The notes under the pieces were generated by a model. That model was not told the origin of the DNA and ran no database searches. It was given only the letters and a program-made list of their open reading frames with translations. A stretch of DNA of 63,971 bases. Origin: Carcharhinus longimanus. Taxonomy: Eukaryota. Positions 1 through 63,971 of this stretch are shown here, piece after piece (the stretch's first letter is position 1; each line of letters opens with the position of its first letter). The stretch spans positions 6,553,271-6,617,241 of the forward strand of contig JASCQW010000119.1 in NCBI GenBank assembly GCA_030264375.1, written 5' to 3'. Made by a program: the position numbers and the translations under genes.

Positions 1-39
1 CTTTTCTAACTGCAAAATCGTGAAAATATTATTATTTAC

Positions 40-75
40 CTGCATCCTCCAAAAGACTTGTACACGCAAATAGTT
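40..75 (-). CDS. Micro-exon type A (36 nt), [12 protein letters not shown]
   Basis: gtttcag|AACTATTTGCGTGTACAAGTCTTTTGGAGGATGCAG|gtaaat. Confidence 0.75.
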
Positions 76-3000
76 CTGAAACCGAACAAGTTGAATGGTT
101 AGACATTTTTGTGCCAAAAGATTTTCTAGGCCCAAATCATCACCAGCTACTTCCTAAGTGGTATCCCTAGAGTAAAACGTCAAAAATGGAGTGTTCCTGA
201 AGACTTAACAATGTTCTGCATAATTTGTGACTCCTCAGTTACTGAAGCCACACATGTCCAAATGCAACATAACATGGACAATATAAAGACTTGGGCCGAC
301 AATGGAAGACAGCATACGAAAAAGTGTGTGGCAATGACCATCTCTAATAATGGGGGCCTAACAATCGTTTCCTGTCATTCAATCACATTGCCATCGCTAA
401 TCAAACTGTCCCTCCCCTGTACACGTACTTGGCCTTTTTTTTGACCAGAAGCACAACTGGACTGCTATACACATAAGTCGGCAGAAGGCTTGGAGTCCTG
501 CAACAACTAAATATCTTCCGATTCCTCTCACGTTGCTTAGAACGCAAAACACTGTTCCAGATGTAGCCTGACCAGTACTGTTGATCTTTGGTAACATGAC
601 TATTTGGTGCAATTAAGTATACATTATTTGCAGTTTATTTAAACGCACAGTTAGTTAAGAGTCTGCATTGGAACAGCAACTTCCTTTTCCAAATCAGTTG
701 CTTATGTGACTTATTTTATAGTATTGGCGTCGTTACAAATCTATGTGGATCCAAGCAAATCCGCAAGCAATTGATGTTGACGTAGCATAGGATGTGATGA
801 AGTTTGCATTTTTTTTGATGCGGGCCTGCTGCATTTCTCTGCACTTTCAACTTCGGGATGATCGACAATTCCTCATAACATAGACATGCGGTGTTCAGTT
901 ACAACATAGGAGATCTTAACAACATCAAGGAAAAAAGAACCAGCGAATGTCTTTGACGCTACCCGGAATATATTGACCACATACCCCCTCTATTATTGAT
1001 GCAGTATTATCAATGTATACCATCGACAAAATGCACGGCTGGACCTTATAAAGTGTCCTTCGACAGGGTTAGTCGGAACCCAGTATGACAGATAACGGCA
1101 ATGGCAATTGATATAGTTTGATTCCACTAGGTATAAGTCCCACTCGAAGACATACACCATCCGAATTTGAAATTATCTCAAGTGCCCTCGTTGTCGTTAG
1201 TCAAAGTCGCCTTGCTACTCCTGTCCAATTTGCACTGTAGGTATTCTTACATCAATTAGCCTACGGCACTTCAAGGATGACGCGCGCAAGAAGTTTTTCC
1301 AAGGACAATTAGAGAGGCGAAACACGTTTTGGCCAAGCCAGTGACTTACTAATCCCAAGGGAAAATAATTAAATTTAAATTGCAAGTAAAATTTTCAGCA
1401 AATGTGAGCTCAAAATTAAACGCCGTCTATAAGTTTCCTGAGCATTGCGTTCAACAAAAAAAAGTGTTAGTTGAGGGGTGGAGCGTAAATTATACATTCA
1501 TTATCCTTTATTTGTTTCTATGGGTCCAAGTAAAGAAAGTAATGCCCATAATGCAAAACTTCCTGCATTTGTTTTAATCATTGCCGCTTGTCCGTCACCC
1601 AGGCTCTTTCCACTCGCTCATATCTATTTTACATTTGGCCGTACTTGCACTATAGTGTTCAATTCTGGTTGCCAAACTGCCAGAAGAATNNNNNNNNNNN
1701 NNNNNNNNNNNNNNNNNNNNNNNNNNNNNNNNNNNNNNNNNNNNNNNNNNNNNNNNNNNNNNNNNNNNNNNNNNNNNNNNNNNNNNNNNNNNNNNNNNNC
1801 ATAAGAAGTAAAGGGTTTTAATTCAGTTGGGCAGCATGGTCGTTGCAGTCTTGGAATGCTGAAGAGCTTGTTCATGTGCTGAGTTTTTTTTTTGTACATT
1901 GTCCGCGTGTAACATTCTTTCTTTTTAAAAAATATGTCAGTTCTCTTTGTATCTTTCTGTTATAGATGAAACCTTCGCAGTCTAACCACTCTCAACGCCC
2001 TGGCTGCAGAAGCAATACTTACATTTCAGTTTTGACTTAATGTTAGATAGCGTGCATTTGCAGATCGGTTTATTTTGGAATTCTGGAGGATGTGCGTTAA
2101 ATTTTGTGGTGGTATTTTTGGTCCAATATTTCGTAAATGTAGAATAGAACGTAACTTTTAATCAGCAAAAGTCCTGCATTCAGAATTAAGAATTTGCCAT
2201 TTAATAGCTTTGTCCTATAATAAGTAGAAAAAAGAAAGTTGACACAACAGTCCGTCGAACGTTCGGATAGAAAACTCGGATCCGAACAATCGGATAGATT
2301 TATATCCGAACTTTTCCCACTTGATCAACATATGGTTTGTTTTCCTTTTACTGTTCCAAACATACCTATTAATCACAGATTTGTATAAATTCAGTTATCG
2401 AGAATGCAGAGAATTCGGGGCCAGGACGCCTACAACTTCGGAATCGTTTAGTGAACATGCTACATACCATTGATCTCGAATTTCCAGTCACAGTGAAAAT
2501 AACAAAATATCTCAGCATCGGCTTAACTTTATGTTGCAGAAGTTGGCTAACCTGGCTTCTCTCTGACCTGCATTTAATCCGCATCTCATGTAGGGAGACT
2601 AAATATTCTGAATATTCCTGTTATTTCTGCTTTTTTTTCTGACACAAGGCCCAACACACGGCCAGTATAGCATCGAAAAACCCGTTGCCAAAGACTTGCC
2701 GAGGAATGCCAACACACAATTTGGCTCCATAATGTATTATTGCACTGGCATGCTCGATTTCTGTTTTCTTCGTGGAAATCAAAATCCCCGTGAATACCAT
2801 CAGTTCAAACATATTAACCATGGTTTCAGTTTTGTTTTAATTGCTTTGCATAAAGGCAAATGCAGTTGTCATGTAATTGCATTTAAATTCGCTTACCTTT
2901 CTCTTTTGCGTTGTATTTGGCAAATGGGTAAGAGTAAATGGTAAACCGTTGATTGAGAAAGATATTGTGGCATTTCCCAATTAAAGTAATTTGTTGAGAA

Positions 3001-6000
3001 ATAATTACATATTATTTTAAAATTACAGCTCGACTTGCGCTAAAGTGTCAGATTATGCAAGCACACTTAAACATTCTGGTGTTAGCGTGAGTGGGCGAAC
3101 ACGGCCACTACGGACTCAGGGTCAGGTTCAACAGCGGTACAGCTTCATTTTAACGTCGACGGAGGTGCAGTCAGGGCATACAAACCGAAATGTCCCGAAA
3201 CCACTCTAAAGACCCGCCGCAATGGGCTACAGTTATACCTGAACTTGATACATTGTACAAATGCTAATGTTTTGTTTACAGTATTCGACTCTGACCATCC
3301 TGTTTTGATGTCTTCAAGTATTGTAAAAATGTTTTTAAATGTGTGTTAATCGTTTCTGTCTGATGGGTTTGTTAAAGGTCTAGAATCTCCGGGGTTTGAA
3401 CAATCGGTGTTTGACTAGTTTGTGGGGCCAGGGATGCTTCCTCAGTTATGCTAATATTTAGGTGTCTCCAAAGAGGGTTGCTTGATTAGATCAGAGATGC
3501 TGATTTGGTTGGATGGAGGTGTACTTTTTAATTTAGTTCCTGTAGGTGTCATCCTGTCCGGTTCCTTTTTGTGCCCTCATTTGCATTCTAAAAGCATGTC
3601 CTTGCCTGTTAGTCTGTGTCTGTTCCCTTGTGAACTTTTGTGGGGAGGCTCTGAGTGTAACTTTAGTCTGCTTCCATATTGTGTACCCAATTTCATAAAA
3701 AATGTTGTCCGATAACACTGGTGTATATTAGGGATAATTTATAATGTGCGGTGGCAGCATTTTGGTGTGATAATGCTGGTGCATCTTGCAAAAACCTTTC
3801 CTTGAATGCCATTCTTATTGAAGACAATATAAGCAAACACCGCACACAATATTTTTTAATTGTTTTCAAATTAGTTTAAAATAGCACATTTATTTAATAG
3901 CTGGCTTAGGCACATGTTGGATAAGTTATGTTCCAGCTACTTTTTGAGGTTGCAAATTTGAAACGCAAATATGTCAATGATTTCATGGATTTGAGAAATG
4001 TCCTTGATTGATGTATCCATGAGGACAGAAACGTAAAATCCACACAAATGCCGAAGAGAACATCTGGGTAATCGAGTCTGCGCAAACGTTCCGAAAGAGC
4101 ATATCACCCCTCCACAGCCGCCCACCTCCCCCCACCCCTCTTCGCGTAATCTCGTGCATTCGCCGTGTATAATTCATCTAATTGACGCATTTCTTTGGGG
4201 GGGTGGATAATAGCAAGAAGTGTTAATTCCCAAAGAAATCGGACAATGGGAGAGTGCAAACTCGAGACAGGCAATCACCCAAGACTCAATTCAAACCGAC
4301 AGCCTTGGAACCGAAAGGGAGTATTGTTTTTTTTTGCCATCGTGCTGGCGAAAATAATTAAACGTCTTGTACAAATGCTTTTGCAAATGACAGAGCACAG
4401 ATTTCTGACCTAAATTGTCTAAATCATGTTGAAATTTCGCAAAATCTGTAATACAGATAACAATTATTTTACATTTAATTGAAACATGCATGGACACATA
4501 AAACATATGAACCAGGGTAGACATTCGTCCCATCGAGAGTGCTTTGTCATTCAATGTGAACATTTAACTTAATTGCCTGATAACATGTTTCCCCATTAGC
4601 CGTTGAACATGTATGTCACAGAAACTATTTGAAACATTTTCATGAAAAAAAAGTCATCACAGCTATTTTTGTGCCAATGGGTGCTCCTGGTTTACTACAC
4701 TTTGGTTGAAGGCATTTCTCCTCACCGCTGTCATTTAAAGTAATGGTATGGAGTCTGGGTCTCCGAAAATTGGAGATACCGTTCCTGTATTACCTGTCCA
4801 GCCCAGTTACAATTACGCAGGTTTCTGTGAGATCCCACTGATGAATTCCAACTCAATCGAATGCAATCGCATCCAAGTCATTGACTGATTTTGCATTGGT
4901 ACTGCCATCCAAACATCAGCTTAGGACATCTTCAGTGCACTCCCTCGAAACAAATAACATCTTTCTTCAGATAAGAAAAACAAATGTGCAGAAAATGTTC
5001 CAAATAGGACCTCACGAATGTTCTGTATAATTCGAAAAAGACATGCTGCTCTGGTACTCGAAACTCTTGATTTAATGGCCAACATACCAATTGATTTCTA
5101 TACTCTGCTCGATCTCCAAAGATATGTGGGTTAGGTTGATTGGCCATGCTAAATCGCTCCTTAGTGTCCTGAGATGCGGAGGTTAGAGGAATTTGTGGTT
5201 AAATTTGTTGAGGTATGTGGGTAGGGTCTGGGCAGGATTGTGGTTGGTGCAGGCTCGATGTACCAAGTGGCCTCTTTCCGCACTGTAGGGTTTCTATGAT
5301 TGTATGATTCTATGACTTGCGTGCTTACATTCATTGGCTGCATTACGAGGGCACACAGGAACATTCTTGATCATATAATCCAGAATTTTCCTCACTTCGA
5401 ATGTCTTGCTGACCGATCTACGATTCCATTTTATTTTTTGTCTCTGCCTCCCTTTTTAATTATCTGGGAGCTTTTCGTTAACTATCCCAAATCCCTCTGA
5501 AGGGTTCTGGAGACCTAACATCTTGGGAAGTGACCGCCAATGCATCTGCTATCAATAAATCGTTATTTTCTTATATCGTGGTGGTGTAGTTTTCCAGGAC
5601 CTGGGGATTCCTCGGCTTCGATGCTCGCTATTCGTGGAGCAGAATTTCCACACTAATGCTATATTAACTCAACTCGTCCCCCTGAATCAATCCTGTGTTC
5701 CCAGCATTTCCCCTACGTTATGTCGGTTCCCATTTGTAATGACTGAAACAATGTATGCATTAATGCCATCAGAAATGTTTCTGACAGTGAAGGCTTATGC
5801 ATTATGCATCTGCATTATACATCTGTCTTATCCATTATTTTGTCTGTGTTTGCCTATATAAAACTTAACAATTATTTTTTTTATTTCCCTTAACCTTGCA
5901 GTCACACATTTATTCCCTTCTTAATTAATCTCTTAATCCACTTCAGCTACGCACTAATTTGTTCCAACCATCAGGTTGTGTTTAATTTCCCCTTGGTCAT

Positions 6001-9000
6001 TAGCCTTGTATTTTTCCTTTGATCTAATACCACCGCTCTTTTCCGTGTAATGCATGGCTTGATCTCCCTTTCCTTTTTCGTTTTGCTCCAGGGAGTAATA
6101 ATAATTCTTGCAGTCCACCAATGAGCCCTTTGAATGTTTTCACAGTACTCGTCTGATTCATCTTTTGTCACTATCTAAATTAGATTTCAGACACATGACC
6201 ATCAAAACATTTTGTCATTCCTTCTATTCCTTCAATTTACTTGCTCAAAGTCTTGAATATTTCTTGTTGAAGAATAAACAATATGAACATAGAAACATTC
6301 TAATGTAATTCTTACAAATGAAGTTATTCGTTCCATAAAAAAAAATCATGTCCGACGGATGATTTATTTGATATTTCAGTTTTGGACCACTTGATCTGTA
6401 GCTCCTTTACAGTCAGTAACAGGAAAATGTACAATGATTAATACAAAAATTGCTGATGACATGAATGCATACTTTGTTTCAGTCTTTACAAATGAGGACC
6501 AAGAATATTCGTTTGTTTCTGCAAATACGGATCAAATGCCCTTATCGCACTCCACATGTCAGGATTATTTTTCAATTGTCAATAAATTATGTTAATTATT
6601 GCTGGGTATAATTTGCACATTTAAGCAGCATATTTTAACGACAGATACCTTTATTTTTTTCTTTGAGATTTTTCTCTACCATGAGGTAAAAACAGAAATA
6701 TTGGAGAAGTCAAAATAGTTCCATTTAATAATTGTGTTTTCTTACAGTATAGCCAATGTAATGTACATTTGACTGTATGTAAAACATATACAAACACATT
6801 AGTTTCAATTACGCATAATGATTAACTGATGACAAGCGATTGTTGCCCATAATAATGTTGAAATCGGACTGGTCTCCTTTTCTGAACATTGATCTGAGAG
6901 TTATTCACTTAAGTCTAACACAACTGATTTTGGCTGCATACATGTGAGGAATATATAATCGAAGTTAAGACCAGACATACAATCACCCAGTTAAAGCTTA
7001 ATGAGAAACAGTTAAATATGCATTAATAATTGCAGCTTCAGATGTATTCATGTTTTAATTGCTGGGAATTCTGGCATCCGGGTCATAGCAAAATTTGCTT
7101 AAGTGCAATGCCAGGGTCTATTGCACAAAATGCGGCATTAATGAGTCTTGCATTAAAGTCGCACATGGTTTTGAGAGGCAACCGAAAGGAAGACGCAACC
7201 TGCGATCTTATGTTGCAAAATGAGATCCAATTGCGTTCGAAAAATGCCACAAAGGGAGCGGCACTGTTTCCATGGCCGACATTTGCTCCCCGTTATACAA
7301 TCAGCGCATATAATTCGATAATGGTCGAAATGCCATTTGCATAAATTTTGGAGTAATTGCTAGGTCTCCGTTGTAGAGATGAGGCAATTGCGTTTGCATT
7401 GTTGCTGCATTGGTTGCAAACTCATGTACGAGAACAAGTTGTTATAAATTGTGCCACGCATTTTCGCAACACATGCAAAGCTTCAGAATCTAGCCACAAT
7501 ATCTAAATTAATGCGTAATTTTCACAACCGAACTTTTGTCAACTGGCAGGAAACATTCACTCGTTGCAAATTGCATGCAGCATGATTGGAACAGTTATCA
7601 CTCACCTGCCTCAGTCAAAGCTTTTTGATAAACACCTATCTCTACAATNNNNNNNNNNAAAATCAAATCATGTCAAATTTTTGGTGCATTGAAATTCCAT
7701 GCATTCCCCTCTTGGAAATGCAGACGACAAACGAATGTTTCAAGCTCTTCAAATTCGGCATTCATTCACAACTTTATTGATTTGCAAGAAACGAAAAAAA
7801 GTCACAAATGTCAATCAGTCCCGCCACAAATTAGAAACAGAGACTTGTGGTATGAAAATAAACATGCATAATGTAAACGAATACTCATGTGGATATGTAT
7901 TTGTATGTTTCCGTTGTTATATTCATTGAGCTATTTCAAGGGGGCGCTCCTAACGCAAGCTTTGACTGCAAGCAACGTAGCTTAAGTGGGAAATGAGGAG
8001 GGAGGCTGCAGTTGCGAGGAACAAGAAATAAACTTTAAGTCGGGACACAAATGGAGATATATTTATGAAGACTATTCCTGTATTGGGATGCATGATTTCA
8101 TTGAGTTAATTAGTTTGACAAAAGTGTCTGGGATTTACAAAAACCCATAACTCCATCATCTTGAACATTCATGAACTTTTCTTGTTTAACTTCCTATTCT
8201 CCAGCATGTAGTATTCTATATTGTCCTTTCATACAGACACCATATTTATATTGCATGTTCGTTGTCGGAATTCATTATACATTTTTTAAACTCGTGATTA
8301 ATCATATTCGTACGAGAATCAGTTTCTTGCATATAATTGGAATGAACGATTGAAGAGCACGGGAGGAAGACATTTGTCAAAACTTGAACTTGACATCAAC
8401 CATATCCATCCTGCTCAACGGCACTTTCCAGCATTTGTGACGGAGACTGTGACAGAGCATGCACATTTTCAAGAGCCCTGTAATGTATTGTTTTCGCTGA
8501 GTTCTTCTGAACTTCAGATTTGATTCTTATTACATTTGACGGCAAAACATGTCGGAGTTTCTCCGCACCTCACGTCATAACATAAATATGAGTGTTGATT
8601 ACAGAATCTACTACCCAACGGCATGGGGTGAAAGCTCCCACTCTCTCATGACCCCAAACAATTATACACAATTTAATAAGTCCAAAGTTTAATTATGACT
8701 GTCATAATAATACTTGAATGAAGTTCTAGTGATAATCATCTAGTGGCTGCACTCTGGCGCCTATTCGGCTACACTGGGAGATAATTTAGCATGACCAATG
8801 CAACGAACCAGCATGTATTTCAGAGTGTGATAGAAAACCAAAGCAGATGGACGGAACACACGCAGACACGTGGGAAAACGCGGAGGGAGCGCACAGACAA
8901 TGTTCAAAGCCGGGATTGAGACCCATATTTCGGGCACTGTGAGATAGCACTGCAAAACACTTTGCCACCGTGTCACCCTTAGACTTGCAGCGGTCCTGAC

Positions 9001-12000
9001 CAATTTGTCATATGCGACTTCTAAATTTGAACAGGAAAAAAAAAGTTTGTCCTCATGCCTTCATCTTCCTCATTTTGTGATGAACAGAAATCCACGGAAC
9101 ACTCCATCTGCACTGTGACTGTGGTTTGGTCTGCTTCGAGCATTACGCTCGTTTGGTATTTTCATGCCTTTACGTAGAGAAGGGGCAAATCTCCTTGTGA
9201 TCTCGGGTATTCCTTATCTAACTTTCCACGTTCACACCATGTCCAAAGGCACGGCCTTTATGAAGCCAGACCGGAAATTCTCGCCGGGGTTCAACTGGCG
9301 TTTTCGTTGTCGGCGGCTGGCCCCCTCCAATTCCAGTGTGGGCATGGCGGTAAGCTTCCGGCGATGGAACGGCCATGACTTTCGTTTACATTTCTCAGGT
9401 TCTGACAATTGATCGCTTACCAAATGGACTTCTTTGCTTTCGAAAAATGAAATATTTCAAAGTGGACCAACTTCGATTGAATTCATCATTGTTCTCATCA
9501 AATTAATATAGATTACTTATTTTCAAATTCAGCGTTGTGACACAAGCTTTTGAAATTCTTCACATATTGTGTCATCAACATTATGTCTACCCGATCATAT
9601 GCTCCATAATAATAAATGAATACATGATTTGATTCGATTTTATAATACAGGAAGCAAGCATAATTTACTTTCTGAAAATCTGCTGTTGAAATCGAGTTTT
9701 AAAATAAGCGGGACGAATTGAAAAGGTGCACCTCATCGACCCCCCACAAAATATTGGATGAAAATCGATTACGCAATGCACATTTTTTGTTGTTTTGACA
9801 TATAATATAGATCATAAATGAGGGTATGGCGGCATAATGGATAGCACTACTGCCTCACAGCCAGGGATAGGGATTAATCCCACCCTTGTGTGACAGTGTG
9901 CGCGAAGTTTGGACGTTTTCCCCATGTCCAAGTAGATTTCCTCTGGGTGCTGTGGTTTCCTCTCAACATCCCAAGATGTGCAGCTTTGGTGGATTGGCCA
10001 TGCCATGTCTCCGCTCAACGACCGAATAGTTGGGAGGGGGAAGGGGATCGGTAGTGTAAACACTTGGTGGTAGGTGGTGCACTTGATTCAGATGCTCTGC
10101 CTGAGAGTCGGTGTGGAATTGTGTGGAAAAGTTTTCACATCTTTACTGTGGTGTTTCTGTGGTTTATCTATTATATTCCTATATACTATCTTAGAACACG
10201 TTATCAGAATGTNNNNNNNNGGAGGTGAAATGACAAAAGGACAACGCAGAGATGTTGAATTCTGACACTGACATTTCAGCATTGCACGTCCACCAGTAGA
10301 TCCTTAGGCTACTTCCACAATGAGTTTCATTTTACCCTTAACACTATGAAGTTAAATGTAATGGCCTGTGATGTTGAAAACTGGAGATTAATCGCCGTTT
10401 TAATTGTAACGCTATAAATTGTCATCATCACATAGCTTGGCCATATGATCAGAAAAAATAAACATTTTAGATTTTGTCGAAATGAAGAATCAGAACATTG
10501 GATTAAGTATATGTTTTGAAAGTGTGGACAGTTGTAATGTATCCATAGAAGCCATAGAAACCTAAAGTATAGGAGGAAGCCATAGGGCCCATCGTGTCGA
10601 CACCGACAACAATCCCACCTAGGTCTTTTTCTCCTAACCCCAAATATTTTCCCCACTAAACCCTCTGAACTATACGTCCGGGACAATACCTGGAAAATTA
10701 GCAAGGCCAATGGACCTAACCTGCACTTTTTTGGACAGTGGGAGGGAATAATAGCACAAGGAGGAAACTCAAGCAGACACAACGAGATTGTGCAGAAACT
10801 GAACAGACAGTGACACAGGCCGGGAATCGAGCCGGATATCTGCAGCTGTGAGGCAGCGGTGCTAACCACTGTGCCATCATGCTACCCAACCGTATCCACA
10901 TTAGGACAAAGAGCAAATGTCCAATGCACCAATCTCTAACCTCACAAAATCCTTTGATTGTACGGAGGCTAGAGCCATAAAACTTGTTTTGTTCAGGCAA
11001 ATCCTCAGGATTCGTTTTAATGAATGCCCAAAAAAGAGCTCTGGATTGTGAAATTCAGTTAGAATTCTTGCGTTGTTAATGCCGAAATACCAACACTGGC
11101 CTCCAACGTTTGTCATACCGCAGTGCCTCTTAAAACGGTCAAGTTATTTTGTGCCAACTGACTGCGATGTGACCTCGTTGAGATACTCAATATGCATAGA
11201 GTAAAGGTTTGGGCTGTGCTTCTTATTTAAACCATAGAGGCAATAGTATGAATTATAACGTCGAAACTGTAAATACAAGTTTCGTGGCAGCCAATAGAAA
11301 TCAATGCCATTAATTTACAATGGAATTCTGATACAGGTCAGTTGCCGGCTTAGTCATATGCAGATCATTTTGACAGGTTATCCTGCATATTTGCCTTCCT
11401 CTCCTGTGCACTCAATGAAGGTTACTAATTGTGTGTTCTTAAAATCTCATAGCACAGATGAAGTGATGTGGCACAAATACGTTTACCAACGTGTTACCCT
11501 AGTATGCTAACTGCAGTTTTGATTTTCAATATATTGGCTGTAATGTTTGCAAAGGCAGCTCATATACCTTGCAATATGCAAACGGAAAAAAAATGGACAA
11601 AACAGGTTTCGACATCAAAAATTCGAATTACTGAATGCTAAACACCATGTACCTTTCTCTTTTTCCTTCAGTTTGTCCTCTGCTCAGGAGACAATTGTTC
11701 AGATTCAAGACAGAATGTTAAATATTCCAACACATCATGAAACAGGATAATGAGATATACGACACGTGCAACAATATGTACATCATTTTCACAAATTTGC
11801 ACTGGATCAAATATACCACAAGAACGATAGCTATACAGTCAGTTTATGATTATTATGTGCCAAACTGTTTATAACATGTCCATCAATATTTAGCCATAAT
11901 AAAAATCAATTTATTTTAATTGCGCAGAACTCTCACCACACTTCAGTTAGACATTGGAAATCTAATGTTTTACCAACTTACAACATGCGAAATGACGGCT

Positions 12001-15000
12001 AGTGATCGCAAGGTATGAATTATTGCAAAATGTATTTTTGCAATATTAGTATTACGAAAACCGCTGTTCAGCTGCACTTGGATTGCCGGAAACGCCGACA
12101 GTTCATGATAAGATTCAAGAACTTGGAATTTCAATTTGGAGAAGATTGAATGTCTCAAAGTGTAAAGGGAAAGTAGTTTGCACCACCGTCGCACATCCCC
12201 TCCCGTCACTCCGTCCGAGCACGCACAAAAGTAGCACACCTCCTGCCGCCAGTAGAAAACCCCATNNNNNNNNNNNNNNNNNNNNNNNNNNNNNNNNNNN
12301 NNNNNNNNNNNNNNNNNNNNNNNNNNNNNNNNNNNNNNNNNNNNNNNNNNNNNNNNNNNNNNNNNNNNNNNNNNNNNNNNNNNNNNNNNNNNNNNNNNNN
12401 NNGTTGTGTGTGTTGCTGCCCGCTTTCACTTCATGAACGGGGTTGCATGGGTAACTAAGAATGCCATCGGCAACAATTTTCACCTTCATATTAAATAAAA
12501 ACAATGATTGGCGTTGGCCTTTCAAATCTGGAGAATTATTCAGTTTGTTTTAACATTGAAGGAGCCAAGTGCGACAATGATCCCAGTTAACGGTAGTGCG
12601 ATCAGATGGTAGCATTCCACCTTGCACGGTTTTAATTCTTCATTTCAAATGTGGCTGCTAGCATCGCAACGACATTTTTTCGGGGTGTGTATTCCGTAAA
12701 AGTCTTTGCGCAGAGGCGGTCCCCCACACAGGCAGCCCAGAAAGACCAAAACAAAAAGCTTTAATAGCATGCTATTCTTGGCAACTTGCTACCATATTCC
12801 ACATTGGAATCTGTCACAAAAAAATAATCGCCGCCAGGCAGCTAATTATCCTCAATGCTAACGTCTTAACTAAACCGCACGAAGGACTGAATAATACTCG
12901 TGCAACTGGGAACCCTTTACATATTCTAGCCCTAACAACCAAACAACAGTTCAAGGTTTGCAGCATTGGTTCAGCGAGGTAACAGCATATTTCAAGGTTG
13001 CCCATTATGCACCACCTCTCATTCCATTGTATGTGTCTTGCATGGGACGTTAAATTCCGGGTTCTGATGGACAGATGCTCAACATGTTCCAGTGCACGTT
13101 GCCCTGCTGTCTAAACGGATATCCCTCATCAGCTCAAATTCATGGACAAATTCACATATTTACTGGCCAAATAAGTAGATTTTGGAAATTCTGGATTGGG
13201 CAATGAACAGAAAATAACGTTGGGTGACATTTTATTGCACCTTCTTCAAGCCTCAGCAGCCTATGGACTGCATCACGGTTACTCAAAAAGAGAGAGAAGT
13301 TTGTCGGCGGAAAATAAAGAAAACAATCTCGCCGTGTTCGAAGATAAATGCAGAGGGATCTTACGGAACAGATTTTTCTCTCTCACCTGAATCTTCTAAA
13401 TCGTCCTGAAATTTCATCAGCTCTGGCAAGCAAAAGTATAATTAGAAAACCTATTAAATATTTTTTTTAACTTATATTCTATTCTTTTATATTCTTGGAA
13501 ATAAATATATGACAATCGGCCAGTGACCATATACTGATTACTGGCATGAGTGAACTTCATACATTATCTCCAGATTTGATAATTATACAGAGACGGGGCG
13601 ATGCTGAACTATCAGATGATGCAGGCATGTTACAGTGATGTTGGATGGACTGATCGTGCGGGCATATGCATGGCAGACGCAATACAATGCGGATGCATTT
13701 GAGGTTCTCAGCATCCGTAGCAAAAAGAAAGATTGATATTTGTGTTAATGAGGACTGTGAGATTGAATACTCAACGAGACCTACATGTTCTCGTTCACCA
13801 GTCGTTTAAAATACGCGCACAAGTAAATCAACCAGTAAATAAGTGACTTAATGACTTGACATTGTTGGGTAGAGAAAGTAAGCATAGGAATACGGATCTT
13901 TTTAGAACAATTATATACGGTATTTGTAAGGCAACACCTCCAGTACTGCGTGCAGTTTCGTGCACGTATCTGTGCAAGTATGTTCTTAACGTAAAGTGAG
14001 TGCAGCACAGTTATACCAGGCTATCATACGGGGACAAATTAAGTCGGTTCGGAAGATATTCATTGAGATTTACAAGAATGTCAGCGGATCCAAAAGAAAC
14101 GTAAACAATTCTATCAGGATTCGACTGGAAAGATGCAGAAATAGTTTTCCTTATGCCAAGATAGTCCATAATTAGGGAAGATAGGTCAAGATAAGGAGTA
14201 AATCTTTTAGGAATGAGGCAAGAAGAATTTCCTTCAGCCAAAGAGATGATGAATTTGTGAAATTCACTACCGGAGAAACTAAATGATGCCTAAACACTGT
14301 ATGACTTTAAATATGAATTGGAAATAAATCTTGGATCCCGCAGTATCAATGGGTATTGAGTGGTTAATGTATCGAATTGGATGAACATCGTGAGCATTTT
14401 ATGTGGCTGAGCAGGCTCAGATGACCGAACAGTCGACTAATCTTCATATTTTCCATGCAAGTTGCTGTGTACGTTTATGGGATGAACGGATATCTGAATG
14501 TCTGCACCGAAGTTAAATGACTGGTTATAAATTACTTTCACATTGTGCTAATAGCAGATATGTAAAACAATAAAAAAATAAATAAAATAGGGATGGAGCT
14601 ACAGATGATGAATTGTTCCTGCATGATGTGGTGCCTGGTCGACCCAGTTGTTGCTCCCAGTGACCACATATCTATTCAATGTTGATTGTTCGAGGAACTC
14701 CGGCTCAGATTTGATAAGGTGGATTAGGAGATTTGGAAACTGTGACTCATCATGGAAGGGGAAAGTTACCTGAACGCTATTTTTCAGGAGGTAATCACGA
14801 CCCTCAGATTAACTACATTTTTGCCAGTGGCCAGGGACAGGAGGGCTGATTCCCACTGAGCTAGGTAGAGGGATCCAGGTCATAGATTTGTAGGAACCTC
14901 AGCCGTTTTCGACATTTTTGCTCCCTTTGTGGATGGAATGGGAACTGCCGGGATCATGAACCAACTGACTGCAGCACCGTGGTCCAGGGAGCTATTCAAT

Positions 15001-18000
15001 TGGCAGAGAGAAATCCCATATAATTTGAATTGGGCATAGTATAGTTAGGGACATAGACACTGTTGTCTGTGACCAGAATAAAGAGTCCCGAATGTTCTGT
15101 TGCCTAGTTCGTGCTTGTGTTCCGGATATCTCATCTGGGTTGCAGAAGAACGTTGAGTGGGAGGCTGAAAATCCAGTTGTCGTGTTCCATGTAGTTACCA
15201 ACGACATAGATAAAACAATGACAGACGTTCCGATGAGGGAGTATGAACAGCTAGGAACTTTTTTTTTTAAAAAAGAACTTAAAGGGTAATAGTGTCTGGA
15301 TTACTACCTGAGCCACGAAATAATTGACACAGGGTCAATAAGATTCAGCAAGTAAAAACGTGGCTTAAAGACTGCTGTGAGGGAAGAAAAAAATCATGGG
15401 TTTGAATTCATGGGATATTGTACCAGACTGTTGAAGAATGGACCCGTCTGATGTGGTGGTCTTCGTCTGAACCATGCTGGAAGCAGTTTCCCATCGAATT
15501 GCATATGTAGAGCTGCAGATTGGGCTTTAAACTGAATGGGAGAAAAGGTTCAGTTACACAGAATCAAAGAATCCAACAGTGCAGAAGGAGGCCATTTGTC
15601 CCACCGAGTCTGCAACGACAACAATACCAGCCAGACCCATTTCCATAACCCCACATATGTACCCTGGTAACACTCCTGACACTATGGTCAATTTAACATC
15701 GCCAATCAAACTAACCCGTAAATCTTTGAAATTGGGAGGAAAAAAATAGAACGCTCGGAGGAGACACGGGAAGAACTTGCAAACTCCACACAGACAGTGA
15801 CCCGAGGTTGGAATTGAATTCGGGTCCCTGTCGCTGTGAGGCAACAACGGTAACCGCTGTGCCACTGCGCCGCCCCAGTTGGCCACCATGCCGCCCCATG
15901 AAGTGGACATTAGAAAACACAAATTGGAGGAGGAGGTAAAAATGCAGGATAGCGTTGTGGCGGACGGTTACCAGACAATAAAAGTGAGGGACAAAACGGG
16001 TGAATGTGTTTATTCACAAGGAATTAGAAAGTAACAGGGAAATTTTGCTGTTAGAACACATTTCAAATTGTTTTATCGAAAGCACGAATCATTCAGATCA
16101 AAATTAATTAGTTTACAGCGCACAGGGAAACAGAGGGATATGATTTGGTGCCAATTACTGAGACATGTTTAGAAGGAGACCAGGTGTGGGAATTGATTAT
16201 ACAAAGATGCTCAGCATTTCGGAAAGATAGACAGAAAATAAAATTAGATGGTATAGTTTTGCTGGTGAGGAAAGAGGTCAGTGCTTTTTACAGAAACGAC
16301 AAGGGATCAAGTTTTGGAATCAGTCTGCAGAGAAATAAGAAATTGCAAAATAAATATGAGATCATTTGGAGTAAACTATAGATCCCTTGTGCAGTAGTTC
16401 TGTAGTGGGGCACAACATAAAGCAAAACATAAAGGGGGTTGCAAAAAAAGTTACAACAACAATCAATTGTGATTTTAATACACAAATAGATTGGAAAATC
16501 CATTTGTCAAGGATAGCCTGGAAGCAGAGTTCATTGAATCTATTAGAGATTATTTCTTGGACCTATATTGTGGAAATAACCAAGGAGTAGGCGACTCTGG
16601 ATTTTGTATTGTAGAGTGAAATCGGATTAATTGATGATATCAGAGTTATACATTGTCCAGGGAGTAGTGTCTATAGTGTGATAACAATTAAAACTCAGTT
16701 TCGGGTGAGAAAGTGTATTTTTTTTTCTTGCGTGTGGAATTAAACAAATGAAATTACATAGCCATGACGTTAGATTTCACTTGAATAGTATAGGCAGGAA
16801 GGATAAATGTTAGAACAGTGGAGGAGCAATGGCACTCGTTTAAGGAGAAACTCAAGTGCTCACAACACAAATATATCACAGTGAGGATGAACATTGGGAA
16901 GGAAAGTGAAAAAAAAATCCATGACTAAACAAGGAGGTCCAGGAAAATATAAAGGCAAAACTAAGGCATATCATATCACAAGTGTGAGGTATTGCATGTT
17001 GGAAGGACAAACCAAAGTAGAACATACTGGCTCAATGGTAGGACTCTGAAGAGTGCAATTGAACTGAGGGATCTGGGAATACAGGTACAGAATTCCCTAA
17101 AAGTGACGTCACAGGTGGATAGGCTCGTAAAGAATGCTTTGGGTACATTGGCCTTTATAAATCGGAGTACCGAGTGTAAAAGTTGGAGTGTTATGGTAAG
17201 GTTATATACGACGTTGGGGAGGCCGAATTTGGGGTATATACGACGTTGGGGAGGCGTGCAGAGAGGTTTCAGAAGGATGTTGCCGGGACTTGAGAAGCTG
17301 AGTTACAGAGAGAGGTTGAATATGTTAGAAAACATTCTCTGGAGCGTAGATGAATGAGAGGAGATTTGATAGAGGTGTATAAGATTTTTGANNNNNNNNN
17401 NATGGGTTAAGGGTGAACTGAGGAAAGTTTAAGGGGAATATTTGGGGGGAGGGGTGCTTCTTCACGCAGAGAGTGGTGGGAGTGTGGAATGAGCTGCCGG
17501 ATAAAGTCGTAAATGCTTTTAACATTTAAGAAAAACTTTGACGGGTTCATGGATGAGAGGTGTCTGGAGGGGTATGGTTCAAGTGCAGGTCAGTGGGACT
17601 AGGCAAAACATGGTTCGGCACAGACAAGAAGGACAAAAAGGCCTGTTTCTAAGCTGTAATTTTCAGTTGTTATATGAAGGGAGGTTTAACAATTTAGGAC
17701 TATACTTTTTGGAATTCAGAATCAAGAACAGCGAGCAAATTGAGGTATACAAGCTTCTAACAGACATAGATAAAATAGATAACGTAGATGCCGCGCGCAT
17801 GTTTCCAATGGTGGGGTATTCTAGGACAAGTAGCCATAGTATTATAAACGATGCAGCAAAGTTAAAACAAAGTTGAGGAGAAATTTCTTATCCCAAAGGG
17901 TTGTGAATCTGTGGAATTTGCAACCCCAAAGTGCGATGGAGACTGTATCAGTGAGTAAATTTACAGTGGAGTTAGGCAGATTTTTAATTGGAATGGGCTG

Positions 18001-21000
18001 AAGAGATGTAGGGAGAATGCAGAAACATGGGGATTAGAAGCATATCAGCCATGATCGAATGGCGCAGCGGACTGGATAGGACAAATGCGAACATTCGCTC
18101 CTATATCGTGTGAAATAATGAAGCAAAAAATATCGTCCATAAAATCACTACCTAGCCTGCCTTATTCGCGACAATGGTGACAAAGCTCCGGATAGTTATC
18201 TCTATAATGCTGAATTAAAATATCCACACTGTTTTCATTTTTCTTTTCGAAAAATTATTGGTTAATTTGCGCCCCTCGATTTTTTGCCACAATACATAGG
18301 TATTTATTCATTTTCTAGTGGATGGTCGGCAATGGGGGAGAGGGGGCGGTGGGCGTGGGCTAGGATTGGTTGTGCCAATCAAGTTACCCTTGAGTGGTGC
18401 ACCTTCTTCATATCCACTGCAGTTGATGCGTCATAGACACACCTACAACACTTTCATGAATAATGAAATATCACAAAATGTAATGTCATCATTATTTCCC
18501 TCTTATAGCTAGACTGCTGCAGTTTTCTTTTTACAGATTAAGTGTTAATAAATAGCTTTTTTTTATTTTTCAAATCAGTTTGGCAAGAGCAGCTGCGAAA
18601 TTCTTCTTAACTTTTTTTTCCAGTTATTACACTCACTAGACCACGAGCTTCTGTTATTAACAATATCTATCTTGTAAAATTTGTGTTTTAAGGTAAATAC
18701 TAGCAAAGAGTGTTATCCCATTTATGGAGACACTCATAGAGTAATTCTGCAGCACAGAATGAGGGTCTTGGACCCATCGTCTCAAAGCTGACGATCAGAA
18801 CTTATCAGTTGCAATTCGTTACCAGAACTATATCTGCCGACTTGTCTGCCGTGACGTTTCCACTGCTCAACTAAATATTTATTAAATGCTGGGAGTGTTG
18901 CCGTCACGATTTTAGTCAACGAGTTCCAGATCCCTATGACCCCCAACGCTAAAACGAATTTCTCAAAATGCGCTCTAAATCTCGTATCTTTCACTTTAAA
19001 CTTTTGTGCCCTCCCCTTGTCTATTGCCCCATTCTACCGTCAACTTTTTTTACAGTCCATATCTGTCCTACCTATACTCCTCATAATTCGGCATACCTTA
19101 ATCCGATCCCCCGCCCAAATATCATTTTTATTTGAAAACAGTAAGAAGTCACACAACATTAGGTTTATATGGTAGCACGAGCTTCCGGAGTGCTGCCCCT
19201 TCATCAGGTGAATCACCCTTTCTATTGAAATTGCATCTATCTTTCTACATGCCTACCGAAACTGCATCCAATCCTTTCGTGAGCTTTAGCCTAACTAGCG
19301 TATCGTACAGTTCAATCTTAACAACCCAGCAGTTATATTCAATGCATTGGCTCCAAAAGGCAACTGACCATATGCCAACTGATCTACATTTAACCGCACC
19401 TTAGCGAATATTTGAACATGAACACTACGGACTCTTAAGTCCGCTTATCTTCCGAGCGTTCCTCCAAAAATTTCGCGCCTCCAAATACTCAGTGATGTAC
19501 TCCTTTTGCCACTGCTCTATCATCTGTTCAGCACAACTACATCATTTTACAATCTAAGGCGTTTATCTTCGCTATTTTGCACAGCAAGAATGCTTGTGTC
19601 ATATGCCAACTTACTGGCCATTTTCTCAAACTTAGGTCTGGATCACCAAGGTATACATGGGAAAGAAAGGGAACCATCAGTGATCCCGATAGTAAACATT
19701 GGACAAAGACATCCAGTCACAAAACTAAGTTCCTTAATTACGCTCCGTTTCCTGTCACTAAGCGAGTTTTTAAGCAAATTTGGCAAATTGTCTTTGATTC
19801 TCAGGGCTATTACCTTCGATTCACTCCCCACGTAATGCTTTGCCAAGAGGGTTACTGAATTACCTGTAGACTACCTCAATTCCATTGTCTCCATCCACAG
19901 ACCAACCACTTATTGGAAAATTCCGTCAAATTTGTTACACATTGTCTCCCCATGAAAAGGACAATGTCAACCGTCTTTGAAGAATTCTTGCCGCGGCAAC
20001 TGTAAATGAATTAGGTCTTGATGATTATTTGTTTACCAATGATTTCCCTTCCTCTGATGCAAACCCCGTAATCATGTGGATTGCCCCTACTTCCATTCAA
20101 GTATAATGGTTAAATGCAAGCAGTTCTCCATCCATCTGGCACCTCTACTGAGACGAGGTTGGATTNNNNNNNNNNNNNNNNNNNNNNNNNNNNCGTGACT
20201 GAAACAGGAACCAATGTTACATACCATTCGTATCTTGGGATTATTTTATGCTAAGCCTCTTAAAATGCCGGCATCTGCTCAATGTACATGTAAATCTGTT
20301 TAATTGTAGCTGAGCCCACATCCCTGCTATATATATCACGACACCCATCTTCAGGTGAAGTCGAGATGCACTTCTTCACTGATCATCACACATACGTCTT
20401 TCAGCCTAGCCGAATTAATGTGGACAAGTTGCAATTGATTCTATTCTTCTTTCACAAGTTTAATTCTTCTCTGAGATATGTCTAAATTTTTGGGTTGTCC
20501 ATCTTCTCCCTGACTGTTTGTAGGCATACAGAACATTTAGAACATCGGAGATACGTGTATGCCCATTTTCTTTAAAGTTCCTCCTATATGGGCAGAACCT
20601 CGAGGACATCGGGCATATCTGCACTCCTCAATGCAGCAAATGACTTTTTGATTAATGTTGCGAAACGAAATCTTCTTTAAAAGATATTCCACCTCAACCA
20701 ATCCTTTCGCTGCATCTTGGCTGAATATTTTATAAAACTGAATGTTGAGATTAAATAAATCAAAGTATGTGCGAGGTAAAGTGTTGAATGTCACATTGGA
20801 TCACTGATCCACAACGGGCTGTTTTGTTTGTGGAATGTGACGCAGGAAGAGTGAGTTGCCTACTTCCAGTACATATGTTCGCAATATCCATTTGAAACTG
20901 TGACTGTTTTTTTTTCCCTTGCTAGGACAGTGATTTATGAATAGAGGACATTTTAACGTTAATTCTGCACTCCCTAATATTCTTCCTTGATTTTAAATCA

Positions 21001-24000
21001 TAATTGATTTTGACTGACAGTTCTTTTCATCTTGTCGGGAACAGCGAATACATTTGCAAGGAGTATTAATCGGTTCATATTTGGCTTTCCACACAAAGAA
21101 AACACAATACACGTCAACCACAGAATGAACAGATGTAACAAGTATTTCACCTTCCATTTCAATGCATTGTCCACGGATGAGATTTATGGCTATCTTCGCC
21201 AAAAAAAACTATCGCTTTAATTAATTGAATTAATTAGTTCCTTAGCGTTGTCGTGTTGCATTGTAGTGTTGCCATAAATTAATCTTACGATACAATTGTA
21301 CTATATCAAAGCTCGGAAAATGTATACTTCCAAGAAGAATAAATCCTTAGAGTGAGAAGCGTTTTGCATGAATGAAAAAAAAAGGAACATCAGTAAGCAT
21401 AATAACGAAATTTGTCTTCCCTCTAAACAGTGAACGTATAAGCCAGTTACCTTGACCTTTTGCTTTCAGTTTTCCTTCTGTTGAAAATAATATTTGCACT
21501 CCGGATTTCTACAGAGCACTACGTCATTCGCAATTGCAACCAAATAATAAGCAACAGTTTTAGCAATATATGGTTCCGCCTACAAATTGTAGGCAACATG
21601 TTCTCCGAGCAAAATCGCGCATGCATGTGGAACTCCTGTATTCCTGAAATAAGAAATACGATATGGATTTGTCCCTCATGCATTCATTAAAATAAAGTTA
21701 TCAAAGTTATTAGAACATGGGACGTTTGACATGTGCAATTTGATTCGGAGATGTGATGCGATGGTGGATGCAGTCGATTACACCTGACTCCCAACTTGTT
21801 GCTGGAATTGAAAAAAAAACAATATCTGGCCGATTTTCATTTGTTTAGCAACTGTGATGCGGAATCCCACAAAGAATGAATGTCCAGGGGGCTTCTGTTT
21901 CGTTCAGTTAGCTCAATGCGTGCATCTACTCACTCGAAAAGGATGAGAAATTCCCGACCGAAGTCATTGGAAACAGTGGATGTCGGATCCTCGCCCGCTC
22001 TGTGGTCGGCGGCAGGTAGCATCCTAGTGACACATTCGATATACAAATGAAAGAAGCAGGTGCGAAAAATATGAGGCTGCTAACAAGTCCAACGTGCCAA
22101 ACTGCGAGCTAGACTGATAACAGTACATTGGTATTCCATACAAATATTAATAGAATACAATTTTCAGCAATTATTGTGCAATCGCTGAGTTCCATGCGAC
22201 GTTTAACGCAACGTCATGTTACTTGTTGGAGATTGTATTTCAGGTAAACTTGCCACTGCATTCCCAAATGTTTTCAGTAAATTTCGCCGTATTCTGACTG
22301 ACTCCACATTCGCCAGATGAGAAAAAAGCAACGCACATCGTCACCAGAACAGGCATCGACGTTCAGATCCATCGCATTGATTGGTGACACTTAACTAGGC
22401 AAGTCAATTACAACATACAACAATTTACAGGGCAGATATGTTAATGGCAGGTTGTTGGGGAGACTCGTTGAATAGAGGGTGCCACATATAAAGTTAGGGT
22501 GTGCGCTCCTCCATCTCCCTGTAAATCTGTTCGGATATTCAATGTGCCTGGGCATTTAGGGGCGTTTCGGAGGATTGGTGGTTGGAAGTGACTAGGTGTG
22601 TGAAGACTAGCTGTTGGGACATTTGGATCTGTGAGGGTCAATTTTCTAAACTCGCATTTGGGTGAAGACTCAGCAATAGGTTATGTGTACGACTGAGGTT
22701 GACAGACGGTTTTGATTGTACAGCAAGGGCTTTTGCAGGTCCAGATTTGGAGGGTCTCTGGGGCATGGATTTCCGAATAGAGACAAGTGGTGTGTGGCCT
22801 GTTAGTTCTGAGTGGCTGGAAGTAATCATATTGGAGTCTGTGGAATTTATTGGATATGTTAATGGCATGTTTTTGGGGAGATTCATTGAACTGCGGGTGC
22901 TGCATGCAAAATTCATGTTTGTGTTCCTCTTTCTCCATGTAATCCGTCAGGATATCCACAATTGGTTGCTAGAAAATGCAGAAATACACTTTTCAAATAT
23001 ACTCCAACGAACTGTTAATCAAAACCTGTAGGATAGTCTTTGTGAGACAAATGTGCATCTTGCTCATGTCAGAACAATTTTTGGGTGACGTTTGCACTTC
23101 AGAGCGCTACACTAAATATCACCATACAGGGGAAACGAACAATGTTTGGCCCTGTGTGTCAATTTTTACAAGCGCACGCTAAATTGTTACCACATTGTAT
23201 TGCTTGGTGGAAACCAAGCTGATGTCTTTTCCGGATACTTAGAGGCCGAACATCTGATTCCAAGTGGATATTTCCACCAATCAAAAAAAATCGTATAAAC
23301 TATTCTGGAAAGCGCCAGGGGACAATCGTCAGCACGGCACCAAGGATCTGGATTTGATTCCCAAACTGGGTCACTGTCTGTGTGGAGTCTGCAGGTTCTC
23401 ATTTTGTTTGCGTGGGTTTCCTCCCGGTGCTTCAGTTTCCTCCCACAGTCCAAAGATGTGCAAGTTAGGTGTATTGGACATGCTGAATTCTCTCCCAGTA
23501 TACCCCAACTGGCGTCGGATGGTGTCGACTGGGGTATTTTCACAATACCTTCACTGCCGTGTGAATGCAAGCCTACTTGTGACGAATAAACAAACATTAC
23601 TTTAAACTGAAAAGCCAAGACCACGGCATTTTGTTGGTGGCGGGATTCGGCGCGCAGTAGTTCAGAGTCAGGATCATGAGTACATATCCATACCAATATG
23701 TTTCCCCATTGAGTCAAAACTAGACCGCCGAGAACTCAAAGTTTCGCCTTCTGCAACAGCCGAACTTCCCATCAGCATGAACACCTAAACAACGGAAACA
23801 CTAACCAATGCGAATCTTAATAAGTTCTTAGACAACAAGTTCAATGGAACTGGTGGGTTAAAAAATGATGTTTAATTGGTGCGCTATTTTCAGTGGGCTA
23901 GTAACCCAGAGAAACAACAATATAGACTTGATTCAGGTACGAATTACACCAAGTCAAATCGTGAAACTTACATTATTAACACACTTGGAATTCAAGTTCT

Positions 24001-27000
24001 AATGCTGGCCATTAAACCATCGCACTTTGTCGTAAGAGTCAACATGATTCATTACTATGCCCTGAGGGAGGAATACGTGAGTGGCAGACAATTCAGCTAT
24101 TTGGAAATCATGTTTCTTGCAATAAATGCTGGGCCACAGAACATCGCTTACGTCACATAAATGATTAATATTATCTGTGTTGGCTGTCAAATTCAGGAAA
24201 TGTCTTCATTTTCCGTTCCTAATTTGCCTCGAAAAGATGGAGAGAAACAACCTTCATTATTGTTCACTGATCATCTCTTTTGCAAACACTTTTGTAGCTG
24301 TTCAGTGCTTTCATCTAATTTGATTCAGTGTTTCCGAACCGACGCTGATATATTTCTAAGGAAGCGAGGGTTGTGGCTTCGAGTGGAAACTCCAGGTCGT
24401 GATATTCGAATGCACCTATTTACATTGTCCTTCTCGATAGAGGGTTTGCGGTTTCGAATATTGCTGCCGATATATATTCATTTGAGAAGAACTCGCGGCG
24501 GCCTTTTATCCTGCATTCAACACATTGTGCTACAATGCCGCCCCATTTATTCATTTATTTTCAATCACATGCAATAGACAAGTTATGGCTCGCAACTGAA
24601 CTGTTGTCAATCATACCGGAAGTGTTTTCCTCACCTAATTCGTTTGCGTATTCAAACAGCCTTTTCTCTTCTGTAACAGACAAAATTTAATATTTCCGTC
24701 TTTGCCATGCAATAGCTTATTGCTCGCTCACATGGGAAGCTGCAGCCTTCAAAGAACATACTGTATTCAACGGTTTTGGGAGAACATGGGGGAACATAAA
24801 ACCTATTGCCATAGAAACATATAGATGTACCGCCAGATGTCTCAATGCCCACTGCATATCTATGCTACCTGTCGCGGTCATTTATGCAAAGTATGACAAA
24901 TAATGGAAAATTTACATTAACGTGGCGATACACAACACCATGTTGTAGCGTGAAAAAAATTATCCGGGTGGAATTTCCGTGACAGTGAAGTGCTGTTGTC
25001 CTCAAAGTAAACCTGTAAAATGCAATTATTCAAAATTCCTTCTAAATCTTTGTCACCTCTCGTTAAACCGCGACAAAATGAGAGGATAGACGTGACGTGA
25101 AGAATGACAGCACACATCAGTCTCCGGAATAACTAACATCTCATATCGCTACTCTTTAGTTCAGCATTATTTGTGAATGAATGTTGTACGTGCTATCTGA
25201 AGCAACATTAATTTTGTATTCTAGCCAAACAATCTATGCCGTATACAACTGCCAACGAATCATTAATTTCAGTTCAATTTGTGCTGCTATATAATTCTGG
25301 GTATTGGTTTTGCAAGTCTGATTAAACACCTGCCATTCGGATCTCATGGTTGCTTCATTTATGCCTGCACCCTTAAAAGTAATTTGAAGATACTAGTGAA
25401 CCATTGGAATCGGGTCGAATAGTCCTATAGCGAACGAACAAATGAATCGTTTTGTTGTAGCACAAAGCGCCCATCCTGCGCTATGTATTTGTTGATATAT
25501 TCCACAGCCTTCTATGCGTCTCAAGAGACACAGTATGCATCTCTACCCCTGCTTGTTCTTAGTAATGATGAGTCAATTGTGCAAATACCTTTCCCTTTTC
25601 TTTTCAGCTTTTCCTCTGTTGTAAGCGTATTTTAAGGATGAAAACAGAGCAAATTACCATACACATACTTCGAATGAAAATACACATGGCCAAATCTTAT
25701 TTGCTGATTATATAGATAGTATATAAATAATGATATTAAATAAATTTTGGGCCTACTCATTTGCACAGATTTTGCTAAATCCTTTATTAGCTGACAGTTT
25801 TCCATGTGAACATTGTGTAAAACAACTCGCGATGAATCGGCGCAATGCAGCCACAGAAATGAAGTAAAGGGCATGAAAAACAAAGAGTGGACGTAGTCTG
25901 TACACGAACGAGATGCGATCGTGCTTGACAGTGAAAAAAAACACAAGTGTCCAATCTGTCGTTCACTTTGATGGTGTTTCGGGGATGCAACTATAGGAGG
26001 GCCGTTGCATTTCTATACCAATAACTTACTTAGTAAACACGTGTATGGCTTCAGGAAATATAGTTTTGAAAGCAGCTTTGTTATTCGGATCATTCAATGT
26101 TAGGTGAAGCAGTTGGATGGAGTTTGAAACTAATTATGGAACATTCTTTTCTTAAAAAAAAGAGATCTAATATTTTCCCAACCTAGATCTTCCAAAGTAT
26201 CTTGACATTTTGTTAAATCTGAAATTTAGAAGAATTGGAGTTCAGGCAGTTATTGCAATTAATCTCCACTTCCTGCTATAACATTTCTGTTTGCTGCCCT
26301 GTTGCAGAGAAATCACGATAGAGGCCAAACAATTGCCAGCATTCTCTAATAATCTAAGTTAAATAGTTAAATTTAATCGGTCATGAAATCTTACGCAAGT
26401 TTCGTCAAACGTGCATCCAAAAATCGTTGAACTACATCACATTCACTAAACAGAAACATGTAACTCCAGGAAACATGACGGATTTTTTTGTTTTGAAATC
26501 CACACATTAGTTTCTTACGTTTTTGAAGTTCATTATGCCGTCTACTATCTACTTTTCACTTCGGCATTTATCTAGCTTCTGCTCATCTCTTCTATGCACT
26601 TATTCAATCGAAACATGGAATATAAATAGAATATAATGATATCGTTTGCTGCATATTTCATTAGAAGTGTTATCACGGATTCAAACAAAAACATTCCTCC
26701 TCCTTTCTTCGCAACTAACTTAGGGTAAATAACGATATATTCATTTGAAAAATGAATTGGGAATCATCAAGAAACAACCTCATGGAATATGAAAATTACT
26801 TTAAACTAAAAAAAATCAGAATACAGTATTTGTTGAAGTTTATATTAAAATTTTGAAACTTTCTGCAAAATTGCATTGTTAGGGGATTAGAATCCCATGC
26901 CAATCAACAAACAATTGACGCATTGCACTGATGCTTTTTGTCGTATAGGCGTGGGAAGGGTGTTAACGGAAAAACAACAAAAATCATTTGTACAAATTTC

Positions 27001-30000
27001 CTATGCCTTGCCTACAAACCGTAATTGTTTACTATGCTCTAATGAGCTGTATATTTTCATGAAGTATCAGATTTTGTTCATCTTTTATCTTTGAGGGGGA
27101 AGGCACAATTACGTCAAATTTGTGGAACATTTTGTGGAAAATGTAAACAGCTGATTTTCTTTTCCACAACTGATGTTAAAGTATCAATGGTGTTCTCGCG
27201 TCTGCAAAACTAATTCATCGTTCACTGTCAGATGCATTGAAAGAACATCGGAAGGGAATAGATACGATAGAAACAGGGAAGTTGTTTCCACTGGCGGGTG
27301 AATCTAGAACTAGGAGGCATGGTCTCGAAATAAGGGGGAGCTGATGCAGGACTGAATTGGAGAGGAACTTCTTGAAACAAAGGTTGGTGAAGTTGTGGAA
27401 TTCCCCGCCCAGTGACACAGTTGAAGCTACCTCATTGAATGTTTTTAAGGCAAGGATAGCTAAGTTATTGAACAGTAATTTAGTTAAGGGTTGTGGTGAG
27501 CGAGCGGGTAAGTGGAGATTCATGCACTAACCAGGGAAAGGGAAGTTGGGAATGTTCCTTGGTTAAGGCATAGCTTAACTTAGGTCCACCTCAATATACT
27601 GTACATATGCATCTTGTCATTAAATCTAAAGGTGCTTTAAAGTTAATGACTACAACTCAGAATTATATACTTTAAACAATGAAACAAACAGTTCTCAATA
27701 GTGATGTTCCTCGGACACAATTGGTATATGCGCAGATAATGTGATTGTTGTTGATGTTGATGGAATAAATCAATCCAATATATGTAATTCTCGAAATTAC
27801 ACTTCTCCATGTGAAACCTGTTTTGCTGCAGTGCATCAGAAGCATGAACCCCATATGAGGCTAAACTCAGAACCATTGTAATATTGCGAGAGAAAATCCT
27901 TTGGTAACAAGGTCTATAGAACAATATTTTTGTTCAATCAATATTAGACAACTTACCATTGGTTTTCACTTTCACTTTATCTTCTGTAAAGGTGAAGGGA
28001 AATCAAATTCCAGTCAACGTAAATAGGCTGAGTGTAAATGGCTGGCAGCTTTTCTTCCGTGATAATAAAAAAAAATGTGGTGCATGGATAAGGTACTATT
28101 TTATTTTCCGTGTTTTTTTTCTGAATGTATTGTTATAGAATGAAATCAGATTGCGATTGAATAAATCTTACCTAACACCTTCAGCAACTCTGTATATTTA
28201 GCTACGTCTGGAACAAAAATGTTCAAAGCGGTAAATCATCAAAAATATCTGTCAGCATGTGTGCGCTGGCGATAGAGAGAAACTTTGTGTGTGTATGCAT
28301 GCTTGCTAATAAGAATACAAGTACATAAGAACGAGGAGCAGGAGTAGGCCATCTGGCCCCTCGAGCCTGCTCCACCATTCAAGAACATCGTGGCTNNNNN
28401 NNNNNNNNNNNNNNNNNNNNNNNNNNNNNNNNNNNNNNNNNNNNNNNNNNNNNNNNNNNNNNNNNNNNNNNNNNNNNNNNNNNNNNNNNNNNNNNNNNNN
28501 NNNNNNNNNNNNNNNNNACTGGGCAGGGAATTCCACAGATTCACAACCCTTTGTGTGAAGAAGTTCCTCCTCAACTCAGTCCTAAATCTGCTCCATCTTA
28601 TTTTGAGGCAATGCCCCCTAGTTCTAGTTTCATCCACCGGAGGAAACAACTTCCCGGCTTCTATCGTATCTATTTCCTTCATAATCTTATATGTTTCTAT
28701 AAGATCTGGCCTCATTCTTCTGTATTCCAATGAGTATATCCACAGTCCACTCTGTCTCTCTTCATAAGCCAAACTTCTCAAATCCGAAATCAAACTAGTG
28801 AATCTCCTCTGCACCACCCCCCCCACACCCACCCCCAGTGCCAGCCTATCCTTTCTCAAGTAAGGAGACCAAATGTTGTTCACAGCACTCCAGATTAGGC
28901 CTGACCAGCAACCTATACAGCTGCAACGTAACCTTGCTGTTTTTGATCTCCATCCTTCGTGCAATGACAGTCAAAATTCCATTTGCCTTCTTAATAACCT
29001 GCTACATCTGCAAACGAACTCATTGTGATTCTTGCACACGGACACCAAGGTCCTTCTGCAAAACAGCATGCTGCAATATTTTACCATTTAAATAATAGTC
29101 TATTTTGCTGTTATTCATACCAGAATGGATAACCTCACATTTACCAACATTGTACTCCACCTGCCAGACCCTCGCCCACTCACTTAGATTACCGATATCC
29201 ATTTTCAGACTTTCAGCATGCTCTGCACTCATCTGAGTGTTATCTGCGAATTTTGGCACACTACACTTGGTCCCCAACTGTAATTCATCGATGCATATCA
29301 TCAACAATTGCGGTCCCAACACTGATGCCTGAGGCACACCACTAGTCACTGATCGCCAATCAGAAAAAAAGCTCCCATTTACTCCCATGTTTTGCTTTCT
29401 GTTAGGAAGCCAATCCTTCAACTATGCTAATCATTACACATCAGACCGTACACCATTATCTTATGCAACAGTCTGTGGTGCACCACCTTGTCAAATGTCT
29501 TCTAAAAATGCAAACGCATCACATCCCCTTTGTCCAGCGTATATTGTTCTCAAAGAATCCCACCAATATAGTCAAACCTGAACTGCCCTTCATGAACCCA
29601 TGCTGCGCCAATTTATATCCAGATGTCTCGCTATTTCTTCATTGATATTATATATTCAAGCATTTTCCCTATTACCAAAGTTAAGCTAACTGGCATCTAG
29701 TTATGCACTTGTTGTTCATCTTATTCTTTAAACTATGGCATCCCATGCGCTGTTTTTCAATCTGTGGGAACCAGCCCAGAGTGCAGCGAATTTGGTAAAT
29801 TATTACCAGTGATTCTGCTATTTCTCTGTCATCACTTTTAGTAATCTGGGATGCATTCCATTAGGACCAGGAGACATGTTTACTTTTAGCCCCCTTAGCA
29901 TGCCTAATACTAACTCCTTCGTGATAATGATAGTTTTTCGGTCCTCAACTGTCTTAGCCTTCTTATCATCAATTTTTGGCATGCTGTTTGTGTCTTCCAC

Positions 30001-33000
30001 TGTGAAGAACGACACCAAATGTCTGTTCAATGCCGCAGCCATTTTCTCATTCCGTTATTACATCCCCCTTCTCATCCTCTAAAGGGCCAATGTTTACTTT
30101 AGGCATTTTTTAAAAAAATTATATATCTGTAGCAACTTTTGCTATCTGTTTTTTATGTTCTAAGCTAGTTTACCCTTATAATCAATCTTACTTTTCTGTA
30201 TAGCTTTTTTCGTAGTTGTCTGTTGACCTTTAAATATTTCGCAATCCTCGAGTTTCCCAATAATTTTTGCCACTTTGTATGTCTTATCTTTCAATCTAAT
30301 ACCCTCTTTTATTTCCTTTGATATACGTGGCTCCTTATCTTTTTTTTCTCCAGTCCTTTCTTTTAACTGGTACATACTCTACAGTCCTTCCTTATGACTG
30401 GCATGTAAATTGGTATAATATGCACGTCTGTCTGTGTGTGAATATGTGATGTGTCTGTATTTGCTTCTGCGTGAGAATTTCGGTTTATTTGTGCGCATAC
30501 TTAACTGTGTGCATGTTTTGTGAATGTGTCCTCGTGACTGTCATTATTTCAATGGGGCCGAGATATCACTTTCGTCTCTTGATGGATTTTCAGCGAGTGT
30601 GTGCTTATGTCCCTTTGTGTGCGCATATGTGCGCAGATCCTATAATCAGTGCAGTTATAAAAATGATGTGTCCACATGGGTGTCGTTCGTGTGTGCGTGT
30701 GTGTGTGTGTGTGTGTGTACGCGCGCGCGCGTGCGTGCATGCGTGTTTGTGTATTGGTATGCATGTGTATGTGCCCGTGAGTTAGAGAAAACGTTTACAT
30801 GCATGTAAGCATGCGTGCTGAAACGTATTTCTGCCTGTGATTGCATGCGCGTGCGACTTTGTCTATGTGCATGTTTCCCTTCTCTGTTTTTGTGCCTGTA
30901 AATTTATATCTGTCGTTGCATTTGCGTGCCATTATTTGCGGTTTTGCACTTATTCTTATGCGTTTCCGTGTGCAGGTTCGTTTTTACATTTGAATATGTT
31001 CTTGTGAGAGAATATGCACTTGTGAGGAAAGCCTGTGCGAACACATCTGTCATTTCGTCAGATTCGTCGTGGCTTTGTGTGCCTTTGTGCGCAAGGCATA
31101 GACAGAGTGTATGTCCATGTGTCTTTGTTTTTACGCGTCTCCGTACTGAATTTGTTTCTGTTCGTGTGTGCTAGTTTCTTTTTGTGTGTCTATGTGTTTG
31201 CATGTTTCACTGTGCATTTGACCGTGTATCTGAATTTCTCTCTGCATTTCTATTTGCATGATGCAATGGATGGGGCGCACTTGTGTGCTAGCGAACGCGG
31301 CCTTGGGTTTGTTTTTGCTTGTTTGCATGCCTGTCTGCGTGCACACGCGAAAATCTGCACGAGTGAGAACCTGATAATTTGCGCGAAGAAGTCTATCTTT
31401 TGTGTGCCTGTTGGTGTGCCTGGTTGTGTGCGTATTTCTGTTCTGTGTTGGTAAAACCTTGCGTCTCACCTTATTTTTCTTTCTTTGAATTTTTGATCAT
31501 TCTGTCTGTTTGTGTTTAGATCCCTGCCTGTGCATTTCTGCCAAAATGCAGATGTTTGCGTCGGTGTATACATCCTTTCAACGTGAATGTCAGTGTCTGT
31601 TCGCGTGCGTGTACAATGATCTGCGTGCATGGGTTCTCTTCATCATTTAATACCAGCCGTGTTCCAACCTTTAAGCGACGTAGTCTGCTTCTGGTAGTGT
31701 GAATAGACAATGTTTCGTCTCTCCAACTTAGTAAAACATATCGCCTGATAGAGAAAAGAATTGTTCTGGAATTGGTATGTATTTGTCTTCATTAAAGGCA
31801 GGTTATGTCAATTATTAATTCGACATGCCCTCAGTTCAGTTTAAGGCATATTTTAGTGCATGGAACCCTTCCTGCTTTCGCAATGCCAAGCTAACCTTTA
31901 GCTCATTCGGCATAATTTCCTATTTCAATCCATTCACATATATGAATTGAATGTAAAATAAACATTCATTATTTTGTTTATTATCTTGATTTTTTCTGCA
32001 GCGATGTAATCCTTCAGCATAGTAATCTGTTTACTTAAACATGCAAGAAAAATCGTGAAATGCACAAACAGTAGTTCACTAGACAAAAACGAGTTACCAC
32101 TTCACGTATCTGAGCATTCATCATCTGATGACCAATCATTCAGCTGGATTTTTTTTTGTCCATTTCGTTTTGCCTACAGAACTGACTATTTCCAGATTTA
32201 ATGCTTATGTTTTAAATATTGTGGACTTTTTTTTTGTTGTTCTCTTGACATGGTGTTCCAATGTTTGCTCATATGACTGCATTAGAATGTCAGAACTTAT
32301 CGTTGTCTGTACACAGTCGCAGGAATTTTACCACCTCTCCTGCCCCAGATTGGGGCGGGCGAAGCTCGAAGAACGGAATTCTCCATTGGCCTCGGCCGGA
32401 AACGTACAAGCCTTCCGCAGACGAGGCGGTAAATCTCTGGCAAGAGAGTCGCCTGCAGAAGACTTTAAAATATCATATAGTATGCTAAAATTTTATGCCT
32501 GACGTTTTTTTTTGTTGAGATCGTCTGTGAAACTGACTTATTTAACCTTTGTTCAAGAACTGATAGTAGTAATGACAACATTTCCATCATGTGTAATTGC
32601 ACTGTAGCATTCTTGCTGACTAACATCATTTTGGAAATCCACAAAGAAGACTTATTTATTTCACTGCTTGATTGCCTCACTATTTTACACCACATCAGTC
32701 GTGTGTTAACATACCTCTGATTGTTTTCACCGACGAAGACGGTTTAATTAATTTATTGCAAATTGTTTTGAAGTAACGCCGACACATTTCAGTTCGCCGC
32801 CTTGGAAACGTGGCAACTAGTTGAGCAGAACCATAAATAAATTTCGTTTCCCCGCCTTTTACCAATATTATTTTGTCAGCGCGCGCCGTGTGCTCGTTTT
32901 TTTGCCAGTGGAGAACAGGTTAGTTTATTAAATCTGCCTCAGTTCTCATGACATTTCCTCCTCGAATCACATTTCTGCCAAGAAAACATTTACATTTTGA

Positions 33001-36000
33001 AGGTAAGTTTATTGGATAAAGTCTGTGACACACAAACATGCTTACCTGCGTTCTTCGATTTCAATTTATCCTCTGTTCAGGAACAAATGAGGAACTTTGA
33101 GAGTGCAAAGCTGCCATACATGAAACTATCTGCGAAGTCATCCCAGACTGTTCAGTTGTGTTGTTGTACTTAGGTGCAGTTTTCAGAATATGGCAATAGT
33201 TGTGATTGTCCAGTCCAGCATGCACACGATTCTTCCAAAATGCTGAGCGAACTACTTTATTTCTAGCCTGCCTATAACTTGAATAAACCACACTCAAATT
33301 TATGAATCCAGGTTTCGAGTGCTATTGTATGTTGTACAGAGCATGAACATGTTGCAACAAACATTTATGGGCTAACGATTCATTATTGGTTACTGCATAA
33401 TGCTGACCTCGAAATACTTTGCAAGCCAAACATTGATGTGTTGCATGCAACTCAGACGCGAATAACGCGTTAGCTTAAGGATAGAAACCGAACGTGCTTT
33501 GTTATCAGTCGGAAAAAAAAGGTGGACGCTAAGTGGAATGATTCACGCTAATTTCTTCCCTCTATTTACCATATGTAGACCAAATTATTGTATCGTGCAA
33601 CACTCTTGCTTCCTATATATAACCTTGACAGTGTCCCAATCTCTACGCGCCCTCATAGCTTGATCATTCACAACATCGGAATGTTGCGCATTTCAGGACC
33701 AGCCTCGCCATTTGTTTTCAAAGTGTACACTTCCTGCGGGAATCTTCAATAAAGATTTGTACAAGGTGCAAAATACGCCCGCAAGTCTCATTAACAAATA
33801 ACCTCTTTAAATTTAACAGAGAGCTGGCAAGCAGTCAAAAACCTGAATAATTTCCCACTGTCATACAGCAATGAATACGAGTTCCGGGAAACGTCAGAGA
33901 AAACATATAGTTCAAACAGAAAAATACTTATTGAAGGAAGAACAAGCTCTGTACTTTCAGTCTAGGGAACACATAGGTCAAATGGAATTGCCATTTACTT
34001 GGGGGTTGTGAGGGATTGAGGCTGGAGTCGAAGGTTGTGGAGGCATGTTGTTGAAAGAATGGAGTTTCAGCGAAAAACAAAGCAAATCTGTATTAACATT
34101 CATTCAAACAGCACACGTTAACGAACTGAATTTCGTGGTGGCGGCGTCGGGCGAGGGGCGGTGGTGAAGGGTAAGAGATTCTCGCTAGATGTAAAACTTA
34201 CTGATGCAACTTTAGATTTTCAACATTAGGGTTTTTGTCTCATCGATTTCATAACTTCGTCTATGTTAGAATCCGATGTCAGCATCGATGTTACTCGATT
34301 GCTTGTTTTTTTACTTTTTTAAAAAACGTTATTTCACGGGGTTGCTGGGGAAACGATGAGCCGTCATCTTGAAAAGTATTGTTTCACTAATTGTGCGTAC
34401 ACTGTCAGTGCCCTTGAGAGGTGGATCCTGGATCTATACTTAGTTATAGGTTATGACCCTGAATATTGCTGTCAATTTAATGCCGTCTTGCTGGAGAGGA
34501 ATTGTTGCAGTTGTGAGGATTTGGCGATGTACAAAATATAGGTGGTNNNNNNTCAAGGAAGCTCCATGCTCCTTAATGCTATTAAGTTTCTTGAATGTTA
34601 TTAGAGTTGTGCTTGAATGTATTTAAACTGCCGCAGTTATGATTAGACTATCTAGCTGTCAGAAACGTCTGGAAATCATTACGCTTCACAGAGGTTTTTT
34701 GTTCGAACACGCAAGCCCAATCTTCCCAAACACTGCCATTTTTTGACAGTTGGAAGGTGTGTGCAGCTGGGGCGAGGCAAAGGCACAACACAGCCAACAC
34801 TGCCTACCATTTCAGTGCATCTACTCCTCACCTCCCCTTCCATCGCCTCCACGCACGCCAACTGCCCTCGACCCTCCTCCAGCCATCAAGTCAGACCTAC
34901 TTCCTGCTCTACCACCTCCTTACAGGGCACACCCTGCACATTTGCTTTCACATGTCGTCACGTCTGCTTGCATAATCACCCATGACAACACCCTAACATT
35001 GTCCTTTGCATGACCCGAGGCAGTATTCCACCAGGCGCCCTCACTACATCATCGCATTGTCCTCTGTCTTAGCCATGCCCGCACTTAACAACCAACACCA
35101 CTCAAGCCACGCAGCCTTGGCCCTGCACTTGGCATACACACGGTGCGCAAGCGACTCTATTAAGTTTACAGGTGGAGGCGCATAACATTCCATTTGGGCA
35201 CTGCCAGACAACCACTGCCCAATGGGCAATGCGCGGCCATAGCCACCACCATCCAATGATTTCACTTGGTTCTCATAGGTGTGCGGCCATGAAACCTAGC
35301 CTCAGTCTACGAGACGAATAGTGATGATCGTGCCCCAGACGAATTTATTCTGGGTTCACCTCGCAGATCGGCTAGATTCATTACATGCCATTAGTCAACG
35401 ATATAATTAGCACTGAGTTGAACAGATACAGTCACGTCTGCTCTTGTTCTGTTTCAATTGCCATTTGGGTTTTCAATGTTCATGACAGTTAAGCTCACAT
35501 AATTAACTGCAATGTACTAATATGCAGACACAATTTCTCAAAGAGCGCTGAGTTTCTGGTGAGACGTTGGCTGCCATGTGTGACACCATCTTGATTTTCA
35601 TTTCCAATAAATTGCCAGAAGTTTTGCGATTCAATATTTTGGCCAAGCAACGCCAATATATTTGCTGTACACCCAGAAGTAATACTTTCACTTCTGTACT
35701 AAACATTGCAGAGAGAGAAAAAGAATAGATTTTGAATCAACCATGTTAACAGTCATGAACGATTTTGACGGTAACGATAATTAAACCTACCTAAGTCATC
35801 TATAGTTTCCTGGTTTGTTGCTAGATCTAAATTGAGGGAAAACATATTTTCAAATCTCTCACTTAGACAGATTCGGAATTGTCTTAAGGTGGAAAATCAG
35901 GAACATAGGAATAAAAGGAACAAACGCTGTTAGGCCACAATGTTGCAATTGTAGATGCCTCGGAATTTATCCAGACATAGACAATATTTCACTTCAATGT

Positions 36001-39000
36001 TAATAATAAACGAGATGACTTTAACGCTAATGCAACAAAACAGCCAATATCTGCTGTCCACTTCAATATCCAAACTATGAAAGACATTTTACGGTTTAAA
36101 CAGAAACATGGCGTGGTTTGATCACATAGATGGAAAGTAATAAAATTGGACTTAGTTTAGGTACACGTTGTAAACAGATTAGGAAATGAAACTAACCTGC
36201 TGCCTGTGCAACAACGTCGTGGCATTGCTGCTGTGTCGTGTGATGATATCTGAATGCAATCATTCAGCCGCTAAAATAAATAGGGTCTTAAACCTTTACT
36301 TCTATGGTCATGGCACCAAAACAATATTGTTCCTGATAGGGCAAATAATGTTCTGAGCTCAACACGTAAATCATTAGTCATTATAGACAGCAAATAAGGA
36401 AGTCAATCAGGAGAATACATCTATCTCCTTGGTTGCTCGCAACATTCTCGAGTTTGGCTTCCCTTCATCCAAGAGTTTGATTTAGAATTACGGGAGGCAT
36501 GTCTTCTCTTGGTGCCATGGCCCTAAAGCAGCGCGCAATCATTAGGCAACTTTGGATAATTAGCCCATCTGTAGAAGTATTCAAAACATCCGGGAATGAA
36601 TAATTTGATATAATCCTTTCACGATGACACCAATCTGTCAGATGACGTCGCCAAATTAATTACTATTTGGTTTTCTCCATGCTGGAAATTTGACGTTTTC
36701 TTCCACGAGCATTGCCTTTGCTCAGTCATCAGTAGTCACATATTATGTGCTTACACTCATCATTCTTGATGTCATGAGTGTCGTTCTGCCCTAACGTCTC
36801 ATCAATCAAATTCAGATTGTCATCAATGGTCTACACTTTTAGAAATTTTGGGATATAATAATGAATAAAACACATTTTCAGCGACCTCTGTAGGGGTAAT
36901 ATGCAGGCGAACTTTTGGCAATTGCATGAATAGTGTTTCTAAAAAAATGTTCGACAGTTATTCACACAACTTGATAATGGACTTTGCTCTCTTGGTTATT
37001 TCTCTATTCTTTGACGATTTTCTCAGATATTCAGTCTATCCATTGACTGATCATTGAAAGGTTAAGTTTTATCGTTTTTTGTTTCCTGCTGAGGAGCATT
37101 TAATTGACACAACCAGGATATTGTCGCGAAAGGAACAAAAAACGTTGAGCCATTATGTCTAACAATCTGCTCTGGCACACCTAGTTTTCCAACGTACATC
37201 AAGTTTTCCAATGGTTCGATTGACTGAAATATATTACAGACTATTAGATCCTGGCCAGTTTGAGGATACAGCCTTTACGACTAACAATAATTAATCCTCA
37301 AGTTGACAACTAGGATCTATAGACAACCATTGCAATGACATTTTAGGCGACTTAAAGAATGCAATTGAAATGGCAGTGACGTGTTTCCTACCTGTGCACA
37401 GAATCGATATGTTCAAAATTTGCATCACTCTGAGCGTCCAGATCTGCCCACAAACAACAATCGTTACGTGATCCTTGCTTCGTCCTCACTGTACCTGGAA
37501 TTCCCTCGTGTCGTTGGTCACTAACTCTTCAACTCAGACGAGGAGAACTCATCTCCGGAATTATCCAAAATAGACACGGATGTTCAACCAGGTTTAATAA
37601 CATCTATGTTAACAATTAGCTTGCCTTTCAGCAGTATTTCCTCTCAGTGGCATGTTCATTACATCACCCACCATGGAACCATCGCTGGTATGTTCGCTGA
37701 ATTTGACAACCTGTCACAGACAAACAATTTGTCAGCTAAAAATAAACAACATCAGCAAAACTAGCTGGCGGCATCTGCTGTAATTGCTTAATTAAATGTG
37801 ATTGGCGCCGCACGCTGATCGACTAAACATTATCACATCAGAGTGTGCAGAAGTTGTCTGCTTCGGAATTGGCTAGCAAGTATGGACGACATAACTTTAT
37901 ACAGCTCCAAAATAAGAATTAATTGTCATCGTCAGTCAATAGGGAGAAACGATGACCATAGAAAATGATCATGAAGCTATTTGTGCGCCAAAATCATGTT
38001 CATTGTGTTGCGCAATGGATAGCTCATTTGACTTCTACTTGAAAAAAAAATACAATCAAAGGTTTAGGTGGGGCCGGGGCCTTAATTTACTGGCGGTATG
38101 GCGGCAAATGCTTAGCACTGCTGCCTCACAGCACCAGGAACATGGATTCGATTACCATCTGGGTCACTGTCTGTGGGGTCTGCATGTTACTCCCTTGTCT
38201 GGATGGATTTCCTCCACGTACTCTTACTTCCTCTGACAGTCCGAAGGGCAAACTGGTTACTTGCATTGGCCATGCTGAATTCTCCCTCAGATTACCCAGA
38301 CAGTCACCAACGTTTGACGATTCGGATATTTTTCAAAGGAACGTCATTACTGTGTTAATGTAAGCAGACTTGTGACACTGCTAAATAAGCGCTCAATCAT
38401 AAACAATTACTGGCTGTGCAAATGTGAATTCACCAGGAGTCAGGACAGACGAAGCAACTGCTATTGATTTTAACCATCCGAAGGCATGGTATGTGCAAGA
38501 ACAAATCCTAATCTATAAAGTGTAATTTTGAAATCACTCAAAAATGGTACATTTCGAGTACAAACACTGGTAATTCAGAATGCTTCAAATTATCTCTTAA
38601 ATCGTCTCATACACTTTCATATAATGTCGTCCAATCACAAAAATCATTCTCACAAAGTAGATTATGCAGCGGTTTTAATATGAAAGCCAAGTTTGGAATA
38701 TATTTTCCAAAACAAAACAATAAGGGTATAGATAGAGTAAAAGGTGGCAGGCTTTTTCCTAGATTGGAGACAAATATTACGAGGGGTCACGTGCTAAGGG
38801 TGAGGGGGGAGAAGTATAATTTGGATACTAGAGGGAGGTTTTTCACATAGAGGGTCGTGGGGGTATGGAATGAACTAGCAAGTAAGGTGGAGGAGGCAGG
38901 CACGCTGGACTTGTTTAAGGTTTACTTAGATAGGCACACGAGTGAAACAGGGGTGGAGGGTTAAAGGAGACGGTTTTTAAAAGGGTCAGAGCCTCCGGAC

Positions 39001-42000
39001 ATTACTGGGAATCTAACGATACGTGTGTTGATGTTTTGTCTCTTTTACTCCGCAGGTTTGTCGGTCCACCTTGTTGTCTAACGAGGGGCATGCACGCGGT
39101 GGGTCGCGCGTGGGCTGCTCTTGGATGTTTCGAGAGTGGCCTAGTACTTCGCGTCCTTGTGTGTGCTTAAAACTGGACCAGCAGATGGGCACCACAACAG
39201 CTCAGTGACTATCACTGCTAGCTGTGCAGATACNNNNNNNNNNNNNNNNNNNNNNNNNNNNNNNNNNNNNNNNNNNNNNNNNNNNNNNNNNNNNNNNNNN
39301 NNNNNNNNNNNNNNNNNNNNNNNNNNNNNNNNNCTTCAGAATGACCAGGTAGATTTTGCCACGCAAATCAATCAATTTTGCTGTTCTTTTGGTTGCTGCT
39401 GGAACTGAGGAGGATGAATTGTGAGCGCAGGCGGCCCGGGCCATACTGCTTGCAGGAGTAGAGAGAAATGACCACCAGAGGCAGGAGGTGGCCACCATTC
39501 ATCTGGGGGGCTTGCAGGAGGAGGAGGGAGCAGAGACACCAGCATTTCCATGCAAGAGTGTNNNNNNNNNNAACAGATGTTGGAGACCATGTGCCACCAA
39601 CATCTCCGCCTCTGAAAGGCGACAGTGCAACACCGGTGCAACCTGTTGCAGAACTTGGCACCTGGGAGGGGGCACCCACTCTCAGTGGCCGTCCAATTGA
39701 TGGCCACTCTGAACTTTAATGCGATTGGCTCCTTCCAGACCCCTAGCGGAGATGTATATAGCATCTTCCAGTCAGCTCTGCACACCTGTGTCAAGCAGGT
39801 CACAGGAGCCCTGTATGCCTGGGCTGGGCAATATGTCAAAGTTAACCTGGACCAGGCCCCATCAGGAATCCCCGGTTGCAGGGTTTGCAGCCACTGCGGG
39901 GATGTCTGATGTACAGGGGACCATCGACTGCACCCACATCTCCTTTGATGCCCCCCCTAGAGAATCCATGAAGATTCATCAACAGAAAGATTCATCAAAA
40001 GAAGTTCCACCCCTTGTGACCATAATATGAACATTATGCATGTCTGCACAAAACACCCAGGTAGCATGCACGACAGCTTCATTGACAAAGGTCAGATATC
40101 CTGGAGGCATTTGAGGAGGAACCCAGGCTGTGGGGCTGGCTCTTGGGTGGTACAGGTTACCCACTTTGGACATGGCTGATGATGCCTCTGCGGAGGCCTG
40201 TGATGGAGGAGGAGACCCTCGATAATGAGGCCCATGAAGTCACCCGCATGTCACCAGTGGAGAGATGCATTGGGCTACTTAAAATGCAATTCCAGTGCCT
40301 GGACTGATCTGGCAGGACCCTCCAGTACAACCCTGTAATTTCTTCCTGCATTGTTGTCTTATGCTGTACCTTGCACAATCTGGCTCTGCAGAGAGGTGAC
40401 ATATTGGAGGAGGAGGATGTGGAGGCTGACCAGCCGGGCGTTGCTGGAGAGGATGACCAGCTGGAAGAGGAGGAGGAAGAAGAGAAAGAGCACGCTGAGG
40501 AACACTACCCAGGATTGGAAGGCTGGCAGCTCAAATGAAGCATGCGAGGGTGGCAAGGGAGGCCCAAATCACTAAGTCGTGAGGGGCTTGTGTCTATGGG
40601 TTCCATCCTCCACCCTTCCTCCCCAAACTCCTCCTAAATCCTGCAACGTTGTCACACTACATTGGTGGGCCTGGGTGTCGGTAAGTTTTTTGGCAAGCAG
40701 GAGAATGATGACAACTCGCTAAACACCTTTATGATAATGCCCTGGTGCAAACTAGTCTGACTCCTACTGAGCTCCGCATGCATGCTAACACCTGGTCCCA
40801 GGTCTGTGTAGTGGTTAAGGGAACTGAAACCCCCATACAGGGCCCTCGGTCGTGGAATGGGGAACGGAAGAGGATTGCTTATGGGGTCTGGAGAACCAAT
40901 GGCTTCCTTTTTTCAGTGACACAGCATTGAGGGGCCTCCCCACCCAATATCAACATGAAGCATCCCTCCAGAGATCATCACTGGAAGAGAATTCCTATTC
41001 GGGAAAAATCTGAGACAAATTAATCACTAGTGGCTGGTGAAGAAACATTTAATTGCAATGAAGGTGTTTAAATAAGATGTTCTAACATAAAAACTTGTGA
41101 ACATAAAATGTTAAGGTCCTTAAATATCTTTCTAAATAATGCAGCCCTTCAACCATGCCATCCCAGTGCAACTACAACTTCCTAACTTACATGGTTTACC
41201 ACTACATCTCAGTAACTCCCCAGAATGTACATCGGAGGTGGAGGGGGCCAGCTGCCTACCATGCTCTGTGGCTTGTGACGCGCGTGGCGGACATGGACGT
41301 CCTGTACCTTGAGAGGCCCTGGCCTGTTTTCAGGTGTCTGGGATGTTTCCAGGACACCACCTTCATCCTGCTGCCCCTGAGATAACCCGGTGTAAGGAAG
41401 GAGGGAGTCAGATGGTATAGCCACAGTGTCCTGGCTGTAAGGCCCCGGCATGGGCTTGAGCCCTTCCTCCTCCCTTGGGGTTCCTGTAGGCCCCTGGATC
41501 ACTCCACAGAGCAGTGGTGCTTTTGCAGTGAGCTCCAGAAGTTCTGGTGTCACCTGGCACTGGCAGTCCTGGAGGATCACCTGCGTCCTACCTATGGTGG
41601 TCAAGCCCTCTGTGATAGCTACTTGCATTGGGGGTCATCTCTCAATGGCCGCAGTCTGAGACTGGATCACGCTCTGCAACCACTCAGCCATGACCCTCTG
41701 TGACTGGGCCACGTTCTCGAGGTCTGCTGCCCTTGCCCACTGTGTCTCAGCACTGTCCCACTGGATCTCCTGCAAGCTTTCGGCCATGGGCCATAGAATC
41801 TTGAGAATCCTGTTCAGCCCCTCAGCCGTGGCTGTCTGGGACTCCGCTGTGGTCCGCTGTGACTCGACTGTGGCCCTCTAGGACTCTGCTGTGGCCATTG
41901 CTTGGAGCCTGCCACTCATGGTGAGGATCTCTGCCTGAGGCATTCCACTGCAGATGGCACCCTTGCAGTGTTGACCTGGGAAGGCATGCAAGACGGGCAA

Positions 42001-45000
42001 TAGCAGGTTCATCTGAAAGCTTTGGGACTCCTCCCAATAGTCTCATAGTTGGTCCAGTGTGGTCATCAGCCTCTCCTGCATTCCCTGGCTCTGTTGCTGT
42101 ATCTCCAGCAGCTGCGGGAGAAGTGATCACAGAGGCCCAGAATGTAGCCTAGTGCCAGCTGAGTCCTTGCCTCTGGCAGGCTACTGCATGCCAGAGGCCT
42201 CAGACGTTTCCTCCTCCACCTGATGCACTTTATCAGATGTGTTGCGCTCACCAGAGTGTGACCCAGAAGCCTCACCACTAACTGGACCCACCAACATGTC
42301 AGTATCTGGGATGGTGAGTTGTGAGGTGGAAGCTGACGCCAAAATAGTGCCACCCTCGGAGGTCCTTCACCCATATGCTCCAAGGACTTGTCCGAGCTGT
42401 CTGGACCAGTATGAGCCATAGTCCAGAAGGCCTCAGGCATCCAGATCTGTCCCTGCCACACAGGACACAAAGTTAAGTGCAAGGGAGGGAGAGGAATTCA
42501 GAATGCCAAAACACATGATTCACATTTCTCCACAGAACAAAGCATAAAGAAAATTTCTTCACACGAACAGCCCATTCGGCTGTCCAAGCCTGTAGCAACC
42601 CGACTGGCCATCTGATTTGTAACCCTCTTGGGGACTAAAAGGAAGCATGCAGGGTGCTGGGGATAGGAAGAGCTGGGGGAGATTTGGGGCAAGATGCAAG
42701 ATGGGGTTCAAGATGCCCAGCTGAGGTCATCAAGTTTTTTTGGCACTACTTTCCAGCTTGGGGGTCCACTGACCAAGGCAGCGACTGCCTCCCAGGCCGC
42801 ACTGCCATCAGATTCCCTGGGTCTGCATCCTCCTGGGGAGAAAAGGGGTCCCACCTCACCTCTGCTGCATTCAGTAGCCTCAGTAAAAAGTCTGACAACA
42901 CTAGGTTTAAGTCCAACCGATTTATTTGATAGTAGACTCACTAGCTTTCAGGGTTAGTCCCTTCATCAGGTGAATGGAGAGTCCATTCACCTGACAAAGA
43001 GACTAACCCCGAAAGCTAGCTAGTAAACTATCAAATAAATCGGTTGGACTTAAACCTGGTGTCAGACTTTTTACTGTGTTTACACCAGTCCAACGCCGGC
43101 ATATCCACATCATGTCCAGTATCCTACCCAGATTGCCCTCAGAAAAATACAGGGCTGGTCATTTTGTCCAGGAATGCCTGCCTGCCTGTCCATCTTTGGG
43201 TTTTAATGGCGATCTCCCTCATTAGGGCAGATCAGCTGCAGACAGTTTGGCAGAGCATTCCAGCAGATTACATGTGGTTTGCTTATTAGCATTAAAGGGA
43301 AGGGGCTGAGGGAGTTCTGATGGAGGAAGGGGTGCTGAGTGGGATCTGAGTGGGTGGGGTCTGAGGAGGTCTGAGGTATGAAGGTCCTGAATGGGGTCTG
43401 ATGGACAAGGGGTCTGTGGGGGGTTGAGAGGGGGCCTGCAGTGTGAAGGGGCCTGAGATGGGAGTTGGTCAGTCTCATGACTGTGTGGTGTTGGGGCGGC
43501 TGGGTGACATGTTATTTGAGTGATGGGGAGGGGGGGTAGGATGCCCTTCTTTGCTGAGGGGCTGGTGGTGCTCCCTACATCATCCAAGGCATTGATACGA
43601 AGCATGGGCACCATTTCAGTTTTTGCTGCGGAGGGGGATGTGTCCATGAATGCAGAGAAATGATCCGATCTCTGAACATTAGGTCTGGCAGCATAAATTT
43701 GCATCCATCAGGTGGGTGAACCCCACCTGACAGACTCTCCCAGCACCAGTACGAAACCCTTCCATTTTCATACCACTGTGAGCATTCGCCTGAAAATAGG
43801 AGAACTGGATCCCCGGAAAATAAAGCTGGTTTCAGTAATAGTGACTGTGATAACTGTTACTGATTGTTGTAAAGACCCATCTGATTCACTAATGTCCTTT
43901 AGGGAAGGAAATTTTCTGTCCTTACCCGATCTGACCTACATGAGACTGCAGAACCACAGCAATGTGCTGACTCTTAATGCCCTCCACAATGGCCTAGAAA
44001 ACTCATGCAGTTCAAGACCAATTAGGGATGGGCAACAATTGCTAACCTTGCTAGCAACACCCACATCCTGAGAAAGAATAAAGAAAAAAACTTGACAACA
44101 TTTAGTCCAATGTAGTATGCTGATTGGCATAACTTAAATGTTCATTCCCTTCACTCATAATGCACAGTGGTAGAAGTGTGTACCGCACACAAGATGCACT
44201 TCAGCAAATTAACAAGCCTTCTTTAACACAATGAATCAGTATTCCATCATATTGAGCACCATTTGGCTGAATCATTGGGAGTGGCAAGGGCACATACTGT
44301 ACTGTGGGTTGGGGACATCAATATACATCACCGAGAGTGTTTTATTAACACCATTATTGACTGAGTTGCCTGAAAACCAAATGTCATATCTTCTAGACTG
44401 GGTCTGTGGCATACAATGAGGAAATGAACAAGAGGGAAAGACCAGCTTGATATCATCCTATCAATCTACCTGTCACAGATACATCTATCCAGAACAGTAT
44501 TATTCGGGGTGACCATCACATACTCCTTGTGGAGACAAAGTCACTTCTTCACATTGAGGACATGTTGTGTTGCATTACTACCGTGCTAAGTGGGATGTCA
44601 AGCAGATCTTTATAATTTACAACCATGCATCACTGTGGGCCATCATCAGCAGTAGACTTGTACATAAGGTGTCGGTCCACCTTGTTGTCAAACGAGGGGC
44701 ATGCGCACGGTGCGTCGTGCATGGGCTGCTCTTGGATGTTTCGAGAGTAGCCTAGTACTTTGTGTCGATGTGTGTGCTTAAATCTGGACCAGCAGATGGG
44801 CACCACAACAGCTCAGTGACTATCACTGCTAGCTGTGCAGATACATGGATTTGGGCCATTGTCTGTGGGAATTTACGCATTCTCCCTGTGGTTGCGTGGG
44901 TTTCCTGTGGGTGCTCCGGTTTCCTGCCACACCCCAAAAATGTGCTCTTAGGCTGATTGGTGTAACAAATTGTCCCTAACTTATTCTCCCCTGAATCTGG

Positions 45001-48000
45001 TTTCCAATGGGGGTACCATACGCATGCACACAGGTCGAGGTAGGTGTAGGAAAATGCTTTAAGATGGCGGCGCGGGCTCGTTGGGTCGAAGGGCCTGTTT
45101 CCCGTGCTGTGTTGCTCTTTGTTCTTTTGTTCTTTAATAAGCACAGAAACAACATCAATTCCGTTACATTTTTTCGGACATAATCCTTCTAAAAAATGTC
45201 ATATTTTCTGCGATTTATGCAGACAATTTCTATCAAAGACATTTCCAAATTATGAGAATGACCTATGCTTTTCTTTCTTGATGGGCAAACCATGGGATTG
45301 AATTGTTCTTTGGTTGTTTCTAACCTTATCAATGGAATTGGTTATCAGAATAGCAACCACAGAGACCACTTAAAATCGTACTCATCGCTCTTTTGAAAAT
45401 GGCTTGTTCGGATCTTATTCCAAAAGGGAATATTTTAAAACGAAATATCTATGTGAGAAACCGGATACAGCACTGTTGAGATGCATCTACTGCATTCATC
45501 TGAAGATTTGCCTGCAAAATAGCATACTTGCTGAATGTCGCCCATCTGCTAACCCAGCGAAAGCATCTTCAATTATTTTAAACAAATAGACGTTCGTCTG
45601 CACTCAGCTGTGGAATGAGTGTTCATTAAAGATCACAACAAATACTAACGAAACCCTATTTATTCATGGCAGGTGTGGCAAGGTTATTCGATCAATCATT
45701 GAAATAGCTCTGAAGTGCCTGTGTTAAAAATTCCAATGAGTTATTTTTCAAGCTTATGACGTGGTGTTGTTGTATCTGCATATTGTACAGCTCTTTTCGT
45801 TCGACCTTTTTTTGTCAACTATTCGGGTTTGTCTTGAGTTTGACGTTAGCTTCCATTGTTGAAAAATGTATATTTTCAGAGACATTTTTCTGTTTATCCA
45901 GAATATGTTGTAGGTCGTCTTGACATCCACCAAACTGTTGACGGCACTCCACTTGCACTTTACCTTCTTCAGTCATGATCCAACAAATCGAAAAGTAAAC
46001 GTGCCACAGTATAAATGGAGAAGCTGCAACTCTCTTTATCCATTCAACTCTAACTTGACCATCATGCGACTTGTATATCTGTTCTCCGGAGCACACTTCT
46101 CAGGGAATACTCGTCTAACCAATAAAACTTTTAAAATGCGACCCATTTTTCCACAGTTCTTGCATTAACTATTCTTGTTCGGGCATTCACTCGTTGCATG
46201 GCCAAGTTTGGCGAAAGTGTGACAGTGTTGTTGTTTTGACTCCTTATGGACTGTCCCCATTTTCTGAATCTTCACCTCTACACGAAAATGTGAAGCTACT
46301 TCAATAGCCCTCTAATTCATGATGTCACTAAAACCAAACTATGTTCAGCAAACACATTGGTTCGGATAAATTCCAACTCCAGTAGAAGATCTCAAAAACG
46401 ATTGAGTGATGACTGACCAAACTCTCAACGATGTGTAAACCTTTCGGTATTGCCACCAATTTAACAGTGCACTTGCCTTGTAATTGATAACTTCTGCGAA
46501 TGTTGACAGTTCTCTGCCGATCAACTAATTTGAAGAGAAATGTTATGCAGCAAGTGTTTCAATTATGCATAAACATTGGTTCCTGTCTTCAATGGATGGA
46601 CCAACTTTCCTATCTGGATCACGGAACACTTTTCAAATTTCATTCAGTTCTATAACGTATTGAAAACACTCTGCTTGGGAACTCCGTGATTTATTTTATC
46701 AATTGGAAGAATACTCATGTATACAAATTTACCTTTAATTTATCATGGCAGCATTAGGGACTCGAGTGGGCTTAATATCATATTTCATAGTATCCTTACT
46801 GGCAGAAGGAGACGATTTGACCAAGAAGTCTGCACGAACTCTCTAAGAGATCGTGTTACACAAGCCATATACCTGCTACCTCAAAATTATCCTAACCTAC
46901 TAAGCACTAAAGAATTTTTACGCACGAAATGTTGTTTGATTTCTGTTTTTGGAAGCAATCACGTTTTCTGCATCTGGAAATTCCAGCCAAACTTATCTAT
47001 TTGGCACAGCATTTTTCATACGCAGATTATATCAGAAAAGGCATTGCATTTAGATTGTATTGTTTATCAAACTTACAGAAAATCTGCATTCTCTCTCACC
47101 ACGGAATAGGCGTAGGCGAGTTGTGGAAAATGGAAAAGTCCATTAACCTCCGGCGGGATTGTACAACATCACTCGCGAATTTTACAAATAGCCAAGACAG
47201 AGTATGTTACCGGTTGGGCACGAAGTCTTCAAGACAATCACTGTGGTGAAATGTTGCAATTGCATGTCCCTCTCTCACACCTTGGAATGGGTTTCAGAGA
47301 TCCAGCGTTATCGATGGGAAACTGTCAGAAATGTTGGATTTCCGTTAGAATTACCTATGTCTTTCATTTTCAGTTTCGATCCTATGGAGAGAAATGCAGT
47401 TCAAGGTGAAGGTAAGCCGAATAATTTTACATATCTTCTACCAAATGCATCGACCTGCTCAATATTATTGTTATTATTTATTTGTATTGAACTATCTTCG
47501 ATTAACTTATGTTGTTTAAATTCAACACTTGTCCATTCGAGACCCATATTCGCGTCATATACGTATAAATATTGGCAATGCGTTTGTTAAAAGTTCGGGG
47601 TCAACTGTGCTCATTTCACTTGCACCGCCTTTCTGATCCAGACTTCATCACTGGTTTCGCTATAGCATGTTGAAGTGGAGGATGGGCACGCTATGAAGTC
47701 TCACAACAACAGACTAATGCCCACCAGGTTTATTTATACCTCGAGCTCTTGGTACGCTGCTCCTGCAACAGTTGAATAATGAAGGAACAGCCTGCAAATG
47801 AAGAAGCAGCGTCCTGAAATCTTGCATTGCCAAATAAACGTGTTGGGTGTTAACGACGCGCGTGGGACCTTTTTCTGTGCCCACCTCAGTCGAACGCCAA
47901 CATCTCCATGAAGTGGAGTGTGTTTTGTTTTGCTTTGACGAAGGCACGAAGTTTTCCAATTTGACATGCATGTAGTGTGAATGATGCTTTGCGCCCAGTA

Positions 48001-48517
48001 TAGGACTAGCAAATCTAACATAACTGAATGCAGGGTTCGGTTTACAAACAACCACAATATCTGTTTATTTTCTTCTGCCGCCAGAAATGCGTTTAGACTT
48101 TTTGAAAACTGCTTAGAAGAAACAGGTATAGGAAATGAATAGAGAAGGAAGCATATCTTACTCAGTTCGTTTAAGCCTCTTTGGAAGATGTTGGGATCTG
48201 CAATGCCGAGAGAGATGAAAATCATCATTATGTCATCTGATAAAGGATTAATTTAGGATATTGCACAGGTTTTGCAAAACTTCCATCAATATAATAGCTC
48301 TCGTACTCCAAGGGTGAAAAAATATATATTTTCATCATTCACCTCAAAGTCAAGCAGCGATCACTTGAGACATGCATGCTGCCATCAACAGTTATTTTTC
48401 AACTATTTCAAAGATGTGTGACACACCTCACATAATGTCCAATAATTTCACAGGCAACCAGAAATAACCCACATTAATTGAAATTAAGGAAATGTAGGCT
48501 AAGAATAATTGCTAAAC

Positions 48518-48578
<61 letters not shown>

Positions 48579-51500
48579 TAATCATGAACACACAGATAGA
48601 TGGAGAAATGGAAAATGTGAGAGATGGATGGTTGGTTGGATGCATGGATGGATGGATGGATTTTGCATCATGGTAACTGCTTCAATAACGACTATCATAC
48701 GTTCTTATTTATGGATCTCTTCGAAGGTTCATATAAAATGTTGTGAATACAAACTCACTGATGTATCAAGGGCCTTAATGGACTGACAACAGATTGTAAC
48801 ATTTGGGATGGATGATTGGATGGATGAATGGATGGTTGGATGGATTGACAACAAATTGTAATATTTGGGATGGATGATTGGATGGATGGATGGATGGATG
48901 GATGGGTGGGTTAATGGATGGATGGATAGATGGGTGGATGGATGGATGGATTTTGCATCATGGTAACTACTTCAATAACGACTATCATATGTCTTTATTT
49001 ATGGACCTCTTAAGAGATTAACATAACGTGTGAATACAACCTCACTGACATATCAAGGGCCTTTACGGATTGACAACAAATTGTAACATTTGGGATGGAT
49101 GGTTGGATGGATGGATGAATGGATGGATGGATGGATGGATGGATGGATTGATTTTGCATCATGGTAACGATGTCTTTATTTATGGACTCTTAGAAGACTA
49201 ATATAAAATGTTGTGAATACAATCTCACTGACGTATGAAGGGCCTTGACGGATTGATAACAAATTGTAATATTTGCACCGACACATCCAAAGTAAGAGGG
49301 ATAAACAGTTAGCACTGTTAAGTTACGAACCACCAATTTCTTCACCCGTGCGTGTTTCTGGAAATAAGCAGAATAATTTCTTAATGCACTCCCAAATATT
49401 TCCAGTAATCCATAATTAGGCAACAACTATCTGGCATTGTGCTTGCGCAAAATAAATAAATAAATAAATAAAACGCAGGGCACACTCGGCGTTAAATGCT
49501 GAACTGATAACTATGTGAAAAACATTGAATTTGTGAAAAAAATAACTATTCTCAGAAAGTCTGTCGCAGTAACCCTGGGATAATAGTGTTGGTGAGCATT
49601 GTTTGAGTAGCAATACAAATTAGTCAATGTGATTTACGAAGCCATTCATTTTATTTTCCTCATCACAGATATATGTGTGCAAGGATAACAATTCATTTCT
49701 GTGTCCACTGTATGACGTTTCATATCACATTGCATGTTACAGCAGAAGTTGTAAAATGAAACAGCTTAAGAGTGTAAGAGTTTAATGTCATGGAATTTTT
49801 GATCATTTGCATGTCACGCGGGCCCTCCCTTAATGTGCCTCCAAATTAAACAATGCAATTGTGCTGAAGAATTTGGAACATATCAAACAGTGAGCGGGAT
49901 GCAAATGTGTTGCAAATACAACAAATATTGCATCCTTCAGGGGGTATATTTCTTTTCAGTGCGTTCGGGTGCACTAATCTTCTAAAGTTTTATTTCAATT
50001 TCCGTGAAGCAATTGGAAAAGCATTTCCCCAGGTATATTTCCTTTTAGCTCGATACATTATTCGTGGATTGGTGCCGGAACAATGGAGTTATTTAGTCTT
50101 CGAATTGATTTGAGTATGCATTGGTTGTCTTTACCCACGAAATGGATACAAAATTGGCTTGATGTCAGAAGACAGAGGGTGGTTTGAGTGAGTTGATTTT
50201 CAAACTGGAAGCCTGTGAACAGCGGTGTGCCTCAAGGTCTGGTGTTGAGTTCACTGTTATTTGTTCATTCATATTAATGATTTGGATGAAAATTTAGTAG
50301 GCATGGATAGTAAGTTTTCAGATGACATTGAGATTGGTGGCATAATGGACAGTGAAGGACATTAGGTAGGATTGAAACGGCATCTTGATCAATTGGGCCA
50401 GGTGACAAATGGTAGATGGAGTTTAATCTAGATGAATGCAAGAGGGTGCATTTTCGTAAATCGAACCAGGACAGGACTTACTGAGTTAATGATAGGGCAT
50501 TTGGGACGGTTACAGAACAAGAGATCCAGGACCACAGCTTCATATTTCCTTGAAAGTGGATTCACAGGTGGACAGAGTGGCGAAGAAGACACTCGGCATG
50601 CTTGGTTTCATTGGTCAGAACATTGAACACAGGAGTTGGGACGTCTTGCTGAAGTTGTTCAAGGCATTGGTATGGCCACCTTGGAGTACTGTGTACAATT
50701 CTCGTCATCCTATTGTAAACAGAAGGATACTATTAAGAATGCAGAAAAAAAATAGGATGCTGCTGGGACTTGATGATTTAGATTAGTAGGAGATGTTGGA
50801 TAGATTGGGACATTTTCTCTGGAGCGTAGGAGGTTTGGCAGTGATCATACAGAGAATTATAAAATAATGAGGGCCATAGATCAGCTAGATAATCAATAGG
50901 TTTCCCCAAATGTAGGGGTGTCTAAAGCTACAGAGCATAGGTTTAAGATGAGAGTGAGAGATACATCAGGGCCCAGATGGACTTTGTTTTCGTTCAAAGG
51001 GTGGTAGATGTTTGCAAAAACCTGCCAGAGGTAGTAGTAGAGACGGGTATAATTTTATCTTTTAAAAAGCGTTTAGACAGTTACATGGGTAAGATGAGTA
51101 GAGAGGGACACGGGCCAAACTCGGGAAATTGTGATTAGTTCAGGTTTTAATAAAGGGGCACCATGGACAAATTGGACCTAATGGTTCGTTTCCATTCTGT
51201 AAAGCTCTATGACTGGATGACTCCATGACTTTGACACAGAACAGAATTCATGGATCGTTTCACAACTGTCCTATTTCCCTGTGGTAACCCATCTGTCTGG
51301 CGTGTATGCTGACTGAGTACGGTTCTTGTGAAAATAACCTTTCCAAGATATACAGCTTGACGATTTTAATAACCTATTGTTAATAAGACATTTAATTACA
51401 TAAAATGTGCCCAGAATTACAGCTACAGGCGAATTATCCCTGCCAACTGAACTTGGAGCGAATTCAAATTCAGAATGAATTATGGGTTTTATTTAGAGTA

Positions 51501-54500
51501 TATCTGCAGGGTTTAGCTTATGCATTTAATTTTCGAATCGGAAAACAATTTGTCACCTAAATCACTTAAATATTTCTTGCAGCCGGATAGCTCTGAAAAA
51601 AAAAACACACACACTATGAACTTAGGACACCCCAAAACTATTTAGAACAATTTACACTGTCATCGCTGTTACACTGTCAGAACGTCTTTGAACACAGTTT
51701 GTTTAATATGATCAGAAACATCAATCTAGGAGCACGGATCCCACATGGATTGGACTAATTCAACAATGCGTCCTCCCAAGACTTCCTCAATGACTATTCG
51801 GGCGACGAAATAATGTTGGTTGTTTCCTTGACAAGCACAATCATATGGAAAGCGAATGAAATACAAATTATTACATGAAGATTACTGGATGTTCAATGCA
51901 AACAAAAAATCANNNNNNNNNNNNNNNNNNNNNNNNNNNNNNNNNNNNNNNNNNNNNNNNNNNNNNNNNNNNNNNNNNNNNNNNNNNNNNNNNNNNNNNN
52001 NNNNNNNNNNNNCGTAGCCCAACCGATCAGGAGGCCGTTAATATTTTGTTGAAAATTGTTCAAGTATTACTTCATTAACATAAGTCCAGGTGCAGATCTA
52101 TGTAACTATACTCTAATCCCCGATCTATTTGCGTATTAGACCAGCCTAAATGTGATTCGTTTCAGCTACATCCTTTGATGGTGAAACATTACGCCACATG
52201 GACATCGATTATTCCATCGCTTCTGCGTTCGTATTTATTGGTTATTATTAGTTCTGAACCTCACCACGATAAGAAATAATATGTCTCTACCAACTCAATA
52301 AATTCGTAAAGGTACCTGGTTCAACTTAGTGAACTTGCCAGTTTATTCAACTCTCAATCATCACCGTACCACCGCACATCCTACCGCACCCCCTACTCGT
52401 GGACGTTAACCAAACTTCGCCTGATCACTCGTTCCCTGATACGTCGAAGCTAACTGTGACATTGCTCATTGGAACCTTTACTTCATAATTAAAATAATCG
52501 AAATGTGTTTTGCACAAAACCCGATATATGTTCATTCCTATTCGATATAATTGAATCTTTGTTAACCTGTGATATAAATTTAGATATTCTAAGAAAGATA
52601 TTTCGCAATTCGTTGCCTTTGCCAATGCATGCTTTTTTTTTAGCAGTGTTCCAAGCCATAATTCTAATTCATAACAATATTTAACATTTAATAATATTTA
52701 AAGTGGTAATACCTGAGCAGTAGAACTTCACACCTTCTGCAACTGGCAACAAATGTCATTTGCTCTTACACGAGCATGCTGTCTTGAAGGAATCTGAAAA
52801 CTTCATGTAAGTCGTCCATGTGGGCTATATTTGCTGACCGTGTTCGTCCATCTGTTTTGTTACACATCTTCAAAGGTATTTGGATGATATTTGTGCGAAT
52901 AGAATCGATCAATACAACTTCTGCAGTTCAGATAAGCCCATTCACTCCATTGAATCGCTACCAGCTCCCTGGCAGTACATCTACCACATGCCCACCACCC
53001 ATTCTATCCCGTTTATGCAATATTCAGTCTTGAGTTAACCGTTTTAATGACAGTCAAAACACTTATCTGACAGACAATGAAAGACCATGGAATGAGGCAA
53101 TCAATACACTGGCTTGCAAAGATTAACTACAACATCTTTCAAAGATTCCTCATGATCAATTTCAAGGGATTACAATGACCAGAATAGTAACAGGAAGAAA
53201 AAGAAATAATGTTGCTAGATAATTATGACAGAGACTGGTTGTTGGACAGAATTCACTCGACAGCTATCAGTATCAATAAGCAGCTATAATGCACAGGTCA
53301 AAGTGTAATGGGGTGCCCTTTTCTTCCCTGGACGAGTACAGCTAAAATGATGATTCATTTGCACGGTTAAATGCAAATAAACCTACTTACAGACACTTTA
53401 TCTACCACTTTTAGGATTAGATTCCTCTGTCACTACCAAAATGTCAGTGCATAGGATCGACCTAATGGACTAATAAGCCTCCCCATGCCTACTGACAGAG
53501 CAAGTTCCAAAGGCCGTCTCACAGCTTACATGACGGGAAATATAAAAAAAAACATTGATGGGGATACTACTCACTGCAAATTCAAATACAACAGCAACGA
53601 TTTTGAGGCCTGTTAGCACATTATGATCACGACTAAATTTTATGCTATTCTGTGAATACCTAGCAGCATATGATGTACTGCAAGTGTTCATGAATTTGTC
53701 TCACCCTCACATTATCAAGGGTTGTTCCAAAAAATGCTGATTTTCCAGCCAACTTCAAAGTGCAGGAAACAAGAATGGTAATAAGTAATTCGGAAATAAA
53801 GCGTGTCAGGCAAAAATCCCGATTGAAAATATGATGGATCTCCAAAAATCAACGTACGTTCTCAGAAGTGATGGACTGAGAGGGACAAGAAATAATTTCC
53901 CTGTGTGAGCATAAGGATGGTAACTGAGCTGAATCTGAAATTAGTATCAGACAAACATGATGATACTAATTTAACTGAATTCAAGTCTGAATAAATAAAA
54001 TACAGATTAGAATTTAAAACAAGGTACTAAATAGAGAGTAATTGCGCAAAGTTACAACGGGGTAACAAAAAAGGAAGGTACACAATGCAAGCTTTATGAA
54101 TGAAATATACATCAGTTTGCTAAATAGATGGCTAATTTGGGGTACAGAAAATCATTTAAACATCGGAAGTGTCAAACAAAACTGAGGCAAAGAGGTAGAA
54201 TTGCTAATGGTGATAACAAAGAAAGATTTAAAACACTAGGTACTGAGAACTTGATTGAAAAAAAACAAAACACATACGTTATCAGTGATAAACGTTGAAG
54301 GCTACCAAATGTTTGACGAAATAAATGGACAAACACTGCATTAAAAACAAATCTGGAACGGGGCGATGTGTTGTACAGAAACGTCTAATTCTACTTTGTC
54401 ACACGCTTCATTCAAAGTTGTTAGATGCTGTTTTCTGTAATTGCAGACCAGTAGCATAAATCATATTGGTGAAAAAAAAAACTGTCTGAAAGCGTAACTC

Positions 54501-57500
54501 AGTGCAATGTCATGGTCCCCACGCAAATATTTGGTGACTGCTTAGGCACAAGAAACACATTTCTAGTGGGACGATTTTGTTCAATTAAGTTATTTGAGGT
54601 CTTCAACGAGGTAACGTCATGGTTGATGAATGTGTTAGGAGCGACGTATTGTATTCTCCGGCAAAACATTCTAAAATTCTAAGGCACAGGGGTAGGTCGT
54701 GGAAAGAAGATGCACTCAATATTGAAGCTGGCATGGCAGGTTTAGAAAAAAAATACGCAATATTTCAGAACATGACCATTAAAAGTAGATTTTAAACAGC
54801 AATTTTAAAATCTATGTTGAAAACATTTGCGATCACAACTTGAACGTAACACCCAAATCTGGCCAATTCGTTGTATGAAGCACGCAGAACGATTGGATGG
54901 TTTAGAAACAATTCAAAAATACAGTTCCAGCAATGTGAAAAATGTACTATTTGGATCATTTTGAGATGGTAAAATTATGAAGGAAATATGCAAAGTTATT
55001 CAATGCTAAGAAAGCAGAACAAAGAAAATAGGGTAAGCTTTCTATCGACGTTCGGATCAATACTAGAAACTTTCAGGTGCAAAGTGATTTTCAGAACAAT
55101 TAGACACTTCGTGAGTGTAAGAAACTTTTGCAGCACAAGTGTTGACGTTCTAGAATGTCTTGTCTAAGCTTATGTTGGAATCAGAATTCAGGACCTTCAG
55201 AAATCAATTGAACAATTAGGTAAAAAGAACAAAATGTGGGCTGCGAATAGCTGGGCGGTTTTGACAGCGCAAATTACAGGGACGGAATAATCGATCGGTA
55301 TATTGAAACTGTTCAATGGCTTTGATCTGTTAACTCTATGCTCCTTACGGAAAAGCATCATGTTTTATCTGAGATGTCAGCGTCTCTGAAATGGTCTGAA
55401 GTGCAATGGAACCTCCTGTTCTACAACATCCCTCCACTCCTCCCTCAAAATTTGGTGTTTCCATGTGATAACGTATGTTAATCGACTATACTTCCGCATT
55501 CAACTTTTACGGAGGAGTTAGAATGCTACAGTGGAAACGCAGATAATAAAGATTCTTGTCATTGCTATACATATGCCAGAATATAACTAGCATTGATATG
55601 AATAGGACATGAACCAACTGTGGAAACATAAATTCAATTCAGTTTTCATGTTGCTAAGAAGGAATAGAAAACACTTTTTACCTTTAGCTCTTAAATTCAG
55701 CGCCTCTTCTGTGACAATTTAAAACAATTCAAGTTGACAAAAAATAGTGACATAGATTCCGAAGCGGAGAATTGAGGTTTTTGCTGTATGTTTTGCAAAT
55801 GTACGAGATATATTTACAGGCAAGAAATAATACACGAACGGGAGAGTGTAAACAATCCACTGGCAGGCGAAACAATCAGTGACAATAAGAACATAACATA
55901 AGAACATAAGAAGTAGGAGTAGGAGTAGGCCATCTAGCCCTTCGAGCCTGCCCCGCTATTCAATAAGATCATGGCTGATCTGAAGTGGCTCAGTTCCACT
56001 TTCCCGCTTTCTCCCCATAANNNNNNNNNNNNNNNNNNNNNNNNNNNNNNNNNNNNNNNNNNNNNNNNNNNNNNNNNNNNNNNNNNNNNNNNNNNNNNNN
56101 NNNNNNNNNNNNNNNNNNNNCCCCCAACTCCATGCCCCCTAACCTTCTGAAGCAACCTTTTGTGCGGGCCCTTATCAAAAGCCTTCTGAAATCGAGAAAT
56201 ACTACATCCACCGGTCCCCCTCTGTCTACCGCACTAGTCACACCCTCATAGAATTCCAATAAATTCGTCAAAGAATGGCAGCGCAGGTTGTGCCTTCATA
56301 TCATTGCAAATGTTGGACACAAATGTCTAGTGACAATAAAACAACATAGGTCGGACACGTGAATTTAAATAGATAGTAAGTTCACAGAATACTGGTGCTT
56401 TTAAGTATTGCCATCACTGAAATAAATCTTTCCAGGTAGAGAAAGAGGCAACTTCTTGTCCTGAACAAAGAATTACATTTTTCTGTCATTCTAATGTTGA
56501 CGAGACCGACTGGACTAGCGAAATTCTTTGTACTTTTGTTTTCGCCAATGAAATACATTTTTGAGCTGATACAAATTCCATCGCCTCCACATGCGTTAAA
56601 TAACATCTACAATTTTGGTTAAGCTGGTATGTCTGTTGAAACTTGAAAGATGGATTTCATAACTCAGAAATCGTTGAGCTCTGTAAGTTGTCGAATTTGC
56701 CATTGCCTTTTGGAACCAAAATTAATAATACAAATTGTTACATTGCACGTGTTTCGTTATGATTTTTTTTAAATGCCGATTATCATTTTCATATTTCCCA
56801 TGCCTCGCAGCTGACATATTCTCCTCTTCCACCTTCCTCCCAGCCCTTGTATTTTTTCCCCCCCATTACGTTTCAATTTCCCCCTCAATGTGAGCTACAT
56901 TGCAAGATAAATGCACCGGCTGGAGAAATGTTCCCACAATTAGGAATTCAGACTTATTTCCCAGAGACAAACATTCATGGCACTCTTTCATTCCAATGGC
57001 GATAAACAGATTTAACTGCACACTGCGTTTCAATTGGTGTGGCAGAAACCTCGAAAGATACAAACAGAAAATGTTCTGTCAGTACAGGTCACTGAACTTC
57101 CTTGGCACTGTATATTTGTTTTCATTTATTTCCCACTAAGCAGCATGTCATTTCTACGAGGAGCATGCAGAAAACAAGATGGAAGTTAACGTAAACATAC
57201 GAAGATGTCCATGTTTCATTGAAATACAATGTAGGTCAGATATTCCGAGACAAGTTATTGCTGTATTTTCTCAAATTAACTGCATTGCGTGTACGAATTA
57301 CTTACTTAACATTTCTAAGGATTCTTTGCATTTTGCGTGTTCTAGAATGCCAAAACAAATCACTTATACACCTCATTTTAAACTGAAATCGTAAATTTCC
57401 ATTATGACGTAGAGTTGCATGAGACCAGATTATGGTCTTGCATTGGCTGAACTTTAATGGCGTGTAAGCTCTTCCATTTGTGGAGTTTCAATAATGATCG

Positions 57501-60142
57501 GCAGAACTCACAATGACCACACCAGTGCAGATCCGAAATTATTGGAATTCCCATTGTTCCATCAATTTGAATTATGATGTGCTGTGTGAACAAGATTACC
57601 TCCTGATTATATAAAGCATTGCATCTGTGACGACTTTGATAAAATAGTTTGCAACAATTTGCGTTATCCATCTCCACATACAGACTACAGTGTGCTTGTT
57701 ACAAGTGAAAATGAAGAGATAATGTAACTGCCAAAGTGTTTGAAACGTGGTGTGGTATCGCTTTGTTCACTATTTTCGTGAAAGATATTCAGCACAGATT
57801 GCATAGCATTAAAAGGAAAACGGCAAATCACAGACAGAATTTGGGCACATTAGAACAACTTTCTGCATAGCACCTTTGGTATAAAAACTGCCATAAAAAA
57901 GACGGGAGGTTCAACTATTGTTCCATGATCATTTGTGCCACGGTCGATTATATGATTACTAAATCGTGGTTGATGACAATATAGAAACACATAGTAATCA
58001 TCATGTATATACTTAAAGGGAATACATGTTTTGTGACTGGTTTTTGGAAATCAGATGCTTATGAGGCGATATAAATTAACAAACGAACATTTTGAAGTGC
58101 AATGTCTAACGGAGAGTTAAACAGAGGCTGAAACGTTTCTGCTCGATTAATTGTCCTTAATATTTGAACGAATGCTGAAGGAACAAGACTCTTCTTTTGT
58201 CCTCCTTTTTGAACATTTTGAGGAATATTGACATCTGTCGTTGTCTGCCAAAATAATTAGCGAACAGGCTCGATATTATGAGGCGTATTATGATGTTAGC
58301 CTTGGTGAAAACCATTTTACTTTTAGCATCAATGTAAGCATCATGTTTCCGTACCTGCTCTAGTTCTATTGATCCGTTTGGAATTTTTTATGGTAACAAA
58401 CAGCTTCTAGAAACACAGTTACACGATTTTAAAACGAATTAACAGATCCCATGCTATTTTAATACACGTAAACGTGACAATGCATCTATATTAACTGATA
58501 ACTGTCCCAATTCTATCCAATGACGGTTATTTTCCAAAATCTTCGGACTCTGAAATAGTTCCTACTGATTGGAAGATATCTAAGGTCAGCCCGGTATTCA
58601 AAAACTGAGGGAGAGAGAAAACAGTGAACTATAGACCAGTGAGCCTAACGTCAGTATTGGGAAAGTTGGATTATCATGGACTTTGTAAGTAGGTATTTGG
58701 AACTCTGTGGCATAATGAGTCAAATTCAGCATGGATTTACAAAAGGGAAATTTTGTTTGACGATTCGATTGAAATTCTTTGATCGTGCAACTGGTTGAGT
58801 TGATCTAGTGGATGTGGTTTATTTAGACTTTCAGAAGGCTTTCGACAAAGTCTCACACAACAGATTACTACGGAGACTCACAGCGCCAGAATTCGACATC
58901 GGGCTTTGGTCACAGTCTGTGTAGAGCCTGCACGTTCTCTTAATGCCTGCGCGGCATTCCTCCGGCTGCTTGGTTTCTTTTCACAGTCGGAATGATGCGC
59001 TGTCTAGGTGCATTGCTCATGTTAATTGTTCCCTCGTTCTACCAGAGTAGTCACCGGAGTGTGACGACTGTTTGATTTTCATAGGATCTTCATTGCAGTG
59101 TTAATGCAAGCCTTCTTGTGATACGAATGAATAAACTTAAAAAGTTTAATCCCTTTGGGCAGAAAAATAGAGCGAGACCTGCCTCTTGACTCTCAGTCAG
59201 CAGTCTGCAGTGGAACTCTTAAACTGCAGGAAACCTTGGTACGAGAGGGTGAGACAAAAATCCTTGCCTTTTACAGACCCTTTGATAGTGACATCATAGT
59301 CCCTGACTGCAATTTCCAGGAACAATTGTAACACTGATCCAATAAAAATAATGTATCTTTGTGTTTTCTCCCTGCAAGTTCATCTACAGTCGTTTACATG
59401 ATTGCTTTGTTTCCTGACAAACAACTCAATTAAAGCCTTCTCTGAAACCTCAGGTGACAAACCTAAAAGTAACAAAAATAAGCATTTCAGTAATTAGGCC
59501 CAATTTCTCCTCCGTAGAATCCACACTTGTGCTCTAGACTGCAGGCAATTGACACTGTAATCAATATTGAATAATAAGATAAACACTTCGTAGGAAACAT
59601 GACCCAAACGAATTTCTTGAAGGCACAGTAGCCCTTCAATAGATAAAGCTTTGACCATCAGTTTTAGGTAAAAGTTTTGATTGCCAGCTCCACATTTGGC
59701 AAGCCTTTTTACACAGAACGCAAACTTAAAACACAAATTAATTGACTGGTCGGATGGACTGGGTTTTGAAAAGTGGGCATTTTTTGGTTGATTAACCAAA
59801 AACATGAATTTCGCCCTTTCATTTGTACATGTGAATCAATTTCCTGTAATTATTTCTTTTATACTTCCTGAGATGGGTGTTTCTGTGCGTTTTACTGTGT
59901 AATCTGTTGGACAGCATCTCGGAAAATGATTTTCCATCTCAATATCACTAGTGCAATTTAACCTAGGTGTTGATCCCCAATTATGTGGTGGGACGTATTG
60001 TCGTAAAATACCTCGCCTGAGGAAAACATGCTACCACGGCACAATAGTTTCTATGCAAACCTTGATATGTGCACATAGAATGCATTCAAAGTTAACTGAT
60101 GTCAAAAGTAATTACCTTGTTCGTTTGATTTCAATTTTTTTT
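40..60142 (-). CDS. Partial multi-micro-exon gene encoding a long 21-aa-repeat coiled coil (both termini not found in window)
   Basis: 21 exons of exactly 36 or 27 nt in near-strict alternation, all phase 1-1, joining without stops: [222 protein letters not shown]. Confidence 0.85.
200..1375 (+). mobile_element. Decayed L2/CR1-group LINE, RT C-terminal fragments and 3' tail
   Basis: [17 protein letters not shown] resembles the LINE motif MQQDLDNIQAWADKW. The 3' tail aggacaattagagaggcg...ccaagccagtgac resembles the tail of the SINE at about 44020. Confidence 0.55.
2897..2923 (-). CDS. Micro-exon type B (27 nt) with non-canonical acceptor, VAKYNAKEK
   Basis: tttactcttacccat|TTGCCAAATACAACGCAAAAGAGAAAG|gtaagc. 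Strong donor, correct slot and length, but CAT instead of CAG. Confidence 0.55.
4410..4445 (-). CDS. Micro-exon type A (36 nt), [12 protein letters not shown]
   Basis: tctgtattacag|ATTTTGCGAAATTTCAACATGATTTAGACAATTTAG|gtcaga. Confidence 0.85.
5105..5315 (+). mobile_element. HE1-like V-SINE, 3' half
   Basis: V-domain-like tccaaagatatgtgggttaggttgattggccatgctaaat plus CR1-type tail ending ctatgattgtatgattctatga. Confidence 0.75.
6649..6675 (-). CDS. Micro-exon type B (27 nt), EKNLKEKNK
   Basis: cctcatggtag|AGAAAAATCTCAAAGAAAAAAATAAAG|gtatct. Confidence 0.8.
7060..7496. mobile_element. Possible decayed non-autonomous DNA transposon (Harbinger-type TIRs)
   Basis: Imperfect inverted ends gctgggaattctg ... 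cagaatctagcc. Confidence 0.3.
7606..7641 (-). CDS. Micro-exon type A (36 nt), [12 protein letters not shown]
   Basis: attgtag|AGATAGGTGTTTATCAAAAAGCTTTGACTGAGGCAG|gtgagt (the upstream tract falls in an N gap). Confidence 0.8.
8762..8975 (-). mobile_element. tRNA-derived V-SINE (HE1-like)
   Basis: Reverse strand shows a tRNA-like head (cacggtggcaaagtgttttgcagtgctatctcacagtgcc...) and the core gcattggtcatgctaaattatctcc. Confidence 0.75.
9269..9362. mobile_element. Short MITE-like element
   Basis: Imperfect TIRs gaccggaaattctcgcc / ggcggtaagcttccggc, GC-rich relative to flanks. Confidence 0.4.
9829..10170 (+). mobile_element. HE1-like V-SINE
   Basis: ggcggcataatggatagcactactgcctcacagccaggga head and cccaagatgtgcagctttggtggattggccatgc core. 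Confidence 0.75.
10546..10882 (-). mobile_element. HE1-like V-SINE
   Basis: Reverse strand: atgatggcacagtggttagcaccgctgcctcacagctgcagatatccggctcgattcccggcc head, V core and CR1-type tail. Confidence 0.8.
11653..11679 (-). CDS. Micro-exon type B (27 nt), EDKLKEKEK
   Basis: gtctcctgagcag|AGGACAAACTGAAGGAAAAAGAGAAAG|gtacat. Confidence 0.85.
13387..13422 (-). CDS. Micro-exon type A (36 nt), [12 protein letters not shown]
   Basis: cttttgcttgccag|AGCTGATGAAATTTCAGGACGATTTAGAAGATTCAG|gtgaga. Confidence 0.85.
13560..14455 (+). mobile_element. Decayed CR1 LINE 3' portion
   Basis: Degenerate RT C-terminus (ttatatacggtatttgtaaggcaacacctccagtactgcgtgcagttt, cf. LYKALVRPHLEYCVQF) and 3' UTR. Confidence 0.65.
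14600..16980 (+). mobile_element. Decayed CR1 LINE: ORF1 SGNH/GDSL esterase region then ORF2 endonuclease region
   Basis: [10 protein letters not shown]...[39 protein letters not shown] matches the CR1 ORF1 esterase pattern. VPITETCL...FRKDR matches the APE endonuclease. Interrupted by a SINE. Confidence 0.75.
15558..15900 (-). mobile_element. HE1-like V-SINE inserted in CR1
   Basis: Reverse strand: gggcggcgcagtggcacagcggttaccgttgttgcctcacagcgacagggacccgaattcaattcc, V core, CR1 tail. Confidence 0.8.
16981..18110 (+). mobile_element. Two CR1 3' fragments
   Basis: [10 protein letters not shown]...[19 protein letters not shown]...[25 protein letters not shown]; second fragment [12 protein letters not shown]...FPMVG. 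Confidence 0.8.
18735..20160 (-). mobile_element. Decayed CR1 LINE RT region
   Basis: Reverse strand [26 protein letters not shown]...VTGCL and WNSL motifs. Confidence 0.6.
19138..19215 (-). mobile_element. Penelope pLTR remnant with degenerate hammerhead motif
   Basis: Reverse: CAC-CTGATGA-AGGGGCAGCACTCC-GGAAGCTC-GTG; homologous to 62480-62575 and 42881-42978. Confidence 0.6.
21451..21477 (-). CDS. Micro-exon type B (27 nt), EGKLKAKGQ
   Basis: ttattttcaacag|AAGGAAAACTGAAAGCAAAAGGTCAAG|gtaact. Confidence 0.85.
22400..23150 (-). mobile_element. Possible highly decayed Penelope-like element fragment
   Basis: Reverse translation ...KHEFCMQH...[20 protein letters not shown] loosely resembles PLE C-termini; weak. 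Confidence 0.25.
23330..23605 (+). mobile_element. V-SINE (second tail type)
   Basis: gtcactgtctgtgtggagtctgcaggttctc...cagtccaaagatgtgcaagttaggtgtattggacatgctgaattctc; tail gcaagcctacttgtgacgaataaac. Confidence 0.8.
24635..24670 (-). CDS. Micro-exon type A (36 nt), [12 protein letters not shown]
   Basis: ttttgtctgttacag|AAGAGAAAAGGCTGTTTGAATACGCAAACGAATTAG|gtgagg. Confidence 0.8.
   Translation of the reverse strand, partial: KRKGCLNTQTN
25589..25615 (-). CDS. Micro-exon type B (27 nt), EEKLKRKGK
   Basis: cgcttacaacag|AGGAAAAGCTGAAAAGAAAAGGGAAAG|gtattt. Confidence 0.85.
26183..26218 (-). CDS. Micro-exon type A (36 nt), [12 protein letters not shown]
   Basis: tctaaatttcag|ATTTAACAAAATGTCAAGATACTTTGGAAGATCTAG|gttggg. 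Confidence 0.85.
27240..27520 (+). mobile_element. CR1 3' fragment
   Basis: gggaagttgtttccactggcgggtgaatctagaactaggaggcatggtctc...aggaacttcttg...tgtggaattc. Confidence 0.75.
27957..27983 (-). CDS. Micro-exon type B (27 nt), EDKVKVKTN
   Basis: cttcacctttacag|AAGATAAAGTGAAAGTGAAAACCAATG|gtaagt. Confidence 0.85.
28172..28207 (-). CDS. Micro-exon type A (36 nt), [12 protein letters not shown]
   Basis: atttttgttccag|ACGTAGCTAAATATACAGAGTTGCTGAAGGTGTTAG|gtaaga. Confidence 0.85.
28322..30380 (-). mobile_element. CR1 LINE ORF2 (RT) fragment, frameshifted
   Basis: [31 protein letters not shown]...[26 protein letters not shown]...[17 protein letters not shown]. Confidence 0.9.
30420..31620. repeat. 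TG-rich low-complexity region with (GT)n/(GC)n microsatellite core at about 30689-30735
   Basis: gtgtgcgtgtgtgtgtgtgtgtgtgtgtacgcgcgcgcgcgtgcgtg and about 1.2 kb of degenerate TG dinucleotides. Confidence 0.8.
32319..32441. mobile_element. Short MITE (Harbinger-type TIRs)
   Basis: TIRs gcaggaattttaccacct / aggcggtaaatctctggc. Confidence 0.5.
33046..33072 (-). CDS. Micro-exon type B (27 nt), EDKLKSKNA
   Basis: tttgttcctgaacag|AGGATAAATTGAAATCGAAGAACGCAG|gtaagc. Confidence 0.85.
35791..35826 (-). CDS. Micro-exon type A (36 nt), [12 protein letters not shown]
   Basis: gttttccctcaatttag|ATCTAGCAACAAACCAGGAAACTATAGATGACTTAG|gtaggt. Confidence 0.85.
38093..38390 (+). mobile_element. V-SINE
   Basis: cttagcactgctgcctcacagcaccaggaacatggattcgatt head; gcattggccatgctgaattctccctcag core; gtgttaatgtaagcagacttgtgacac tail. 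Confidence 0.8.
38715..38990 (+). mobile_element. CR1 3' fragment
   Basis: acgaggggtcacgtgctaagggtgaggggggagaagt...tttttcacatagagggtcgtgggggtatggaatgaact. Confidence 0.75.
39060..39233 (+). repeat. Direct repeat copy 1 (about 174 bp; copy 2 at 44670-44844)
   Basis: gtcggtccaccttgttgtc...ctagctgtgcagatac occurs twice, about 12 mismatches by hand count. Confidence 0.9.
39560..40520 (+). pseudogene. HARBI1-like DDE transposase, frameshifted
   Basis: [22 protein letters not shown]...; [20 protein letters not shown]; WLMMPLRRP...[25 protein letters not shown]...[12 protein letters not shown]; acidic tail. Confidence 0.85.
42881..43114. mobile_element. Penelope-derived palindromic insertion with hammerhead ribozyme motifs
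   Basis: Inverted arms 42881-42978 / 42982-43076; degenerate TSD ttcagtagcct (42870-42880) / tccagtatcct (43115-43125). Confidence 0.8.
42936..42975 (-). ncRNA. Minimal type I hammerhead ribozyme motif (PLE-type), intact core
   Basis: ATTCAC-CTGATGA-AGGG-ACTAA-CCCT-GAAA-GCTA-GTGAGT: CUGAUGA, stem II, GAAA, NUH (CUA), and stem I TCAC/GTGA. Confidence 0.65.
43820..44090 (+). mobile_element. SINE 3' portion with a conserved central domain (MetaSINE/MER131-like from memory) and L2-type tail
   Basis: ttgtaaagacccatctgattcactaatgtcctttagggaaggaaat...ccttacccgatctgacctacatg; tail caattagggatgggcaacaa...aataaagaaaaaaa. Confidence 0.6.
44130..44660 (+). mobile_element. LINE endonuclease-region fragment
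   Basis: [11 protein letters not shown] / [12 protein letters not shown] / HYYRAKWD motifs (APE endonuclease C-terminus). Confidence 0.65.
44670..44844 (+). repeat. Direct repeat copy 2, running into a V-SINE (about 44797-45135)
   Basis: Matches 39060-39233; followed by tgtgggtgctccggtttcctgccacaccccaaaaatgtg and the tail gggtcgaagggcctgtttcccgtgctgt. Confidence 0.85.
46000..46260 (-). mobile_element. Gypsy-type LTR retrotransposon gag zinc-knuckle relic
   Basis: [32 protein letters not shown]: two degenerate CX2CX4HX4C knuckles, followed by MMVKLELNG (protease-start-like). Confidence 0.55.
47355..47381 (-). CDS. Micro-exon type B (27 nt), RSKLKMKDI
   Basis: tttctctccatag|GATCGAAACTGAAAATGAAAGACATAG|gtaatt. 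Confidence 0.85.
48162..48197 (-). CDS. Micro-exon type A (36 nt), [12 protein letters not shown]
   Basis: ctctctcggcattgcag|ATCCCAACATCTTCCAAAGAGGCTTAAACGAACTGA|gtaaga. Confidence 0.8.
48518..48578. repeat. (GATA)n microsatellite
   Basis: Perfect agat repeats, about 15 units. Confidence 0.95.
48620..49275. repeat. Composite minisatellite: three units of (GGAT)n plus a 120-140 bp unique segment
   Basis: gattttgcatcatggtaac...tttatttatgga...tgtgaatacaa...aagggcctt...gacaacaaattgtaacatttgg recurs three times. Confidence 0.9.
50130..51230 (+). mobile_element. CR1 RT and 3' end, decayed
   Basis: [55 protein letters not shown]; (ctatga) tail. Confidence 0.85.
51557..51592 (-). CDS. Micro-exon type A (36 nt), [12 protein letters not shown]
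   Basis: gttttttttttcag|AGCTATCCGGCTGCAAGAAATATTTAAGTGATTTAG|gtgaca. Confidence 0.85.
53000..55330 (+). mobile_element. Very old CR1-like LINE remnant
   Basis: A-rich strand bias with scattered degenerate EN/RT-like segments. Confidence 0.35.
55682..55708 (-). CDS. Micro-exon type B (27 nt), KEALNLRAK
   Basis: aaattgtcacag|AAGAGGCGCTGAATTTAAGAGCTAAAG|gtaaaa. Confidence 0.8.
55888..56270 (-). mobile_element. CR1 fragment (RT plus 3' tail, gap inside)
   Basis: [27 protein letters not shown]; tail ataagaacataacataagaacataagaagtaggag. Confidence 0.85.
57306..57341 (-). CDS. Micro-exon type A (36 nt), [12 protein letters not shown]
   Basis: tttgttttggcattctag|AACACGCAAAATGCAAAGAATCCTTAGAAATGTTAA|gtaagt. 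Confidence 0.85.
58550..58870 (+). mobile_element. CR1 RT fragment
   Basis: [43 protein letters not shown]. Confidence 0.9.
58875..59140 (+). mobile_element. V-SINE
   Basis: ctcacagcgccag...gtctgtgtagagcctgcacgttctc...cttcattgcagtgttaatgcaagcc tail. Confidence 0.75.
60116..60142 (-). CDS. Micro-exon type B (27 nt), EKKLKSNEQ
   Basis: ctctgttgcag|AAAAAAAATTGAAATCAAACGAACAAG|gtaatt. Confidence 0.85.
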
Positions 60143-61774
60143 CTGCAACAGAGTTTGTACGCATTGCAATGTGAATGTAAATGAATTGTTCGTACCAAGA
60201 AGTTCAAAACAACAGTTAAAAACGTTATCCTCTCTGTATCTATATGACATCTCGTGCCAAATAATAATGAATATGTTGAACATATGAATAGGTCGACAGC
60301 CAAATGGTCAATAACACTATTTTCTCATTTTTACATCCATAAATTTCTTTCAAAACTATTTCATCTCACACAACAGGAATAACGTGTTTCTACTTTTCAA
60401 GGAACACTGTATCTTGATTGCATCTACAGATGGCAACCTGTTGTAATGATTGGCATCCTCATTGATTAAAGTTCCCACTCTAGAAGTGAAAGTAAATCAT
60501 AACTACACGGCAATTTCCCTGTTGGCTATCCGAAAATAAATGAGTACACACATAACAACGTATTTTCGACATCGACTATGTCCAACTATTCCCACTTATT
60601 TAAAAGCACTCTTTATCTCTGTACAGTACATTTCCGCAAACTGACTCACAATGTTGAAAAGGGGGCGCGGGCTCGTTGGGTCGAATGGCCTGTTTCCCGC
60701 GCTGTTGTTCTTTGTTGTTTGTACGTCCTAATGCCCCACTCATCGTCACAAGTATTGCTTTATTAATTACTGAAACATTTAGTGTAATATATATCCCTAC
60801 TATCTGCAGTTTTTGCTCCTTAACATAACTTTAATGCCACTAATTGTAATAATCAACATCATACATGTATCGTCGTTCCACTTTGGACGATAATCAGAAC
60901 ATGTTGGACAAAAATAAAGAAATTGAGAGGCCGATGGTGAAAAAAAATATTCTGGCAAACTGCTGATTGCTCCTTTTGAATATCTGTTTGGTTATTTGCA
61001 TGCTTAATAAGTTAGCATGCATCAAGAAATGTCCTTTGCCCCGGATTAGCTTAATTACTGACGTGTAAAGTGCAGGCACAGGCTATTTGTTTAGTCCGTT
61101 CTGTTTTTTTTTAAGGACATTTAATTTCCAGCGGGATCCTCTTAGTCAACATATTCAATTTCTCAGCTGCGATGTTGTAATTTGAAAACGCATGAACCAG
61201 TCATTAATACTGCATTCTGCATTGTCATCAGAATAGCATACGCATTATGTGTGTATGACCCGACACTTGTGCAGTATTTTGCTTAAATACATTATATACG
61301 CTCCATTTTATGCCTCTAGAATTGAAGGGAGTTGTTATGTTCCTGTATTCTCTGAAAAACGAACTGTGTTTGTTTTCATAGCTTTTGGAATAATTATTGC
61401 GAATCAACATTTTGCGCCCTTGTTCATATTAATATGGTTTGACATCGCTCAGTTCGAAATATACATTAAAATAGTCAATTGCCCGTTCACACAATGTAAT
61501 TATGATTATTGAAAACTCTTACCATGGCGAAGTTTCACGCTAACGGCGTGTTCGGTTTTTGGTGCCAAATTTTGCCGTTTTAACACCACGCTAGATATAC
61601 CTCGCGACAGCTCCCCGAACAAAAGGAAAAGCAAATCATGCTTTTAACGTGACATTTCTGCTGCTAATTCGTTGTTGTTTGAGATAAATTGTGATTAATT
61701 ACACACTAGCTGTGTAGCGCTTCTCTGCTTAACAATTTGTTACAATATTGTAACTGATCGCTTTCAAACCTCTT

Positions 61775-62130
61775 CATGAACATACGAATTCGAAGCAGAA
61801 CTAAGCCAATCATCCACTCGCATCTGTTCAGGTCTTTAATAAAATCAACTCTCATCTGCTTCTACCTCTCCATGTCCGATAACAGTTTATTTATTTGTTA
61901 TCTTATAACCTAGTTCGCTCTGCCTTACAAAATTAATAATCAGATACTCTGCGCCCATTGACATTTGAGGAATTGATTTCCAGAGACTCACCAAAAAAAA
62001 ATCTCGTCTCAGTGTTAAATGCACGTTGACTATAAAGTGACCTTTAGCGGTGTATTCTCGGGAATTAAGAAAAATGTTCTGCACATCCACCCGTCAATAA
62101 CCCTGAGATCATAACAAAACCGAAAGAATC
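61775..62130 (-). mobile_element. Decayed CR1 3' end
   Basis: LRRDFFLVSLWKSIPQ motif and tail. Confidence 0.6.
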
Positions 62131-62477
62131 GGTTTAACCTCCTCAGTCAATTTCCATGATGGACCATGCCGACAGCTTTGCTAAAATACTGATAAACATG
62201 AACTGAATCTCGTTTATCACACAAATGTTGCCAATCGTGGGAGGATCGTGGATCACAATTTACAAAGCGCGCTGGAATAATTGGCCAAGTGCAGGAATAG
62301 ACAGGCTGCTGTCTTAATTGATATAAAGAAATATGCTTCAGCTCCAGTGTACAGCATGCACGTGAAACAGGTATTATCAAAGAGAATGACACATTTGCCA
62401 GATATATTTGTTCACCAGAGACCGGTTCTCCTTGCTTCTTCTTAGGAGAGAATAATTTGATCTCTGTGCCTCCAGAA

Positions 62478-63312
62478 CAATGTAAGAAGTCTTACAACAT
62501 CAAGTTAAAGTCATACAGGTTTATTTGGTAGCAAACGCCACTAGGTTTTGGAGCGCTGCTCCTTCATCAGGTGAGTGGGGATTTCTGATCACAAAGAGAA
62601 CACATGAAGATATACACTCAGTTTACAGAATACTGATTGGAATGCGAGCCTTTACAGTAATCAAGTCTTAAAGGTGCAGATAATGTGAGTGGAGATAACA
62701 TTAAGCAGAAGTTAAAGAGATGTGTATTGTCTCCAGACAGGACAGTAAGTGAGATGTTGCAAGCCCAGGGAAGTCACGGGGGTTACAAATAGTGTGACAT
62801 GAACACAAGATCCCGTTTGAGGCTTTCCTCTTGTGAGCGGAACTTGCCTATCTACGCTGTCTATGTCGTGAAGGCCGTCTTGGAAACGCCTACCCGAAGA
62901 TTAGAGGCCGAATGTCCATAACCGCTGAAGTGTTCGCCAACAGGAAAAGAGCAGTCTTGCCTGTGATTGTCGAGCGGTGTTCATTTATCCATTATCGTAG
63001 CGTCTGCATGGTCTCCTCGATGTACCATGCCTCGGGACATTCTTTCCAGTAGACCAGTTCCGCTCGCATTGTCACCACCTTTAAGACTTGATTAGCTGTA
63101 AGGACTCGCATTCCAATCAGTATTCTATAAATTGACTGTGTCCATTTATATGCCCTGCTTGTGATCAGAACTCCTCACTTACCTGACGAAGGGCCAGCGC
63201 TCCGAAGGCTAGTGGTATTTGCTTCCAAATAAACCTGTTGGACTTTAACCTGGTGATGTGAGACATCTTACTGTGTTTACCCCCAGTCCAACACCGGCAT
63301 TTCCACATCATG
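62478..63312. mobile_element. Penelope-like element: GIY-YIG C-terminal fragment flanked by inverted pLTR copies
   Basis: Reverse strand CPEAWYIEETMQTLR*WINEHRSTI...FPVGEHFSGYGHSASNLRV...RDLVFMSHYL*; inverted arms about 62480-62695 / 63058-63275, each with a degenerate hammerhead motif. Confidence 0.85.
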
Positions 63313-63971
63313 ACCTCCAGAAAAAATTACAAATGGCCTTTGAATACACACCGAGATATAAGATTGGATAGATTGGACTCTATCGATCAGGGTGAATAAG
63401 CCTTGATCAACTGATTGGGACCAATCAAGAGGCACCTAAATGGATGTGAAATCATTGAGAGGTGAACGGTGATGCATGATGGAGGGTCACTTTCTTTTTT
63501 TCTGCCTCTCTCACAAACTACAACAGTGGTGACCATCACCGGCAACTATCGCGACGAGGAGAGCAGCCATAGCAGCGACAGAAGAAAGACCAGAGCCGGA
63601 GTATCAGATCAGACCAAGGAATCAGACTACACCGAAGACTATGGTGACCAACAGGCACGTCCCTTAACTGCCTGGGTAATTGTCAGTCACGTAAAAGTTG
63701 TCATGTTCTAGTACTGAACATTAAATTTAGTATTTTGTGAATAATTTATATTGATTGTTCGGGTGATTAATACCAATCGTTTGTGAGTAAATAATACTGT
63801 ACATAATGAAGTCGACTCCCACTTCATTACCATCATGTAAGTGTTAAAAACGGACCGTGCAGCAGACACAACACAACTGATCACACTTTTGAAAACAAAA
63901 ATCTACTGCATTTGTTCGGCATGTCTTCCGTCTGAAAACGTCATGCTGAGTGTATCATATTAGCCCATGCG

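Follow-up and report, generated by a model that had tools for sequence, protein, structure and literature searches.

A candidate micro-exon gene for a long coiled-coil rod with a terminal B30.2 domain in Carcharhinus longimanus

The minus strand of a 63,971-nt stretch of the Carcharhinus longimanus genome (G000:C119:6553271-6617241, hereafter the window, to whose start all + and - kb coordinates refer) carries 11 exon candidates of 36 nt (A) and 10 of 27 nt (B), and we regard these micro-exons as almost certainly real. The window is likely a slice, less than a tenth, of a gene that we estimate from the DNA at 700-840 kb. With moderate confidence, we favor the reading that the 21 window candidates, the surrounding micro-exon array and a downstream B30.2 exon splice into one gene, whose predicted product is a soluble, dimeric rod of coiled coil with 1,300 or more residues and B30.2 heads.

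Micro-exons of the window

Profile scoring separated from the background all 21 micro-exons that the initial annotation had proposed, over the span that it gave and with an AG acceptor in 20 of 21. They are given here in transcript order, in a list that we reconstructed from the sequence.

60116..60142, minus strand: B, 27-nt phase-1 micro-exon; profile and splice model; first in transcript order
57306..57341, minus strand: A, 36-nt phase-1 micro-exon; profile and splice model
55682..55708, minus strand: B, 27-nt micro-exon; profile and splice model
51557..51592, minus strand: A, 36-nt micro-exon; a weaker internal donor would yield 27 nt
48162..48197, minus strand: A, 36-nt micro-exon; preceded by another A, the sole alternation break in the window
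47355..47381, minus strand: B, 27-nt micro-exon; acceptor weak
35791..35826, minus strand: A, 36-nt micro-exon; profile and splice model
33046..33072, minus strand: B, 27-nt micro-exon; profile and splice model
28172..28207, minus strand: A, 36-nt micro-exon; profile and splice model
27957..27983, minus strand: B, 27-nt micro-exon; profile and splice model
26183..26218, minus strand: A, 36-nt micro-exon; profile and splice model
25589..25615, minus strand: B, 27-nt micro-exon; peptide match strong, splice sites weak; not recovered by the splice-only model
24635..24670, minus strand: A, 36-nt micro-exon; splice sites strong, peptide divergent; an in-frame NAGNAG-type alternative acceptor would give 33 nt
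21451..21477, minus strand: B, 27-nt micro-exon; profile and splice model
13387..13422, minus strand: A, 36-nt micro-exon; profile and splice model
11653..11679, minus strand: B, 27-nt micro-exon; profile and splice model
7606..7641, minus strand: A, 36-nt micro-exon; N at 7649-7658 hides the polypyrimidine tract
6649..6675, minus strand: B, 27-nt micro-exon; profile and splice model
4410..4445, minus strand: A, 36-nt micro-exon; profile and splice model
2897..2923, minus strand: B-like 27-nt segment; good donor; acceptor CCAT, with AT replacing AG
40..75, minus strand: A, 36-nt micro-exon; last in transcript order within the window

Joined in silico, these exons generated the expected 666 nt, or 221 residues, with 0 stops in the phase-1 frame compared to 34 and 11 in the other two. 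The segment at 2897-2923 is likely a dead or skipped exon (the frame survives its skipping), a polymorphism or a base error. Alternation of A and B holds within the window, where 19 of 20 junctions switch type compared to 10.5 in shuffles (p 7e-5) and the one break falls between A51557 and A48162; gene-wide it is genuine yet loose, with 86 of 120 junctions switching against 60.3 expected and 34 that do not alternate. We considered 49331-49357 as the B exon missing at the break; its acceptor is strong, but its donor is weak and the B motif is absent, and we reject it as unproven. The intron at the break also contains an AGAT/GGAT microsatellite cluster (48518-49152).

Other intronic sequence in the window includes LINE-like fragments (16965-17357, 28239-29421 and 55934-56295), with a reverse transcriptase match at 29023-29421 that falls below our cut-off (Pfam E 2.8e-6), and a GC-rich block (39200-44000, 52%) that contains short frames without a Pfam match, one motif of which resembles a PIF/Harbinger transposase. 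Tandem Repeats Finder returned only short intronic arrays from the window. Contigs of a second organism, approximately 5% divergent (about 1,000 differences), span much of the window between 20.5 and 36.5 kb, and none of 40 differences inspected was informative for the exons. Two sequencing runs gave no real cover of the B30.2 exon, and run X1, possibly the source sample itself, agrees with the pieces compared at 0-1 differences.

Stop-free AG-27/36-GT matches, taken bare, abound on both strands (149, 117, 103 and 122), indicating that splice strength and peptide likeness carry the signal and that length alone does not. To avoid circularity, we trained splice matrices on 96 exons that lie outside the window. 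On the minus strand of the window, these gave 13 matches at 27 nt and 10 at 36 nt, with at most 6 for each other length between 15 and 60 nt; the plus-strand counts were 0 and 1. Of the minus-strand matches 21 are stop-free, whereas 150 dinucleotide shuffles averaged 1.95 and never exceeded 6; splice sites alone recovered 18 of the 21 window exons. In the held-out region from +165 to +500 kb, there were 28 matches at 27 nt and 17 at 36 nt versus a mean of 2.02 for other lengths. Phase-1 stops interrupt only 3 of 117 splice-selected candidates, part of which belonged to the training set; the remaining two frames have stops in 72 and 57 of them, and 64 of 162 controls contain one.

Counts among the window exons bear out the hydrophobic module pattern that had been proposed: position 2 is L/I/V/F in 8 of 11, position 5 is C/F/Y/L in 10 of 11, position 9 is L/I in 10 of 11, position 12 is L in 8 of 11, position 16 is L in 8 of 10, and position 19 is K in all 10. 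The same pattern recurs across 113 exons of the array. After the alternation break, hydrophobicity has a period of 3.50 (power 16.7 versus a maximum of 11.7 in 300 shuffles), while over all 221 window residues, among which there is one Pro, the periodicity power of 12.1 equals the shuffle maximum. Third codon positions are the least alike among exons (0.38 and 0.51 versus 0.44-0.50 and 0.61-0.66). Together, the period and the codon positions support the central proposal of the initial annotation, namely that the micro-exons form a hidden gene whose product is a long coiled coil of heptads. Its further proposal, growth by tandem duplication, is supported in part: mean identity between exons is 0.42 versus 0.29-0.31 when shuffled, but flanking introns share little beyond repeats and show no clear homology between modules. 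Judged from exon likeness, the duplications would be old and may have been tandem.

From the window to the gene

The micro-exon array runs on beyond both window ends on the minus strand: it starts at about +480 kb, possibly as far out as +619 kb, and reaches -223 kb. A combined splice and coding score identified at least 131 micro-exons (64 of 27 nt, 57 of 36 nt, 6 of 21 nt and 4 other; 1,336 residues) on this strand and 0 on the plus strand, a number that is a floor given N at 124,340 of 924,000 bases; a looser score gave 180 minus-strand exons versus 8 on the plus strand. The median intron is 4.1 kb. Upstream of +495 kb, at the 5' end of the array, exon type shifts to 21 nt, with six candidates reaching +618865. 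The last of these is readable as an ATG exon, and the candidate start (+618845..618875, near C119:7172145) has a strong donor. A second micro-exon array begins near +700 kb on the plus strand, head to head with the minus-strand gene, and the candidate ATG exon and this paralogue would, by their positions, bound the gene's 5' end. The second array (L074 onward, about +690 to +950 kb) contains exon candidates of 111 and 57 nt, then of 27/36 nt, then of 21 nt, and at +689785 there is a candidate ATG exon with a loose likeness to the beginning of homologue model P0030.

At the 3' end, the last 27-nt candidate (-223475..-223449) is followed by a phase-1 acceptor and an intact frame of 170 residues (-224860..-224351) that matches SPRY (Pfam E 6.9e-12); the exon occupies C119:6328410-6328921 on the contig. 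The best PDB matches of this B30.2 domain are TRIM58, the best single match, and the B30.2 domains of BTN3A3 and BTN3A1, at E of about 1e-15. It is the sole B30.2 in 1.26 Mb, and the array contains neither a second B30.2 nor a start. The locus thus has heptad repeats followed by a C-terminal B30.2, as butyrophilins do, and a coiled coil with PRY-SPRY, as TRIMs do; order, strand and phase suggest that the two parts are joined. Readings of the array as a C-type lectin neck, a collagen or a tandem repeat were dropped once the B30.2 exon was found. Homologous proteins searched against the array with tblastn matched the B30.2 exon alone, as expected for micro-exons. A genome-wide PRY search, in which the best 150 of 171 candidates were scored, placed none of the 129 matches listed on contig C119. 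In an alignment to 6j0g, Ser occupies the position of the His in the W-H-Y motif, the column of BTN3A1 H351. Because H351 is described as the phosphoantigen residue in the pocket of the BTN3A1 B30.2 domain (PMC7348870, in excerpt), a phosphoantigen-sensor function is unlikely for the shark domain.

Exons for other domains were sought around the array with our own profiles, for which 15 Ig and 56 RING segments were used. The Ig profile found no match upstream of the array in the 1.26 Mb, which include 27,670 N at +540 to +700 kb, and it did detect a V-set exon downstream, which serves as a positive control. Over the same 1.26 Mb, a region that offers no positive control for this search, the RING/B-box profile gave no match at E 0.05 (best E 1.9 and 1.3). 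Scans for hydrophobic exons encoding a signal peptide or transmembrane (TM) segment returned weak candidates only, for example +672122..672199. Past the B30.2 exon, about 279 kb before the window start, lies a separate V-set Ig gene (L038:564-1097, minus strand; Pfam E 3.5e-12) with a weak PVRIG-type match and a TM-like hydrophobic exon candidate near -283653..-283534 on the same strand. Between it and the B30.2 exon is an unrelated single-exon rhodopsin-family 7TM frame (L036:8507-9430, plus strand; Pfam E 1e-13).

Relatives of the gene

The genome contains six paralogous B30.2 exons with 38-58% identity, five on contig C119 and one on C81, and all six have 27/36-nt candidates upstream. At the short C81 paralogue, the micro-exons match one catshark and one ray RefSeq protein collinearly and reach residue 22 of the former, which ties these annotated proteins to the 27/36-nt exon type. 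We found no Ig match within 120 kb of it. This paralogue (L143-L141) also has four near-identical 36-nt exons in succession, a recent local expansion. The region of C81 at about 85-102 Mb, which contains one family member, is dense in PRY matches and has several V-set matches among the best 150 of 928 V-set candidates scored; it is possibly an MHC-linked TRIM/BTN region.

Homologues were sought among 1.84 billion representatives as single-domain B30.2 relatives. The closest are models from skate, catshark, electric ray, basking shark and chimaera that are named TRIM-like, A33-like or nuclear-pore anchor-like, with TRIM39-, TRIM58-, TRIM69- and A33-like among the RefSeq names. SPRY was the sole family above cut-off in seven of seven homologue models and in two of two more, a weak PRY appeared in one model, and none of the nine scanned models contained an Ig, RING or B-box family; the TRIM-like names presumably follow the SPRY match alone. 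Word-based homologue searches gave 0, 2 and 6 matches, with one family member among the 6. Five models, whose names are automatic, belong to the family as follows.

XP_042192744.1, named nuclear-pore anchor-like: family B30.2 clade; coiled coil and SPRY only; 9/12-residue steps
XP_038671249.1 and XP_069775385.1, named A33-like: family B30.2 clade; coiled coil and SPRY only; 9/12-residue steps
XP_038672308.1, named TRIM39-like: family B30.2 clade; coiled coil and SPRY only; 9/12-residue steps
XP_055510696.1, named TRIM69-like: family clade through cluster representative P0004; coiled coil and SPRY only; 9/12-residue steps

Differences between models of the same protein often match exon lengths. 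Two models of a 1,697-aa chimaera protein differ at 14 places, eight of which are clean indels of 9 or 12 residues, and nine isoform pairs contain four internal 9-residue indels, one corresponding to the exon just before B30.2. RNA-seq usually underlies isoform sets of this kind. Most homologues in RefSeq have 175-460 aa, and there are also homologue models of 945 and 1,697 aa. The models may lack part of their 5' end, and that of P0007 starts with LINE-derived sequence; P0030 and P0151 begin with a short run of hydrophobic residues. For P0030, whose model skips exons, the analysis of one stretch did not recover a heptad period (peak 2.34).

In a quick tree, the 15 B30.2 rows of the family formed one branch (SH-aLRT 100) apart from Ig- and RING-bearing proteins, although these rows were picked by score, which favors their clustering. 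The tree used 62 of 159 rows (15 family, 17 Ig-motif and 30 of 42 RING-motif), omitting unlabelled rows and isoforms, and did not place the family nearer to butyrophilins or to TRIMs. The shark gene has both marks of this family, a B30.2 of the divergent clade and 27/36-nt phase-1 exons upstream. A literature search by title or abstract start, mostly of papers outside subscription, found no description of a chondrichthyan coil-B30.2 family. A table of shark skin-mucus proteins includes one A33-like accession, a possible family member (PMC10707392, in excerpt).

Discussion

The array resembles the chicken BG genes and a BG-derived zipper protein, in which, according to excerpts of PMC5938342, PMC4046983 and PMC8813856, a long coil is likewise encoded by many tiny split-codon exons, with the register running across exon borders, in a multigene cluster. 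BG genes have 27-37 exons of 21 nt together with IgV and TM exons and are described in those excerpts without B30.2. In contrast, the shark gene is built from 27+36-nt modules in at least 131 exons, of which 121 are 27 or 36 nt and six are 21 nt; it ends in B30.2, and no Ig match was found for it, with 27,670 N lying upstream. Butyrophilins (BTN3A1, BTN3A3 and BTN2A1) share the order of heptads followed by B30.2 (PMC8813856, in excerpt), the domain in which the shark exon matches them at E of about 1e-15. However, they have IgV-IgC, a TM segment and few heptads, compared to about 190 heptads, Ser in the H351 column and no extracellular IgV and IgC match in the shark gene, whose upstream DNA has 27,670 N between +540 and +700 kb. 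PRY-SPRY TRIMs (TRIM58, TRIM7, TRIM21 and pyrin) also combine a coiled coil with a C-terminal B30.2, but the shark gene has no RING/B-box match, and its coil is built from micro-exons and far longer. Given no match to the Ig domains of butyrophilins and BG and none to the RING of TRIMs, we file the gene under none of them. It would work like a BG or butyrophilin tail (PMC5938342, PMC4046983, PMC8813856 and PMC12841164, in excerpt).

Among other explanations, the gene may be a membrane-anchored butyrophilin/BG-like receptor whose signal, Ig and TM exons lie in masked or unrecognized upstream DNA, making the array a giant cytoplasmic tail. We consider this unlikely. The six 21-nt single-heptad exons at the 5' end are of the BG-tail type (PMC5938342, in excerpt), heptads followed by B30.2 make a butyrophilin tail (PMC8813856, in excerpt), the 27,670 upstream N could hide an Ig or membrane exon, and P0030 and P0151 have hydrophobic N-termini. 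Nevertheless, the profile that detects the neighboring V-set exon finds no Ig upstream, all nine scanned homologue models lack an Ig family, the micro-exons of the short C81 paralogue map almost to the start of its RefSeq orthologue, and the B30.2 domains of the family do not cluster with those of Ig-bearing proteins. A TRIM E3 ligase whose coiled coil had been lengthened enormously would account for TRIM58 as the best single PDB match and for relatives named TRIM39-, TRIM58-, TRIM69- and A33-like; the missing RING/B-box match, both in 1.26 Mb and in nine homologue models, makes this extremely unlikely.

Other readings concern whether the array makes a full-length protein at all. The array could be a cassette-exon pool, or several transcription units, from which short subsets join B30.2 while the full 1,500-residue protein is rarely or never made. 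This is consistent with the predominance of RefSeq homologues of 175-460 aa, isoforms that differ by single exons, the in-frame skippability of every exon and the frequent truncation of BG transcripts by intron read-through (PMC5938342, in excerpt), but homologue models of 945 and 1,697 aa, splice sites and frame kept along the whole array, and the lack of a second B30.2 or start inside it render the idea quite improbable. That the locus is a decaying or unexpressed relic is very unlikely: although one window exon has lost its AG and 3 of 117 candidates contain stops, the B30.2 frame is intact, third codon positions are the least conserved, and strong splice sites and the frame persist in more than 130 exons while their introns share no detectable homology, indicating long selection. 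Chance AG..GT matches in intronic DNA, common as bare matches are on both strands, can be virtually dismissed, as shuffle and opposite-strand controls refute them and the excess, present also in held-out DNA, is specific to strand, length and frame.

In the single-gene reading that we favor, every exon is of symmetric phase 1 and a multiple of 3, such that exons could be gained, lost or skipped without frameshift. Each 36+27 pair would add exactly three heptads with the register kept, and 36+36 or 27+27 junctions would shift the register locally. The sequence pattern suggests that two chains pair in parallel, with a positions at 2, 9 and 16 and d positions at 5, 12 and 19, forming a Leu-rich a/d core in which every third d position holds Cys or an aromatic residue and another holds an invariant Lys. 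At a coiled-coil rise of 0.15 nm per residue, the rod would be about 200 nm long, displaying two B30.2 domains at one end, and its length could be varied by exon gain and skipping. The B30.2 domains may bind a protein partner and the rod may bind cytoskeleton or membranes, making a putative cytosolic tether or scaffold. Enterophilin-1, which we take to be a far shorter mammalian protein with a cytosolic extended leucine zipper and B30.2, has a layout that presumably matches this soluble rod, a lead only. It has been linked to SNX1 and receptor trafficking (PMC13749957, in excerpt). By analogy with the BG-derived zipper protein, which affects actin-myosin (PMC8813856, in excerpt), a tether or scaffold role in the cytosol appears most likely.

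We tentatively suggest that cartilaginous fishes have a receptor-less gene family of the butyrophilin/BG-tail type. Its members would use as many as about 170 symmetric 27/36-nt micro-exons, spread over 0.7-0.85 Mb, to encode a cytosolic rod of at least 200 nm that has a B30.2 domain of a distinct clade as its cap, and the gain and skipping of exons would determine both length and register; the family is possibly a relic of the module behind BG tails, butyrophilin tails and zipper proteins. The parts are already known, and the novelty lies in their scale, in the module of 9+12 residues and in the apparent absence of Ig, TM and RING. Two features known apart would here be joined, the tiny-exon coil of BG type and the B30.2 of butyrophilins and TRIMs, at several times the BG exon count. 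If true, these would be among the most micro-exon-rich gene types in vertebrates, with at least seven family genes in this genome that ORF- and homology-based annotation splits into mislabelled fragments (TRIM-like, A33-like and myosin-like). The gene would offer a testable system for the splicing of more than 130 consecutive micro-exons across introns of several kilobases, and the family would bear on the origin of BG and butyrophilin tails in early jawed vertebrates.

Follow-up and report, generated by a model that had tools for sequence, protein, structure and literature searches.

A minus-strand array of micro-exons ending in a B30.2 exon in Carcharhinus longimanus, and the coiled-coil rod it is predicted to encode

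The stretch of DNA analysed here (the window; 63,971 nucleotides from Carcharhinus longimanus) lies in the middle of an array of micro-exons that, together with its terminal B30.2 exon, covers 844 kb on the minus strand. Judged from its sequence, the array is likely one gene of ~840 kb, with roughly 170 or more mini-exons joined in one transcript. On balance, its product is probably a soluble cytoplasmic rod, a parallel coiled-coil dimer of ~250 nm with a B30.2 tip that would act as a spacer or scaffold, and the exons of the window would all belong to this gene.

Micro-exons of the window

The window consists of AT-rich vertebrate DNA and carries interspersed repeats, presumably of shark type. 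Sequencing runs compared with it (X1-X4) behaved as DNA, and the genome designated organism C is colinear with it over 17.5-37 kb at an identity level of ~94-95%. The introns contain ordinary AGAT/GGAT and GT microsatellites (48518-49152 and 30689-30718). On the minus strand there are 18 strong exons of 27 or 36 nt bounded by AG and GT, every one of them open in phase 1, while the plus strand has none. At a score of >=16, the minus strand yields nine calls of 36 nt, nine of 27 nt and one of 12 nt, the last being a shortened version of the weak candidate exon at 49331-49357, compared to zero calls on the plus strand. With two weak candidates added to the strong exons, all 20 have yAG..GT ends and all 20 are open in phase 1, whereas phase 0 is open in 2/20 and phase 2 in 9/20.

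Exon length was assessed from only those parts of the splice sites that lie in introns, from -220 to +500 kb around the window. On the minus strand, 88 calls have a length of 27 nt and 63 one of 36 nt, with 3-22 at other lengths, compared to nine at each of the two lengths on the plus strand; these same exons served as the training set for the splice matrices, though their length was not used. Together, the phase-1 frames and the two length peaks bear out the proposal of the earlier note that the exons are symmetric (phase 1-1). The span it had given, 40..60142, is likewise exact, with 60116-60142 as the first exon and 40-75 as the last on the minus strand. None of the 170 exons called in the whole array (see below) ends in T, and thus no junction is able to create a stop codon.

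The 36-nt exons (A, 12 amino acids) and 27-nt exons (B, 9 amino acids) of the window are listed below in order of transcription, all on the minus strand and all from the splice-site scan.

40..60142, minus strand: window slice of the 844-kb micro-exon array, which continues beyond both window ends
60116..60142, minus strand: B exon, 27 nt, EKKLKSNEQ
57306..57341, minus strand: A exon, 36 nt
55682..55708, minus strand: B exon, 27 nt, EEALNLRAK
51557..51592, minus strand: A exon, 36 nt
49331..49357, minus strand: weak candidate, 27 nt, ETRTGEEIG; strong acceptor, fits the coil pattern poorly
48162..48197, minus strand: weak candidate A exon, 36 nt; score 10
47355..47381, minus strand: B exon, 27 nt, GSKLKMKDI
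35791..35826, minus strand: A exon, 36 nt
33046..33072, minus strand: B exon, 27 nt, EDKLKSKNA
28172..28207, minus strand: A exon, 36 nt
27957..27983, minus strand: B exon, 27 nt, EDKVKVKTN
26183..26218, minus strand: A exon, 36 nt
25589..25615, minus strand: B exon, 27 nt, EEKLKRKGK
24635..24670, minus strand: A exon, 36 nt
21451..21477, minus strand: B exon, 27 nt, EGKLKAKGQ
13387..13422, minus strand: A exon, 36 nt
11653..11679, minus strand: B exon, 27 nt, EDKLKEKEK
8985..9020, minus strand: very weak candidate, 36 nt, inside the B-B break; poor donor, left out of the counts
6649..6675, minus strand: B exon, 27 nt, EKNLKEKNK
4410..4445, minus strand: A exon, 36 nt
40..75, minus strand: A exon, 36 nt

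Among the strong exons, the alternation of A and B is interrupted between the B exons at 11653 and 6649 and between the A exons at 4410 and 40, where there are only weak fillers. The two weak candidates at 49331-49357 and 48162-48197 would together restore the alternation. A further candidate at 39363-39398 was rejected, as its splice score of 5.3 is weak and its inclusion would break the alternation.

Extent of the array and its terminal exon

The region analysed beyond the window comprises 300 kb below it and 840 kb above it. In window coordinates, the array reaches from about +619 kb down to -217.6 kb. At a score of >=14 it contains 170 exons (88 of 27 nt, 61 of 36 nt, nine of 21 nt, six of 15 nt, four of 24 nt and two of 42 nt) that encode ~1,680 residues, while the plus-strand control at the same threshold gives seven calls of 27, 36, 21 or 15 nt. 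The count of 170 is a floor, because 14% of the array span reads N. The 5'-most exons are 21 nt in length, followed by those of 27 and 36 nt and finally by B30.2.

The terminal B30.2/SPRY exon (C119:6328407-6328921) has a phase-1 acceptor and a stop codon, and is located 6.7 kb past the last strong A exon of the array and 224 kb below window position 1. It matches Pfam SPRY at 7e-12, and the nearest solved domains are those of BTN3A1 (PDB 4n7i; 116.5 bits, 6.9e-33), TRIM7 (98.3 bits) and TRIM21 (96.5 bits). The earlier note had advised a look below position 40 for exactly such a B30.2/PRY-SPRY exon, and had suggested either a BG/butyrophilin-like tail or a C-type-lectin stalk. The lectin stalk is excluded by an array that ends in SPRY. 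As for the tail, the butyrophilin-like end holds, with BTN3A1 as the best solved match, while membership of BG does not, given the presence of B30.2 and the 27/36-nt exons.

No gene-sized repeat was found within the array: the longest colinear chain is four exons, a length also reached in 5/200 shuffles. Neither a second B30.2 exon nor a head exon of the kind described below was found inside the array on C119. The character of the array changes near +90 kb and +500 kb. At window-relative -11 to -111 kb, 15-nt exons recur (VKTMK, EETLK, ERVKK, ERLKE and EKENN), mostly between two A exons, which suggests a higher-order repeat with regular register breaks.

Several other features were observed in the neighbourhood. 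On the plus strand, a second micro-exon array lies at window-relative +720 to +900 kb, head to head with that of the window, in which 27/36-nt exons come first and 21-nt exons later. Below the B30.2 exon, a nectin/PVR-type IgV exon (L038:564-1097, minus strand; Pfam V-set 3.5e-12, best solved match nectin-1 at 5.9e-16) is followed, near window-relative -283,600, by a TM-like exon and then a short exon, together a small nectin/TIGIT-like gene. This is the only IgV and TM gene nearby, and it was rejected as part of the array gene as it is located after the stop, 54 kb downstream. Between it and the B30.2 exon is an open frame of a rhodopsin-family GPCR (L036:8507-9430, plus strand; 7tm_1 1e-13).

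Heptad register

One A and one B exon together encode 21 residues, or three heptads. Across the array exons, hydrophobic peaks fall at A2, A5, A9, A12 and B4, and the register shift is 0 at AB and BA junctions, 5 at AA junctions and 2 at BB junctions. In the 3' half of the array, which includes the window, 50/86 junctions are AB or BA, compared to 30.6 for shuffled order (p=0.0002), and the amplitude at period 3.5 is 0.119 vs 0.064 (p=0.002, 500 exon-order shuffles); in the window alone, period 3.5 is significant at p=0.008. In the 5' half, on the other hand, the signal at period 3.5 fails to reach significance (p=0.08), there is a weak preference for period 3.6 (p=0.02), and a second 27-nt class appears. 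The annotated paralogue (XP_072329363, mapped on C81) also has A-A junctions. The three-heptad module is thus a feature of only part of the gene, and a clean heptad coil does not extend along the whole rod. The three-heptad A+B module of the earlier note is right within these bounds. Over the whole array, Cys occurs at the predicted d position in 12/61 A exons (position 5) and 12/71 B exons (position 7).

The upstream end and the C81 paralogue

In the 5' gap upstream of the array, 13% of which is N, neither Ig motifs nor RING or B-box sequences turned up, no TM candidate was convincing, and tblastn with 164 proteins, 18 of them bearing an Ig motif and 39 a RING motif, returned no match. The 50-70 kb before two tandem paralogues yielded no Ig, TM, RING or B-box exons, and the 55 kb above a C81 head yielded no Ig or TM exons. 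An all-against-all comparison of four upstream regions found SINE and LINE pieces only and no shared first exon. The search above 60142 for signal, IgV and TM exons that the earlier note had proposed thus came out empty, both here and before the two tandem paralogues; the start of the mapped paralogue has no TM either, and the immune-type receptor of that note is not supported.

That paralogue is represented by the Scyliorhinus torazame model XP_072329363, which begins with a short acidic head. The head matches three exons of the 132-nt type on C81, in each of which an ATG stands 14 nt past the acceptor and conservation starts at the ATG; the ATG is present in 4/4 copies of the head, with the motif MAxPxDEYxNIGT. 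From the head onward, the model was traced on the C81 paralogue exon by exon, and nine of its first ten micro-exons had been called independently by the scan. There are two discrepancies, namely one scan-called exon on C81 without a counterpart in the model, and one B+A pair that the model holds twice where one genomic pair matched. The head exon joins an A exon directly, with no TM between. This mapping validates the exon scan and shows splicing from head to coil without a TM. The head exon itself is 132 nt in length, has phase 1-1 and stays open back to its acceptor, and a further coding exon may therefore lie upstream of it on C81. The acidic YxNI motif of the head could be a phosphotyrosine docking site. 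No head exon of the C81 type was found on C119 in the fetched sequence or in two genome searches, where 13-14% of the span and 5' gap reads N, and a first coding exon of the array gene was not located.

Below three head exons (MAxPVDEYxNIGT) at C81:92.29-93.34 Mb there is a single B30.2 exon of the family, at 91.99 Mb. Past the second head, H1, the array begins anew before B30.2 is reached: the upper copy matches the catshark protein XP_038671249 to about residue 342, and the next copy restarts at residue 62 of XP_072329363. Because of this restart, the C81 locus is read as a tandem series of partial copies, among them copies without B30.2, above a single B30.2 exon, and for the same reason a single gene on C119 is not automatic.

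Two database models, XP_055510696 and XP_042192744, start with hydrophobic signal-like stretches. The best signal-peptide candidate in the genomic sequence, on the plus strand at +705,726, was rejected as an ATT microsatellite.

A family of coiled-coil and B30.2 proteins in cartilaginous fishes

A search with the B30.2 domain returned chondrichthyan proteins with a coil and B30.2 under generic names in Callorhinchus, Scyliorhinus, Narcine, Leucoraja and Cetorhinus, several of them labelled 'TRIM39-like', and the family thus ranges over sharks, rays and chimaera. Relatives of the same layout include Callorhinchus XP_042192744 (1697 aa) and S. canicula XP_038671249 (945 aa). A segment of TM strength is absent in 11/11 relatives checked, with a 19-residue hydropathy of <=1.6. 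The present genome has eight family B30.2 exons: two on C81 and six on C119, where the five further ones reach as far as 11.3 Mb and all six are within one 5-Mb cluster. Both C81 exons are inside a dense cluster of several dozen SPRY exons at C81:85-102 Mb.

In a quick tree of 76 rows, drawn from 159 domains and six genomic exons, labelled by regular expression and with unlabelled rows left out, the 15 family rows (domains of relatives plus the six exons of C119) group as a single clade with an SH-aLRT of 100. The family stands apart from 44 rows with RING/B-box motifs and 17 with Ig motifs, which intermix. The tree places the family with neither TRIMs nor Ig-bearing proteins, and does not separate a BTN from a TRIM origin. 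As leads only, the ESM Atlas contains SPRY clusters of 1277, 1579 (scores 0.93, 0.91) and 1802 aa, with V-set, Ig and RING absent among the families shown. When long relatives were compared with the C119 array by tblastn, only B30.2 matched, because the micro-exons are too short and too divergent for this method. A protein search for longer relatives with the single B30.2 exon gave nothing at 1e-20, which is weak evidence. No description of the family was found in the literature searched, which was mostly open access.

Alternative explanations

If Ig and TM exons lay in masked or unrecognised upstream sequence, the array could form the giant cytoplasmic tail of a membrane receptor of the BG/butyrophilin type. 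The array has 21-nt exons first, then those of 27/36 nt, then B30.2, in the order to be expected of a butyrophilin tail; the terminal exon scores higher with BTN3A1 than with TRIM7 (116.5 vs 98.3 bits), and the N positions of the 5' gap (13%) leave room for such exons. However, the upstream region is blank for Ig motifs, convincing TM exons and tblastn matches, the same blank is seen before the two tandem paralogues and above the C81 head, the mapped paralogue starts without a TM, and the only IgV and TM gene nearby is beyond the stop. Such a receptor is considered unlikely. A secreted rod with B30.2, or a C-type-lectin stalk, is scarcely credible: the signal-like N-termini of XP_055510696 and XP_042192744 and the Cys residues at d positions would be in keeping with it, but the array terminates in B30.2 with no lectin domain, the skate N-terminus ends ...PA|EEKV, as would be expected if the model reads through an intron acceptor, and the best genomic signal-peptide candidate is a microsatellite.

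It is improbable that the array comprises several tandem genes or partial copies, the last alone with B30.2 and some perhaps silent, in which case the window would lie in the last unit or in a rod without B30.2. No colinear duplicate run rises above the shuffle level and no head exon was found inside the C119 array, though old and divergent copies would escape both searches; the three heads above one B30.2 on C81, with an array that restarts after H1, and the shifts in character near +90 kb and +500 kb speak for such units. A different question is whether the coil could be a molecular ruler tuned by splicing, in which A+B pairs would be skipped in a regulated way, so that rod lengths differ in steps of three heptads. 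Any subset of exons stays in frame, many isoforms are annotated in relatives, and one ESM Atlas cluster carries the name 'isoform X51' (score 0.76, a lead only). Skipping was examined in four annotated isoform sets of relatives, with 20 records, all gene models of paralogous genes. The ten distinct internal gaps measure 6, 7, 8, 8, 9, 9, 9, 11, 12 and 23 aa, none of them the 21-residue pair and one a multiple of seven (7 aa, in an older record) that would keep the register, and several of the skipped blocks are non-coil linkers. In two gaps there is a change from I to V at the junction, as predicted by phase-1 splicing. The models of relatives annotate single in-frame skips, whose frequency such models do not give. 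An index of RNA runs listed no match to the B30.2 exon of the array and its 3' flank, which speaks neither for nor against skipping. The combinatorial, length-tunable coil envisaged by the earlier note is therefore not reflected in these isoforms, which skip in frame but singly, and a regulated ruler appears decidedly improbable.

Proposed product

The soluble rod is likelier than the receptor, because the short acidic head of the mapped paralogue is spliced directly to the rod. All exons of the array would be spliced into one transcript, giving a rod with a predicted length of about 1,700 or more residues. Two such chains would zip into a parallel dimer ~250 nm long, at the textbook value of 0.15 nm per residue, with both B30.2 domains at one end. 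The product would resemble a BG/butyrophilin tail minus its Ig domain and membrane anchor, and may work as a scaffold or long spacer, keeping a tip that binds a ligand at a distance from the opposite end. Its length would be set mainly in evolution, by duplication of exons and exon pairs: uniform phase 1 would permit the gain or loss of exons without a frameshift, while selection on the coil would filter for register and keep A and B alternating. Skipping of single exons would then be tolerated leakage that kinks the rod, and not a tuned ruler.

A broader picture, offered with little confidence, is that of an ancient, previously undescribed family of cartilaginous fishes in which megabase genes with hundreds of micro-exons encode soluble rods of 250 nm that carry B30.2 sensors at their tips. 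Rods from tandem partial copies, which have head exons of their own but lack B30.2, could pair with full-length chains, splicing would set length and kinks cell by cell, and the rods would serve inside the cell as a scaffold of variable length, immune or cytoskeletal, for which mammals have no counterpart.

Comparison with known systems

In the excerpts of the cited accounts used here, chicken BG genes encode a long coiled coil from tiny split-codon exons, with a true heptad that spans exon borders and an exon number that varies between genes (PMC4046983, PMC5938342, PMC8813856). In the same excerpts, BG has IgV and TM but lacks B30.2, and its exons number 13-36 with a length of 21 (18/24) nt (PMC4046983, PMC5938342, PMC8813856). 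Zipper protein in chicken, a soluble BG tail, is described there as regulating actin-myosin (PMC4046983, PMC5938342), and it is, by analogy, the nearest functional precedent for the predicted rod. As far as these excerpts go, the shark array shares with BG a coil made of tiny exons; it differs in its ~170 exons, mostly of 27 and 36 nt, in its terminal B30.2, and in that Ig and TM exons were not found. Exons of the BG type, 21 nt in length, make up 9/170 in the shark array.

Butyrophilins, as partly described in one of these accounts, have the layout IgV-IgC-TM with only a few heptads (PMC4046983). They resemble the shark array in a heptad region built from small phase-1 exons and followed by a C-terminal B30.2 in the terminal exon, whereas the shark array has residues for >200 heptads and no Ig or TM was found upstream (13% of the 5' gap reads N). 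TRIM proteins with B30.2 (TRIM7, TRIM21 and TRIM39) are similar to the predicted shark product in their soluble coiled coil and B30.2. In contrast, the shark rod would be far longer, and no RING or B-box was found upstream with the 39 RING-motif proteins or in the paralogue model that starts with the head. Enterophilins of the rodent gut combine a soluble extended leucine zipper of about 30 heptads with B30.2, the same domain layout as is proposed for the shark product. The CD23/FCER2 stalk is built of a 21-residue repeat, and schistosome micro-exon genes of symmetric, skippable exons. The former has a 21-residue unit in common with the shark array, though the shark unit is split 36+27 and there is no lectin domain; the latter share the symmetric micro-exons, while the models of relatives show single skips only, with no sign of a programmed combinatorial kind.

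The gene architecture is extreme, with some 170 or more exons, each of 15-42 nt, spread across 0.84 Mb, and annotation pipelines fragment such genes or mislabel them as TRIM39-like, golgin-like or TPR-like. The array also offers a natural test of frame symmetry and heptad register as constraints on exon duplication and skipping. The shark gene joins a long coil of the BG type to a B30.2 of the butyrophilin type, which are kept apart in birds and mammals, and thus bears on the origins of the BG, BTN and TRIM tails.
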